Source: a virus (lineage: Duplodnaviria; Caudoviricetes). Taken from it: a DNA stretch of 50,393 nucleotides. The position numbers and the translations under genes are program-made. A model generated the notes under the pieces. The model saw nothing but the letters and a program-made list of their open reading frames with translations. It searched no databases and was not told where the DNA came from. Where the stretch lies: IMG/VR virus record IMGVR_UViG_3300024283_000062, positions 1 through 50,393 of that record, one strand, 5' to 3'. How positions within the stretch are numbered: the stretch's first letter is position 1; every line of letters starts with the position of its first letter. This document shows, in pieces, positions 1 to 50,393 of the stretch.

Positions 1-7
1 GGGGTGT

Positions 8-133
8 CGACCGATCGCACCCGGGGGCGCCGCTGCTGCCGGAGCAGCAGGCGTGGGCGACACCCCGCCATACATCTGCTGCGTGGTCAGCGGCGTGGGA
101 CCACTGGCGGCAGGTTGGCCCAGGAACCGCTGG
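8..133 (+). repeat. Terminal overlap, copy 1 (identical to 50268-50393)
   Basis: 126-bp exact match CGACCGATCGCACCCGG...CAGGAACCGCTGG at offset 50260. Confidence 0.97.
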
Positions 134-2127
134 AAGAACGGAACAGGCGCTGGCCCTGGCGGGGTCCCGGGCGCAGGCGGTCCACCGCCGCTGCCAAAGA
201 TCTCGCTCGTCGAGCGATAAGCCGGTCCTGGCGCTGGTTGGTTCGCAACCGGCGCGCCCTGAGACGGGGCTTGTGGTCCCGGCGCGGTTTGCGACCCGAC
301 CCGCGGCCCTGGCTCCAGGTTGAACGCGGTGGGCGCCCCCGGGTCGTTCGGGTTGCCCTCGCCCTTGAGACCCACCCAGAGATGCGGGGTTGTGGTGCCC
401 TTGCCGTCATAGCTGGGTGACACAGACAACCGTGGATCGGTCACCCTGCCCCCGGCCGTTGAGACGACACCGCCTGCGTTCCGTAGTGCGTCAACCTGGG
501 TGGCTGACGGCAGATCGCCGCTCTGCTGGAGAGCCTGCACCGCCATGCGATGCGCGGCGCCCGGATCGCCACGAGCCGCTGTCATGAACCGTGTCTGCAA
601 TGCCTGGATCTTGGCTTGCGCCGCGGGAGAGAACACCACCGGGGCGGTGACATAGCCCGGACTGGTCAGACTGCCTTTTTGCGGCTGCGGGTAGATCTCC
701 TGATCGATGCCATGCTGCTGGGCGTTCTGCTGGAAGCTCTCGTTGGCCGTCATCGGCGTCTTCGGCGCCATCGTGCCGTAGGGTATCCAACCCTTCGCCG
801 CCGCGTCGTCAGTCCTCATGGTCCTGGCGTGGGTCGGGTCAGGATCTTGCGGATCAACAAACGTGCCATAAGCACCGCCGTGGGTTTCTTTGATGTCCGC
901 AGTCCCCGACTGGTAAGACGTTGGCTGATTGGGTCCTGGCGTGACTGCCGCGGACAACGTCGTGTTGACGGGACCATTCGGGCCGTTCACCACAACCGGG
1001 CCACCGCGCTGCGTGGCAATACCCTGGTTCCACTCCTGCATCCCAGGTTTCAGATCCATCCGCCGCACCGGAATAGGCGGTCCGTTCGGGTCAGCCGGGT
1101 TGACCGTCTGGACGATCGCCTCGTTGAACTGCCGTGCGTTCTCGCCGGTGACCATGCCCTGCTTTTTCAGCTCAGTCGCGTTGGTCATCCCGGTGGTGGT
1201 GATCTGGGTCCGGCTGGCAGTGTCCTGATTGATGATCGATGGCTCGGCCGCGCCCATCATGTGATGGTAGGTGTTCTCGTCGATCCTGCCGGTGTCATAG
1301 GCACTGCTGATCATGGACCGCCATTCCAGCAGGGCCTGGTTGGCCTCATGACCCGCACCGACAGCCAGCGCCACATACTGCGCCGCCGTGATCATCGGCT
1401 TGGCCGGCGAGCCATCGGCGTTGGCGGGACCAGAGGTCTTACGGCCGCCACCCGGAGGCGTAATGCTGCCCGGGTGGAAGATGCCGGAGGTCGTGTCGTT
1501 GTTCGGCACGCTGCCGTCCGATGCGGTGGCGTTGGACGCCGGGGGCGCACCCGCGCCCGGAGCCGGTGAAGACGTAGGCGGCGGCGTGCCCTGGTCCAAC
1601 CGCATGGTGCCGCCGCCTGCGGGAGCCACCGCGCCGCCGCCCTGGGCGAACAGGCTGCTCAGACCCCCGGGGGCCATGTTGGCCCCGACCTGACCCGCCA
1701 CGATCGGGGCGGGTGCCGCGGGGGGTGCCGCGGGTGCCGGCGCGGGCGCGGGACCACCGCCACCTGCACCTGCCGCGACCGTCGTGCCGAGAGACGGCGG
1801 TGCCGCAGCTGGCGGTGCTTGCGCGGGCACATAGGACCCCGGCGGCTGCATGATGGGCGGCATGTTCGGGCCTTCCGGCGACGGCGCGTAGCTCGTCACC
1901 GGCTGCGTCAGGGTCGTTGCCGCCTGGTCCAGTCCCTGCTGGTGCGCCATCTGGTTGCGGACCTGAGAGGACTGCAGCTGCTTGTATCGCTGCTCGGCGC
2001 CATAATAGCCCGCCTGGGCGACCCGCGACGGGTCCGGAAACAGACCGCCGAAGATCGACCCGAGGCCCTGGTCCCACGCCGCATTGCCGGTGTTGATCGA
2101 GGGACCGCCGCTGGTGGATGTGGGCAT
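8..2127 (-). CDS. Putative internal virion (ejection) protein, 5' part; continues across the junction to the stop at 50147 (~746 aa total)
   Basis: ATG at 2127 (MPTSTSGGPSINTGNAAWDQGLGSIFGG...). The ORF track lists no stop-terminated ORF in this frame, and the frame matches 50147..50335 across the overlap. Pro/Ala/Gln-rich, and lies between ejection proteins and the transglycosylase. Confidence 0.8.
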
Positions 2128-2162
2128 GTTAGATCACCTTGTTGTCGGCCACGGTCGGCACG

Positions 2163-3191
2163 TCAGGCGCCCCCTGGCAGCAGGCCCTTGCCGTAGCCCC
2201 CGAAATAGCCCGCACCGTAGAGACCCAGGTTGCCGATCCCCGAGACGATGCCGCCCAGGCTCTGCCGGTAGGCGGCATCCTGCTTTTCCTGCGCCGCCTT
2301 GTTCGCCGCCAGGGTGTTGGCGTCGCTCTGCCCCAGGTTGGCGATGTCGATGGCGTTGCCGTAGCTCAACCCGGCGGCATCCAGGGCGTTCTGGCCGCGG
2401 GAGGCGATCAGGTCCAGCTGGGTCTGCCCCTCGCCCGTGGCGGCTTGGTAGGCCACCTGGGAGGGCAGCAGACGGGTGTTGCTGCCGGTCCGCAGCAGGT
2501 ATTCCGCGGTCTGCGCCGGCATGATGCCAGTCTTGTTGTCCGCAATCGCCAGGTTGACGTCCTGGACGGGCGCGTCATAGGCGCTAAGTTTGCCAATCTT
2601 GGCGCCATAGTCCCGGATGTTGGTGGCGGCTTCGGCGGTGCGTCGGGCCGAGGCGGCCCGACTGACCGCGTCGTTGGCCACCGCATTGGTCCCACCGGAC
2701 GGGTCAGTCGCTTCGGGACCAGCCGGAGCGGCCGGCATGTTGGCCGCCAGCAGGCTCGCCGCCTGGTCCCGCCGCTGCTGCTCGCTCGTCGCCAGGGCCT
2801 GCGCATTGGTCCGCTGCAACAGATCCTGCGCCGCCTTGTCCCCGGTCTGGCGCAGCCGGTCCGCCTGGGTGTTCTCAGTGTCCAGCACGTCCTGGTAGGA
2901 TTTCAGCGCCCCCATCTGGGCCTGGCCGGTCTGCCGGGCGGCAGCCTGCTGGTCCTGGAAGGTCTGCTCCATCGCCGCGGTCTGGCCGGCGGTCTGCGCC
3001 AGACTGGCTTGCATGCGCTGGTTGAACGCCTGCTGCTGCGCCTGCGAGGTGGCCAGGTTTTGCTGACTGATCGCGTTGGCCGCCTGCTTCTGGGCGTTGG
3101 ACGACTGCACCGCACCATAGACCGATGCGCCCGCGCCGAGAGCCGCTGCACCCAGGCTAATGGCGGTGCCTACTGAAATCGGCTCACACAT
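2163..3191 (-). CDS. Putative internal virion/ejection protein
   Basis: 342 aa. MCEPIS N-terminus followed by a Gly/Ala hydrophobic stretch and Q/A-rich helical body, as in podovirus ejection proteins. Synteny fits. Confidence 0.7.
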   Translation of the reverse strand: MCEPISVGTAISLGAAALGAGASVYGAVQSSNAQKQAANAISQQNLATSQAQQQAFNQRMQASLAQTAGQTAAMEQTFQDQQAAARQTGQAQMGALKSYQDVLDTENTQADRLRQTGDKAAQDLLQRTNAQALATSEQQRRDQAASLLAANMPAAPAGPEATDPSGGTNAVANDAVSRAASARRTAEAATNIRDYGAKIGKLSAYDAPVQDVNLAIADNKTGIMPAQTAEYLLRTGSNTRLLPSQVAYQAATGEGQTQLDLIASRGQNALDAAGLSYGNAIDIANLGQSDANTLAANKAAQEKQDAAYRQSLGGIVSGIGNLGLYGAGYFGGYGKGLLPGGA

Positions 3192-3203
3192 GGCTTGGCC
3201 CCT

Positions 3204-4154
3204 TCATCCTGTGCTGCCTTTGTTTGGGTTGGTCCCGCCGAGACCACCACCACCCCCCGCGTTCCGCTGGTAAGCCCCCAGCGCGATATTGTTCTGCAGC
3301 CCGCCCAGATAGCTCCCGGCGCTGCCCAGCACGTTGGCGAAGATGTTGGACAACGGCGACACCGTGGGCACGCCCTGCAGCGATGACGTGACATCGCCGG
3401 CGTGGCTGGTGACGCCCGAGATCGCCGACCGTTGGGTGTTCAGCGCCGCGTTGACGGCCTGTTCGGATGACCCGGCGATCGGCGAACCGATGCTCTCCGA
3501 GGCGGTAACCTGGCCCAGCAGGTTCTGCTTGGCGGCAGCGACGTTGCCCTTCAGCGTGTTCTCGGCGCCCTGGGCGTTGGCGGTCTGCAGCGCGGTGGCG
3601 CGGCCGGCGCTTTCATCGATCAGGCCCTGCTGGTTGACCCCGGCCTGGCTGGAGGAAATACCCTGCCGCGCCAGTTGAAACCCCAGGTTCTTCTCGGCGA
3701 TATTGCGCTGATAGGTAATGTCGTCCTGCGCCTTGGACATATAATCCTTGGCGTACTGGTTGAAGTAATCCGGGCTGAACTTGCTGAACGCGTCGTTAAT
3801 CTGTTTGGTGCCCTCGCCCAGCAGGGTGGCGCGCCCGGTATCGTACGCGCTCTGCCGGGTGGCCTGGTCCTGGGCCTGCTTGATCTGCTGGTCGTATTGG
3901 GCCTTTTGCTGATCCGCCTGCTGCTGGTTGAACGCCTGCTGCTGATCGGCGATCTTCTGCTGCGCCGCGATCTGCTTGTCGCTCAGATCCTGGCTGGCCA
4001 TGGTCTGATAGGCCGCCGTCGTGGTGGCGCCCCGATCGACATACTCCTGCGGCACGCCCGCATCAGTCGTTATCCACTGACCCGTGCTGTTGTTGAACAT
4101 GAACTGCTTGGGCGTGCTGGCACTGCCGCCGCCGCCACCGCCGCCTATGCACAA
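3204..4154 (-). CDS. Putative internal virion/ejection protein
   Basis: Likely TTG start at 4154 after GGAGGG (MCIGGGGGG...). Q/A-rich coiled coil. Confidence 0.65.
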   Translation of the reverse strand: MCIGGGGGGGSASTPKQFMFNNSTGQWITTDAGVPQEYVDRGATTTAAYQTMASQDLSDKQIAAQQKIADQQQAFNQQQADQQKAQYDQQIKQAQDQATRQSAYDTGRATLLGEGTKQINDAFSKFSPDYFNQYAKDYMSKAQDDITYQRNIAEKNLGFQLARQGISSSQAGVNQQGLIDESAGRATALQTANAQGAENTLKGNVAAAKQNLLGQVTASESIGSPIAGSSEQAVNAALNTQRSAISGVTSHAGDVTSSLQGVPTVSPLSNIFANVLGSAGSYLGGLQNNIALGAYQRNAGGGGGLGGTNPNKGSTG

Positions 4155-4681
4155 TGCCTTACCCTCCGGCCAGTGGGCTGGGTCAGATCCCAGGTGTAGA
4201 GCAGGAAGTCCTCGCGATTGCGGCCGTAGCCCTGCAGCAGGGCCTCGACCTCGCCGCCGATCAACTCGATGAACGCCCGGCCATCGGTGTTCGTCGCCAG
4301 CGCGTAGGCTTCCGCGCGGTGGTAGTTCGATCGCTGCAGCGCGGGAATGATGAAATTGCGCGCCCAATGCACGATCGGGCGCAGTGCCTTGCGGTAGTTG
4401 TCGGTGCCGAACGCACCGCAGATCACCACGCCGGGGCGCACCGGGACCACGCCGCTGACCGCGACCGGCTCGCTGTCCCAGGACCACACCCGCCACAACG
4501 GTCCCGCATTGTGGGTCACGTTGTCGATCAGCGCGTCCTCGTCGTCGTCCCAGCGCAGCGCGAAGATCTCACGCCGGTCACGGTCGCGCAGGTTGCGCAC
4601 GATATAGGTGATGCCCTCGCGCGTGGCCGCGTGCATGCGGATCATGTGATCCTGCTCGGGTCCGAGGATCGTGACGCTCAC
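4145..4681 (-). CDS. GNAT-fold acetyltransferase-like virion assembly protein (T7 gp13-like position)
   Basis: GTGA overlap with the tail tubular B stop. NLRDRDRREI motif and a GNAT-like C-terminal pattern, directly after tail tubular B. Confidence 0.6.
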   Translation of the reverse strand: MSVTILGPEQDHMIRMHAATREGITYIVRNLRDRDRREIFALRWDDDEDALIDNVTHNAGPLWRVWSWDSEPVAVSGVVPVRPGVVICGAFGTDNYRKALRPIVHWARNFIIPALQRSNYHRAEAYALATNTDGRAFIELIGGEVEALLQGYGRNREDFLLYTWDLTQPTGRRVRHCA

Positions 4682-6099
4682 TTGGTGACCCCTTCCTGCA
4701 GGTTCAGATGCACCGCCGAAAGGGTCGCCGGCCCCGGCGCCTGGTGCGTCATGTGCAGCCCGAAATGCGTGCCGTAGCCGGCAAAGGGTATGCTCATCAG
4801 CCCGTAAGTGTTGTCCTGCACCGTGGCGCACAGCTCGAACGCTTCAGTGTTGTTGGGCAGCATGCCGATGCTGATCGACCACTGGCCCTGGCACATCACG
4901 TCCATGCTCTTGATCCGCTTGTTCTCGGTCGGGCTGTCGGCGCTCATGTGCGGCGTGCGGACGGTGACAGACGTGCTGTCATATTCGTTGCCCGCGACGC
5001 CGCCGTAGAGGTAGATATTGCCGTTGCTGTCATGCACGAACAGCCGGTTGCTGACCAACGCGAAGTTCTTCACCAGAAAACCGGGGTCGAACGTGGACCA
5101 GGCGGTAATACTGCCCGCGGGGAAATAAGACAGCACATAGATCGTACTCTCATACGACAGCCAGTAGCGTCCCTGAATTGGCTGCACCACGGCGTCCGAC
5201 CAGCTGAAATATTCAGGGCGCAGGCGAAGCGCCTCGATCAGCAAAGGATCAATCGCCGAACCGACGTCCGACACGCTGGCGGCCAGGTTGACGTAGAGCG
5301 CCTTCAGGCTGCGCACACCGCTGTCGGACAAAAACAGAACGTCGCCGGTGCCGAACTGGACCATCGAACGCGGCGCGGCACAGCCAGTGCGTAGCAGTTG
5401 TGCCAGCGTGTCGTTGCTCGGATCGGGATCGAGCGTCCACAGCTGGGTCTGCAACCGCGCGGCCACCGCCATCTGGTTGTAATAGACTTCCATGGCGACC
5501 AAACTCTCGGCGTCCGGGTCGTTAAGAGCCAGGTTGATGAAGCCGGCGCCTGGCTCGGTGACCGAAGCAGGATCGTTCTGCGCCGGGTTGTTCACGCCGG
5601 AAAAACGCAGATACTGCCCGTCAATCCGATACATCTTGGACTTCCAGGTGCGGGCATACTGACCGCTGCTCAGGCTGCCGTCCGCCTCATGCACCAGCAC
5701 ATCGTTATACCAGCAATACCAGCGCGTGGCGCCGTAGCCGCAGACATAGAACGAGGTGCCGAACGCCTGCACATCCGAAAGCCAGTTGATCGTTTCCCCC
5801 GGATCTTCCAGATAATGCCCCACGATTGGCACCGGCAGTGAACCTCCCGGGATCGCAGGGGCGCTGCCGATACAGAACGCGTGCAGGCTGCCGGCCTGGC
5901 CGATCAGATACATCCAGCCGGCCGGCATCGTGGTCATCAGCACGAAGGCTTTGCGCTTCTCGATCTCGCCGCCGTTGTTGATCACCGCGTTTTCCAGGAT
6001 GCGCAGCGAGCCACCGGGCGCAGTCAACGGCGTCTTGCGGACGTCAAGGCCCTCCTTGAAGTCCGTGATCGAAAAGACCTTGTTGCCGCTCCCCGCCAT
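4678..6099 (-). CDS. Tail tubular protein B / DNA stabilisation (nozzle) protein
   Basis: 473 aa, beta-rich. N-terminal DFKEGLD...LENAVINNGGEIEKR pattern, and position after tubular A. Confidence 0.7.
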   Translation of the reverse strand: MAGSGNKVFSITDFKEGLDVRKTPLTAPGGSLRILENAVINNGGEIEKRKAFVLMTTMPAGWMYLIGQAGSLHAFCIGSAPAIPGGSLPVPIVGHYLEDPGETINWLSDVQAFGTSFYVCGYGATRWYCWYNDVLVHEADGSLSSGQYARTWKSKMYRIDGQYLRFSGVNNPAQNDPASVTEPGAGFINLALNDPDAESLVAMEVYYNQMAVAARLQTQLWTLDPDPSNDTLAQLLRTGCAAPRSMVQFGTGDVLFLSDSGVRSLKALYVNLAASVSDVGSAIDPLLIEALRLRPEYFSWSDAVVQPIQGRYWLSYESTIYVLSYFPAGSITAWSTFDPGFLVKNFALVSNRLFVHDSNGNIYLYGGVAGNEYDSTSVTVRTPHMSADSPTENKRIKSMDVMCQGQWSISIGMLPNNTEAFELCATVQDNTYGLMSIPFAGYGTHFGLHMTHQAPGPATLSAVHLNLQEGVTK

Positions 6100-6849
6100 T
6101 TAATGTGGTCCGGGACCAGAGCCATAGCCTGGCGGGACGTAGTCCAGGCCCAGCACCGGCTGGTGCCCTGGCCGCGACTGGGCGTCACCACCGCCGCCAC
6201 CGATCACGATCGGGCGCACCTTCTTGTGGCTGAACTGCCGCACGCGATGGCGCCGCATCGCCTCGTTCGCCTTGTTGAGCTTGAGGGTGGCGTCCTTGGC
6301 GCCGTCGCGCTGCAGGATCTCGACCGCAGAGAACAGCACGATCAGGTTATCCGGCAGCGTGCTGACGTCGTCGTCGTTGATCATCTTGGTGACGGTCTTA
6401 GTCCCGCGCACCCGGATGATGGCGTTGGCGTTGATGGCGCTGGCGTCGGGGACCGGCCACAGCTCGATCATGTTGCTGTCGGCGTTGTGCATCCACTTGC
6501 GGGTGGGCCACGCCTTGAACCCGGTGTCCGAGTTCCACAGCACCATCTCGTAGGGACCAATGCCGTAGGCCAGCTCGTTGTAGACCGTGTTGATCAGCAC
6601 CCAGATGTTGGTGATGTCGTCGAACGCCAGATCTGACGGATAGGCATAGTAGCGCCCGCCGTCGACCAGCTTGATGTCGCGATCAATGATCAGCTGCGGC
6701 CAGTCATAGTCCTGATACAGCTGGATCTGCGTGCGATTGAGATAATACAGCAGCGTGTCGCGATCGTTGATGCCGTGCGCGACATTGGTCGAGTGACCGA
6801 TCTCCGCGCGAAGGTCGGTCAGCATGTCGCGCAGCTGTTTAGGCGCCAC
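6100..6849 (-). CDS. Tail tubular protein A / head-tail adaptor
   Basis: 249 aa with YLNRTQ..L...YDWP and IELWPVP adaptor-type motifs. Synteny fits. Confidence 0.7.
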   Translation of the reverse strand: MAPKQLRDMLTDLRAEIGHSTNVAHGINDRDTLLYYLNRTQIQLYQDYDWPQLIIDRDIKLVDGGRYYAYPSDLAFDDITNIWVLINTVYNELAYGIGPYEMVLWNSDTGFKAWPTRKWMHNADSNMIELWPVPDASAINANAIIRVRGTKTVTKMINDDDVSTLPDNLIVLFSAVEILQRDGAKDATLKLNKANEAMRRHRVRQFSHKKVRPIVIGGGGGDAQSRPGHQPVLGLDYVPPGYGSGPGPH

Positions 6850-7513
6850 GAGCCGCTCGGTTCGCCAGCGCCGCGCCGCCTCCCGACTTCGGCTTGAAGT
6901 TGGGAGGATGACTGCCGCCGGCGTTCACGTCCGGCAGCTGATCCAATGGTCCCGCGCGCGACACGCCGCGGCCGCTGGTGTCGCGCACGATGTGCGCCAG
7001 ATCCTCCGGGCGTGGCCGCACGGGTCCATCCAGGCCCAGCTCGATGGCGTCTTCATCGTCCTGCGCATGCGCCGCAATTTCCTCTGGCGTGGGTTCGCTC
7101 TCCGGCGGCAGCGCGGGCGCCTCCAGCACAGGCATGTCGGCGGTCTGGGTGAACTGGTTCAACGGACGCAGCTTCGGGTCAGGACTGGCCGGGCGGGTCG
7201 GCTGCGGCTTGTAGATCGGCAGCGTGCAGCGCGGGATCGACGCATCCCCTGTCGGCAGCCGCGGGCGGTTGCCGGGGAACACGTCCTTGATCGTCTCCGG
7301 CTGATACAGCGTCTGCAGCCGGGTCAGCACCTCGTCGTTGCTGGCCTCCCAGGTGCCGACAACGAAGATGTCGGTGATCGCCTCTTCGCCGTGGATGAGT
7401 TGCAGGATCGGCAGTTCCGGGAACACGATCGGCTGGTCCCGGTGACGATAGACCTGGTTGCCCTGGTCCCCGCCGAGGGCGACCATGCAACGCAACAACT
7501 GGAACGCGGGCAT
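6839..7513 (-). CDS. Hypothetical phage protein downstream of the capsid gene
   Basis: 224 aa, GGGAG RBS, in the late operon. Confidence 0.7.
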   Translation of the reverse strand: MPAFQLLRCMVALGGDQGNQVYRHRDQPIVFPELPILQLIHGEEAITDIFVVGTWEASNDEVLTRLQTLYQPETIKDVFPGNRPRLPTGDASIPRCTLPIYKPQPTRPASPDPKLRPLNQFTQTADMPVLEAPALPPESEPTPEEIAAHAQDDEDAIELGLDGPVRPRPEDLAHIVRDTSGRGVSRAGPLDQLPDVNAGGSHPPNFKPKSGGGAALANRAARGA

Positions 7514-7531
7514 CAGGTAAAACTCCCTGTC

Positions 7532-7547
7532 GGTTTCACGTGAAACA
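7532..7547. promoter_or_regulatory. parS: parS-like ParB binding site GGTTTCACGTGAAACA
   Basis: 15/16 match to the chromosomal parS consensus TGTTTCACGTGAAACA. Perfect 14-bp palindrome at 7533-7546, intergenic. Confidence 0.75.
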
Positions 7548-7590
7548 AACGCGGGACCGGTCCCGCCAAGGGATTAAAACCGGTCCCGCG
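7541..7590 (-). terminator. Rho-independent terminator after the major capsid gene
   Basis: CGCGGGACCGGT...ACCGGTCCCGCG stem followed on the minus strand by TTTGTTTC. Confidence 0.65.
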
Positions 7591-7604
7591 CATGCACTGG
7601 GTCG

Positions 7605-8684
7605 TTAAGCGATGTCCACCACCAGTGCAGAGTTGACCTGCTGCGCCACCATCTGCCCGGTGTGCGTCATCGATTTATACATAACGAACTGGTTGTAGGG
7701 TCTGGCCGGCGTGAACTTGTGGTCCCACTCGCCGTCCTGCTTCATCAGGTAGATGTGCCGCGGGTCCCACCAGTAGGCGCGCTTGGTCTTGCCGAGATCG
7801 TCCAGCGTCGGGTCGTATTCGATGGTGCAGCCCATGAACTTCAGCGATCCCATGCTGCCGTCCTGGGTGCCAGTGAAACCGGTCATCGAATAGTTGCCGT
7901 TGGCCCGCATCTCGATTTCCATCGCCGAGATGAACGCGCTGCCGGCGAGGAACTTCGTCGGCCGGCCGCCGTAGCGGATCAGCTGGCGATATTCCTGTTG
8001 CAGGAACTGCAGCAAGGCGCCGCCGTTGGTGGTCGCCGAGGTCACCGCACCGCGCCCGCCGGCGGTGCCGAACGCCGCCGTGGCCGCGCGGTTCTGCCAC
8101 CAGGTGTTGGTGCGTGCCAGACCGCCCAGCGTGCCAGTGTTGGGCACGTCGACGATGATCGCCTGCATGCCGGCCAGGGCCTTGGCGTCGCCCGTGCCAT
8201 CGCCCCACATGAGGGCGTTCATGCTGCGGGCATACTGCTCGCCGAAATCCTCCAGCTTATCCTGCAGCAGGTTCACCAGCACCGTGACGTCACGGTCCGA
8301 GTGATTGCTCAGCGAGCTGCCGTCACCGGCGTCGTCGGTGACGCTGATGCCGTCGATCTTGAGTTCCGTGTGGGTCAGCGTGAGGCCCATGTGATGCTCA
8401 CGCCACGGGTAGTTCACCCGCTTGATATTCGCCGGCGTGTAGAAATTCACCGTGTCGTTGTGAGTGTAGCCGACGACATGGTCGTTGGTCCCACCGGCAC
8501 CGTAGTCGCCCTTCACCGCGAGCGAGATATTGCCCTTGCCGCCGGGGAAGGATTTGGCACTGCTCTCCAGCAACCGCAGTAACGGCTTCGCCTGGATCGA
8601 CTGTTTGAAGGTGTCTCCCTTGTTATAGTAAAAATCCAACGCCGCATTGGCGATGTTGGTGATTTCTCCTGCCGTGAAGGCCAT
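7605..8684 (-). CDS. Major capsid protein
   Basis: 359 aa, follows the scaffold gene and precedes a terminator. HK97-fold capsid-like size and composition. Confidence 0.85.
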   Translation of the reverse strand: MAFTAGEITNIANAALDFYYNKGDTFKQSIQAKPLLRLLESSAKSFPGGKGNISLAVKGDYGAGGTNDHVVGYTHNDTVNFYTPANIKRVNYPWREHHMGLTLTHTELKIDGISVTDDAGDGSSLSNHSDRDVTVLVNLLQDKLEDFGEQYARSMNALMWGDGTGDAKALAGMQAIIVDVPNTGTLGGLARTNTWWQNRAATAAFGTAGGRGAVTSATTNGGALLQFLQQEYRQLIRYGGRPTKFLAGSAFISAMEIEMRANGNYSMTGFTGTQDGSMGSLKFMGCTIEYDPTLDDLGKTKRAYWWDPRHIYLMKQDGEWDHKFTPARPYNQFVMYKSMTHTGQMVAQQVNSALVVDIA

Positions 8685-8699
8685 TGGGGTTCATCCGTG

Positions 8700-9839
8700 T
8701 CAGGATGCACGCCGCATGTTTGCCAGCGCCGCGACAACGGCTTCCTTCATGTTGCGCGGTTCGGCGTTCGGCGTGCCCGTTGCGACATGGATGCTGGACG
8801 GAGCGGGCCGCGTCGGCCGCGGCGCGGGACGCGCCTGGGCGAACGTGGCTTTCACCTCGTCATAGGCCGCCTGGACCAGTGCCACCGCCTCTTGTTCTGA
8901 GCGCGGCGAACCGCGTTCCTGCAAAAGACCCTGGGCATAGCGACGCACAGCACCCTGCATGTGGGCGTAGTCAGGATCACGTCGCCGGATGCCTTCTTCC
9001 CACACATCCACCGCAGAGCGGACTTTCTCCACCTGCTGGACCTGTCGGTCAGCCGTAACCGTCTTGTTGACGTCCTGCAGTCTGGCTTCCGCCTGCATGG
9101 CACGATGGCGTGTGCGGGTGAGTTCCCGCGCCGTCGCGTCGTCGATCAGCCCTTCGTCGATCTGTTTCTGCAGATCCGAACTGACACGCAGGCCAAGCGC
9201 CTCCTGGGCGGCCATGACGTAGGGCGTCACGCCATCCAGAAAAGCCTGGTAGTCGCCACGTCGCAGCGATGCCCCGACACCCAGCAGCATGTTGACGTCA
9301 TCCGGCGCCAACTGGTGTTGCTGTAGATACCCCTGTAGCTGCCGGTGTTGTGCGATCTCCGGCTGCAGGCTTTCCAGGGTCTGACGAGCTTCGTTACGCT
9401 GCGATAGCAGGCGCTCGAACCGGCGGCGCGTCTCCGGGCGAAGCTTTTTTAATTCAGCTTCGGTCGGGTCGGCTTCGGTCGGATCGGGCTGAGACGGTTC
9501 GGTCTGGGCACCCGGGGTTTCCCCTGGCTTTCCCGTAGCCGCTGCCTGGTCCCGGGAGGTCTGGTCCTGAGCCTGGTCACCCGCGTCGCTTGCTGAGGGG
9601 ATGACGCCCGGCTCGGGCTTGGTCTCCACGACCTTGCGGACTGCGGCAAGCAGTCCATCACGGTCTGACTGGCGGCTGTCGCCTGACGAGGGCGCTGTGC
9701 TGTCTGTGCCTGACGAGGGCGTCGAACTGTCGGCGGGCGCTGCCGGTGTGCTGGCCGCGCTCGGGGTATCGACGACGCTGGACGAGGGCGTGTCTGAAGG
9801 AGCTGGACCGTCCGAAGGGGTCGAATTGGTCTCTGACAT
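8700..9839 (-). CDS. Capsid scaffolding protein
   Basis: Disordered acidic/Ser-Pro N-terminus plus coiled coil (ETRRRFERLL), directly upstream of the capsid gene. Confidence 0.7.
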   Translation of the reverse strand: MSETNSTPSDGPAPSDTPSSSVVDTPSAASTPAAPADSSTPSSGTDSTAPSSGDSRQSDRDGLLAAVRKVVETKPEPGVIPSASDAGDQAQDQTSRDQAAATGKPGETPGAQTEPSQPDPTEADPTEAELKKLRPETRRRFERLLSQRNEARQTLESLQPEIAQHRQLQGYLQQHQLAPDDVNMLLGVGASLRRGDYQAFLDGVTPYVMAAQEALGLRVSSDLQKQIDEGLIDDATARELTRTRHRAMQAEARLQDVNKTVTADRQVQQVEKVRSAVDVWEEGIRRRDPDYAHMQGAVRRYAQGLLQERGSPRSEQEAVALVQAAYDEVKATFAQARPAPRPTRPAPSSIHVATGTPNAEPRNMKEAVVAALANMRRAS

Positions 9840-9942
9840 CCAGGGGTTTGCCGATCTCGCTGGATCAGCAAAGGGTTATGCCCCTGTGTTGTGTTTGTGT
9901 CCAGCGTTTGTCCTCAAGACACTGACACGACACCTGGCCTGG

Positions 9943-9973
9943 TTGCCAGGACTACGGAAAACCCCGCTATAAC
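9943..9973 (+). promoter_or_regulatory. Putative sigma70-type promoter for the small peptide gene
   Basis: TTGCCA at 9943 and GCTATAAC at 9966, which fits the alphaproteobacterial GCTANAWC -10 type. Spacing is slightly long. Confidence 0.4.
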
Positions 9974-10023
9974 GACAACGCCGGCCAGGACGGGCCTGGC
10001 CGGCGTTTCGGAAGGAGCAAGTG

Positions 10024-10098
10024 ATGGTAGGACATCACAGGTTCCTGCCGCTGATAGTGATCTTGATCAGCGTCAAGATCAAGATCATCCGGCGGTAG
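10024..10098 (+). CDS. 24-aa hydrophobic/cationic peptide MVGHHRFLPLIVILISVKIKIIRR (type I toxin-like)
   Basis: AAGGAG RBS 6-7 nt upstream. Flanked by a 13-bp hairpin (9977-10007) and a downstream hairpin. Below the ORF-track cutoff. Confidence 0.6.
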   Translation: MVGHHRFLPLIVILISVKIKIIRR

Positions 10099-10102
10099 GG
10101 CG

Positions 10103-10135
10103 GGCGCCGTCAAGGGTCACCCCTTTGACGGCGCC
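10103..10135. terminator. Strong hairpin after the small peptide, possibly bidirectional
   Basis: GGCGCCGTCAA-GGGTCACCCCT-TTGACGGCGCC inverted repeat. Confidence 0.55.
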
Positions 10136-10150
10136 TTCCCCCGGATCTAA

Positions 10151-10297
10151 GTGCCGTCTCTCCGGCTGTCACCCCCGCTCGTCTACTGGAATTGGGGTCC
10201 ATCCTGATTAACCGACGAGTGGCCGGGGCGGCTCCTGCCAGATATTGCGTCCCCGTTCGATCGGTGTTTGCGTCCTTCCTAGACGTAGCCTCTGGCA
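10151..10297 (-). ncRNA. Candidate structured RNA
   Basis: Nested stems on the minus strand: TGCCAGA/TCTGGCA enclosing two small hairpins, CTCGTC/GACGAG, and GCCG-GAGAGA-CGGC. No convincing CDS. Confidence 0.35.
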
Positions 10298-10314
10298 TCG
10301 AAGATGACCTCACA

Positions 10315-10363
10315 CTACTCCGGCGGCTTACGCCCCGCCAGCAGCAGGGCCAGCACCGCGGTC
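10315..10363 (-). repeat. Orphan duplicate of the holin-like gene 3' end (copy of 10574-10622)
   Basis: Both copies encode TAVLALLLAGRKPPE-stop and differ only synonymously. Confidence 0.85.
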
Positions 10364-10383
10364 CAAGAACTGAGGGACTGTCC

Positions 10384-10656
10384 ATGAGCCAGTGGGTGCC
10401 TCACATGATCGCCGCCGCATTCATCTTCGGCGTGGTCGTCGGCTCGTTCCTGAGCTGGGGCGCCGATCGCGTTGAGCTTGCGGCCTACCGGCGCATCAGC
10501 CGCCGGGCATCCGAGAAGGCGGACGAGATCGATGCTCTGCTGGCCGAAGTCCACGAGATCCAGGCGCGGAGCGTCATTCCGGCGGCTTACGCCCCGCCAG
10601 CAATAGGGCCAGCACCGCGGTCAGGGTCTCCGCGAAGATCTCGCGGATCTGGGTGA
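10384..10656 (+). CDS. Small single-TM membrane protein (moron-like)
   Basis: GAGGG RBS. MSQWVPHMIAAAFIFGVVVGSFLSWG hydrophobic helix followed by a short coiled coil. Overlaps the holin 3' end convergently. Confidence 0.5.
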   Translation: MSQWVPHMIAAAFIFGVVVGSFLSWGADRVELAAYRRISRRASEKADEIDALLAEVHEIQARSVIPAAYAPPAIGPAPRSGSPRRSRGSG

Positions 10657-10828
10657 CGATCCCCGCCTCGACGCAGGCGCCAACCTGGGAATGCCCAGCA
10701 ACCACCAAGTAAATACACGCCCCCACCGCAGCCAGTGTCTCGGTGAGCTGGATCAGCACCATCGTCGCCAGCAGGACAAACGCCCAGCGCAGGATGTCGA
10801 ACGGGGGCCGGCGACGGCGAGGTGGCAT
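10574..10828 (-). CDS. Putative holin / lysis membrane protein
   Basis: 84 aa with a basic N-terminus and hydrophobic segments, directly after the amidase. Confidence 0.5.
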   Translation of the reverse strand: MPPRRRRPPFDILRWAFVLLATMVLIQLTETLAAVGACIYLVVAGHSQVGACVEAGIVTQIREIFAETLTAVLALLLAGRKPPE

Positions 10829-10837
10829 GGACGCTGC

Positions 10838-11227
10838 TCACGCGGTCACCCCGCCGGCTATTTCGATGATGCAGTATCTGTCGGCATCGTCCGCCGCCGG
10901 CCCCTTGCCACCACGGGACCGGATGATGCGGCGCGAGACCGGGTGCAATTTCCACTGATCCAGCACGCTGAGGCCGCCGCGCTCGTCTACCTCGACCAAG
11001 ATCGCGGCGTGACTACTGCCGTCGATCGCATTGGCGTAGCGTCCCTGGTCGTTGAATGTGGCGATCGCGGTGCCGGCGGGTAGCCACGCGCATTGCCACA
11101 CCGGTTGACCCTCAATCCACTCGCTGGTAGGCGGCGCGTCCGCCGCCGCGCGGACATAAGCGACGCAATGGCCGTCCCCAACCACTAGCCCCACATATGC
11201 CTCCGGTCGCGCAGCGACGAACGGCAC
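10838..11227 (-). CDS. BPSL0067-family (Tae2-like, papain/NlpC-P60 fold) amidase, putative endolysin
   Basis: VGDGHCVAYVR catalytic Cys, GTAIATF, HAAI catalytic His and VLDQW motifs. Confidence 0.75.
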   Translation of the reverse strand: MPFVAARPEAYVGLVVGDGHCVAYVRAAADAPPTSEWIEGQPVWQCAWLPAGTAIATFNDQGRYANAIDGSSHAAILVEVDERGGLSVLDQWKLHPVSRRIIRSRGGKGPAADDADRYCIIEIAGGVTA

Positions 11228-11235
11228 GGCATCAG

Positions 11236-11772
11236 TTACTTCGGCTGCGCAGTCGGCGGCTTGGGCAGGCCGTGCGAGGGATGCAAAGTCGGATCAACGG
11301 CGATGTAGCGCCAGCCGACGCCGGGTATCCCTGCGACGACGTAATAAACCTGCGGCTTGGGCAGACCCTGGTCAGGTCTCACCGGGCCGCCGGGTAGCGT
11401 GTTGTCGACCCCAGGTGGTGCGCCTGGCAGACCCTGATCAGGATGACCGGGCGAACCAGGCAGACCCTGGTCAGGACGCTCGCTGCCGACGCCATAGCCG
11501 GGATCGACCGGCCACACGGGCGGCCAGATGGTGCCAGGCGGCGTGCCCGGGGGAGCCGGTTGTATCGGATGGCTCGGGGTCAGCGGCGGCCATACCCCGG
11601 CTGGCGGCTTCGGCAGGCCATTGTCTGGTCCCAGTCCGAGTGGCGGCAGGCCCTGGTCGGGATGCTCGCTACCAATCCCATAATCGGGGTCGACCGGACC
11701 CTCGCCGCCGGGCAGCCCCTGATCCGGGTGGCCGCCCCTGCGAACACGTAGAAAACCCTGAACAAACGGCAT
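11236..11772 (-). CDS. Proline-rich protein with PDQGLP repeats
   Basis: 178 aa with a strong AAGGAG RBS and repeated (H/R)PDQGLP and PVDPxYG units. Confidence 0.75.
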   Translation of the reverse strand: MPFVQGFLRVRRGGHPDQGLPGGEGPVDPDYGIGSEHPDQGLPPLGLGPDNGLPKPPAGVWPPLTPSHPIQPAPPGTPPGTIWPPVWPVDPGYGVGSERPDQGLPGSPGHPDQGLPGAPPGVDNTLPGGPVRPDQGLPKPQVYYVVAGIPGVGWRYIAVDPTLHPSHGLPKPPTAQPK

Positions 11773-11874
11773 GTGTCGCTCCTTGTCGTTCGTGTGTTGT
11801 GTGTCGGCACGTGTCCTGTGGCTACACTTGTTGTGTCACGTCGTCACGCGATATTCGCGTGACGAGACTACACG

Positions 11875-14223
11875 TTACGGCGTCGGCATACCCTGGCTGC
11901 GTCCCGGCACCCGGGCGGGACCGCCGGTCCCCGGGCGGTTGCCGTTGGCGCCGTAGACCTGCAGCGGCGGCACGTGCGGCCCCAGAGGACCCTGGGTGCC
12001 CGGACCGGTCATCGCGTTGGCCATGCCGACCGGTCCCTGCGCGGTGGGGTCCTGACCAGGACCCGGGGGTCTGGGTGGTCCTCGGCCGGCACCGGTTGGT
12101 CCCGCGTCCTCTTCCTGCCCCTGGCCTTGTCCCGGCGCCCCTGGCGGGGCCTGGGGACGCCCCATCAGCTGGTTCAGCGCCTCGATGCTGGGGGTGCCCT
12201 CGGCGAACGCCTGGGTCAGATCCACATCATCACCCATGCGACGGATCAGCTGCCGCGCCAGCCACTCCGGCGAGATGCCGGGAATGCGCTGCAGCAGAGG
12301 CACCAGCTGGGTGAGGATCTGGACGTCCTCCTGGCGGTTGGGCGGGCCATTGGCGCCAACGTCCACTTCGAGCCAGACGTTGTCCGCCACCGACTGCGGG
12401 TCGAGCGCGGGCCACACCGCGCCTGGTCCCACCACCTTGGTCACGGTCTGCGGCGAGACATTCAGCACCAGGATCTGCGAGGCGGCCTGCGCCAGCTCGG
12501 TCATCGTGTCGTTGATGTCGTCGACCGTGGAGGTGACGTCGGTGTTCTGCGAGAACTGCGCCACCGACACCTCGGTCGCCGTGGCGTTGCCCGATGTGGT
12601 CCCCTGGTCCGCCTGGTCTGAGCCAAGGACGCGCAGGACGTCCTCGAACACCGGCGCGGTGTCATACACCGCGGCGTCGATCGGCGGCATCTTGATGACC
12701 TGCAAGACGTCGTCGATCTTCTGGCCGGGGGCCAAGGCGTTGAGTTCGAGCAGCGCGTTCGCCGGGTGGGTGCGCAGCTTCTCCAGATCCGGTTCTTCGA
12801 GCAGGCCCGCCGCCACCGCGGTCTTCGGCCGGTTGGCCCGGCGATGCTCGCGCAGCCCCTGGCGGGACCGGTTGAGTTCCAGCTGCATGTCGCGGATCAG
12901 GTCGATGTCAGACTGGGGATACAGGGTCTTTTCGTCGTAGCCCTCGTTCAGCACGATGGCGAACCAGGGCCAGAACCGGGTGATCTCGGCTTCCGGCGTG
13001 GTCGGCTCCTGCAGAAACTCGGGATAACCGTCGCACACGACATACACCGTGCCGTCCTTGCGGTTGTAGATCTCCCAGACGCAGCTGAGCGGCATGTCGG
13101 GACCGTCGTCGGCGTTGCTGCCGTAGCCGGCCTGATAGTGCTGCTCGCCGGTCGGCTCGTGGCCGGTCGAATTGCCGTCCTCGTTGTAGGCGGTGTAACT
13201 GCTGCCGACGTCGACCATGTAGATCTCTTCGATCTCGTCGGGGGTCAGCAGGTATTCCTGCGCCACCCAGTTGGCGCCCAGGAAGCCCCGCAGGGATCGA
13301 CACTTCGGGTCCGGGATGATCGCCGTGCTGTCCGGGTAGTCGAACGACAGGCCCTCGCGCACCACCAGCTGGCCCTCGGCGGTGAGGCTGCGGATCGCCA
13401 GTTTCAGCTCCTCGGCGTCGGCGCTGTCCGGCTCGATCTCGCGGTCCGACAAATCCGCGGCGAGACGCTCGATATGGGCCAGGCGCTCGCTCATGTCGGC
13501 GATGCGATGCTCGATCTCGGGCGCCATCTTCATCGCCCGCTGAAACCCCAGCTTGACGTAGCCGACCCCGGTCACGATCGACCGGCGTATCGACATTTTC
13601 ATGGACGCCTTGAACGAGTGCGTCTGTTCCTGGATGTTGTATTCGTAAAGCAGCTCCAGGGTCTTGCCGATCTTCTGCATGATCGCGTCGAACTGCTTGA
13701 CCTGCGCCGCGTCCTGCAGGATCGCCATGCTGTTCGGATCAGGCGGCATGCCGACCTGCGCCGCCGCCATGGCGGACTGCTGCGCCTGCTGGAGCTGCTG
13801 TTCGCTGCCGTCCCAGACCTGCGCGATCAGCTTGGTCTTGGTCTTCGCCTGCATGGTCGGGTTGTTGGGGTAGAGTTCCGCGGTGCGCTGCAGCACGTGA
13901 CGGATGCAGATATTGGCGACATAGCGATCATCGCGCTTGCCGATCTCCTTGGAGAGATCAGGCCACTGGCGGCCTTCGACGAACTCCATGTTCTCGCGCA
14001 TGCGCTTGAACTGCACGCGCCAGTGCCGCTTGGCGCGTTTGACCCGGTCCTGCCAGCGGTTGACGAGTTTACGCCGCGGATCATCCGGGTTGGGCCGGTC
14101 GCGCGGAACCATGGTAGCCTGGTCCGTGCCGGGGACCTGGCTCATCATGGGGTCTGGTCCCGGCGGTGGTCCCATCATCCCCGGTGGTCCCACACCAGGA
14201 TCTGGTCCCATGAAACCACTCAT
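11875..14223 (-). CDS. Portal protein
   Basis: ~782 aa from the ATG at 14223 (ATGA overlap). MEFVEGRQW and ATATEV motifs of P22/T7-like portals. Confidence 0.85.
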   Translation of the reverse strand: MSGFMGPDPGVGPPGMMGPPPGPDPMMSQVPGTDQATMVPRDRPNPDDPRRKLVNRWQDRVKRAKRHWRVQFKRMRENMEFVEGRQWPDLSKEIGKRDDRYVANICIRHVLQRTAELYPNNPTMQAKTKTKLIAQVWDGSEQQLQQAQQSAMAAAQVGMPPDPNSMAILQDAAQVKQFDAIMQKIGKTLELLYEYNIQEQTHSFKASMKMSIRRSIVTGVGYVKLGFQRAMKMAPEIEHRIADMSERLAHIERLAADLSDREIEPDSADAEELKLAIRSLTAEGQLVVREGLSFDYPDSTAIIPDPKCRSLRGFLGANWVAQEYLLTPDEIEEIYMVDVGSSYTAYNEDGNSTGHEPTGEQHYQAGYGSNADDGPDMPLSCVWEIYNRKDGTVYVVCDGYPEFLQEPTTPEAEITRFWPWFAIVLNEGYDEKTLYPQSDIDLIRDMQLELNRSRQGLREHRRANRPKTAVAAGLLEEPDLEKLRTHPANALLELNALAPGQKIDDVLQVIKMPPIDAAVYDTAPVFEDVLRVLGSDQADQGTTSGNATATEVSVAQFSQNTDVTSTVDDINDTMTELAQAASQILVLNVSPQTVTKVVGPGAVWPALDPQSVADNVWLEVDVGANGPPNRQEDVQILTQLVPLLQRIPGISPEWLARQLIRRMGDDVDLTQAFAEGTPSIEALNQLMGRPQAPPGAPGQGQGQEEDAGPTGAGRGPPRPPGPGQDPTAQGPVGMANAMTGPGTQGPLGPHVPPLQVYGANGNRPGTGGPARVPGRSQGMPTP

Positions 14224-14468
14224 CGGGCAGGGGTCCTGAGAACCCCGCCACCGACCGCGGCGCACACGTAGAGGTCATACAGGAACCAGATCAAGGCGAC
14301 GATCACGATCACCATGACGATGATACGGATCACCCGCATCACCAGGTCGCCGGCGACCCCCAGCCAGCCCAGCACGATGGGCAGCAGGAGCATCAGGATC
14401 GCCACAAGGCCGCAGACGACCACCAGCCAAACGAGTGTTTGCACCAGCCAGAGGACCGAAAAGCACAT
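14220..14468 (-). CDS. Small two-TM membrane protein
   Basis: 82 aa, almost wholly hydrophobic, translationally coupled to both neighbours. Confidence 0.7.
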   Translation of the reverse strand: MCFSVLWLVQTLVWLVVVCGLVAILMLLLPIVLGWLGVAGDLVMRVIRIIVMVIVIVALIWFLYDLYVCAAVGGGVLRTPAR

Positions 14469-15058
14469 TATGAAGTCAGTCCTGCGGTTGCCGGGAGCTG
14501 CGGGACCACCGGAGATGGCGCCGGGGCATAAGGCACGCCACCTGGCGCCGGGGACGGCAACGGCTGGCGCGGCTGAGCCTGACGATTTTGGATCGCGTCC
14601 ATCATCGTGTTCACGTCAGGGCCTCGGTTCTGATCCACACCGACAAGGCGCTGAGACCATGCCCCAGGGAGCGTGTTTTTGAACTGATCATTCAGCTGAC
14701 CAAACTGTTTGATCATACCGACCCACTGATCGTAAGCCTTATCCCGTTCAGGCGAGCCTAAAGGCAGCTGCTTCATCTGCTGTTCAGCCATGTCGATCTG
14801 GTTTTTAAGCTGCTGTTTTTGCGCAAACACGGCGTCCAGCGCCTGGTCTTCCTCGCTCTGCGGCCGGGGACCAGGTGCGACATCCAAATCTTCCAGATAC
14901 CGCGGGCTGTCCGGCATTGTGTCTCGCGGCACCCGCGAGCCGAGTGCGCCCTGGGCCAGGACATACTGCTGCATCGGGTCCGGTGTGGGCTGCGACGGCG
15001 GTTGGGTCCCCGCCAGGCGACCGCGCACATACGTCTGCATATCCTGTTGATCGGGCAT
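14468..15058 (-). CDS. Hypothetical Gln/Pro-rich protein
   Basis: TGATG coupling to terL and TAATG coupling to the next gene. Confidence 0.65.
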   Translation of the reverse strand: MPDQQDMQTYVRGRLAGTQPPSQPTPDPMQQYVLAQGALGSRVPRDTMPDSPRYLEDLDVAPGPRPQSEEDQALDAVFAQKQQLKNQIDMAEQQMKQLPLGSPERDKAYDQWVGMIKQFGQLNDQFKNTLPGAWSQRLVGVDQNRGPDVNTMMDAIQNRQAQPRQPLPSPAPGGVPYAPAPSPVVPQLPATAGLTS

Positions 15059-16650
15059 CACCACCCTCCCCCGGCATAGCCGAGTTTCACGCTGCGCTCG
15101 GCCTGGTCCCGCTGCAGCTTGAGCCAGCCAAACGTGCGTTCCTCGTGAGCGCCGCGATAACCGCCGTCCGGGTCATCGTCCTTGCGAAGGGCACCAGCCG
15201 GCACCTGCAGCGTGAGACCCAGGCCGATATAGGCAAGTGTATCTACGAAGTCGTCGTGCGCGTCGTACGGGAACTTCAGCATCTGGTCCCGTGCCGCCGG
15301 CCACCAGGGCGCGCGTTCCGGGAAGCGCACACGGTTCATCGCGAGGCGCCCCTGAATGGACTGCGCGCGGGTCTGTTTGTCCGCGATCGGCTGCATCTCA
15401 ATCAGCGAGCAGAACGTGTGGGTCTCCAGCATGCGCTTGCGGAGGAAAGGCCCAATGGATTTGGAGATGTGAGATCGTTCCGCCCACCAAAAGAGGGGCT
15501 TATGCAGCTTCATCATGCGCAGCATGCTCTCGACCGTCTGTTCGGCGGTCATCTGCCGCCACACCAGGTCAGGCAGCACCCAGATCGTATCATCCTTGTC
15601 GACGCCAATGACGAGAAGACAGGTCTTGTCGCTGCCTTGTTTCAGCGCCACCGCGTGGTCTGAGGCCGCGTAACAACGAAGGTTCGAGGGCAGGTCATTG
15701 GGTTTGTAAGTATGCAGCCAGTCGACCGAGAAGAACGTGCCGCCGGCCGGCGAAGGGCGGCCCTGGTACAAGGCGCTGAAACCCCGGTGGTCCCGACGCT
15801 GCAGCGATTTGAGATACGTGGTCCCGAACCGACCGGGCCAGAGCGGTTCATCGGTGCGCCGGTGCAGCGGGTCCTTACCGTCATCGAACGCCAGCGCCGG
15901 CAGGTCGATGATATGCCACTCGGCGGCCTCTTCCGGGTCATAATAGGAGTTATGCGGGTCGGTGAGGCGCCCGATCAGATCGTCCTGGTGCCAGCGGGTC
16001 TGGATTAGGAGGATCTTGCCGGTCTCGTCCATGAGCCGGGTGGCGATGACCTGGGAAAACCAGGTCCAGAGCGTATCGCGGATCGTGGGAGAGTCCGCCT
16101 CCATGCGGTCCTTGATCGGATCATCGATGCATAGGAGATCGCCGCCGCGACCGGTGGTGGTCCCGCCGCGGCCGACGAAGGCCATAATGCCCCCCGCGGT
16201 GGTCTCCAGCCGGTCGCTGGCCTGGCTGTCGTCCTTCAGGACGGTCTCCGGGAACACCTGGGCGTAGGCCGGCGACAGCATGATGTCGCGCACCGCCCGG
16301 CCGATGTCCTGCGAGAACTTCTCGTTGTAGGTGCCAAAGATCGTGCTGAGTTCAGGGTGCAGGCCGACGAACCAGGCGATGAACATCTTGCTGGCGAGCT
16401 GGGTCTTACCGTGGCGCGGCGGCAGGTTGATGATCAGACGGCGCATGCGGCCGGCGGCGAGTTCCTCCAGGGCGGCGCAGATGACTTCGTGGAACCGCTG
16501 CACCTCGTAGCGCGAGTGGTCCGGATCATCGGGGAAACGCGGCGAGGGCATCATCAGACGGGTAAACGCCAGCATCGACGTGGTCGCGTCGATGATCGCG
16601 ATCAGCCGCTTGAGGACCAGTTCGTAACGCTGGAGGTCCGCCGCGAGCAT
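15058..16650 (-). CDS. terL: Terminase large subunit
   Basis: Walker A LPPRHGKT, Walker B LLCIDDP, IQTRWHQDDL, ALYQGRP and nuclease HDDFVD motifs. Confidence 0.95.
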   Translation of the reverse strand: MLAADLQRYELVLKRLIAIIDATTSMLAFTRLMMPSPRFPDDPDHSRYEVQRFHEVICAALEELAAGRMRRLIINLPPRHGKTQLASKMFIAWFVGLHPELSTIFGTYNEKFSQDIGRAVRDIMLSPAYAQVFPETVLKDDSQASDRLETTAGGIMAFVGRGGTTTGRGGDLLCIDDPIKDRMEADSPTIRDTLWTWFSQVIATRLMDETGKILLIQTRWHQDDLIGRLTDPHNSYYDPEEAAEWHIIDLPALAFDDGKDPLHRRTDEPLWPGRFGTTYLKSLQRRDHRGFSALYQGRPSPAGGTFFSVDWLHTYKPNDLPSNLRCYAASDHAVALKQGSDKTCLLVIGVDKDDTIWVLPDLVWRQMTAEQTVESMLRMMKLHKPLFWWAERSHISKSIGPFLRKRMLETHTFCSLIEMQPIADKQTRAQSIQGRLAMNRVRFPERAPWWPAARDQMLKFPYDAHDDFVDTLAYIGLGLTLQVPAGALRKDDDPDGGYRGAHEERTFGWLKLQRDQAERSVKLGYAGGGW

Positions 16651-16651
16651 A

Positions 16652-17176
16652 TCAGGTATAGATCGGCGGCGTGCCGCCGGCCGCGATCCAGTCGCGATAC
16701 CGCTGTTTCTGCACCCGCAGGACGCCGATCCCAGCCGGGCGTGGCACCTGGCCCTGGGTGAGCGAGGCCCCAGTCGCGGCGGTGAAGTGGCAGAGCGACG
16801 AAATATCCGTGCCAGCCACCGGGGCGCCGGCGTAGCCGATGCTCGCCGTCAGGCCGGTTCGGACCGTGGTGATGGTGAGACCCGCCGTGGTGGCGTTCCA
16901 GGTGCAGCGCACCACGGTGGCGCCACCCAGCATGCCCGCAATGGCGGCCGCCACCAGCGGCATGGTGTTCAGCCCGCTGAACGTGGTCGACACGCCCTGC
17001 ACGACAGCACCGTTGATGCTGATCGCCATCGAGCCGTTGAGGATCGCGGTGATCGTCGTCAGGAACGCGGCCTGATCGGTGATGGCACCGCCGATCAGGC
17101 TTGCCGGGGTCATGTCCACGAGCGGCTCCGGCGCGGCATCGAGGGTCTCGACAGGTGCGGTTTTGGTTTTGGCCAT
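16652..17176 (-). CDS. Hypothetical virion-associated protein
   Basis: GGAG RBS, Ala/Thr/Gly-rich, follows the tail spikes. Confidence 0.6.
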   Translation of the reverse strand: MAKTKTAPVETLDAAPEPLVDMTPASLIGGAITDQAAFLTTITAILNGSMAISINGAVVQGVSTTFSGLNTMPLVAAAIAGMLGGATVVRCTWNATTAGLTITTVRTGLTASIGYAGAPVAGTDISSLCHFTAATGASLTQGQVPRPAGIGVLRVQKQRYRDWIAAGGTPPIYT

Positions 17177-17180
17177 GTGT

Positions 17181-19556
17181 TTATGCTCCATCCACACGGG
17201 TCCACTCGACGGTCGCCACGACGCGCCAGATCACCGCGTTGCCGGTGGGCGGGGTAAACGTCAGCAGATAACCCTTGTTGGTATTATCGACCGCCTCAGC
17301 AACGGCGATGCCGGTCGTCGTCCCGCTGCCGCCTGACACGGGTGTGCTGATCGGCGTGTAGCTCATCGCCCCCGCGACTTTCTTGAGCAGTCCCAGCTGT
17401 TGCCGCCACACATAAGAATTGGCCGCATTAGTGCTGTCCGTAGCGGCCAGCGTGACCGTCAGCGCGCTGCACTGATGACCCGACACCGAGGTTGAGTTGG
17501 CGATGTTGATAGTACTCGGCGCGGCGAGGTCAGCAGTCAGCGTCACAGGCGTGGTATTGGCCGCCGACAGTTGGCGCAGCACCTGTATGTTGTATTGCGA
17601 TTGCCTGCCTGCCGCGATGACGCCGCCAAAGGCGAGCGTCAGGTAGGTATCCGCGATAGCAGCGCCACCGCCGGCGAGCGCAAACATCTGCGTCGCAGAG
17701 TTGTTATTGCCGCCGAACACGGCGGACCCTTGCCCGCTTGCGGTGTTGCCGGAACCACCGACCACGACCGAGTACTGCCCGGATGCGACGTTGTTCCGAC
17801 CGCCTCCGATCGTGCTTTGCACGCCGCTCGCAACCTGGGTCGCGGCTGCCCGGCTGCCTTGCAGATCGACCGCATAGGCGCCACGGGCGTTACCGCCCGC
17901 CGCCGTGGCGTCCTGATATTGCACCTGGACAGGCGCATTGCCGCCGGTGAAGCCCAGCACGGGGAGCGTATCGGCGCCGATCTGGACAGTCGCGCCGACA
18001 CCGATCGTCGGCACTGGCGCGCCGTTGTCGCGATCGAGGATGCGTATCCGATGGCCGATGGTGGGCGAGGTAAACCCAGCCGTATCAGTGCCGGCGAACA
18101 GCGCAGTACCGCTATAGCTGATATGATTGAACACATGATAGCGCGCGACACGGCCGCTATCGAGCGTGCCGTTGACAATGAACATACGACCAGGACCGCC
18201 GCCTATGTTCTGTCCCAGCAAGCTGTCATGGAAGTTATGGTCGCTGTTGTTGATAACCACACCGTGCCCGTTGTTGTATACACAGTAGAGGTCGTCGAAC
18301 CAGCAGAAGCAGGTATTGCCGAAATGGGTGCCAGCCATCGATCCCTGCACATTGGTGCCGCCGATCAGCACGAGTGGCGCTGTGGCGTTTAACGCCCCGG
18401 CCAGCGCAAGCCCCGCAAACCGCACGCGCAAATACTGCGTGTCGTTGCCGTCGCTCAGCCCGTCCACGACATCGAAGCGAATGCCCTCGCCGCCGATCGT
18501 CACTGTCTCGGTACTGGTCGCCGACGCCTGGACCGACGCCGTAAAGTGCGTTGCATCGACAATGGACGCCACGAAGGCGCCACCTGGCAGGCTGGCACTC
18601 ACCACGCTTTCGCCCAGCCGCAACCCGGCGGTGGATGTCACGGTAATGGTCTGGGACCCGGATGTCAGCGACGCGCCCGGATAGGATATGCCCGCTGGTT
18701 CAAATGTCGCGCAGTCGATGACCGCGTGCTTGACGCTGGCGATCAGCGGCCCCGCCGCGCCAGCTATCTGATTACAGTGAAACAGGATGCCGCGCAGATT
18801 TGTGCCGGACAACATGCGACCGCCATCGGTCGGTGCGATGGTCAGCATGTTCGACTGGAGCTGACCGGCGGTGCGCGGTGCGCCGGTCCAGAGAAGCTGT
18901 GTGGGAGCCGATGGCAACTGGCGATTAACGGCGGCGTTGAGTTGGAACCCATCGCCCCGACTGATCAACGAGACCGATTGCTTGCTGATCGTCAGTGGCC
19001 GGTTAACGAGGCCCTTTCCGCACGGCAGCATGACAGTGCCGCCATAGCTGTAGTTCACCACGCGCGACTGGCAGAGATTGATGGCTGCCTGGATTGCCAC
19101 GCCGTCGATTTCATCGGTCAAGGCAACGGCGTGCGGATACACGGCCTGGGCCGCAGCGAGCGTGCTGTAATAGGCCGATAAGGGATGCGAGTTGCCGTCG
19201 AACACCGCGCCGAAGTCAAGAACATTGACGACATCAGCGAAGCGATCCGTCAGCGCGCGGGATGTCGTGCCGCCGGTTGCCGTCACCGGCACAGTACTGA
19301 CCTGCTGCAAGGGCACCGCCTGCAACGGCTGGACGGCATTACCGGCGAGCGTGATCGGGCCGGTCATGGTGCCGCCGGCGAGCGGCAGCATGCCAGCGGC
19401 CGGGGGCGGGTTGACAAATCCGGTCAGGACATAATTGCCGTCCAGAGCGGCTACCGCCAGAACCTGGTTGACGGTCGGCAGTGTGAGGTTGTCCGGCAGC
19501 ACGGTGGTGCCGTCACCCGGGGCCTGGGCGAGATGGAAATTACGCGTGGACGCCAT
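17181..19556 (-). CDS. Tail spike/fibre with pectate-lyase-like beta-helix
   Basis: LPLAGGTMTGPITL fibre repeat, DRFADVVNVLDFGA spike motif and GGxxNxASG repeats. Confidence 0.8.
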   Translation of the reverse strand: MASTRNFHLAQAPGDGTTVLPDNLTLPTVNQVLAVAALDGNYVLTGFVNPPPAAGMLPLAGGTMTGPITLAGNAVQPLQAVPLQQVSTVPVTATGGTTSRALTDRFADVVNVLDFGAVFDGNSHPLSAYYSTLAAAQAVYPHAVALTDEIDGVAIQAAINLCQSRVVNYSYGGTVMLPCGKGLVNRPLTISKQSVSLISRGDGFQLNAAVNRQLPSAPTQLLWTGAPRTAGQLQSNMLTIAPTDGGRMLSGTNLRGILFHCNQIAGAAGPLIASVKHAVIDCATFEPAGISYPGASLTSGSQTITVTSTAGLRLGESVVSASLPGGAFVASIVDATHFTASVQASATSTETVTIGGEGIRFDVVDGLSDGNDTQYLRVRFAGLALAGALNATAPLVLIGGTNVQGSMAGTHFGNTCFCWFDDLYCVYNNGHGVVINNSDHNFHDSLLGQNIGGGPGRMFIVNGTLDSGRVARYHVFNHISYSGTALFAGTDTAGFTSPTIGHRIRILDRDNGAPVPTIGVGATVQIGADTLPVLGFTGGNAPVQVQYQDATAAGGNARGAYAVDLQGSRAAATQVASGVQSTIGGGRNNVASGQYSVVVGGSGNTASGQGSAVFGGNNNSATQMFALAGGGAAIADTYLTLAFGGVIAAGRQSQYNIQVLRQLSAANTTPVTLTADLAAPSTINIANSTSVSGHQCSALTVTLAATDSTNAANSYVWRQQLGLLKKVAGAMSYTPISTPVSGGSGTTTGIAVAEAVDNTNKGYLLTFTPPTGNAVIWRVVATVEWTRVDGA

Positions 19557-19560
19557 CAGC

Positions 19561-22404
19561 TCAGGTCCCCGGCGCTTTGAGATAGGCGACGCGGAAGATC
19601 CGGCAGGTCACGCTGTTCGCCACCGGGTTGGTGGCGTTCTGACCGAGGACATAAATATCGATCGGCACAGTATCGTCCTGTCCGGCCTGCCCAGTGGTCG
19701 TGCCCGATATGTAGTTGACCGATGACGCAGAACCTTGCGCCTTATACTGTTGCACCCCGGCGCTTTGCTTGGTGATCGTGATCGAGGCCGACCAATGGCA
19801 CAGCGAGCCGCCGCTGCCGGTGGTTGTCCACAATATCGAGCCAGCCGTCGTGACCCAGCGCACCCAGACACTCTTGGTATCAGCCGACGAAGCGATCTGG
19901 CCGCCGACGTCGATGATGATCGCATCGCCGATGTTCTTCAGCTGGCTGCCGTTCAGCGTGAAGCGTTGCAACTGATCAACCGTGATGTCGGCGCCGTTCC
20001 CCACCACGGCGGACGCCACATAGAGCTGCGCCATTTCATCGTCCTCTACAGTTACCTGCGGCACGCCCCAGTTGGTCGAGGCAATGACCTGCGCGTCGAT
20101 CAGCGCGACCGTGCTGCTGGATGGGTGGTTGATGTCGTTGCCGGCCTGCGGCCCGCCGCCCTGGCCGAAGGCGCTGGCGGGATCGAGCGTGCGGAAGGAT
20201 GGCGCACCGATGCCCTCATAAAACTCAGTGACGTTGAAGACCATCGGAGCGCCCACCGGGGCCAGGGCGCTGGCGATCGCGATCGTGGCGTTGCAGATGA
20301 ACCGGGGCAGCGTGGTATCCAGCACCAGGATGGTATTGAGCGAGACCTGCACCACCTCGCCCTTCAGTGTGATGGTCATGGTCACGTCGCCGGCGGGCGG
20401 CGAGTAGTTGACGCCAGCGACAGCCGGCGGGTTATCCGATCCGGTCAGCTGATAGCGCACCGTCCATATGCCGCCGGAAGTCAGGGACACGTGTAGCCGG
20501 TTGGATGTCTGTTTCGAGATGTTAATGTAAAAACCTGGCGCGCCGCACACCGCGAACATCGCCGTGCCACCGCCGTTGACGAACACCAGCGTCATGCGCA
20601 GGTCGCCGTCCGTGGTGGTCCCGATGGTCGTCACGGTGGTGGGTAGCGGACCGGTCAACACCAGGCCGTTCCGGATCGCCGATGGCACACGGGTCAGATA
20701 CTGATAGGCAAAGTCCTTGCCGAACGCCCGGGCATTGTAGTGACGGCCGGGATCAAGCAGCCCAAAGCGCAGAAAAGGAAACGACGGGTTGAAACCACGG
20801 CCATTGGTCCTGGCGAACGTGCGCAGAAATGCCGACGTGGCCTTATAGTATTCCTGATCATCAGCATACTGTCCGCCGGCGTCCGCGTTGGCGGTTTTAT
20901 TGGTGATGATGACCATGTCGGGGCGTTTGCCCCATGACCCGACCTCGGTCATGACATCGCCGATATAGAGCGCAGTATTGGCGCTGGTGGCGTTGGTCCC
21001 GAGCAGAAAGAACACCGTCTCCGGCTCCAGCACCTTCACATAGTCGATCCACCGCAGGCTGAGATCGGTGAACCACGGCGGCGGTGTCGGCGCCGTTGGC
21101 ATACCGATCTGGGTGCCGGTTTGCAGCACCCAGGCCCAGTTGGAACCGGAGATGCCCCGGTTGACGAACGTGAAGGAACACTGCGGGTTCTGCCGGGCGA
21201 TCTCTGCCTTGAGCGCGCCCCAGATGGTCTGGGTCGCATCCACCGTATAGTTGGGCACCGGCGTATCGGTGGACGTGCTGTCACCGATGATCACGACGCG
21301 TTGCGTGCCGCCCTTGGCCCAGCGCGACAGGTGATAGGACGTGTTGATGTCGGTCGCCTGGGCGAACGGCGCCGCGCCGGAGGCCGGCAAGTAAAACTCG
21401 CTGGACTGATCCGACACATCCGGCGACAGCACGTCGATCTGCACCATGCTGCCGGCGCGCAACGGCGTCAGAAACGTCACCGTCGAGGTCGCCGGATTGA
21501 GGCTCCAGTCGCCGCTGCCGGGGTTCGGATCATCCTGCGGCAGCCGGGCGCCGTTGACGTGAACCTCAACGGCTTCTGTCGATACAATCGTATAGTAATT
21601 ACTGGCGAGGTCCGGGGTGGTGAGCGGAAAGACGGTCTGGTTCGCGGTGGCACGATACAGCAGGGCCTGCAATCGCTGCCGGGCGCCGAACGTGGTCGCC
21701 GCCAGATCAGCCCAGTATTCACCGATAACTGCCGCCTGGTTGGCCCACCACCGCGAGGACCAGTGGTCCCCGGTGATATTCATCACGGCGAGGATGTTCG
21801 GCGGGATGGTATCCGGCATGTGTTCCGCCCATGCCTGGGTCACGTCGGCATAATCCTCTGCCAGGGCCGCCGCGGCCTGCGCATCATTGTCGGAATTATC
21901 GGCGTTCGTGGCCGCGGTCTGCGCGGTGGTCGCGTAGCCCTGTGCCGAATTATTGGCCGTCGAGGCCAGGATCGCGGCGTTGCTGGCGGTCGCCGCGGAG
22001 CCGCCGGCGGCGGTGTTCGCGTTATCCGCCGCGGCCGCCGCGGCCTGAGCGGTGCTGGACGATCCCGCCGCCGCCGACGCGTAACTCTGCGCCTGGTCCA
22101 CCAGCGGTTGGACCTCGTCGATGATGCCCTGGGCGATGTCGTCGAACAAACCGGACACCATCTGGCTCTGGCCGACCGAGCCGGCCTTCAGCGTGCCATC
22201 GGTGTTCAGGCTGACTTCGACCCAGCTAAGGGTCTGAGAAATCGCGGTATTTGCCCGATCATACTCGGCATCCATCCGATCGCCCGGGGGCGGCGACGTC
22301 GGGTTGTTCGTCTGCCAGTCGGTAAACGAATACTGCCGGACAGGAGGCGCAGGTTCGGGCACCAACGGCACCGGGGTGGTGCGAGGACGCGCCGTCACGG
22401 ACAT
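19561..22404 (-). CDS. Tail fibre/spike with SGNH/GDSL esterase domain
   Basis: Ala-rich coiled stalk and SGNH blocks IIGDSTS, NRGISG, LLGTN, DINHP. Confidence 0.8.
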   Translation of the reverse strand: MSVTARPRTTPVPLVPEPAPPVRQYSFTDWQTNNPTSPPPGDRMDAEYDRANTAISQTLSWVEVSLNTDGTLKAGSVGQSQMVSGLFDDIAQGIIDEVQPLVDQAQSYASAAAGSSSTAQAAAAAADNANTAAGGSAATASNAAILASTANNSAQGYATTAQTAATNADNSDNDAQAAAALAEDYADVTQAWAEHMPDTIPPNILAVMNITGDHWSSRWWANQAAVIGEYWADLAATTFGARQRLQALLYRATANQTVFPLTTPDLASNYYTIVSTEAVEVHVNGARLPQDDPNPGSGDWSLNPATSTVTFLTPLRAGSMVQIDVLSPDVSDQSSEFYLPASGAAPFAQATDINTSYHLSRWAKGGTQRVVIIGDSTSTDTPVPNYTVDATQTIWGALKAEIARQNPQCSFTFVNRGISGSNWAWVLQTGTQIGMPTAPTPPPWFTDLSLRWIDYVKVLEPETVFFLLGTNATSANTALYIGDVMTEVGSWGKRPDMVIITNKTANADAGGQYADDQEYYKATSAFLRTFARTNGRGFNPSFPFLRFGLLDPGRHYNARAFGKDFAYQYLTRVPSAIRNGLVLTGPLPTTVTTIGTTTDGDLRMTLVFVNGGGTAMFAVCGAPGFYINISKQTSNRLHVSLTSGGIWTVRYQLTGSDNPPAVAGVNYSPPAGDVTMTITLKGEVVQVSLNTILVLDTTLPRFICNATIAIASALAPVGAPMVFNVTEFYEGIGAPSFRTLDPASAFGQGGGPQAGNDINHPSSSTVALIDAQVIASTNWGVPQVTVEDDEMAQLYVASAVVGNGADITVDQLQRFTLNGSQLKNIGDAIIIDVGGQIASSADTKSVWVRWVTTAGSILWTTTGSGGSLCHWSASITITKQSAGVQQYKAQGSASSVNYISGTTTGQAGQDDTVPIDIYVLGQNATNPVANSVTCRIFRVAYLKAPGT

Positions 22405-22469
22405 GGCTCTGTGTCTTTGCTACGTCATGCGAGACACACTACACATGACGAGACAAAGAATGCAAACAA

Positions 22470-23114
22470 CTAGGCTTTCGGACGACGGGTCCAGTGATGT
22501 GGCGGGTTCAGCAACCCCTCGCGCCAGGTGATGCCGCGCTCATGCCTCAGCTTGATACTGGCATACGGCACGCCATAAATCAGCTCGATAAGAACCGGGT
22601 TCATCGGCCCCAACGGCGTATCCACCATCATCCTCGGCTTTGGGGGAGGTTTTGGCGCAGCCCTGCGAACAGGGATGAACAGCTCGCGCCCGTGTTTTGC
22701 TCGATAATTCAAGGTGGTAGCGTCAATGCCGCTGCGACGAGCGGCCTCGGAGAGCGTCAGCATTTCACCCTGATAGGGCACCCGGACGTTGGCCCGCGTG
22801 TTCTGCCCCTGCTGAACCCGCGTCGCCCAGCGGCAATTATCAGGAGAATAGCCGCCGTCATTATCAATGCGGTCCAGCGTAGCGCCAGAAAACCAGGAAG
22901 GACCCATATCCGCCAAAAAAGCGTCATATGACCGCCAGCGGTCACAGATCGCTATCCCTCTGCCCGCGTAAACTCGATAGCTTTTAGGGCGTTTGCTGAT
23001 GCAGCGACTACGCATAGAGTAGAACGCTTGATAGATTGGATCTGTTCTGGTCCGCAAACCGCGGGCATAGCCAGGGTCTGATCGAGGACGCATTTCACCT
23101 CCGTAACGAAACAT
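22470..23114 (-). CDS. HNH homing endonuclease-like protein
   Basis: MRSRC...YAGRGIAICDRW...TLDRIDNDGGYSPDNCRWAT motif with a C-terminal HTH. Confidence 0.9.
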   Translation of the reverse strand: MFRYGGEMRPRSDPGYARGLRTRTDPIYQAFYSMRSRCISKRPKSYRVYAGRGIAICDRWRSYDAFLADMGPSWFSGATLDRIDNDGGYSPDNCRWATRVQQGQNTRANVRVPYQGEMLTLSEAARRSGIDATTLNYRAKHGRELFIPVRRAAPKPPPKPRMMVDTPLGPMNPVLIELIYGVPYASIKLRHERGITWREGLLNPPHHWTRRPKA

Positions 23115-23285
23115 AGGGGAGTGCAAACTAGGAACGCATACTGATCATGGGTTCAACGCGGCCGGGCGCGACCCCCGGGAGGGGGCGGCAAGCCCGGTGG
23201 CGCCTGGTCCCGGGACCGGCGGCGAGGGGCGAGGACCATGGCTTCCCCTTGGTCAGGGAGGGACAAGCCCAATGAAACCAAAGGG

Positions 23286-23645
23286 TTAGGCCCTGGGACC
23301 AGGCATCAAGCCCAGTTCGCACACTGCGCGCAGGCGTTCCAGCTCCAAGACCAGCTGGTCCCGGGACAGGCTGGCCAGCCCTTCCGACGCCACCCGGGAC
23401 GGAGCTACCTGGTGCCGGCCGATCCGCCCGTCCATCTCAGCCAGGGTGCGCGCAGCCTGCACCCGAGCGGTTGCCGGAGCGTTCAAATCGTCGATGACCG
23501 ATCGTAACGCTATCGTTTCATAACCCTCTGTTGCGCCTTTGTCCCGCTTCACCACCACATTCTGTGGTCCCGCTACTGGTCCCGCCTTGGTCCCGCGCGC
23601 CTTCGCCGACCTCGCCTTGCGCTCAGCTAGCCGTGTCCGCACCAC
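23286..23645 (-). CDS. Putative terminase small subunit-like protein
   Basis: GAGGGAG RBS before GTG at 23645. ARVQAARTLAE and LSRDQL..EL..L patterns, near the start of the late operon. Confidence 0.5.
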   Translation of the reverse strand: MVRTRLAERKARSAKARGTKAGPVAGPQNVVVKRDKGATEGYETIALRSVIDDLNAPATARVQAARTLAEMDGRIGRHQVAPSRVASEGLASLSRDQLVLELERLRAVCELGLMPGPRA

Positions 23646-24076
23646 GATAACTCCCTCACAGCCCGAGGCGCCTGGCGCGCCACCGTCAGCGCCTGGCGCT
23701 GCACCCGAGACCAGTAAAGCGGCGCCTGGTCCCGTTTGTCCCAAGCTTGCACCAGTGCCAGGCGGACCGGTGCCCGCTCTGCCAGGCGGACCGTAGCCAG
23801 CTCCCGCCACAAGGGCCACGCCAGCAATTCCAGCGGTAGCAGCCCAAGACGTTCCATCTTGCGCAGCAATCGGCTTTCAGCCCTGCCACCCGCATCGCCA
23901 GCAAACCACACACCACAATGCCGCCGGCACATATCGCGACCTCGCATTGCGATCGTGCGGCATCGCTTACACTTGCGCTGGTCCGCGTAGGGGACCTGAC
24001 AGCGTAGTAAAGCAGCGATGCTATTGGGCGATCCTCGCCACCCGCCCCAAGTCGATATTTCACCGATTTGAGCCAT
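23627..24076 (-). CDS. Zn-finger (HGGxSTG-like) protein, first gene of the late operon
   Basis: CKRCRTIAMRGRDMCRRHCG cysteine/histidine cluster. Confidence 0.55.
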   Translation of the reverse strand: MAQIGEISTWGGWRGSPNSIAALLRCQVPYADQRKCKRCRTIAMRGRDMCRRHCGVWFAGDAGGRAESRLLRKMERLGLLPLELLAWPLWRELATVRLAERAPVRLALVQAWDKRDQAPLYWSRVQRQALTVARQAPRAVRELSWCGHG

Positions 24077-24187
24077 TTTTGTCTTGTCCCGTGCTTTTGT
24101 CGTGCTATGTGTCGTGTCCCGGTCTGACTAAGCCGGGGCCGAGACACGACACCACGACACCACACCACACCAAAGGACACCAATCAA
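24077..24187. promoter_or_regulatory. Divergent promoter region with inverted GTGTCGTGTC/GACACGACAC operator-like pair
   Basis: 10-bp inverted repeat at 24109-24118 and 24143-24152 between divergent operons. Confidence 0.55.
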
Positions 24188-24580
24188 ATGGCTTACCCCT
24201 CACACGTTGCCCGTGGCGCCTTGCGCCACGCGTTACGCACCCATCCTCAAGCCGACACCGTGCTAAACGGCCGGCGCGTCAATGATCTGACAGTTGGCAA
24301 TCTTTACGACGCATTACGCCATCTCAATGTCGATCCGGATGCTATCGCCCGGAACGCATTGCATGCCGCCGATGCCGCCCTGACCCATCACAATGCAGCA
24401 ATCGACAATACGCCGCCTTTCGGCGCGTTGCCTGGGGAGGACACCGACACCATGGCCCTGACACCCGCCGGCCAGGATCTGCTGGCCGAAGGCAACGCCA
24501 TCGAAGCGGAATTGCAATCGATCCGTTCCCTGATCATGACGGGTGGGTTTTCCAGCTTGACAGACTGCGCCAGCTGGTGA
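24188..24580 (+). CDS. Hypothetical protein, possibly the frameshifted N-terminus of the AAA+ ATPase
   Basis: AAGGA RBS and GTGA overlap with the next ORF. The -1 frame reads DRLRQLVIDAHK into the ATPase. Confidence 0.6.
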   Translation: MAYPSHVARGALRHALRTHPQADTVLNGRRVNDLTVGNLYDALRHLNVDPDAIARNALHAADAALTHHNAAIDNTPPFGALPGEDTDTMALTPAGQDLLAEGNAIEAELQSIRSLIMTGGFSSLTDCASW

Positions 24581-25701
24581 TTGACGCGCACAAGCCCGCC
24601 GTAACCGTTGAGGTCGTGCGTGAGGTCCAAGTGCCCGTTGACGTCATCCCGGGCGCGCGTCCGATCCACACCGCCAAGACCACCGGGACCAGCGAGACTT
24701 GGCGCACGCTGTTTGGCGTGACCGGGACCATGGCCAGCCGCACAACCGCGATCTGGGATGCCACCCATCCCGACACGCCCAAGGTCAACGACAGGTATCT
24801 TTGGCCACACCCCCAGACTGAGACTGCACTTTCGCAGTTGGCACGGGGCCGCAACGTAATGCTGTTTGGTCCCGCCGGCACGGGAAAGACCGAATGGGCG
24901 CAGCAATTGGCGGCGAGAACCGGCCGGCCATTCGCGTTGATATCCTGCGACACCGGGACCGATGCCAGCACGCTCGTGGGCATGACGGTGCCCGATGCCA
25001 GCGGTGGCGTGACGTGGCAGGACGGTCAGCTGACCAGAGCTATTCAAACACCGGGTTGCGTCATCTGTTTGGACGAACCCAGTGTCGCACGCCCTGGTGC
25101 ATTGTTTGTCATGCAGAACGTCTTAGCCAATCGTCAGCTATTCATTGCTGAGACTGGCCGGCGCGTATGCGTTGCCCCTGGCGTATTATTCCTCGCCACC
25201 GATAACACCAATGGTGAAGGGGGAGGCGCCCGACGAGGATATACCGACACCAACAGACTCAACGCTGCTTTCCTTGACCGGTTCGGTGTGCGTGTGCGCG
25301 TGGACTTCCTGCCAAGTGACCGCGAAGCAGATATCATCTGTGCCTATACCGGTTGCACACCGGAACTGGCACAGCTGTTAGTTTCAGCTGCAACAGTCAC
25401 CCGCGCCGCTGCCGACAATCAACAGCTGTCCCGTGGGATAGGGTTGCGTCGGTTGCTGGCATGGTCTGAACTTTTGCAAGATGGTGTGGACGCGGAGTAT
25501 GCGTTTCAGAGTGCGGTGTTGAACTGTGCCGCTGAGCAGGACGTCGAAACGCTACGCGAACAATGCCTGTTGGCCTATGACCATGCCAACGTGGCGCGGG
25601 CACTGAAGGGTAAGACCGCTTCGTCCGATCCGGCTGACCCATCCGTTACCAATCCATCCCCGGCTGGGCGCGCTGCCGCTGCCAGCTTCACCACCGTTTG
25701 A
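24577..25701 (+). CDS. MoxR/CbbQ/CobS-type AAA+ ATPase
   Basis: Walker A GPAGTGKT, WQDGQL, Walker B ICLDE, sensor ATDN and LNAAFLDRF motifs. Confidence 0.9.
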   Translation: MIDAHKPAVTVEVVREVQVPVDVIPGARPIHTAKTTGTSETWRTLFGVTGTMASRTTAIWDATHPDTPKVNDRYLWPHPQTETALSQLARGRNVMLFGPAGTGKTEWAQQLAARTGRPFALISCDTGTDASTLVGMTVPDASGGVTWQDGQLTRAIQTPGCVICLDEPSVARPGALFVMQNVLANRQLFIAETGRRVCVAPGVLFLATDNTNGEGGGARRGYTDTNRLNAAFLDRFGVRVRVDFLPSDREADIICAYTGCTPELAQLLVSAATVTRAAADNQQLSRGIGLRRLLAWSELLQDGVDAEYAFQSAVLNCAAEQDVETLREQCLLAYDHANVARALKGKTASSDPADPSVTNPSPAGRAAAASFTTV

Positions 25702-25714
25702 TAGGGGAAACATC

Positions 25715-27814
25715 ATGCCTCGTTACATTGACGTGGTTCACGCCACCCATGAGACCGCCACCAAAATCCTGGCGCTGCGGGAAGGTGGCAAGATTGCGCG
25801 TGAAGTCGTCGTCACCACCAACGGAGGCGCGACGGCCTCCGTCTCATGGTCCGACAAGAGACCGCTCGTCACACTCAACATGACCGGGTTGCCACCCGAC
25901 ACGATACTGACACGCGCCGAAGCGGACCGGCTGGTGGCGTTCATCGTCCACGAGTGTTGCCATGTCCTGCACACCAACAAGGGAGCATGGGAACGGGCTT
26001 GTGCCGCTGGCGAACGTGTCCGCCATTGGACGAACTGTCTTGAGGACGTCCGCATTGAAGCCGCTGAAATCAAAGCGGGGTTTTTCCCTGCCATGCGGAC
26101 GCTACTCGGGACCATGAGCAACCACCTGTTTGTGGAGGCCCTGGGCAAGGCTGCGGGCATGGGCGTGACCATCGGTCAGCGCGTGTCCGACGCCCCGTAT
26201 GTCGCCAGCGTGCTGGGCCGCGTCGCCAACGGCTACGCGATACCAGCCGCGCATACCCTCCGCGCCGATATGAGCCGGAACGTGGCGCAGCTGGTCAACC
26301 ATGCCCTGGCAGGCGTCAGGCGATGCCGCTCCACCGACGCGGTCAGGTTGCTGGCGCTTGAGCTGGTCCGCATGGAGCAGGCTCAAGCCCAGCAGGGCCA
26401 GCAAGGCCAGCAGGGCCAGCAAGGCCAGCAGGGCCAGCAAGGCCAGCAGGGCCAGCAAGGCGCCTCTGGGGAGGCTGAGGAGGCCCCTGACGCCTCTGGG
26501 GAGGCTGAGGAGGCCCCTGACGCCTCTGGGGAGGCTGAGGAGGCCCCTGACGCCTCTGGGGAGGCTGAGGAGGCCCCTGGCGCCTCTGGGGAGGCTGAGG
26601 AGGCCCCTGGCGCCTCTGGGGAGGCTGGGGAGGCTGGGGAGGCCCCTGGCGCCTCTGAGGAGGCTGGGGAGGCCCCTGGCGCCTCTGGGGAGGCTGGGGA
26701 GGCCCCTGGCGCCTCTGGGGAGGCTGGAGAGGCTGGGGAGGCCCCTGGCGCCTCTGGGGAGGCTGGAGAGGCTGGGGAGGCCCCTGGCGCCTCTGGGGAG
26801 GCTCAGGAAGGCCAGAGGGACGGCCCGCCTGTCACGTCAGGCGACGCGGACCTGACCGCCGCCATGACCAAAGTCGCCGAACGTGCCGGCATCGACAATC
26901 TGGCCCGCCATGCCCGCACCAATGACGCGCGGCATCTGATAACCGCGCAGAACATCGTCCGGCCAAGCACGGCCAGGGGACATGGCAACGATACGGCCAA
27001 TCGTATGTATGCCAACGAGTTAACCGCGCGACTGCCGCGCAACTCGGTCCTGCATGGCCAGATTGGTAGACTGCTGGTGTCTGAGGAAGTCCACCGCAGG
27101 ACGCACCATGAGACATCCGGCCGGCTGGATCGCCGCGCCCTGGTGCGGATGCGCGCCGGCGCCTTGGACGTGTTCTCGCAGCGGGACGACACGCCCGGGA
27201 TGGACACCGCGTTGCTGGTCCTGATCGACGGCTCAAGCAGCATGGCAAATGACGTCTACGCCAGCACGGGCACCGTCAGTCGCATGGCCATTGCTCAAAC
27301 CGCCGCATGGCACATTGCCCGTGCGGCCGAAGCTGCCAACGCCAAAGCTGCCGTGGTCGCGTTCCACACGCGATTTGACCAGCTGAGCACGCGTAACAGC
27401 GCCAATCCGACCGGCGCCATGCTAACCGTGGTCAAACCGTTCGCCACGCCTATGGACAGCTGCGCCGCTGCACTGGGGAGCGTCGACGCCACCGCATACA
27501 CACCGCTGGCGCCAGCCATCCTAGGCGCTGCCGGCATGCTCGTCGAAGTCAACGCCAGCCGGCATATCTGCATGGTCCTGACCGATGGTGAATGCGACTA
27601 CGGTGAAGCCGCCGTGGTCGCCGCGTGTTCACTCGCGGAGGACATGGGCGTGGAGGTTGTCGGCGTGGGGATGGACTGCGCCAGCGTGACCGCCGCCTTC
27701 CCGCCGCGCTACTCGGTCAACGTGACCGATCTGGCGCAGCTGGCCAGCACGGGGCTGGGCGTGCTGGTGAGCATGTTGGAGGACGCGAACCCCCGTGGAG
27801 GCGGCAACGATTGA
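25715..27814 (+). CDS. CobT-like VWA-domain protein with N-terminal HExxH motif and acidic repeat linker
   Basis: HECCH...NCLEDVRIE, SGRLDRRAL, and MIDAS elements LIDGSSSM, TP and LTDG. Confidence 0.88.
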   Translation: MPRYIDVVHATHETATKILALREGGKIAREVVVTTNGGATASVSWSDKRPLVTLNMTGLPPDTILTRAEADRLVAFIVHECCHVLHTNKGAWERACAAGERVRHWTNCLEDVRIEAAEIKAGFFPAMRTLLGTMSNHLFVEALGKAAGMGVTIGQRVSDAPYVASVLGRVANGYAIPAAHTLRADMSRNVAQLVNHALAGVRRCRSTDAVRLLALELVRMEQAQAQQGQQGQQGQQGQQGQQGQQGQQGASGEAEEAPDASGEAEEAPDASGEAEEAPDASGEAEEAPGASGEAEEAPGASGEAGEAGEAPGASEEAGEAPGASGEAGEAPGASGEAGEAGEAPGASGEAGEAGEAPGASGEAQEGQRDGPPVTSGDADLTAAMTKVAERAGIDNLARHARTNDARHLITAQNIVRPSTARGHGNDTANRMYANELTARLPRNSVLHGQIGRLLVSEEVHRRTHHETSGRLDRRALVRMRAGALDVFSQRDDTPGMDTALLVLIDGSSSMANDVYASTGTVSRMAIAQTAAWHIARAAEAANAKAAVVAFHTRFDQLSTRNSANPTGAMLTVVKPFATPMDSCAAALGSVDATAYTPLAPAILGAAGMLVEVNASRHICMVLTDGECDYGEAAVVAACSLAEDMGVEVVGVGMDCASVTAAFPPRYSVNVTDLAQLASTGLGVLVSMLEDANPRGGGND
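26390..26461 (+). repeat. Coding tandem repeat (CAGCARGGC)x8 = (QQG)8
   Basis: Direct reading of the sequence. Confidence 0.95.
26462..26803 (+). repeat. Coding minisatellite, 30/39-bp units GCCTCTGGGGAGGCT(GAG/GGG)GAGGCCCCTG(A/G)C
   Basis: About ten near-identical units encoding ASGEA(E/G)EAP(D/G). Confidence 0.95.
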
Positions 27815-27915
27815 GGCTAGGTCGAAACCATGGGCGCATCCGCCGCGCCCATGGTCGCAGCGTCACGCGCTGCCTGACGAGACCACGAACCACAACACCG
27901 AAGGATCAAAACACC

Positions 27916-28149
27916 ATGGCTCAACCCCGCTCCCCCTTTGCCCTGCCGGAAAAATACCGCGCCAAGCTGAACGCTGCCACCGGCATTGTCCGCGTCCAAG
28001 GCGACGTCAGCCCCGACGCGGTCAACGGCTACTGCGATGATCTAGCCGCTCGTAACCCTTGGCTGCTGGATGCTCTGGCCGACGTCATAGGCACCCAGCT
28101 GACCGGCACCGCTCCCGCCAAGGCGCCGCGGCCGCGCCGCTCCAAGTGA
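27916..28149 (+). CDS. Hypothetical protein (MAQPRSPFALPEKY...)
   Basis: AAGGA RBS and ATG at 27916, 77 aa. Confidence 0.6.
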   Translation: MAQPRSPFALPEKYRAKLNAATGIVRVQGDVSPDAVNGYCDDLAARNPWLLDALADVIGTQLTGTAPAKAPRPRRSK

Positions 28150-28370
28150 CCGTCCGCCGCGCCAACCGCCGCGTGCATCTCGCACGCGACGGGCTGGGCT
28201 TGACCGTGTGCGGCCTCGTGGTGTCCGCGCTAGGCGCCAGGGGCGTCTGGCGCCCCTCATGGGCCGTGACGCCGCCCACATGGCGTTGTGCCGCTTGTCG
28301 CCGCCGCATGGCGTCCTGGCAGGCTACACGCCCCCGGGCGCCTCTGACCTGGGCGGGCTGGTCCCTGTGA
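28146..28370 (+). CDS. Small putative Zn-binding protein
   Basis: GTGA overlap and H...TVCG...RCAAC pattern. Confidence 0.45.
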   Translation: MTVRRANRRVHLARDGLGLTVCGLVVSALGARGVWRPSWAVTPPTWRCAACRRRMASWQATRPRAPLTWAGWSL

Positions 28371-28448
28371 CCGCGAAGCTTGTCGCTCGCGAGCGAAGCG
28401 AGCGAGCGACCGCCCGCCGGCGCCTCGTCCGCCGCGGCGGCACCCCAA

Positions 28449-28582
28449 CGCCCTACGGAGGTTTTCGACTAGCAGTGCCGCACAGTGTCGGATGCTCCCT
28501 ATCCCTCTCATACGCGCACACACACACACATAAGGGGGATACGGAGCATCCGGCACTGTGCGGCACTGTGCGGCACTGTCGG
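28449..28582. other. Putative replication origin
   Basis: ~33-bp inverted repeat (28473-28505 / 28536-28568), three tandem CGGCACTGT(G/C) units (28551-28580) and a (CA)n loop, directly downstream of the D5 helicase gene. Confidence 0.6.
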
Positions 28583-30397
28583 TCAGCAATCTACAACATT
28601 TTGTGGTGAAAGTCTTAGTCCGACCAGCTTTCGGACACCATTACTGCGTTCCAGCTGACACTTCGGGAAGCTGGTCAGCACCTTCTGGCTGAACTCACGT
28701 TCCCCCACGACGGGCGTGCATTGGTTGTCACCGCACCACGTTCTGTAGTCCTCGAACCCTGCCCTCGGCGACATAACGTGGTCCCGACTGGTCCCGAACG
28801 CGCACCGTTCGGCGGCCCACGCCTTGAACGTATCCTGCTCGTCGAGATACGTCGTGGTCGCGGCGGTCGCGGCGCCGGGGATCAGCGCCGCCAGCCCACC
28901 CGTCGCCCTACGGAGGTTTTCACCCTCGATCGCCCACGCCAGGATGCCTGGGTATTCCGGGACCAGCCGCTCTTTCAGCGTGGCGTCGGCCCGTGTCGGC
29001 GTCTGGGTGAACGGCACCAATATGAGCCTGCGCCGCATCGCCTCGTCGACGTTGACGATACGGGGTTGGTGATTGCCCACGAAGGTCACCTTGAACTGCG
29101 GCTTGAACTGGAAGAAATCCTTGTGGGTGAACCGCGCGGCGACCGCGCCGCCGCCGGTCAGCTCTTTCAATCGCACCGCGTTGAACGTGGCGTTCTCCTC
29201 GATCTCGTTGGCGATCACCGCGCGCACGCCCGCCAGCCGGGCGATCTCAGTCGGGTGCGCCGCGTGCTTGCGCTGCATGAACGTATCCACCGGCGTGACC
29301 ACGGCATAATCGCCCAGGATGTCGGTCAGCACACCGACGAAGGTGCTTTTGCCGTTGCCGCCCGGGCCAAAGATGAACACGAACTTTTCCTCGCTCGTGT
29401 CGCCGCTCAGGCAGTAGCCGAACCATGCCTGCAGGAATAACATCAGCGCCGGGTCACCGCCCGTGCTGTCCCACAGGAACTGGTCCCACACCGGGGTCGG
29501 CTGGTCCCGGTCAGGGGCCACCCGGAGTTGCTTCGTGATCAGATGATCCGGGTCGGGCGCCAGGCTCGTCCCGGTCCGGAGATCCACCTCGCAGCCCGGC
29601 GCCCCGGCTAGCCACGGGTCCGGGTCCCAGCCCTTGCCGTCCACCGCCAGCCGGCCGTCCGCCCGTGCCGCCCGCTCGATCGCGCCGGCCACGGCGATCT
29701 TGCCCAGTGCCTTGATCGATGCGTCCGGCATCCGCCGGAACGCACGCGCCAGTTGTCTGGCCCAGCGGAACGCCTGCGCGGTGCCGTCCTCCCGCCAGTA
29801 GCTGCCGGTGCTTGCGCCCCACCAGACGAACCATTTCTGCCGCAGGTGATCGAACCGTAAGCTGCCGGCGTGTTCGGCGGCGAACGCCAGCGCCAATCCG
29901 TCCTCGCTGCCGTCGCAGCTGGCCAGCACCCGCTGGGCTGCTTGTGCCGCCTGCGCCGCCGTCTGCGCGGCCACGCCGCCTATCAAGGCCGGGTCCACGT
30001 CGTCGAACTCCAACGCCGCCAGCGTGGTCCCCAGCGCCGCCCTGAGCTGCTCGTTCAGCCGGACCCTCACATCCGTGATGGTCCGGTCCTGGCAATGCCC
30101 GTGGTGACACTGGAACCGCTGGAACACCGGCACATACACCGCGCCCGATGCGATCCGGTCGGTGTGGTCCTCCAGCCAGGGGCAGTCGACGTCGAACCCC
30201 CAGCCCATGGTTGTCCCCCGGCCATGGCCCTGCACCCGGCCCAGCATTCGGAACGCCTGCAGCACCGCGTCCGCCTCGATCTCGCCGGGATCGGGCATCA
30301 GCGTGCTGCCGCTGCCGCCGCTCACCGGCGTGATGCTGCCGATCTGGGTCTGGATCTGGGTCCAGTCCTGCGGGGTGATCCGGCTGCCGCCGATCAT
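28583..30397 (-). CDS. D5/P4-family SF3 helicase with N-terminal Zn-binding region
   Basis: CPW...H...FQCHHGHC, D5_N region, Walker A GPGGNGKST, LKELTGG and DEAMRRRL motifs. ATG at 30397 overlaps the primase stop. Confidence 0.88.
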   Translation of the reverse strand: MIGGSRITPQDWTQIQTQIGSITPVSGGSGSTLMPDPGEIEADAVLQAFRMLGRVQGHGRGTTMGWGFDVDCPWLEDHTDRIASGAVYVPVFQRFQCHHGHCQDRTITDVRVRLNEQLRAALGTTLAALEFDDVDPALIGGVAAQTAAQAAQAAQRVLASCDGSEDGLALAFAAEHAGSLRFDHLRQKWFVWWGASTGSYWREDGTAQAFRWARQLARAFRRMPDASIKALGKIAVAGAIERAARADGRLAVDGKGWDPDPWLAGAPGCEVDLRTGTSLAPDPDHLITKQLRVAPDRDQPTPVWDQFLWDSTGGDPALMLFLQAWFGYCLSGDTSEEKFVFIFGPGGNGKSTFVGVLTDILGDYAVVTPVDTFMQRKHAAHPTEIARLAGVRAVIANEIEENATFNAVRLKELTGGGAVAARFTHKDFFQFKPQFKVTFVGNHQPRIVNVDEAMRRRLILVPFTQTPTRADATLKERLVPEYPGILAWAIEGENLRRATGGLAALIPGAATAATTTYLDEQDTFKAWAAERCAFGTSRDHVMSPRAGFEDYRTWCGDNQCTPVVGEREFSQKVLTSFPKCQLERSNGVRKLVGLRLSPQNVVDC

Positions 30398-30969
30398 GAC
30401 CGGCGCACTGGGAGCGGTGGTCCCAGGTCGACCGGCCAGGCGCCGTATTTGCCGTTGACCCCCACGGGCAACCTGCGCCAGGTCACCGGATCGGTCAGGT
30501 TGTCCCCGGCGCCGATGGCGAACCGCAGCAGCGCCAGCATGCCCTTGGTCCACGCCAGGTCGGTCAGCGGCGGGTCCAGCAGCCAGCCGGCCTGGTAGTT
30601 CCCCGGCGAGGTCTCCAGGATATACGTGGCGCCAAGCCCCAGCACCCGCTCTGGCACCCCGACAGGGACCTTGGTCCCGTAGTCGTCGATCACCAGCACA
30701 TGCAGGCTGATGAACCCGCTCACCACGCGCCGGGTCCCGCGCACCAGCGACGGGCAGAAATACATATTCAGTTCGCGTTGTCGCGCTTCGCTCGGCAGCA
30801 TGGTGGCCGGATACGCCGTCCAGTTGGCGTCCTCGGCCTTGCGCGGGTCGCCCGCGAAGCCGGCGATCAGGGCGCGGCGCCACTGGTCCCCGAACATATG
30901 CCGCAGGAACATTTCGTTACTGATGACGGCGGTGTTGGACACGGTTTGCCGGTCCCGGGACGCGGGCAT
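30394..30969 (-). CDS. RepB-type (AEP superfamily) DNA primase domain protein
   Basis: GAGGGAGG RBS and LVIDD, ILETSPGNYQAGW, RRLPVGVNGK motifs. Confidence 0.8.
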   Translation of the reverse strand: MPASRDRQTVSNTAVISNEMFLRHMFGDQWRRALIAGFAGDPRKAEDANWTAYPATMLPSEARQRELNMYFCPSLVRGTRRVVSGFISLHVLVIDDYGTKVPVGVPERVLGLGATYILETSPGNYQAGWLLDPPLTDLAWTKGMLALLRFAIGAGDNLTDPVTWRRLPVGVNGKYGAWPVDLGPPLPVRRS

Positions 30970-31230
30970 GACGGTAGCCTCCCTCGCGATTTTGCTGAAA
31001 CAGCTTGGGTGTGGTGGGTGTCGTGTTTGGTTTGTCGCCCCGGCGTTGTGACCGGCCGACAAGACACAACCCTGCACCTGGCCGTGATCTTCGCGCAAGG
31101 GGGTTTCGTCTTGTGCAACACAGCAAGAGGCGCCATATTTCGCCCTGGCGTCAGGGCCTCGGCCCTGGCGTTCTCGCGCGGTGGGAGTGGTGTCCTGCCT
31201 CGGGGTGTGGTTATCGCGGGTCGTGTCGCG

Positions 31231-31279
31231 AAAACGACGAGGGGGCGGCAGGTGTCACACCTGCCGCCTCTGGTCGTTT
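31231..31279 (-). terminator. Rho-independent terminator of the repressor-int-accessory operon
   Basis: GGCGGCAGGTG/CACCTGCCGCC stem extended by AAACGAC/GTCGTTT, with a T-run on the minus strand. Confidence 0.75.
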
Positions 31280-31496
31280 ATTCAGGGATTTTCTCAAGTT
31301 TCTCGACGCGCTGCGCCAGACGATCATGGCGTGCGTGCATGGCCCTCAGTTCAGTCAGTATGGTCCCCATCGTGGTGTCGATCCGCATGATGATGGCGGT
31401 CTGCACCCGCATGTCGTCGCGGAAAATACCGTTGTCCTGGATCACCTGATCGAGCTTGCGCATGATCAGCTCCAGGCTCGGCGGTTGGTCGCTCAT
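31278..31496 (-). CDS. Small coiled-coil hypothetical protein
   Basis: 72 aa, ATGA-coupled, AAGG RBS. Confidence 0.65.
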   Translation of the reverse strand: MSDQPPSLELIMRKLDQVIQDNGIFRDDMRVQTAIIMRIDTTMGTILTELRAMHARHDRLAQRVEKLEKIPE

Positions 31497-31780
31497 TGGC
31501 TCATGCCTTTTGGTCCTGCTTTAGCTCTATCTGCCTGCAACGCACGAATACGTTCGCTGACCAGGGCTATTGTCTGCGTCAGGGCGTCCTGTACATCCAA
31601 CAGATCGGCCAGCGCCTGTTCAGGTGTCACCTCGGGCCAGTCCCAGTGCTGTGGGATAGCCAGGAGCAACGCCACCGATCCGAACGGCAGCGGTTTGTAG
31701 CCGGCGGCTTTCCAACCCGGCTCGGATTGTCGGATGAACTCCTGCAGGTCCAGCGCCGGCGACGGGCGATATGTGTTCAT
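31493..31780 (-). CDS. Hypothetical protein
   Basis: 95 aa with an AAGGGG RBS. Confidence 0.6.
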   Translation of the reverse strand: MNTYRPSPALDLQEFIRQSEPGWKAAGYKPLPFGSVALLLAIPQHWDWPEVTPEQALADLLDVQDALTQTIALVSERIRALQADRAKAGPKGMSQ

Positions 31781-31810
31781 TTGCTTGAACCCCTTTTCTG
31801 TCTGAGTTTT

Positions 31811-31990
31811 TCACACTGGCCAGGAACGATCACGAACCCGCCGTGCCTGCCGTAACTGCTCACGGCGTTCCTGCATTTCGGGCGTGTCTCGTTTGAACGT
31901 CATGTTTTCTTCTTCGGCCCAACGGCGCCACCCGGCGACGCCGGCCATGACGAGACCGGCACCGACAAGGATGAAAACAAATATGATCAT
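31811..31990 (-). CDS. Small single-TM protein (MIIFVFILVGAGLVMAGVAGWRRW...)
   Basis: 59 aa, ATGA overlap with the upstream gene. Below the ORF-track cutoff. Confidence 0.6.
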   Translation of the reverse strand: MIIFVFILVGAGLVMAGVAGWRRWAEEENMTFKRDTPEMQERREQLRQARRVRDRSWPV

Positions 31991-32331
31991 GGTGATGCTC
32001 TGGTTGTCATTATGGGCGCGGCTTCTACAGGTTCATTTGGGAGAAAGAACTCCAGCATGTTAGTTTCGAGGGTTACGAGTTCCAGCATTTGAGCACAAAG
32101 CTGTTCCCGCACCTCCTTGATCCTGCTGCCTATTTCTTCGTGAGTAAGGTCAGGGTCCTTTTCGATTGCTAGAAGTTCTAGCATTTGATCGCAAAGCTGT
32201 CCGCGCATAATGCTAAGTCTACCGACAGCATCGCGGACTTCTTCCTCGGTGTTTTCGAACCTGGTCAAATCGTTCTTAATGTCAGTGACGATGGTTTTGA
32301 TCTCACTTACATTGCTCTGTGCATCACTCAT
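31987..32331 (-). CDS. Low-GC acidic coiled-coil hypothetical protein
   Basis: AGGAG RBS and an internal QLCxQMLEL repeat. Visibly AT-richer than the genome. Confidence 0.7.
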   Translation of the reverse strand: MSDAQSNVSEIKTIVTDIKNDLTRFENTEEEVRDAVGRLSIMRGQLCDQMLELLAIEKDPDLTHEEIGSRIKEVREQLCAQMLELVTLETNMLEFFLPNEPVEAAPIMTTRASP

Positions 32332-32380
32332 GTTATAACTCCTGTTGTTATATAAATGGTCCCGGTGATTTTCATGATCT

Positions 32381-33514
32381 TCACGACACCACCGCCGTCG
32401 TCGTCAGTGTTCGCGTTTTATGGTTGATCGCGCTGCGCAGGTGCCCCGGCGTGAGATGCAGATAGTTCGCCTCCACCGTGGCGATCGTGTCGCCCAGCAC
32501 CTGGGCGATGTCCCACAAGCTCACCCCGTTCATCGCCGCCAGACTGGCCCACGTATGCCGCAGCACATGCGGCGTCACCCACGGCACCCCCAGCGTGTGG
32601 CACATCACCCAGAATGCCCGCCGTAGGCACCCTGTAGCCCCGAGAACCCGTCCCGCGGCTCTCCCGTCCGCGTCCTTCGGCGCCGCCAGCCACGCCGCCT
32701 CCAGCACCGGCGTCAGCCGGTCTGAGATCGGCACCTGCACCCTTCGCTTTTTGGTCACCCGCCGGCCCGGCACCCGGTAGTCGATCAGGCCCTGTTCGAG
32801 GTCCACCCGGTCCCAGGTGAGATCGTAGATCGCGCCCCGCCTCGCGGCGGTCTCCAGCGCCAGCGCCACGAACAAACTTACCCGAGACCCGCTCTCCAGG
32901 GGCGTGTGCGCCCGGTGCGTGGTCCCCCACGCCATGGCCTGGTCCCAGAACCACTGCTCCTGGTCCCGGTTCAGGAACACCACCCTGGGTCCCTCCGGCG
33001 GCGGCAGCTCGAACTCCGGCACCGACACTCCGGCGATGAGTTTCTTTTTCGCCGCCCATCGCAGCACCGTGCGCAGACCGCCCAGCTCGCGGCGTATCGA
33101 GCCGGCGCTCACGCCGCGCCGCATCTGGTAGTCCTGCAGCCGTGCGTCGGTCAGCTGGTCGACGGTGTACTTTCCCAAGAGGTGGCGCACCGGCACCAGT
33201 ACGTAGCGCCCGGTCTTCGCCTTGCCCATCGGCGCGACGTGGTCCAGCCAGCGGGCGCAGAGTTCGTCCACCGTGGGTGCTGCGCCGCAGCCCATCCTGG
33301 CCCCCGCGTTCTGCCGTTCGGCGTCGAGGAACCGGCTCAGGACCGCTTGCGCATCAACGTAATCCTTCGTGCGGCATGATATACGTTTGGTTTTATAGCT
33401 GCCGGGACCGGTCCCACCGTCTTGTTCGGTGAACCAGATCTCCCAGTAGCCTTGGCTGTTTTGTTTAAGTCTGCTGGTGCGGACACTTGTCGGATCGTTT
33501 GACTTTCTAGCCAC
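32381..33514 (-). CDS. int: Tyrosine recombinase / phage integrase
   Basis: GTG at 33514 after GGAG. Catalytic pattern AARRGAI, TKKRR, PHVLRHT, LGD (in place of LGH) and NY. Confidence 0.9.
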   Translation of the reverse strand: MARKSNDPTSVRTSRLKQNSQGYWEIWFTEQDGGTGPGSYKTKRISCRTKDYVDAQAVLSRFLDAERQNAGARMGCGAAPTVDELCARWLDHVAPMGKAKTGRYVLVPVRHLLGKYTVDQLTDARLQDYQMRRGVSAGSIRRELGGLRTVLRWAAKKKLIAGVSVPEFELPPPEGPRVVFLNRDQEQWFWDQAMAWGTTHRAHTPLESGSRVSLFVALALETAARRGAIYDLTWDRVDLEQGLIDYRVPGRRVTKKRRVQVPISDRLTPVLEAAWLAAPKDADGRAAGRVLGATGCLRRAFWVMCHTLGVPWVTPHVLRHTWASLAAMNGVSLWDIAQVLGDTIATVEANYLHLTPGHLRSAINHKTRTLTTTAVVS

Positions 33515-33651
33515 GTCAGGAACTCCGTTTCGGGTATCAGGACAGGGCGCCCTTTGATCCAGGGCAGCCCGTGATCGCGCCGCAACCGCGCGATTTTTGC
33601 GATCGAACAGCGCATCACCTCGGCGGCTTGGTGCTGCGTCAGCAACCGCAT
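33337..33651 (-). CDS. Excisionase-like HTH DNA-binding protein
   Basis: LLTQHQAAEVMRCSIAKIARL...LPWIKGRPVLIP MerR/Xis-type HTH, TGATG-coupled to the repressor. Confidence 0.75.
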   Translation of the reverse strand: MRLLTQHQAAEVMRCSIAKIARLRRDHGLPWIKGRPVLIPETEFLTWLESQTIRQVSAPADLNKTAKATGRSGSPNKTVGPVPAAIKPNVYHAARRITLMRKRS

Positions 33652-34313
33652 CAGGCTGCTGTTGGCGCTGCGGTGGCGGCGTTGGTCGGGACGCCGCGTA
33701 ATTCTGGCTCTGGCTTGCCGAATGAACGCCCGGTCGGTGGCATCGCCGTCTGCAGGGCCTTGCGTTCATCCTCCTTGATGATCTGCAGGACCCGCATCGC
33801 GGTCTCGAAGTCGACCGTGCGGTCGAACACTAGACGGGCTTTGTTCGGATGATCTGCCAGCACCGTCATCTGGATGTCCCCCGGCTGGCGTCCGCCACGA
33901 TAGGAGCTGCCGCCGCCAGCGACGAACACCGGCTTGTCGACGGCGAGGTCCTCTACCGGAAGGTTCAGTGCCCTGGCCAGCTTCGCGAGGTTTTCCGGCT
34001 CGGGGTAACTGGTCCCGGCGAGGTAATGCCCGATCCGGTCTCGGTTACTGGCCACGGTATAACCTCTGGTATCCGTGGTAGTCCCCCAGACCCGGCGGGC
34101 TACCTCGGACGCGCTCAGCTTCTGTTCTAGCATGGCAGTTCGCAGGGCGCTGGCGAAGCGGGCGTATTCTGGTCGCGTCGGCGGATTACCACCTTTAACG
34201 ACATTTTGTCGTGTCGTGTCACTGTCCGCTCCCCCGACGTTTTGTGGAGGCGATGGTGGAGCGACAACGGTCGTGTCAGCAAGACCTTTTTTCGGTGAAG
34301 CATTCCTAGACAT
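33651..34313 (-). CDS. XRE-family HTH repressor (CI-like)
   Basis: FASALRTAM...SASEVARRV...IGHYLAGTSYPEPENLAKLARALN motif, divergent from the Cro-like gene. Confidence 0.8.
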   Translation of the reverse strand: MSRNASPKKGLADTTVVAPPSPPQNVGGADSDTTRQNVVKGGNPPTRPEYARFASALRTAMLEQKLSASEVARRVWGTTTDTRGYTVASNRDRIGHYLAGTSYPEPENLAKLARALNLPVEDLAVDKPVFVAGGGSSYRGGRQPGDIQMTVLADHPNKARLVFDRTVDFETAMRVLQIIKEDERKALQTAMPPTGRSFGKPEPELRGVPTNAATAAPTAA

Positions 34314-34661
34314 GGTGTGGGTGTCCCTTTGCTAGAACTATTAGGTTTTTGGCGATAACTGGTAACCAGTGCGAACGGTTTGACTCGCGCGGGTTATCTG
34401 TTGGTATACACACATTTGGTATGCAACACAACAAAATGTGTTAACAACCCTACAATTTGTTGTCACACGTTTGTAAGGCACAGACGGTTGTGGTGGCTCG
34501 TGCGACCCACAACCCTGGCGGGGAATACCCCACAGCCGGTGGTGCGTCTTATCCCCGTAATGCGAGGCGTGACACCGCAGGTAGTAAAGCGTTAATGTGT
34601 TCGGCTTTTCAGCTTCACGAATTTGATCTGTGACAAAAACCTACACGAAAGGGATCACGAA
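34314..34661. promoter_or_regulatory. Immunity/switch region between repressor and Cro-like gene
   Basis: AT-rich divergent intergenic region with dyads ACTGGTAACCAGT, ACACATTT/AAATGTGT and GGTTGTGG/CCACAACC. Confidence 0.65.
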
Positions 34662-34937
34662 ATGGTGACCATCGATGTGCCGCACGTGTTTCGTGTTTTC
34701 CAAGGACCCCAGGGTTTGTTGGATCTGTTGGACCGGCGCCAGCCTGGACATGGCCTGACCTACAACCGCGTTCAAATGTGGCAGCAGCGCCAGAGCATCC
34801 CGGCAAAGTTCCTCGGTGCTATCTTGTATTGCATCGAACACGAAGGCTACAAATGCGTGGAGTTCCTGGTGGACCACGACGAGATGCGACCACCGCCACG
34901 CAACAACACCCCTACAAATGCGCGTCCGCGCAGCTGA
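34662..34937 (+). CDS. Cro-like transcriptional regulator
   Basis: Small protein with LTYNRVQMWQQRQSIP HTH-like motif, first gene of the rightward operon. Confidence 0.6.
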   Translation: MVTIDVPHVFRVFQGPQGLLDLLDRRQPGHGLTYNRVQMWQQRQSIPAKFLGAILYCIEHEGYKCVEFLVDHDEMRPPPRNNTPTNARPRS

Positions 34938-34960
34938 CGTCTCATGCGAACGGAGTGAGC

Positions 34961-35434
34961 ATGCGCGTTTTGGGCGTTGACCCTGGCGCTACCGGCGCGC
35001 TGGCGCTGTGGGACACCGGTCTCGACGCCATGGTGGTGGCCGACATGCCCAGCGTCATGGTGCGGGTGGGCAAGGCCAGGCGCCGTCAGCTGAGTGAGAC
35101 CTGGCTGGCCGACATCGTGCGGACCTACGAGCCGGACTGCGCCTGGTTGGAGCGGGTTCATGCCCTCCCCGGCCAGGGCGTCACCAGCTCGTTCTCGTTC
35201 GGCCTGGCCTACGGTATCGTGCGGGGTGTGCTGGCGGCGCTGGGCGTGCCTGTGACCCTGGTGACGCCGAACGAGTGGAAACGCGCGTTCCGGCTTGGTC
35301 CCGACAAGAACGAAGCCCGCCTGATCGCCGCCCGGCTGGTCCCGCTGTCGGCGGACCGGTTCACCCGTGTGGCGGACGACGGCCGCGCGGAGGCAGCCCT
35401 GCTGGCCCTGTTCGGAGCTAATCACAAAGGATGA
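34961..35434 (+). CDS. RuvC-like Holliday junction resolvase
   Basis: MRVLGVDPGATGALA, LERV, SSFSFG, VTPNEWK and DGRAEAALLA motifs. Confidence 0.88.
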   Translation: MRVLGVDPGATGALALWDTGLDAMVVADMPSVMVRVGKARRRQLSETWLADIVRTYEPDCAWLERVHALPGQGVTSSFSFGLAYGIVRGVLAALGVPVTLVTPNEWKRAFRLGPDKNEARLIAARLVPLSADRFTRVADDGRAEAALLALFGANHKG

Positions 35435-35440
35435 TCTTCC

Positions 35441-35752
35441 ATGGCTGACAGGCAGTTCCTCGAACAGCTTTCCCGCAAGCTCGCTGATGAAGGCCGGCTG
35501 ATCGAAGCGGGATGGGTGGCGTTGCGTCTCCAAACGATCCCCCTCAATGCTCCGGCAGTTCAGCTTCAGGAAATGCGCATGGCCTACATGGCCGGCGCGC
35601 AGCACCTGTTCGCCTCGATGATGGGTATCCTTGACCTAGGGCTGGAGGAAACGCCGGACGACATGCGGCGAATGGACCTGATCTACAAAGAGTTAGAAGC
35701 GTTCGGCAAGGAACTTGAACTGCGTGTTGGTAAGCCTGCGGGCAGCGGTTGA
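35441..35752 (+). CDS. Hypothetical phage protein
   Basis: 103 aa with an AAGGA RBS. Confidence 0.7.
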   Translation: MADRQFLEQLSRKLADEGRLIEAGWVALRLQTIPLNAPAVQLQEMRMAYMAGAQHLFASMMGILDLGLEETPDDMRRMDLIYKELEAFGKELELRVGKPAGSG

Positions 35753-35786
35753 CGCCTGCCGGCTACTTGTCTCTTGTAGTTTTCGC

Positions 35787-35815
35787 TTGACACGACAAAA
35801 GACACACAACACATT
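35787..35815 (+). promoter_or_regulatory. Putative promoter of the replication operon
   Basis: Perfect TTGACA at 35787 overlapped by GACACGAC, with a weak -10 (CACATT) 17 nt downstream. Confidence 0.45.
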
Positions 35816-35880
35816 GGTCCCTAGTTAGGCCCGATTGTAGTCCTCGCAAGAGGACCACAAATAGCGGGGAGGGGACAACT

Positions 35881-37344
35881 GTGTCTGTTGCTGTGGCTCA
35901 GACCATTAATACTTGCCCGCCGCTGCGCGATTACCAGGCCGCGGGTGTTACCTGGCTGACCGCCTCCCTGAAGGACCACAAAGCTGTTCTCCTGTGTGAC
36001 GACCCGGGACTGGGCAAGACCCGCCAGGCCCTGACCGCCGCCAGCCACCTGGCAGCAGGGCGTGTCCTGATTGCCTGCCCGGCGGGCGCCCGGCGGGTGT
36101 GGCGAGACGAGATCGAGCGTTGGTTCCCGTTGTGGAGTTCCCGGGTGTTCCTGGTCGAGCCAGGCACCCTCACCGGTCAGGTTCAGCGCATGCTGGCCTA
36201 TCCTGGTCCCCTGATCCTGGTGATCGGCTACGACGACTTGTCCCCGGCCGAGAGCAACGTCCCGAACCTGCTCGCCAGTCACGCCAATCCCTGGGACCTG
36301 CTGATCATCGACGAGGCCCACTACCTCAAGAACTTCTCCAATCGCACCAAGGCGGTCTACGGCGTCCGCGGCGACAACGAGGGCATCCAGGCCAACGCCC
36401 ACCGGGTGATCCTGCTGAGCGGCACGCCGACGCCGAACCATGCCGGCGAACTCTGGCAGCACTGCCGGACCTTGTGGCCCTGGTCCCTGCTGTGGCCCCA
36501 CGGCAGCCCACGCGCCGGCCAGCGCATGAGCCAGCAGGACTTCGAGGAACGGTTTACCCGCTATCGGGACACGGTCTACGGCCGGCAGATCGCCGGCTCG
36601 AAGAACCAAGGCCATTTGCGCGACGTGTTGGCCCGCGTGGTGCTGCGCCGCCGCAAGGATGATGTTCTTCCCGAGCTGCCGCCCTTGCAGTGCCAGGATG
36701 TGGCGCTGGAACCACCCCTCAATCAGGGGCTTAACCCGCAGGCCCAGGGACTGGCGAACCGCCTAGTCTGGTCCCTGGGTGCATTGACGACACCCGGCGG
36801 GGACAATCAGCTGCTCAAGACCCTGCAAACCCCGGACGGTGAACTCGCCACGCTGCGGCGCGAACTCGGCGAACTCAAGGTCCCGCCTGCCATTCTCTGG
36901 GTCCAGGAACGCCTGCAGTCTATCAATAAGATCCTGTTGTTCGCCTGGCATCTATCAGTGATCGAGCATCTGCGCCGTGGCCTGGCCGACTTCGTCCCGG
37001 TGGTGATCACCGGCGAGACCTCGCCCCTGGGCCGCGCCAATGCGGTGGAGCTGTTTCAGCGCCGCGCCAGCGTGCGGGTGTTCATCGGCCAGGTGAAGGC
37101 CGCCGGCACCGCTATCACCCTCACCGCCGCCTCTGAGGTGGCGATCGTCGAGCCGTCCTGGGTGCCGGGTGACAACGTCCAGGCGATCTGCCGCGCCCAC
37201 CGTCTGGGCCAGCGCGACAGCGTGCTGGCGTCCTTCCTTTACCTGCCCGGAACGCTTGACCAGCGGATCATGACCGCGTTCCGGCGCAAGGCCCACGAGA
37301 TCGCCGAACTACAAGGGGACCAGATCAATGCAAGTACAGGTTAA
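35881..37344 (+). CDS. SNF2/HARP-like SF2 helicase
   Basis: LRDYQ, DDPGLGKT, IIDEAH, LSGTP and QAICRAHRLGQ motifs. Confidence 0.92.
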   Translation: MSVAVAQTINTCPPLRDYQAAGVTWLTASLKDHKAVLLCDDPGLGKTRQALTAASHLAAGRVLIACPAGARRVWRDEIERWFPLWSSRVFLVEPGTLTGQVQRMLAYPGPLILVIGYDDLSPAESNVPNLLASHANPWDLLIIDEAHYLKNFSNRTKAVYGVRGDNEGIQANAHRVILLSGTPTPNHAGELWQHCRTLWPWSLLWPHGSPRAGQRMSQQDFEERFTRYRDTVYGRQIAGSKNQGHLRDVLARVVLRRRKDDVLPELPPLQCQDVALEPPLNQGLNPQAQGLANRLVWSLGALTTPGGDNQLLKTLQTPDGELATLRRELGELKVPPAILWVQERLQSINKILLFAWHLSVIEHLRRGLADFVPVVITGETSPLGRANAVELFQRRASVRVFIGQVKAAGTAITLTAASEVAIVEPSWVPGDNVQAICRAHRLGQRDSVLASFLYLPGTLDQRIMTAFRRKAHEIAELQGDQINASTG

Positions 37345-37912
37345 CGTCATATTCGATTTAGAGACCGAGCTGGAGCGAAGCGCGCTTACCAATCGGATCG
37401 CCAGGATGCTCGAAGCGGTCGGCGTGTCCGCCGCCGTGGTCCCGCTCCCCGGCAACGGGACTGTTGGCGGCCTTGATGCTGTACATCAATTGCAGACCTT
37501 ACCGCCGGATGAGGCAAAGGCGAAGGATCAGGCAGCCGCCAATCTCAAGGCCCGCCAGCAGGCCGCGGCGAACGCCCGCGCCGCTAAACAGGCCAAGGCC
37601 ACGCCGGTGAGCGAGCAACCTGTTGGTGTCACCGGTGGCGTCAACGGTGGCCCGATAGACGCTTCGGGTGACGACCCTGACGATACCGACGACGCGCTGG
37701 GTTTGAACTCGCCCTCGCTGTCACCGGGTGAGGCGAAAGACGCGGCGTTGGCGTTGGTCCGCGAAGCTTACAGCGCGGGGCATGTGGCGCAGGTCAAGGC
37801 GCTGCAGAAAGAACTCGGCGTGGCGAAGTTCTACGACGTCGACGTCACCAACGGGCACGCGTTCTACCAGCGCGTCATGAAGCTGGCCCATGAAGTGGGG
37901 ATACGCCGGTGA
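37328..37912 (+). CDS. Hypothetical phage protein
   Basis: 194 aa, overlapping the helicase end, with a helical C-terminal domain. Confidence 0.7.
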   Translation: MQVQVNVIFDLETELERSALTNRIARMLEAVGVSAAVVPLPGNGTVGGLDAVHQLQTLPPDEAKAKDQAAANLKARQQAAANARAAKQAKATPVSEQPVGVTGGVNGGPIDASGDDPDDTDDALGLNSPSLSPGEAKDAALALVREAYSAGHVAQVKALQKELGVAKFYDVDVTNGHAFYQRVMKLAHEVGIRR

Positions 37913-38121
37913 GGCGGGTCATTCACACCACCCTGCGGGACGACCAGCTGCCCGAAGGGGACCAGCAGATCCTGACCATCGCCCACGCGATCGAGATCTC
38001 GGTCAAGCCGGCGGACAAGGAAGTCTACATCAAGGCGGTGGTCGGCCACATCGCGGACCAGTTTGAGTTCGCCCTGCGGGCCGCGCTGAAGCTCCCCGCT
38101 GACTTCATCGAACGGCCATGA
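37909..38121 (+). CDS. Hypothetical protein
   Basis: GTGA and ATGA coupling on both sides. Confidence 0.6.
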   Translation: MRRVIHTTLRDDQLPEGDQQILTIAHAIEISVKPADKEVYIKAVVGHIADQFEFALRAALKLPADFIERP

Positions 38122-38297
38122 TTATTCAGATCGCGGCGGCGGCGTCGTATCATCCTAGCCTGCCGGACATCCTGTATGGGCTGGCGGCGGACGGCACGGT
38201 CTGGCGGCTGGTGGTCAAGCTGGGCAATGAATGGCAGCAGCTGCCGTCGTTGCCTGAGCCGGCCGAGACGACACCCACCCAGGTCCCGGTGCCGTGA
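38118..38297 (+). CDS. Hypothetical 59-aa protein (MIIQIAAAASYHPSLPDILYGLAADGTVW...)
   Basis: Exactly fills the gap with ATGA and GTGA overlaps. Confidence 0.65.
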   Translation: MIIQIAAAASYHPSLPDILYGLAADGTVWRLVVKLGNEWQQLPSLPEPAETTPTQVPVP

Positions 38298-39517
38298 CGC
38301 AGCACGCCCACTCGCTGCTAGGCGCCTCCGGCGCGCATCGCTGGCTGAACTGCCCCGGCAGTTTCCAGCTCAGCGTGACCGCGCCGCCGCGGCCGGCCTC
38401 GGTCTATGCCGCGACCGGCACGCTGGCGCACGACTATATCGAGAATGCCCTCGGCGCTGCCGTCACGCTGGGACAACGTCCTGGGACCTGCAAGGTCGAC
38501 GCCACCGAGCTGGGCGTCACCGCCGACGTGGAAGGCCATATCATCACGGTGGACCAGGATCTGATCGACGGCATCAACGTGATGCTCGACTACGTGCAGC
38601 ATGCGGCGCACCAGAGCGACTGGGTCCGGTGCGAGTTTCAGGTCGAACTCAACGACTATTTCCTGCCCTCAGAGCCGCCGCCGGTCCCGCTGTTCGGCCG
38701 GGTCGATGTGGCGCTTTTAGACTTACAGACCGACACGCTGGAGATCATCGATTATAAGAACGGCTCCGGTGTGTTCGTCATGGTGCAGGACAATCCGCAG
38801 CTGCTTTATTATGCGGCGGGTGTCCTGCGGCAGCTTCCCAAACACCAGCTGCGCCGGCTCAAACGGATCAAGCTCACCGTCGTACAGCCCAACGCGCCGG
38901 GCAGCGAACCGATCAGATCCTGGCAGATCACGCCGGTGGATCTGCTGATGTGGATCGACGAGGTATTGGTCCCCGGTGTCGAGGCGTGCGCCCAGGACAA
39001 CCCGCCGCTGGTCCCTGGTCCCTGGTGCCGGTTCTGTCCGGCCATCCACGCGTGCCCCCGTCTGATGCAGGACGCCAATGAGATGGCCAAACGTGATTTC
39101 GCCGATCACATGCTGCCTGATGATCCTGACGAGCTGGCCCGCAACCTGGACATCGCCGAGCGCGCCCAGATGTGGATCAACGCGCTGCAGGGGTATGCGG
39201 TCGAGCAGCTGCAGCGCCAGGTGCGTATCCCTGGCTGGGAACTGGTCCCCACCCGACCTACCCGCAAGTGGATCAGTGACGAGCCGACAACCGCCGGCGC
39301 CCTGCAGCTCTTCGATGTGCCTGACAATGTGATCTGGGAGACCAGGCTGCGTTCGCCGGCCCAGATCGAAAAGGCGATGGGCCGTGGTGCGCGGTTCCGC
39401 GAGCTTTGGAACGGCCAGCTTGCCGGCACCTTGGTTGAGAGCAAGTCGTCCGGCGTGAAGCTGGCGCGTGCCGGCAAAACCGATGCAGCAGGAGATTTCA
39501 GCGATGGCCCTGACTGA
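38294..39517 (+). CDS. DUF2800-family PD-(D/E)XK (Cas4-like) exonuclease
   Basis: HSLLGASGAHRWLNCPGS, GTLAH, GRVD...IIDYKNG, NPQLLYY and CRFCPAIHAC motifs. Confidence 0.9.
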   Translation: MTQHAHSLLGASGAHRWLNCPGSFQLSVTAPPRPASVYAATGTLAHDYIENALGAAVTLGQRPGTCKVDATELGVTADVEGHIITVDQDLIDGINVMLDYVQHAAHQSDWVRCEFQVELNDYFLPSEPPPVPLFGRVDVALLDLQTDTLEIIDYKNGSGVFVMVQDNPQLLYYAAGVLRQLPKHQLRRLKRIKLTVVQPNAPGSEPIRSWQITPVDLLMWIDEVLVPGVEACAQDNPPLVPGPWCRFCPAIHACPRLMQDANEMAKRDFADHMLPDDPDELARNLDIAERAQMWINALQGYAVEQLQRQVRIPGWELVPTRPTRKWISDEPTTAGALQLFDVPDNVIWETRLRSPAQIEKAMGRGARFRELWNGQLAGTLVESKSSGVKLARAGKTDAAGDFSDGPD

Positions 39518-39707
39518 GGCGGACGCCCATCTGATGGCGCTCAAACAGTGCCTCATACTGGGGCGTCAGCGTGTATCCGATTGTATCAACGATCTGGAGG
39601 ACGCAATGGCTGAACGCGATCTGCGCACGCAGCAGGACAAGCTCACCGACGTGATCCTGAGCCTGAAATACACCATCGACTTTATTCTGGGAGACCCTTC
39701 ACCATGA
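39504..39707 (+). CDS. Small hypothetical protein
   Basis: AGGAG RBS, ATGA-coupled to the SSB gene. Confidence 0.55.
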   Translation: MALTEADAHLMALKQCLILGRQRVSDCINDLEDAMAERDLRTQQDKLTDVILSLKYTIDFILGDPSP

Positions 39708-40288
39708 GTTCCATCCGCACGCCCATTGGCATCCTGTCGTTCCCGGTGTTGTTCGCTCCGCGCCCGCGCGCCCCCGGCGGCGATCCGGTCTATCAGGTGA
39801 CGCTGCTGTTCGATCAGACCGCACAGCGGGACCCGGCCTACGAGGACCTGCGCGCCGCGGTGCGCGAGGCGATCGACGAGGAGTGGGGCAAGGGCAAGTC
39901 GCAGGACCGGGCGTTCCTCGCCGGCATCCGGTTGCCGTTCCGCAAGTGCAGTGAGAAAACCTATGCCGGCTATGACATCCCGGGCGGCATGTATATTTCG
40001 CCCTGGTCCAAGTCGCGCCCCGGCCTGGTGGACGCCCGCCGGGTCGAGATCACTGTCCCCGAAGACATCTGGGCCGGCCAGATGGCCCGCGCCACGGTGA
40101 CCCGGTTCACCTACAACCAGGCCGGCAACAAGGGCGTGTCGTTCGCCCTGAACAATCTGCAGATCTGCCGCACCGACACCAAGCGGATCGATGGGCGCAA
40201 GGCGGCGACGGATGACTTCCCCGACTACGATGGTCCTGGCGGCACACCGGCGATGGCCGGGGCCGATGACGATGATCCGCCGTTCTGA
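39704..40288 (+). CDS. DUF2815-family single-stranded DNA-binding protein
   Basis: LSFPVLFAPR, GNKGVSFALNNLQ and acidic tail DDDDPPF, between nuclease and polymerase. Confidence 0.88.
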   Translation: MSSIRTPIGILSFPVLFAPRPRAPGGDPVYQVTLLFDQTAQRDPAYEDLRAAVREAIDEEWGKGKSQDRAFLAGIRLPFRKCSEKTYAGYDIPGGMYISPWSKSRPGLVDARRVEITVPEDIWAGQMARATVTRFTYNQAGNKGVSFALNNLQICRTDTKRIDGRKAATDDFPDYDGPGGTPAMAGADDDDPPF

Positions 40289-40611
40289 TGTTGACGCCTT
40301 CTTCGCAGCCATCGCAACCGAAGTTTAACGCGATGGCTGCGCGGTTCGCTACAATCGACGCCGCTAATCCAGACATATGGCGGCTGTTTGAGCGATTTGC
40401 TTTTGACATGATCCAGCGTGGGTTTCAGCATTACTCTGCCGATGCAGTGATGCATCGAGTGCGATGGGAGACTGCGGTTTATTTGCTTGATGGCAATAAT
40501 GAGTTCAAGATCGCAAACATATGGGTAGCTTATTATGCACGTAAGTTTACCCGTGTTCATCCGCAATACGCGGGGTTTTTTCGGTTACGCCCTTCGCAAG
40601 CAGACCTGTGA
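40288..40611 (+). CDS. Hypothetical phage protein (lower GC)
   Basis: 107 aa, TGATG-coupled, aromatic-rich (NPDIW..F...RVRWE...FKI....YYARKF). Confidence 0.7.
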   Translation: MLTPSSQPSQPKFNAMAARFATIDAANPDIWRLFERFAFDMIQRGFQHYSADAVMHRVRWETAVYLLDGNNEFKIANIWVAYYARKFTRVHPQYAGFFRLRPSQADL

Positions 40612-42528
40612 GTGATGCGTCTGGTCCTTGACCTGGAGACCACGTCGACCTGCGACCTGCGCAAGACCGGCGCGCAGGTCTACGCTGAGCATCCCGACAC
40701 CCGGATTACCGTGCTGTGCTACGCGGTGGACGACGAACCGGTGGAGACCGATGTTGCTGCTTCGTGCAGAGTTCCAGATCGGTTCGCCGCCGCCGTGCGC
40801 GCAGGCGCGACCGTCGTCGCACACAACTACATATTCGAGTTCCACCTCTATCACAACAAGCTGGTCCCGCTGGGCTGGCCGGTCATCCCGCTGGCGCAGT
40901 GGAGCTGCACCATGGCGCGGTCCCTGGTGGCGGGCTACCCGGCGAGCCTCGACGTGGGTGGCCGCGCGATCGGCCTGCGCTTCCGCAAGGACCCCGGTGC
41001 ACGGGACCTGATGCTGCGGTTCGCGCGGCCCCGGTCCCTCAACCCGACCACCTGGTGGCACGAGACCGACCCGGTGCGTTTCCAGAAGCTCTGCGAATAC
41101 TGCCAGGGCGACGTCCTCGCCGAGCGTGAGCTGGACAGCCGCCTGCCGGAGTTGTCCCCCCGTGAACGCGCGGTGTTCGAGCTGGACCATCACATCAACC
41201 AGCGTGGCCTCGGCGTCGACTACCCGCTGGTGCAGGATCTGGCGGTGCTGACTGAGCGGGCGCGGGACCAGCTCGCCCGCGACGTGGTCCGGCTCACCAA
41301 CGGCCAGGTGACCTCGCTGAACCAGGTGGCGCAGCTGCGCACCTGGCTGTTCTTCCAGGGCGTCGACATGCCCGACCTCAAGCGTGACACGGTGAAAGCC
41401 TGGCTCGCCGACCCCACCCTGCCAGACGGCCCCAGGAAGCTGCTCCAGGCCCGCCTGGACGCCTCCCGGGCGTCAACCGCCAAGCTGGCCGCCATCGCCG
41501 CCGCACGGTCCCTGGACGGCCGCGTGCGGGGCACCTTCCAGTACTACGGCGCCGGCCGCACCGGACGCTGGGCCGGTCGCCGGTTCCAGCCGCAGAACCT
41601 GTTCCGGGGATCGATCAAGGATGTGCCCGCGGCGATCCGCGCGATCCGTGCCGGCGCCACCCCCGATGACCTCGCCCTGTTGTTCGAGGACAGCGCCCTG
41701 GGCGTGGTCGCCAGCTGCCTCCGCTCCACCATATTGGCGGCGCCGTTGCACCGGCTGGTGGTGGCTGACCTGGCGCAGATCGAGGCCCGCGTGCTGGCCT
41801 GGCTGGCCCAGCAGCAGGACGCCCTGACGGTGTTCCGCCGCAACGAGGACATCTACACCGCCACCGCCAACGCGATCGGCTCCGCTAACAGGCAGCTGGG
41901 CAAAGTGTTAGTTCTGGCGTGCGGCTTCGGCATGGGCGCCGTCCGGTTCCAGCAGACCGCGCTGAGCTACGGCGTGGTGCTGGACGCCGTCGAAGCCGAG
42001 ACCGCGGTCATCCTCTGGCGGCAGCTGAACGTCAACATCGTGACGCTGTGGTGGGACGCTCATCGGGTGCTGATGCGGGTGCTGCGCCACGGCCCTGGCG
42101 CCACCGAGCAGTTAGGGTTCCTGACGTTCATCCATCGTCCCCGCCGGCTGCTGATCAAGCTGCCGAGCGGCCGGCATCTGGTCTATCGCGAGCCGCGCAT
42201 CGAACAGAACGACAAGGGCTTCGACGAGTTCACCTACATGGGGTCACTCGGCGGCAACTGGATCAGGTTGCGGTCCTGGCCCGGCAAGGTGATCGAGAAC
42301 ATCGTCCAGGCAGTGGCGCGGGACGTCATGGTCGGGGCGATGCTGACCCTGGTGCAGCAACCGCTGATCGCCACCATCCACGACGAGCTGATCGCTGAAG
42401 TCCCCGAAGCCGACGCTGAGCCGACGCTGGATCTGATGCTCAAGGTGATGCGCCGGACGCCGGCCTGGGCGCCCGGTCTGCCGATCAACGCGGCGGGCTT
42501 TGTCGTGCGGCGATACCAGAAAGGCTGA
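40612..42528 (+). CDS. polA: Family A DNA polymerase with 3'-5' exonuclease
   Basis: Exo motifs DLETTS and VAHN, RTGRWAG, motif A DLAQIEAR, motif B RQLGKVLVLACGFG, motif C TIHDE. Confidence 0.95.
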   Translation: MMRLVLDLETTSTCDLRKTGAQVYAEHPDTRITVLCYAVDDEPVETDVAASCRVPDRFAAAVRAGATVVAHNYIFEFHLYHNKLVPLGWPVIPLAQWSCTMARSLVAGYPASLDVGGRAIGLRFRKDPGARDLMLRFARPRSLNPTTWWHETDPVRFQKLCEYCQGDVLAERELDSRLPELSPRERAVFELDHHINQRGLGVDYPLVQDLAVLTERARDQLARDVVRLTNGQVTSLNQVAQLRTWLFFQGVDMPDLKRDTVKAWLADPTLPDGPRKLLQARLDASRASTAKLAAIAAARSLDGRVRGTFQYYGAGRTGRWAGRRFQPQNLFRGSIKDVPAAIRAIRAGATPDDLALLFEDSALGVVASCLRSTILAAPLHRLVVADLAQIEARVLAWLAQQQDALTVFRRNEDIYTATANAIGSANRQLGKVLVLACGFGMGAVRFQQTALSYGVVLDAVEAETAVILWRQLNVNIVTLWWDAHRVLMRVLRHGPGATEQLGFLTFIHRPRRLLIKLPSGRHLVYREPRIEQNDKGFDEFTYMGSLGGNWIRLRSWPGKVIENIVQAVARDVMVGAMLTLVQQPLIATIHDELIAEVPEADAEPTLDLMLKVMRRTPAWAPGLPINAAGFVVRRYQKG

Positions 42529-42716
42529 CTTTGTCTGGTGGCATTTGAAAATCATTCGCACACTGGTTTGTCGCGGCCTGCTACACAGAATTTACCAGAT
42601 ATAATCAGCATGTTCTCGATCCATGTCCGGCACGATCTGTCGTGTCTTGTGTGCGAACCAGGACACACGGCGGTTTTATGGTCAGATACCTGGAGGGGGT
42701 ATATCCATTGCCGGCA

Positions 42717-42809
42717 TCAATCCTCCGGCGGCAGGCGGATCACCGTCCACGCCAATACCGGACCCGCCACCATCACCACCAGTATTGCCCCCCACGCCAC
42801 CCATGACAT
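42717..42809 (-). CDS. 30-aa single-TM peptide MSWVAWGAILVVMVAGPVLAWTVIRLPPED
   Basis: AGGAG RBS 6 nt upstream of the ATG, one hydrophobic helix. Confidence 0.5.
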   Translation of the reverse strand: MSWVAWGAILVVMVAGPVLAWTVIRLPPED

Positions 42810-42878
42810 CGCCGTCTCCTGCGCAATTCACACATCAACCGCCAAATATCGCACAACACTACACACAACAACGTCGGC

Positions 42879-42969
42879 TAAGTCATTGAAATCATTAGTG
42901 TAGATTTGTCCAGGGCCTTACTTTTCAGAGGGGTTTGTAGGGCGACAAATTGGGTATAAGTCATTGATA
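42879..42969. promoter_or_regulatory. Two IHF-like sites flanking a dyad; candidate attP
   Basis: TAAGTCATTGAAA (42879) and TAAGTCATTGATA (42957; perfect YAANNNNTTGATW) enclose the ATTTGTC/GACAAAT inverted repeat. Confidence 0.5.
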
Positions 42970-43084
42970 TACTTGGTGTTTTTTGTGTCCTTTAGACTGT
43001 GTGTGTAATTCGCACACAAAGCACAAGAGACAACGCGACGGGTATTTTCGGTCGTTTGTCCGGCGCTAAACACGACGAACCAAC

Positions 43085-46000
43085 TCATGGCTGCGCTGCC
43101 CGTTCCGCCGCTTTCGGCGGACGCGCGTCCTCACTGCGCCACGGCGCCGTGGTGTCGAGGAAACTCTTGGCGCCATAGGCCGCGGCGCCGAGGCCGCCCA
43201 GCACCTTGAGTGGCCCCGGCAGCCGCGCCAGGGCGGTCGCCGCCGGCTCGCCCGCCACCTGCCAGGCCGGCTTCGCCACATCGTCCACCAGCCCCCAGGG
43301 GACCAGCCCGCCGCTGGCGTCCTGCGCCGCGCCCTTACCCTTGCCCTCTTCGCCGTCGTCGCCGCCCAGGCTGGGCAGGCTCGGCAGCCCGGCCAGCCCT
43401 GGTAGCTCAGGTAACTTGCCTTCCGGGGTTTCCTTCGGCAGCTGACTGCCTTTCTCGCCCGCCACCGCGCCGGCAAAGGCGGCAGCGGCGCGGGGCGACG
43501 TGCCGAACTGCAGGGCTGTTCCGGCGGCGACCTTTGCCGCCGCGCCACCCACCCCGCCCAGCGTGGTCAGGACGTAGGCCGCCGCCGGCACGCCCACCAG
43601 ATTGAACGCGCCACGGGCGGCGTTGAAATACCGCGTGTTAGTGTTCGGGCTGTCGTTCGCCATAACAAAGGGGTTGATCACGTCCTGCGCATTCTTCGCC
43701 ATCCAGTTGAGCGAGGCACCCTCCAGCAGCGACCCCACGCTGCCCTCGTAGCGCAGATGCGACCCCAGCTGGATGATCGGATCGAGCGTGCCGTTGAGGC
43801 CCGATCGCTGCATCGCGAGATCGATCAGGTAGCCGCCCAGGTTGCCCTCGTCGGCCTGCTTCTGCCACTGGTCCGGCGCGAACAGATACTGCCGCAGCGC
43901 GGTGGTCAACAGCCCCGCCGCCACCATGGTGCCCGCCATCGCGGCGGCATGCGCCGCGGCGCCGCCCGCCGCCAGCATGCCGCGGGTCTTATAGGCGTGC
44001 GCGATGTTGTCCATCGCCGGCTGCAGCACGTTGCGCTGGAACTGGTAGTTGAAGCTCATCAGCTGGAACGCCAGGCCGACGAACGGCGTCGAGGACATCG
44101 CCGCCCGGTCGACCTTGTAGGGGTCCTGGATGGTGCGGTCGGTGAGCCGCCGCGTGGCCAGGCTGTAGGCCCCCGCCATCGGGTCGCTCCGCAGCTGCGC
44201 CACGGTGGGCCGGCCGCCGTTGAAGTCGGTCATCCACTTGGCGAAGTCAGCGTGGATCGGATCGTTCAGGCCCAGCTCGCGGAACCACCGGGTGGCGGTC
44301 TCCTTGGCTACGGCGTCGGTCCCCCGGTGGTCCCGGGACAGCTTGGCCAGGAAGCCGTTGGCCGCCGCGGTCGCGGCGATACGCTGCGAGTTGGTCAGCT
44401 GGGTGAGACCGGTGATCCGGTAATACTGGGTCATGAACTTGTTCAGCGCCGGACTGTCGGCGTAGTTGGCGCTCATCCGGTTCAGCATGATGCTGTCGTG
44501 CATCGCGCTGGTCACCGTGCCGAGGTATTCCGCCATCTCGGTGCGCTCGCGGGCGGACGCCGTCTTCATCAGCTGGCCGAACTGGTTGGCGAAGGTCTCG
44601 AAACCCACCCGCATGCTGCCGGTGGCCAGCGCCGCGTTCATCGGCTCGGCCAGCGCGGACCAGGCGGCGCGCGGCATCAGCGCGATGCTGCCGGCGGCGT
44701 GGATGACGTTGGAGAACTTCATCAGCCCCGACATGCCGCGTGTGTTCTGCTGCCCAGTGACCGCCAGCATCTGCTGATGGAACCAGTTGGCGTCGTGGGT
44801 GTTCATCGCCAGGTGGTCGTGGACCTTGGCCATCATCGCGTCCAGGTCCTCGCCATTGGCGCCGAACCGTTCGGCGAACGCGATCCGGCGCGCGGCGGCG
44901 TGGAAGTAGTTGGGCAGCGCGTCGGTCGGGCTGGTGCGCATGAACTCGCGCATGATCTGATCGGCTTCCGGCGGCAGCACGCGGGTCTTCAGGTATTTGC
45001 CGGAGGGTCCCACGGTGTCGAAATCGTGCATCCCGCCCGCCATCAGGCGGGCCAGCCAGCCGTTGGCCTCCAGTGCCGACGTGTGGTCCCGCAGCATCGG
45101 GTGGGCTTCCTCCGCGATCTGCTGGGCTTCGAGTTTGAGCTGCTCGTGTTCAGCCTCCAGCACTGGGTTAGGACCAGAAAACAGTTCGGCCTCGATCTCG
45201 GCCTGGCGGCGCAGGTTCCGGCGCAGCTCGTTCATGTGTCCGGTCAGGGCGAGCAGCTCGCCGCTGCCGCCCCGCGGCTCGTTCTCGCGGTCGGCCTTGG
45301 ACAGCGTGGTCCACTTCTCCAGCAAGGCGGTCGGATCGGACCCTGGGTCGCCCAACTCAGTGTCGAACATGTTCGCGTGCAGCAGCTGCGCCTGCTTCAG
45401 AAACTTGAGCTTGCTGGCCTCGCTGGCGGTGGCCTTGAGGGCATCATACAGCCGCGGGTAATAGCCGCTGCGGGCGTAGCCCACATCGATGCCCGCGTCA
45501 TGCGTGGCGCGCCAGACCTCGTCCATCAGGTTGCGCAGGCGCCGGCCGGCGGTCAGCAGGTGGTCCGGGATCGCCCTGCTGGGACCAGTGCCGTCCGGGT
45601 TCACCGGGTAGCGGGTCTCGCCGGTGGTCAGGAAGTGCCGGAGCATGTCGCCGTCCGCGACGCTCATCGCGTCGGCGTTCCGGTAGCCGGCGCTGGTCAG
45701 GATCTTGGCGAACCGGTCGGTCCAGCCGCGGGCGTATTTGCGCACCGCTTCCTCGAAATTCTCCGGCGTGTAGCGCCCTTCACCCGGAGCCGCGGCCACC
45801 CGGTCCAGCATCTCGCGCAGCAGGGGTTTGACCTGCTCGGGGGCGCGGCCGATCACCGTCTCCATGATGCCGTGATGCGAGTGAACCACCGTGCGGGCGT
45901 AGTCCGCCATGCGGCGATACCAGGGATACTCGCCGGTGGGGCGTGACGCATCGGTCAGGGCGGTGGCGTTCAGCAGACTGCGGATCAGGGTCTTGGTCTT

Positions 46001-49000
46001 GTCGCCCATGGTCCTGGCGTCACGCACCGCCTGCGGGTTGGCGCCAGGCGGCACGGTGGCGCCATAGTGCAGCGGGTCCGAGATGCCGAGGTTGGCCGGT
46101 CCCTGCGGGGTGACGCCATGCGACAGGACGTTTTCGTTGCGCATCACATCGTGCAACTCGTCGAACGCCGTGAAGATATTCATGCGGTCTTCGGCCTGCG
46201 GGTAATAATCCCCCATCATCCGGTTGGTCTCGCGGATGTAGGCCGCGTCCGGCATCACTGCGCCGCGCGGATCATGCCCCGCGGTTTCCATCTTCCAGGC
46301 CATCCAGGCTTCGTGGGCACGCGCGAACAGCTCGGCGGGGTCGGCATAGTAGCCAGGCTTGGGGGACCGCCGCGCCCCGGCCAGGAACTCGGTCGGCTGG
46401 ATGCGTAGTCGGCTGCCCGCCGCCTCCAGCAGGGCCAGCTGGCGCTGGGCCTCCGTCGCGGCCTTGGTCGGGTTGCCCAGCCGGTCGACCGCTTCGGCCT
46501 GTCTCTGCAGGCTGATCTGGCGCGCCGCCATCGCCGCCTTGTCGTAAAACATTATGTTCATCAGCCGCGCCACGGCGCCCTGCACGCCGTCCCTGGGGTC
46601 CAGCTGGCCGGCGCGGGCGTAACGGGTGAGCAGCTGGGTGGCGTTGCCGGCGCCCATCAGGCGATCGGCCAGCTTGTGGTCCATCGCGTGCGCCCACTCG
46701 TGGCCGAAGCTGTTGGCGCCACCGGTGATGCGGATCTCGCCGGCCGTGCTGTAGGCGCCGTAATAGCTCTTGGACCCCTCCGGATCGATCACCAGCCGGA
46801 GCCGGCCGAAATCCCCCGCCGCCTCGTAGGGCAGGCCCAGGTCGCTCATCAGGTCCTGGGTTGCCCGGGTCATGTCCAGCATCGCATCGCGGGCGATCTT
46901 GCGGTCCACCGGGGTCGGCTCGGACCCCTCGCGCCGGCCTTCCACGCTGACGTTGCGGAAGCCCATTGTGTTCTGCATGTGGTTGGTCAGGACGTGGATC
47001 TGCTCTTCCATCGGCCGGTTAACCATCACGCGCGGGTCTTTGCCGGCCTGCTCGAACACGCTGTCGTAGACGCTGGTCCCGTTGTTGAACTTGTAGTCCC
47101 TGACGTGGTCGGCCGTGGCCCTGACTTCGGGTGCCCCGGCAAATGGTTGTTTGCGCCCGCCCACCCGAGGACCACTGGCGCCCTTGTCCTGGAGAGCCTG
47201 TTCACGCGCCGCGATCTGGCGGTCCAGGTCGGCGAACCGGTTGGGGTTAGTAGTCGGCCGGTTGCGGGTCTCGATCAGCCGGTCAAGCTGCTGGTCCCCG
47301 GTCGGGGCACGACTGGTCCCGGCATTCTGGTCCTCCGCAGGACCGGTGGTCCCAGGGACCACTGGCTCGATACGATCCGAAAGTGTAGCGCCTCGCTGCA
47401 AATTTTCTTGTGGTCGGCCGTAGTCGATAACCTGCGGCGTATCGAACACGTTACGCAGCAGTTTGATGTCGTGGCCCTGACTCGTGATGTCGCCAGGCGT
47501 GCTGTCGTCCCAATGCACGATGATGCCGTCGTGGCCCTTGGACTGGACGATTTCCTTGAGCCGCTGGGTCATGCCCAGGACCTGGTCCTTCGGTAGCCCG
47601 GTCGGGTTGGGCACCTGCCAGCCGGCTTCGCGCGTCAGCTTACGCCAGTCCTGGTCTGATCGGATGATCAGAGGGTTTTCTACTTCGACCGGATGTGCGG
47701 TGACGTTAGGACCGTATTGTTTGGCGGCTTCAGGATCGAACGCAGAATAGCGGGCTTCGCCGGCAATCGGCACACCTGCACTGAGAGGGTTATAGGCGCT
47801 GGCCTGATTGGCACGGCCAGAACCACGATAGACCGTCTGCCCGGCAAACTCGTGTGTCGCAGCGGTGCCAGGCGTGGGCTGTCCCGGACCAGCACCCTCC
47901 GCATCGGCTTGACGTGCGAAGTCCAACACCCGGCCGCGCCAGGTCTCGCCTTTACGGAGCGGGTCTTTGGCCCCGGTCGACAAGATTGACCGGTATTCGC
48001 TGTCAGGCGCGCTCCGTGCGTCCAGTTCGGCCACTGCGGCGCGGTATTGGTCGCCACGCGTTTGAGTTGGTCCCGGGACCGCGCCCTGGTCGGTTTTTGG
48101 TATACCGCCGACCGCGTTTACACCAGCGGCGGGAACTGTTTCAGTGGGCGATGGAGCCTGACGAGCTTGCCCCTGGTCTGGCGGCGGTGCTGCCTGAGTA
48201 TCGCCAGCGCCCACGCCCGTATCTCCGGGGCGGACACCGCCCGGCTGTTCGGCGGGAAGTCGCGCAGCACCTGCCTCGCCCACTGGAGCTGCTGGTTCGG
48301 GTCGTCCGGCGGTGCTACCAGATCCGTCATCCGGCGGAACGATAACAGGTTCGGGGGGCCGCGGCGATGGAGTTTCGCTTTCAGTTCGAACCACCGCAGT
48401 CGGGACCGGCGGCGCTGGAGCCGTTTCTGGCGGCACTGGTGTTTCAGATGCAGGCGTGGCTGGCGCAGCCTGGGCTACCGGAACCTCCACCGGAGGTGGC
48501 ACCGGAACTGGCTCGGTCGTTCTTTCGGGCACTGGCCCCGGCACTGGCTCAGTGGCTGGAACAGTATCACGGGGTGTTGCCACCGGCGTTGATACGTCAG
48601 GCGCTGGCGCTGGCGGGACAGCTGCAGTCCCGGGTGGTGGTTCACTAGCCGGGGGTGCCTCCACTGGTCCTGGACGGCCTCTGACGGCCTGCACCGCTCG
48701 CCCGCCCACCTGGTGCCCGACGCCGAACGCGGCGCCGGTAGCGATGTCCTGGCCCAGTCCTTCGACCATCTGTTTGCCCGAGGGCAGCGGCTCGCCCATC
48801 GCCAGCGGCACGCCCACGCGTCCCGCCGCACCCACCGCAGGCTGGGTCGCCAGGGACTGGAACAGGATCTTGCCGATCACGCTCTTGAACGGCGCCAGCT
48901 CGAACAGGGGCGCGGTGGCGGCGCCGATCGCGCCGGTCACCAGAGCATGCTTGATGGTGTAGTCCACCGCCTCGTCGTGGCTCATTCTGCCGCCCTGCAC

Positions 49001-49630
49001 CGCGGCTTGGTAGGTCGGCACCAAATCCTGCATCAAAGATGTGCCGCCGACGCCGAGGGCTGCACCGATGATACCGCCGACTGGGCCACCCACGGCGGTC
49101 CCGGCGGCGCCACCGGCGAGACCACCACCGATCACTGGGACCGAGTGACCGATGCCGTAGCCCAGTTCATTGAACCAACCACGGGTCGGCTCGGGCGGCG
49201 CATTCGGGTCAGCGGCGAAGGCGTTGCCGGTGGCAAGCTGCGCCGCTTCTCGTCCAGATGCACCAACGCCCGAGAGCAGTCCGCTGAAGAACCCGCTTTC
49301 CTGCGGCGGCTGCGCATCGCCAGGCTGTGTGGGTACCACCGATGACGCCGACTGAGCTTGTCCCGCAGCCAGACCCTCTTCCGGGGTGTTGAAGAACTGC
49401 GGCAGGGCGTCTATCGCCGGAGAGGGTGTTGACGCGGCGGGGATCTGAGCGGCCGGGGCGGCTGGGACGGGAACCGGAGTGGCAGGGACCGGGACCACTG
49501 CCGGTTGCGTCACCGGCGGGGGCGATACCGTCGTCGCGGCCTGCCCCGCGGCCAGACCCTCTTCCGGCGTGTTGTAGAATTGCGGCAGCGCCGAGGGCAG
49601 GACGCCGGAGAGGTTGCTGCCGTCAGGCAT
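43085..49630 (-). CDS. Giant internal virion / polyvalent protein with ART-like and LPD1-like domains
   Basis: 2181 aa. VYRGS...A.QYG.NV......NPL...GHDGIIV (ART-PolyVal-like) and SFGHEWAHAMDH...YYADPAELFARAHEAW...YYP (LPD1-like). Last gene of the late operon. Confidence 0.8.
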   Translation of the reverse strand: MPDGSNLSGVLPSALPQFYNTPEEGLAAGQAATTVSPPPVTQPAVVPVPATPVPVPAAPAAQIPAASTPSPAIDALPQFFNTPEEGLAAGQAQSASSVVPTQPGDAQPPQESGFFSGLLSGVGASGREAAQLATGNAFAADPNAPPEPTRGWFNELGYGIGHSVPVIGGGLAGGAAGTAVGGPVGGIIGAALGVGGTSLMQDLVPTYQAAVQGGRMSHDEAVDYTIKHALVTGAIGAATAPLFELAPFKSVIGKILFQSLATQPAVGAAGRVGVPLAMGEPLPSGKQMVEGLGQDIATGAAFGVGHQVGGRAVQAVRGRPGPVEAPPASEPPPGTAAVPPAPAPDVSTPVATPRDTVPATEPVPGPVPERTTEPVPVPPPVEVPVAQAAPATPASETPVPPETAPAPPVPTAVVRTESETPSPRPPEPVIVPPDDGSGSTAGRPEPAAPVGEAGAARLPAEQPGGVRPGDTGVGAGDTQAAPPPDQGQARQAPSPTETVPAAGVNAVGGIPKTDQGAVPGPTQTRGDQYRAAVAELDARSAPDSEYRSILSTGAKDPLRKGETWRGRVLDFARQADAEGAGPGQPTPGTAATHEFAGQTVYRGSGRANQASAYNPLSAGVPIAGEARYSAFDPEAAKQYGPNVTAHPVEVENPLIIRSDQDWRKLTREAGWQVPNPTGLPKDQVLGMTQRLKEIVQSKGHDGIIVHWDDSTPGDITSQGHDIKLLRNVFDTPQVIDYGRPQENLQRGATLSDRIEPVVPGTTGPAEDQNAGTSRAPTGDQQLDRLIETRNRPTTNPNRFADLDRQIAAREQALQDKGASGPRVGGRKQPFAGAPEVRATADHVRDYKFNNGTSVYDSVFEQAGKDPRVMVNRPMEEQIHVLTNHMQNTMGFRNVSVEGRREGSEPTPVDRKIARDAMLDMTRATQDLMSDLGLPYEAAGDFGRLRLVIDPEGSKSYYGAYSTAGEIRITGGANSFGHEWAHAMDHKLADRLMGAGNATQLLTRYARAGQLDPRDGVQGAVARLMNIMFYDKAAMAARQISLQRQAEAVDRLGNPTKAATEAQRQLALLEAAGSRLRIQPTEFLAGARRSPKPGYYADPAELFARAHEAWMAWKMETAGHDPRGAVMPDAAYIRETNRMMGDYYPQAEDRMNIFTAFDELHDVMRNENVLSHGVTPQGPANLGISDPLHYGATVPPGANPQAVRDARTMGDKTKTLIRSLLNATALTDASRPTGEYPWYRRMADYARTVVHSHHGIMETVIGRAPEQVKPLLREMLDRVAAAPGEGRYTPENFEEAVRKYARGWTDRFAKILTSAGYRNADAMSVADGDMLRHFLTTGETRYPVNPDGTGPSRAIPDHLLTAGRRLRNLMDEVWRATHDAGIDVGYARSGYYPRLYDALKATASEASKLKFLKQAQLLHANMFDTELGDPGSDPTALLEKWTTLSKADRENEPRGGSGELLALTGHMNELRRNLRRQAEIEAELFSGPNPVLEAEHEQLKLEAQQIAEEAHPMLRDHTSALEANGWLARLMAGGMHDFDTVGPSGKYLKTRVLPPEADQIMREFMRTSPTDALPNYFHAAARRIAFAERFGANGEDLDAMMAKVHDHLAMNTHDANWFHQQMLAVTGQQNTRGMSGLMKFSNVIHAAGSIALMPRAAWSALAEPMNAALATGSMRVGFETFANQFGQLMKTASARERTEMAEYLGTVTSAMHDSIMLNRMSANYADSPALNKFMTQYYRITGLTQLTNSQRIAATAAANGFLAKLSRDHRGTDAVAKETATRWFRELGLNDPIHADFAKWMTDFNGGRPTVAQLRSDPMAGAYSLATRRLTDRTIQDPYKVDRAAMSSTPFVGLAFQLMSFNYQFQRNVLQPAMDNIAHAYKTRGMLAAGGAAAHAAAMAGTMVAAGLLTTALRQYLFAPDQWQKQADEGNLGGYLIDLAMQRSGLNGTLDPIIQLGSHLRYEGSVGSLLEGASLNWMAKNAQDVINPFVMANDSPNTNTRYFNAARGAFNLVGVPAAAYVLTTLGGVGGAAAKVAAGTALQFGTSPRAAAAFAGAVAGEKGSQLPKETPEGKLPELPGLAGLPSLPSLGGDDGEEGKGKGAAQDASGGLVPWGLVDDVAKPAWQVAGEPAATALARLPGPLKVLGGLGAAAYGAKSFLDTTAPWRSEDARPPKAAERAAQP

Positions 49631-50143
49631 CTAGCCGGTCCCGAAGAAACGCTGGTTGTAGTCCTGCATCGGCTGCAGCGCCCGGGTCACCGCCGCCGAG
49701 AGACCACCGCCCCCGCCTGCCGCGTTCATCAGCGACGCCAGCAGCATCGGGTTTGGTCCCTGGGCCTGTTGCGGCGCGGCCGCGGCGGCAGGAGGTGGTG
49801 GAGGTGGCGCGGCCGGCGGCTGGTCCCCGATGGGCGGCAGCCTGGCGTCACCTGGGTTGCTCGCGACGTAGCTGGACAGCGCCGGATTGCACCCCGGGCA
49901 GGTCCAGTCGCCGAGGCCCCGCCTGGCCACCGCTTGCTTGAACACCGCGTCCTGCACTTCCGGGGGCGCCACCGCGGCGGTGGGATAGGCCGAGGTGTCG
50001 ATGCCCAGCTGCGAACCATACTGGCGCCAGGTGGAGGGCACGAACTGATAGGCGCCCGCCGCCCCCGAGGACGGGTTGACCGCGGTGTAGTTGCCGCCGC
50101 TCTCGAAGTGCTTGACCAGATCGGCGAGGGACTGGAACGCCAT
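49631..50143 (-). CDS. Lysozyme-like lytic transglycosylase, probably virion-associated
   Basis: HFESGGNYTAVNPSSGAAGAYQFVPSTW...APPEVQDA (Rpf/SceD-like core). Confidence 0.85.
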   Translation of the reverse strand: MAFQSLADLVKHFESGGNYTAVNPSSGAAGAYQFVPSTWRQYGSQLGIDTSAYPTAAVAPPEVQDAVFKQAVARRGLGDWTCPGCNPALSSYVASNPGDARLPPIGDQPPAAPPPPPPAAAAAPQQAQGPNPMLLASLMNAAGGGGGLSAAVTRALQPMQDYNQRFFGTG

Positions 50144-50146
50144 GCG

Positions 50147-50393
50147 TCAACCCCCTCCCCCCGCGGCCATGGCCGGCATTGGATACACCAGGCCGCCACG
50201 CACGATGCCCGCCGGTCGCCCAGCCGTGTCGTATTGAATACTCCCGTCCGCGGCCCCCGGCGCAGCACGACCGATCGCACCCGGGGGCGCCGCTGCTGCC
50301 GGAGCAGCAGGCGTGGGCGACACCCCGCCATACATCTGCTGCGTGGTCAGCGGCGTGGGACCACTGGCGGCAGGTTGGCCCAGGAACCGCTGG
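50147..50393 (-). CDS. 3' end of the junction-spanning internal virion protein
   Basis: ORF 50147..50335 is in frame with the 2127 start after circularisation. Confidence 0.8.
   Translation of the reverse strand, partial: QRFLGQPAASGPTPLTTQQMYGGVSPTPAAPAAAAPPGAIGRAAPGAADGSIQYDTAGRPAGIVRGGLVYPMPAMAAGGGG
50268..50393 (+). repeat. Terminal overlap, copy 2 (circularisation overlap)
   Basis: Identical to 8-133. Confidence 0.97.

Follow-up and report, generated by a model that had tools for sequence, protein, structure and literature searches.

The DNA analysed here (the window) is the complete genome of a soil phage, 50,393 bp in length, in which 32.4 kb of called coding DNA lies on the minus strand and 9.4 kb on the plus strand. 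A single heptamer, TGGTCCC, recurs across it. The copies were counted directly, and the features of interest are the following, with the strand after the coordinates:

97..50363, both strands: all copies of the heptamer, 70 TGGTCCC on the plus strand and 23 on the minus strand
1..6700, no strand: second part of the non-polar region (14 plus and 13 minus copies across both parts)
14155..14209, plus: four-copy cluster; on the coding strand GGGACCA encodes Gly-Pro with rare codons in the G- and P-rich N-terminal part of the portal
16165..20615, no strand: tail-gene stretch without any copy on either strand
23565..23594, plus: three-copy cluster with spacings of 12 and 11 bases
24577..27814, plus: AAA (MoxR/CbbQ-like) and VWA-like genes, motif-poor and reversed (1 plus and 3 minus copies)
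28583..30397, minus: gene for a zinc-finger-like domain and a D5_N/SF3 helicase, with an ATG that overlaps the stop codon of the primase gene in the sequence ATGA
30092..30184, minus: Cys/His motif C-x5-H-x18-C-H-H-x-H-C, its columns invariant in 11/11 aligned relatives
30394..31098, minus: AEP (RepB'-like) primase catalytic gene, from a RepB_primase Pfam match and the predicted fold, with the motif VIDDYG at 30676-30693; the candidate reader of the heptamer
32920..32967, plus: three-copy cluster in the integrase gene
35881..42528, plus: replication module of SNF2 helicase, PD-(D/E)XK exonuclease, gp2.5/Enc34-like SSB and DNA polymerase A (12 plus and 3 minus copies)
39009..39022, plus: direct tandem pair in the exonuclease gene
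43000..50393, no strand: first part of the non-polar region, with internal virion protein genes; continuous with 1..6700 if the genome is circular
47292..47361, no strand: three plus copies followed by one minus copy, the final pair forming the palindrome TGGTCCC-A-GGGACCA

TGGTCCC occurs about ten times more often than expected by chance, and predominantly on one strand. The 70 plus-strand and 23 minus-strand copies (the latter read as GGGACCA on the plus strand) give a total of 93, or 1.85 per kb over both strands, close to the roughly 70 and 20 that a preliminary description of this DNA had counted by eye. In 100 dinucleotide shuffles, the expectation for both strands pooled was 9.35 ± 3.03, with a maximum of 18. 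Markov models predicted 5.8 plus and 4.0 minus copies at order 1, and 13.9 and 6.0 at order 3. Within called genes, where 61 plus and 20 minus copies lie, 1000 synonymous-codon shuffles yielded 17.5 ± 2.9 and 3.8 ± 1.7, while 1000 codon-order shuffles yielded 4.7 and 3.7. The enrichment thus persisted under every Markov, dinucleotide and codon null, all of which placed the expectation at about 4–17 per strand; the minus-strand copies were themselves enriched about 5-fold. The word is sharply defined: all 21 of its single-base variants have at most 16 copies per strand, and on the plus strand the 5' base alone separates TGGTCCC (70) from CGGTCCC (16), GGGTCCC (7) and AGGTCCC (3).

The word also shifts Gly-Pro codon choice to rare codons. 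Across the genome, Gly is encoded by GGA in 7% of cases and Pro by CCA in 14%; yet among Gly-Pro dicodons GGTCCC (16) and GGACCA (12) rank ahead of GGCCCG (9). Several local features named in the preliminary description were found as stated: four copies within 55 bases at 14155..14209 and three at 23565-23594, the use of rare codons in such clusters, the sparseness of the motif in the tail genes and its mostly reversed orientation in the AAA/VWA module. Neither the four-copy cluster nor the direct tandem pair has an obvious use in priming. Words accumulated against codon preference mark direct enzymatic reading of DNA; known phage examples are few, chiefly Chi.

As the preliminary description stated, the plus-strand excess does not follow gene orientation. 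TGGTCCC is found in all three reading frames, and minus-strand genes contain 51 plus copies (16/21/14 by frame) against 14 minus copies, while plus-strand genes contain 10 against 6. In the plus-strand replication module, the 12/3 split departs from the ratio expected if orientation were followed (binomial p = 2e-6). Polarity is missing over 43.0–50.4 plus 0–6.7 kb (14 plus, 13 minus), and the remaining genome holds 56 plus and 10 minus copies. The unidirectional replication proposed earlier finds no support in the cumulative GC skew, whose turning points lie near 22.5 and 44 kb; the motif switches polarity at neither of them. A strong orientation bias along a replicon is also shown by KOPS, or FtsK-orienting sequences, and by other skewed chromosome words, which a host translocase reads in chromosome segregation; we know of no such role in a phage genome of 50 kb with a site every 0.5 kb.

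Next, the word was followed through related phages. In clade A (TerL at least 82% identical), TGGTCCC was the top heptamer in 8/8 genomes, with a uniform polarity relative to TerL (70/23, 56/20, 29/12, 42/19, 64/30, 39/26, 33/15 and 42/22). The six syntenic genomes of clade B enriched GTCCYGG instead, with about 77–108 copies on the plus and 59–90 on the minus strand. Other words were seen in individual phages: G013 additionally enriches TTGTCCC (20/15), G004 and G005 additionally enrich TGGTCCT, G007 enriches GTCCCC, and L332 carries TTGTCCC/GGGACAA (24/33) dispersed across 20.6 kb. Clade B and L332 (57 copies in 20.6 kb) reach 150–190 copies per 50 kb with little polarity. Clade A and clade B differ in polarity (about 3:1 against near 1:1) despite syntenic replication genes. 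The enrichment is thus family-wide: the GTCC core stays constant, the flanks vary by lineage, and the word differs even between phages whose TerL proteins are 75–88% identical, also inside clade A. G007, G012 and L400 show weak or no heptamer enrichment despite having the same zinc-finger primase. A GTCC word was absent from nine of 20 distant primase-bearing loci, those sharing little beyond the AEP with the window in a gene-by-gene comparison; four of the nine also have a weak helicase match, and L380 and L383 have other weak gene matches.

At orthologous positions, plus-strand sites were conserved in fractions of 0.67, 0.43, 0.36 and 0.33 of cases in comparisons with G001, G003, G013 and G002; taking every heptamer window, the corresponding fractions were 0.48, 0.20, 0.16 and 0.15. 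The excess, about 1.4–2.3 times the average heptamer, was significant (p = 0.002 to 0.0006), while minus-strand TGGTCCC was conserved no better than background.

Which protein might read the word? The preliminary description pointed to a RepB-type primase, and such a primase is present, with its Pfam match and an AEP fold in the AlphaFold2 model of the N-terminus, whose best Foldseek matches are S-2L PrimPol (6zp9, E 6e-7) and RepB' with initiator DNA (3h25). The Cys/His motif matched no Pfam family, and we call it zinc-finger-like from its spacing. Word groups match the clades of the primase N-terminus (36–71% identity within clade A, about 28–35% between clades) and are independent of helicase type, since G003 (strong TGGTCCC) and G007 (no TGGTCCC) share one. 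The primase clades, however, are congruent with the TerL clades, and none of the 16 genomes and more distant loci examined proved to be a recombinant in which primase and phage lineages part. Co-variation of word and primase, which had been suggested as a check, was therefore observed, but it is equally expected from a host-encoded reader. The idea of a primase site is partly supported, by the AEP primase, the Cys/His motif, the family-wide GTCC core and the lack of enrichment in the bacterial genomes sampled.

Primases that start at defined template words offer a comparison. The T7 gp4 primase uses 5'-(G/T)(G/T)GTC-3', likewise short and built around GTC, and the T7 site TGGTC is contained in TGGTCCC; the TTGTCCC of G013 and L332 mirrors the T7 alternation of G and T. 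Unlike the window primase, T7 gp4 is of the DnaG/TOPRIM type and its pentamers are frequent by chance. Counted in the T7 genome (GGGTC 39/55, TGGTC 79/62, GTGTC 43/42, TTGTC 26/56, with 31–58 expected), these pentamers are non-polar and at most 2-fold enriched. Sequence-specific AEPs share with the window primase a catalytic fold followed by a template-reading accessory domain, and the window primase models onto S-2L PrimPol and RepB'. The RepB' of RSF1010 is represented on its initiator DNA in the entry PDB 3h25, as far as the accessible part of that record goes. The NrS-1 primase-polymerase recognises TTTGGTTA and GTG, according to the accessible part of PMC8718748, so the specific sites in the NrS-1 analogy of the preliminary description stand, while its one-strand enrichment is not given in that part. 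In PrimPol and herpes simplex UL52, a 3'-GTC-5' template preference depends on the zinc finger (PMC10345425, accessible part). The accessible parts of both papers (PMC8718748, PMC10345425) do not report genome-wide enrichment of the recognition words of NrS-1, PrimPol or UL52.

Taken as a whole, the heptamer is best read as a selected DNA-level signal; most likely, though at somewhat less than even chances, it is the template word for lagging-strand priming by the phage AEP primase. The primase would start lagging-strand primers at or beside the heptamer. At the base composition of the window, only about one chance copy of a seven-base word is expected in 9 kb of each strand, and a genome needing it for priming would thus accumulate copies until sites stood every 0.5–1 kb. 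The strand that is more often the lagging-strand template would carry more of them. The word read would be TGGTCCC on the plus strand or GGGACCA on the minus strand; both the primase as reader and the direction of replication are our own extrapolation. Recognition of TGGTCCC on the plus strand would mean that forks meet about three quarters of the coding DNA head-on. Within the phage family, a diverging reader protein would give a constant core with shifting flanks. A fuller version, which we consider possible but rather doubtful, is that an AEP with a zinc-finger-like reader requires the seven-base word, that the genome has been rewritten against codon preference to supply a site every 0.5–1 kb, and that word and reader drift together around the GTCC core. 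If true, the replisome could use the word, about 10–20 times rarer in host DNA, to recognise the DNA of the phage. Genome-wide enrichment of primase sites has no precedent known to us, and in a limited literature search a primase as reader would be the first known case of primase specificity shaping a whole genome. The natural variants TGGTCCC, TTGTCCC, TGGTCCY, GTCCYGG and GTCCCC, together with the matching primase variants, offer a testable specificity code.

The Chi alternative raised in the preliminary description is a serious rival, although we judge it improbable at about one chance in four. A host RecBCD- or AddAB-type helicase-nuclease would read the word, probably as 5'-GGGACCA-3' on the late-gene sense strand, and would thereby be switched from degrading linear or rolling-circle phage DNA to protecting it and promoting recombination. 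Seven nucleotides fall in the length range of Chi sequences, about 75% of the copies lie on one strand, and clusters and tandem copies would raise the chance of recognition by such an enzyme. Phage precedent exists: the accessible part of Zheng, Casjens, Davidson, Amundsen and Smith (Genome Res 2025; PMC12315714) describes the Chi-rich phages LLS, MD8 and P1, in which Chi is denser than in the host. There, as in the window, a short asymmetric word is the commonest oligomer, many-fold above chance, overlapping words rank next, and the word lies mostly or wholly on one strand regardless of gene orientation; GGGACCA on the late-gene sense strand is also the arrangement described there as active. 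In those phages the word is the known Chi of the host and the sites tend to lie near one end, whereas the copies in the window are evenly spread, without concentration at one end, 2–4 times denser, and composed of a word that shifts between close relatives. The Chi-rich phages of that paper also have no recombination module, a correlate rather than a defining feature, while the window encodes a PD-(D/E)XK/DUF2800 exonuclease and a gp2.5/Enc34-like ssDNA-binding protein. The 150–190 copies per 50 kb of clade B and L332, with their little polarity, likewise differ from the published Chi-rich phages. Among phages with TerL 75–88% identical, even in clade A, the hosts would need different Chi words. 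As to bacteria, we surveyed 707 genomes (5, plus 301 Acidobacteriota and 401 Pseudomonadota, covering two phyla), and none was enriched in TGGTCCC: the maximum was about 0.38–0.4 per kb over both strands against 1.85 in the phage. Two contigs counted in full showed no strand skew (13/24 and 21/16). If a host nuclease were nevertheless the reader, the word would reveal the Chi sequence of a soil host not yet in culture and offer a new way to connect these phages with it.

A reader encoded by the phage but other than the primase is less probable still. The word would then serve another binding or control function, for example in Chi-like regulation of the paired SNF2 helicase and Cas4-like exonuclease, as a loading site for the SSB or an annealing protein, or as a polar packaging or ejection signal. 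The GTCC core, family-wide with lineage-specific flanks and absent from the sampled bacteria, points to a phage-encoded reader, of which the primase is one candidate, and SNF2 helicase, exonuclease and SSB are conserved in 16/16 genomes whose record spans that region. To our knowledge none of these three acts sequence-specifically, and apart from a small HTH protein the Cys/His motif of the primase was the only DNA-binding domain found. Localised single-strand nick sites, as in T5 and phiKMV-like phages, would have DNA molecules ending at the word on one strand; the 24 runs containing this sequence are all stored as contigs, in which molecule ends are not visible. Finally, it is very improbable that the word is a by-product of restriction pressure or biased repair, such as escape from a Type III or another orientation-dependent restriction system, or substitutes for avoided neighbouring words like GGGCCC. 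Several palindromes are indeed strongly avoided (GANTC, 4 copies against about 174 expected; GTAC, 18 against 93; GGGCCC, GGATCC and AGCGCT, none), TGGTCCC is one base from a GGGCCC-containing word, and Type III enzymes depend on sites in inverse orientation, so that escape would favour one orientation. Such escape is disfavoured: it would deplete the minority orientation without overall enrichment, and here both orientations are raised 5- to 10-fold. GGGCCC avoidance accounts for only about 28 expected sites and leaves the 5' T requirement unexplained, and the plus-strand sites are under purifying selection.

The heptamer TGGTCCC occurs 70 times on the plus strand of the window and 23 times on the minus strand. 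In 100 dinucleotide shuffles, 9.35 ± 3.03 copies were expected on both strands together (maximum 18), and Markov models gave plus/minus expectations of 5.8/4.0 (order 1) and 13.9/6.0 (order 3). Within genes, 61 plus and 20 minus copies were found, against 17.5 ± 2.9 and 3.8 ± 1.7 when synonymous codons were shuffled (1000 shuffles) and 4.7 and 3.7 when codon order was shuffled (1000 shuffles). Thus, the excess reported in a preliminary description exceeded every Markov, dinucleotide and codon-shuffle expectation, the first and last being nulls which that description had proposed as a check. Minus-strand copies were enriched too, by about five-fold. Each of the 21 single-base variants of the word has at most 16 copies per strand, and its flanks are weakly biased: A is rare immediately 5', and G follows immediately 3' in 54% of copies.

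The window is the entire assembly, one contig of 50,393 bp, and is a phage genome. A minus-strand ORF that starts at 2127 continues past position 1, and at 50393 another open frame (49848-50393) comes in; open frames across both ends fit a circularly permuted complete genome. Direct terminal repeats are the class assigned to two relatives. The polarity of the word was compared with the following gene map.

Genes of the window, from PHROGs and Pfam matches
7605-8684, minus strand: major head protein
11875-14265, minus strand: portal
15058-16650, minus strand: large terminase (TerL)
17181-22404, minus strand: tail proteins
minus strand: HNH endonuclease
24577-27814, plus strand: AAA/MoxR-like gene and VWA-like gene
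28583-30397, minus strand: D5_N/SF3 helicase
30394-31098, minus strand: AEP primase
32381-33769, minus strand: integrase
35881-42528, plus strand: replication module (SNF2 helicase, PD-(D/E)XK exonuclease, gp2.5/Enc34-like SSB, DNA polymerase A)
43085-49630, minus strand: 2181-residue virion protein

The plus-strand excess had been claimed to ignore gene orientation, and it does so: minus-strand genes hold 51 plus and 14 minus copies, and plus-strand genes 10 and 6. The plus-strand replication module, with 12 plus against 3 minus copies, excludes a bias tied to transcription (p = 2e-6). Polarity is absent over 43.0-50.4 and 0-6.7 kb (14 plus, 13 minus), while the remainder of the window holds 56 plus and 10 minus copies. 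Cumulative GC skew has its maximum at ~22.5 kb and its minimum at ~44 kb, almost opposite on a circle; the polarity of TGGTCCC does not switch at either turning point. The copies occupy all three reading frames, and the word overrides codon choice. Among Gly codons 7% are GGA, and among Pro codons 14% are CCA, yet the commonest spellings of Gly-Pro dicodons are GGTCCC (16) and GGACCA (12). The rare-codon cluster described earlier was recovered as four copies coding Gly-Pro at the portal N-terminus (14155-14209). The word and its own complement stand head-to-head at 23202-23217 (GCCTGGTCCCGGGACC) and 47347-47361 (TGGTCCC-A-GGGACCA), and these short palindromes could form hairpins in single strands. 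Words of the TGGGGAG type (17-18 copies, all plus) were considered as a second polar motif or hairpin and rejected, as they belong to a coding tandem repeat of 30 bp (26467-26800; 17-18 units, TGGGGAGGC-type cores) within the VWA-like gene, which spans 25715-27814. In relatives, other tandem repeats occupy the same place (e.g. in the viral loci L353 and L346, and in parts of L335 and L347). The words that showed 23:0 polarity in L353, L346 and L355 were likewise put down to tandem repeats.

Relatives were drawn from a viral collection with 584 TerL relatives and 231 primase relatives, of which the best 80 of the former and 80 of the latter were covered. Fifteen further contigs of 30.7-53.1 kb were compared, 13 of them rated 97-100% complete, and all 15 are syntenic with the window, with identical gene orientations. 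In clade A, whose eight genomes (window included) have TerL at least 82% identical to the window's, TGGTCCC is the top-ranked heptamer in 8/8 genomes, its excess keeping the same orientation towards TerL throughout (70/23, 56/20, 29/12, 42/19, 64/30, 39/26, 33/15 and 42/22). Summed over the clade, 40 plus and 11 minus copies lie in the plus-strand replication genes, against 43 and 33 in the gene of the large virion protein, so the local polarity pattern is common to the clade too, with the caveat that its members are non-independent samples. Plus copies of the window are conserved at aligned positions more often than all heptamer windows in four relatives: 0.67 against 0.48 in G001 (p = 0.002), 0.43 against 0.20 in G003 (p = 0.0006), 0.36 against 0.16 in G013 (p = 0.004), and 0.33 against 0.15 in G002 (p = 0.007). 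Conservation of minus copies (6-12 aligned) was near background.

In the six genomes of clade B (G006, G008-G011 and G014, from loci L138-L160; TerL ~75% identical), the top word is GTCCYGG, with ~77-108 plus and 59-90 minus copies and little polarity. This amounts to 150-190 copies per genome over both strands (about one per 265-330 bp), or about one per 0.5 kb on each strand, and TGGTCCC itself is moderately raised (14-34 plus, 5-16 minus). Local patches in this clade are dominated by one orientation, such as 15 minus GTCCYGG in the first 2.5 kb of G009. Other relatives carry further variants: TTGTCCC in addition in G013 (20/15), TGGTCCT in addition in G004 and G005, GTCCCC alone in G007 (40 copies against 14.8 expected), and TTGTCCC/GGGACAA in the more distant syntenic locus L332 (24/33, dispersed across 20.6 kb). 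A GTCC word was absent from one relative, G012. These variants indicate that the GTCC core is constant in the phage family and that its flanks depend on lineage. In conclusion, the word pattern is real, under selection and common to a phage family.

Viral contigs scanned for three TGGTCCC within 30 bases yielded mostly collagen-like Gly-Pro repeats and no unrelated phage with dispersed copies. Among 64 SNF2-bearing phage control loci of at least 10 kb, 62 without a zinc-finger primase, the best dispersed heptamers reached ~11-23 copies. The best control dispersion score (7.6) was not below that of a 21-kb piece of G001 (6.6), so this control was underpowered on 20-kb pieces and did not set the phage family apart. 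A full-text literature search for TGGTCCC and GGGACCA as words returned nothing on phages or bacteria among the matches listed, and a megablast of 25 kb of the window against a phage collection gave zero matches. All 24 soil metagenome runs listed contain at least part of the window sequence, as contigs, and 10 of the 24 contain at least half of the sampled window words; one of them may be the window's own source.

We then considered what reads the word. A single ORF of 434-915 residues combines an AEP domain, a middle domain and a helicase in 12 of 15 relatives; in the window, G001 and G003, primase and helicase are two genes, and at 30394-30397 of the window the primase stop overlaps the ATG of the zinc-finger/helicase gene (ATGA). 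The helicase part is of four unrelated types without correspondence to the word, one type being common to G003 (strong TGGTCCC) and G007 (without TGGTCCC). The N-terminal 360 residues of the primase are homologous throughout, with identities of 36-71% within clade A and ~28-35% between clades. When 11 fused N-termini were aligned, C268, H274, C293, H297 and C298 proved invariant, and the same Cys/His motif lies at 30092-30184 of the window; Pfam gave no match to this part. We take its spacing to resemble the UL52/PrimPol zinc finger. For an AlphaFold2 model of the primase N-terminus (mean pLDDT 74.6), the structural matches are the AEP domains of two proteins, cyanophage S-2L PrimPol (E 6e-7) and RSF1010 RepB' in complex with initiator DNA, with poxvirus D5/E5 as a weaker match. 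According to the available text of a review, PrimPol and HSV UL52 prime at 3'-GTC-5' with a zinc-finger-dependent preference (PMC10345425). The available text on the NrS-1 primase-polymerase gives its recognition words as TTTGGTTA and GTG and does not state for either the one-strand enrichment claimed earlier (PMC8718748).

On present evidence, the most likely reader is the phage's own zinc-finger AEP primase, a candidate that we put forward tentatively and at somewhat below even probability. TGGTCCC would then be a template word needed by the primase, in which the genome became enriched until its density suited priming. By chance, a heptamer is expected here about every 9 kb on each strand, too rarely for priming unless enriched, and the observed spacing of one per 0.7 kb on the plus strand fits priming. 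A phage-encoded reader is also favoured because the word varies among close relatives while its core stays constant, and because a GTCC word is lacking in nine loci that share little beyond the AEP (four of the nine also carry a weak helicase match), out of 20 more distant loci with a primase that were compared with the window genes. In a phage that has only the AEP in common with the window (loci L358 and L364, 1-12000), CCTTTCT(GG) is dispersed, 12 on one strand and 1 on the other, possibly as the complement of a word resembling a ribosome-binding site. Against the primase, the four primase pentamers of T7 are not polar and at most two-fold enriched in its genome; some relatives with the same zinc-finger primase show little enrichment; polarity differs between clades with the same replication genes; and tight clusters of the word are not explained. 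Related phages do carry lineage-specific GTCC-core words that go with the primase clades, with little polarity in clade B; these clades coincide with those of TerL, so a host-encoded reader would produce an identical pattern. The primase is the sole phage-encoded candidate with a plausible reading domain; another reader encoded by the phage is distinctly unlikely.

The main rival, a Chi-like word, is possible though unlikely. Chi-rich phage genomes (LLS, MD8 and P1; PMC12315714) present the same picture and are the closest described counterpart of the pattern. However, the phage has 1.85 copies per kb, and the bacteria sampled, from two phyla, show no enrichment of the word: the maximum is ~0.38 copies per kb in 301 Acidobacteriota and ~0.21 in 401 Pseudomonadota, with 0.05-0.1 in five genomes that encode distant relatives of TerL. 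Among the genomes tallied, four are flagged as unpublished (G172, G044, G069 and G703); none of these is extreme, and on none of them does a claim rest singly. Runs of 13/13 plus-strand copies in two acidobacterial genomes were rejected as skew, being an artefact of match listing; the full counts are 13/24 and 21/16. The word also differs among close phages, its density in clade B is very high and near-symmetric, and an exonuclease and an annealing-type SSB are encoded by the phage itself. The word that is read may be that of either strand, TGGTCCC or GGGACCA. TGGTCCC contains TGGTC, a T7-type site, but if it is the one read, the lagging-strand template is placed so that forks would meet most genes head-on. 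The late-gene sense strand carries GGGACCA, which would be in keeping with forks that move with late transcription, and just as well with the Chi orientation described for lambdoid phages; the sequence does not fix the direction of replication. An origin of the word as a by-product of restriction or repair is very improbable.

Palindromes are strongly avoided in the window (GANTC 4 against ~174 expected; GTAC 18 against 93; GGGCCC, GGATCC and AGCGCT 0 copies each). Clade B also avoids CGGCCG, CCGCGG and CGATCG, and G012 avoids GGCGCC and GCCGGC. This avoidance suggests that restriction pressure is heavy and varies among lineages. In the search for a host, TerL relatives in 185,579 species genomes were only 26-51% identical (best segment), no tRNA was found in the window, and the Atlas neighbours of the capsid protein were viral. 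Metagenome contigs scanned for the integrase yielded 10 loci, none with a host junction: nine are collinear with the phage genome, and the remaining one, on a 2.3-kb contig whose integrase match is 35%, aligns over 150 bases only. The non-coding stretches examined held no iterons or obvious origin. Low-GC stretches (0.455-0.52) at 31900-32400 and 34300-34500 lie on either side of the integrase/HTH region, and a 48-nt imperfect direct repeat is found at 32064-32111 and 32160-32207; together they represent a possible attP or regulatory region.
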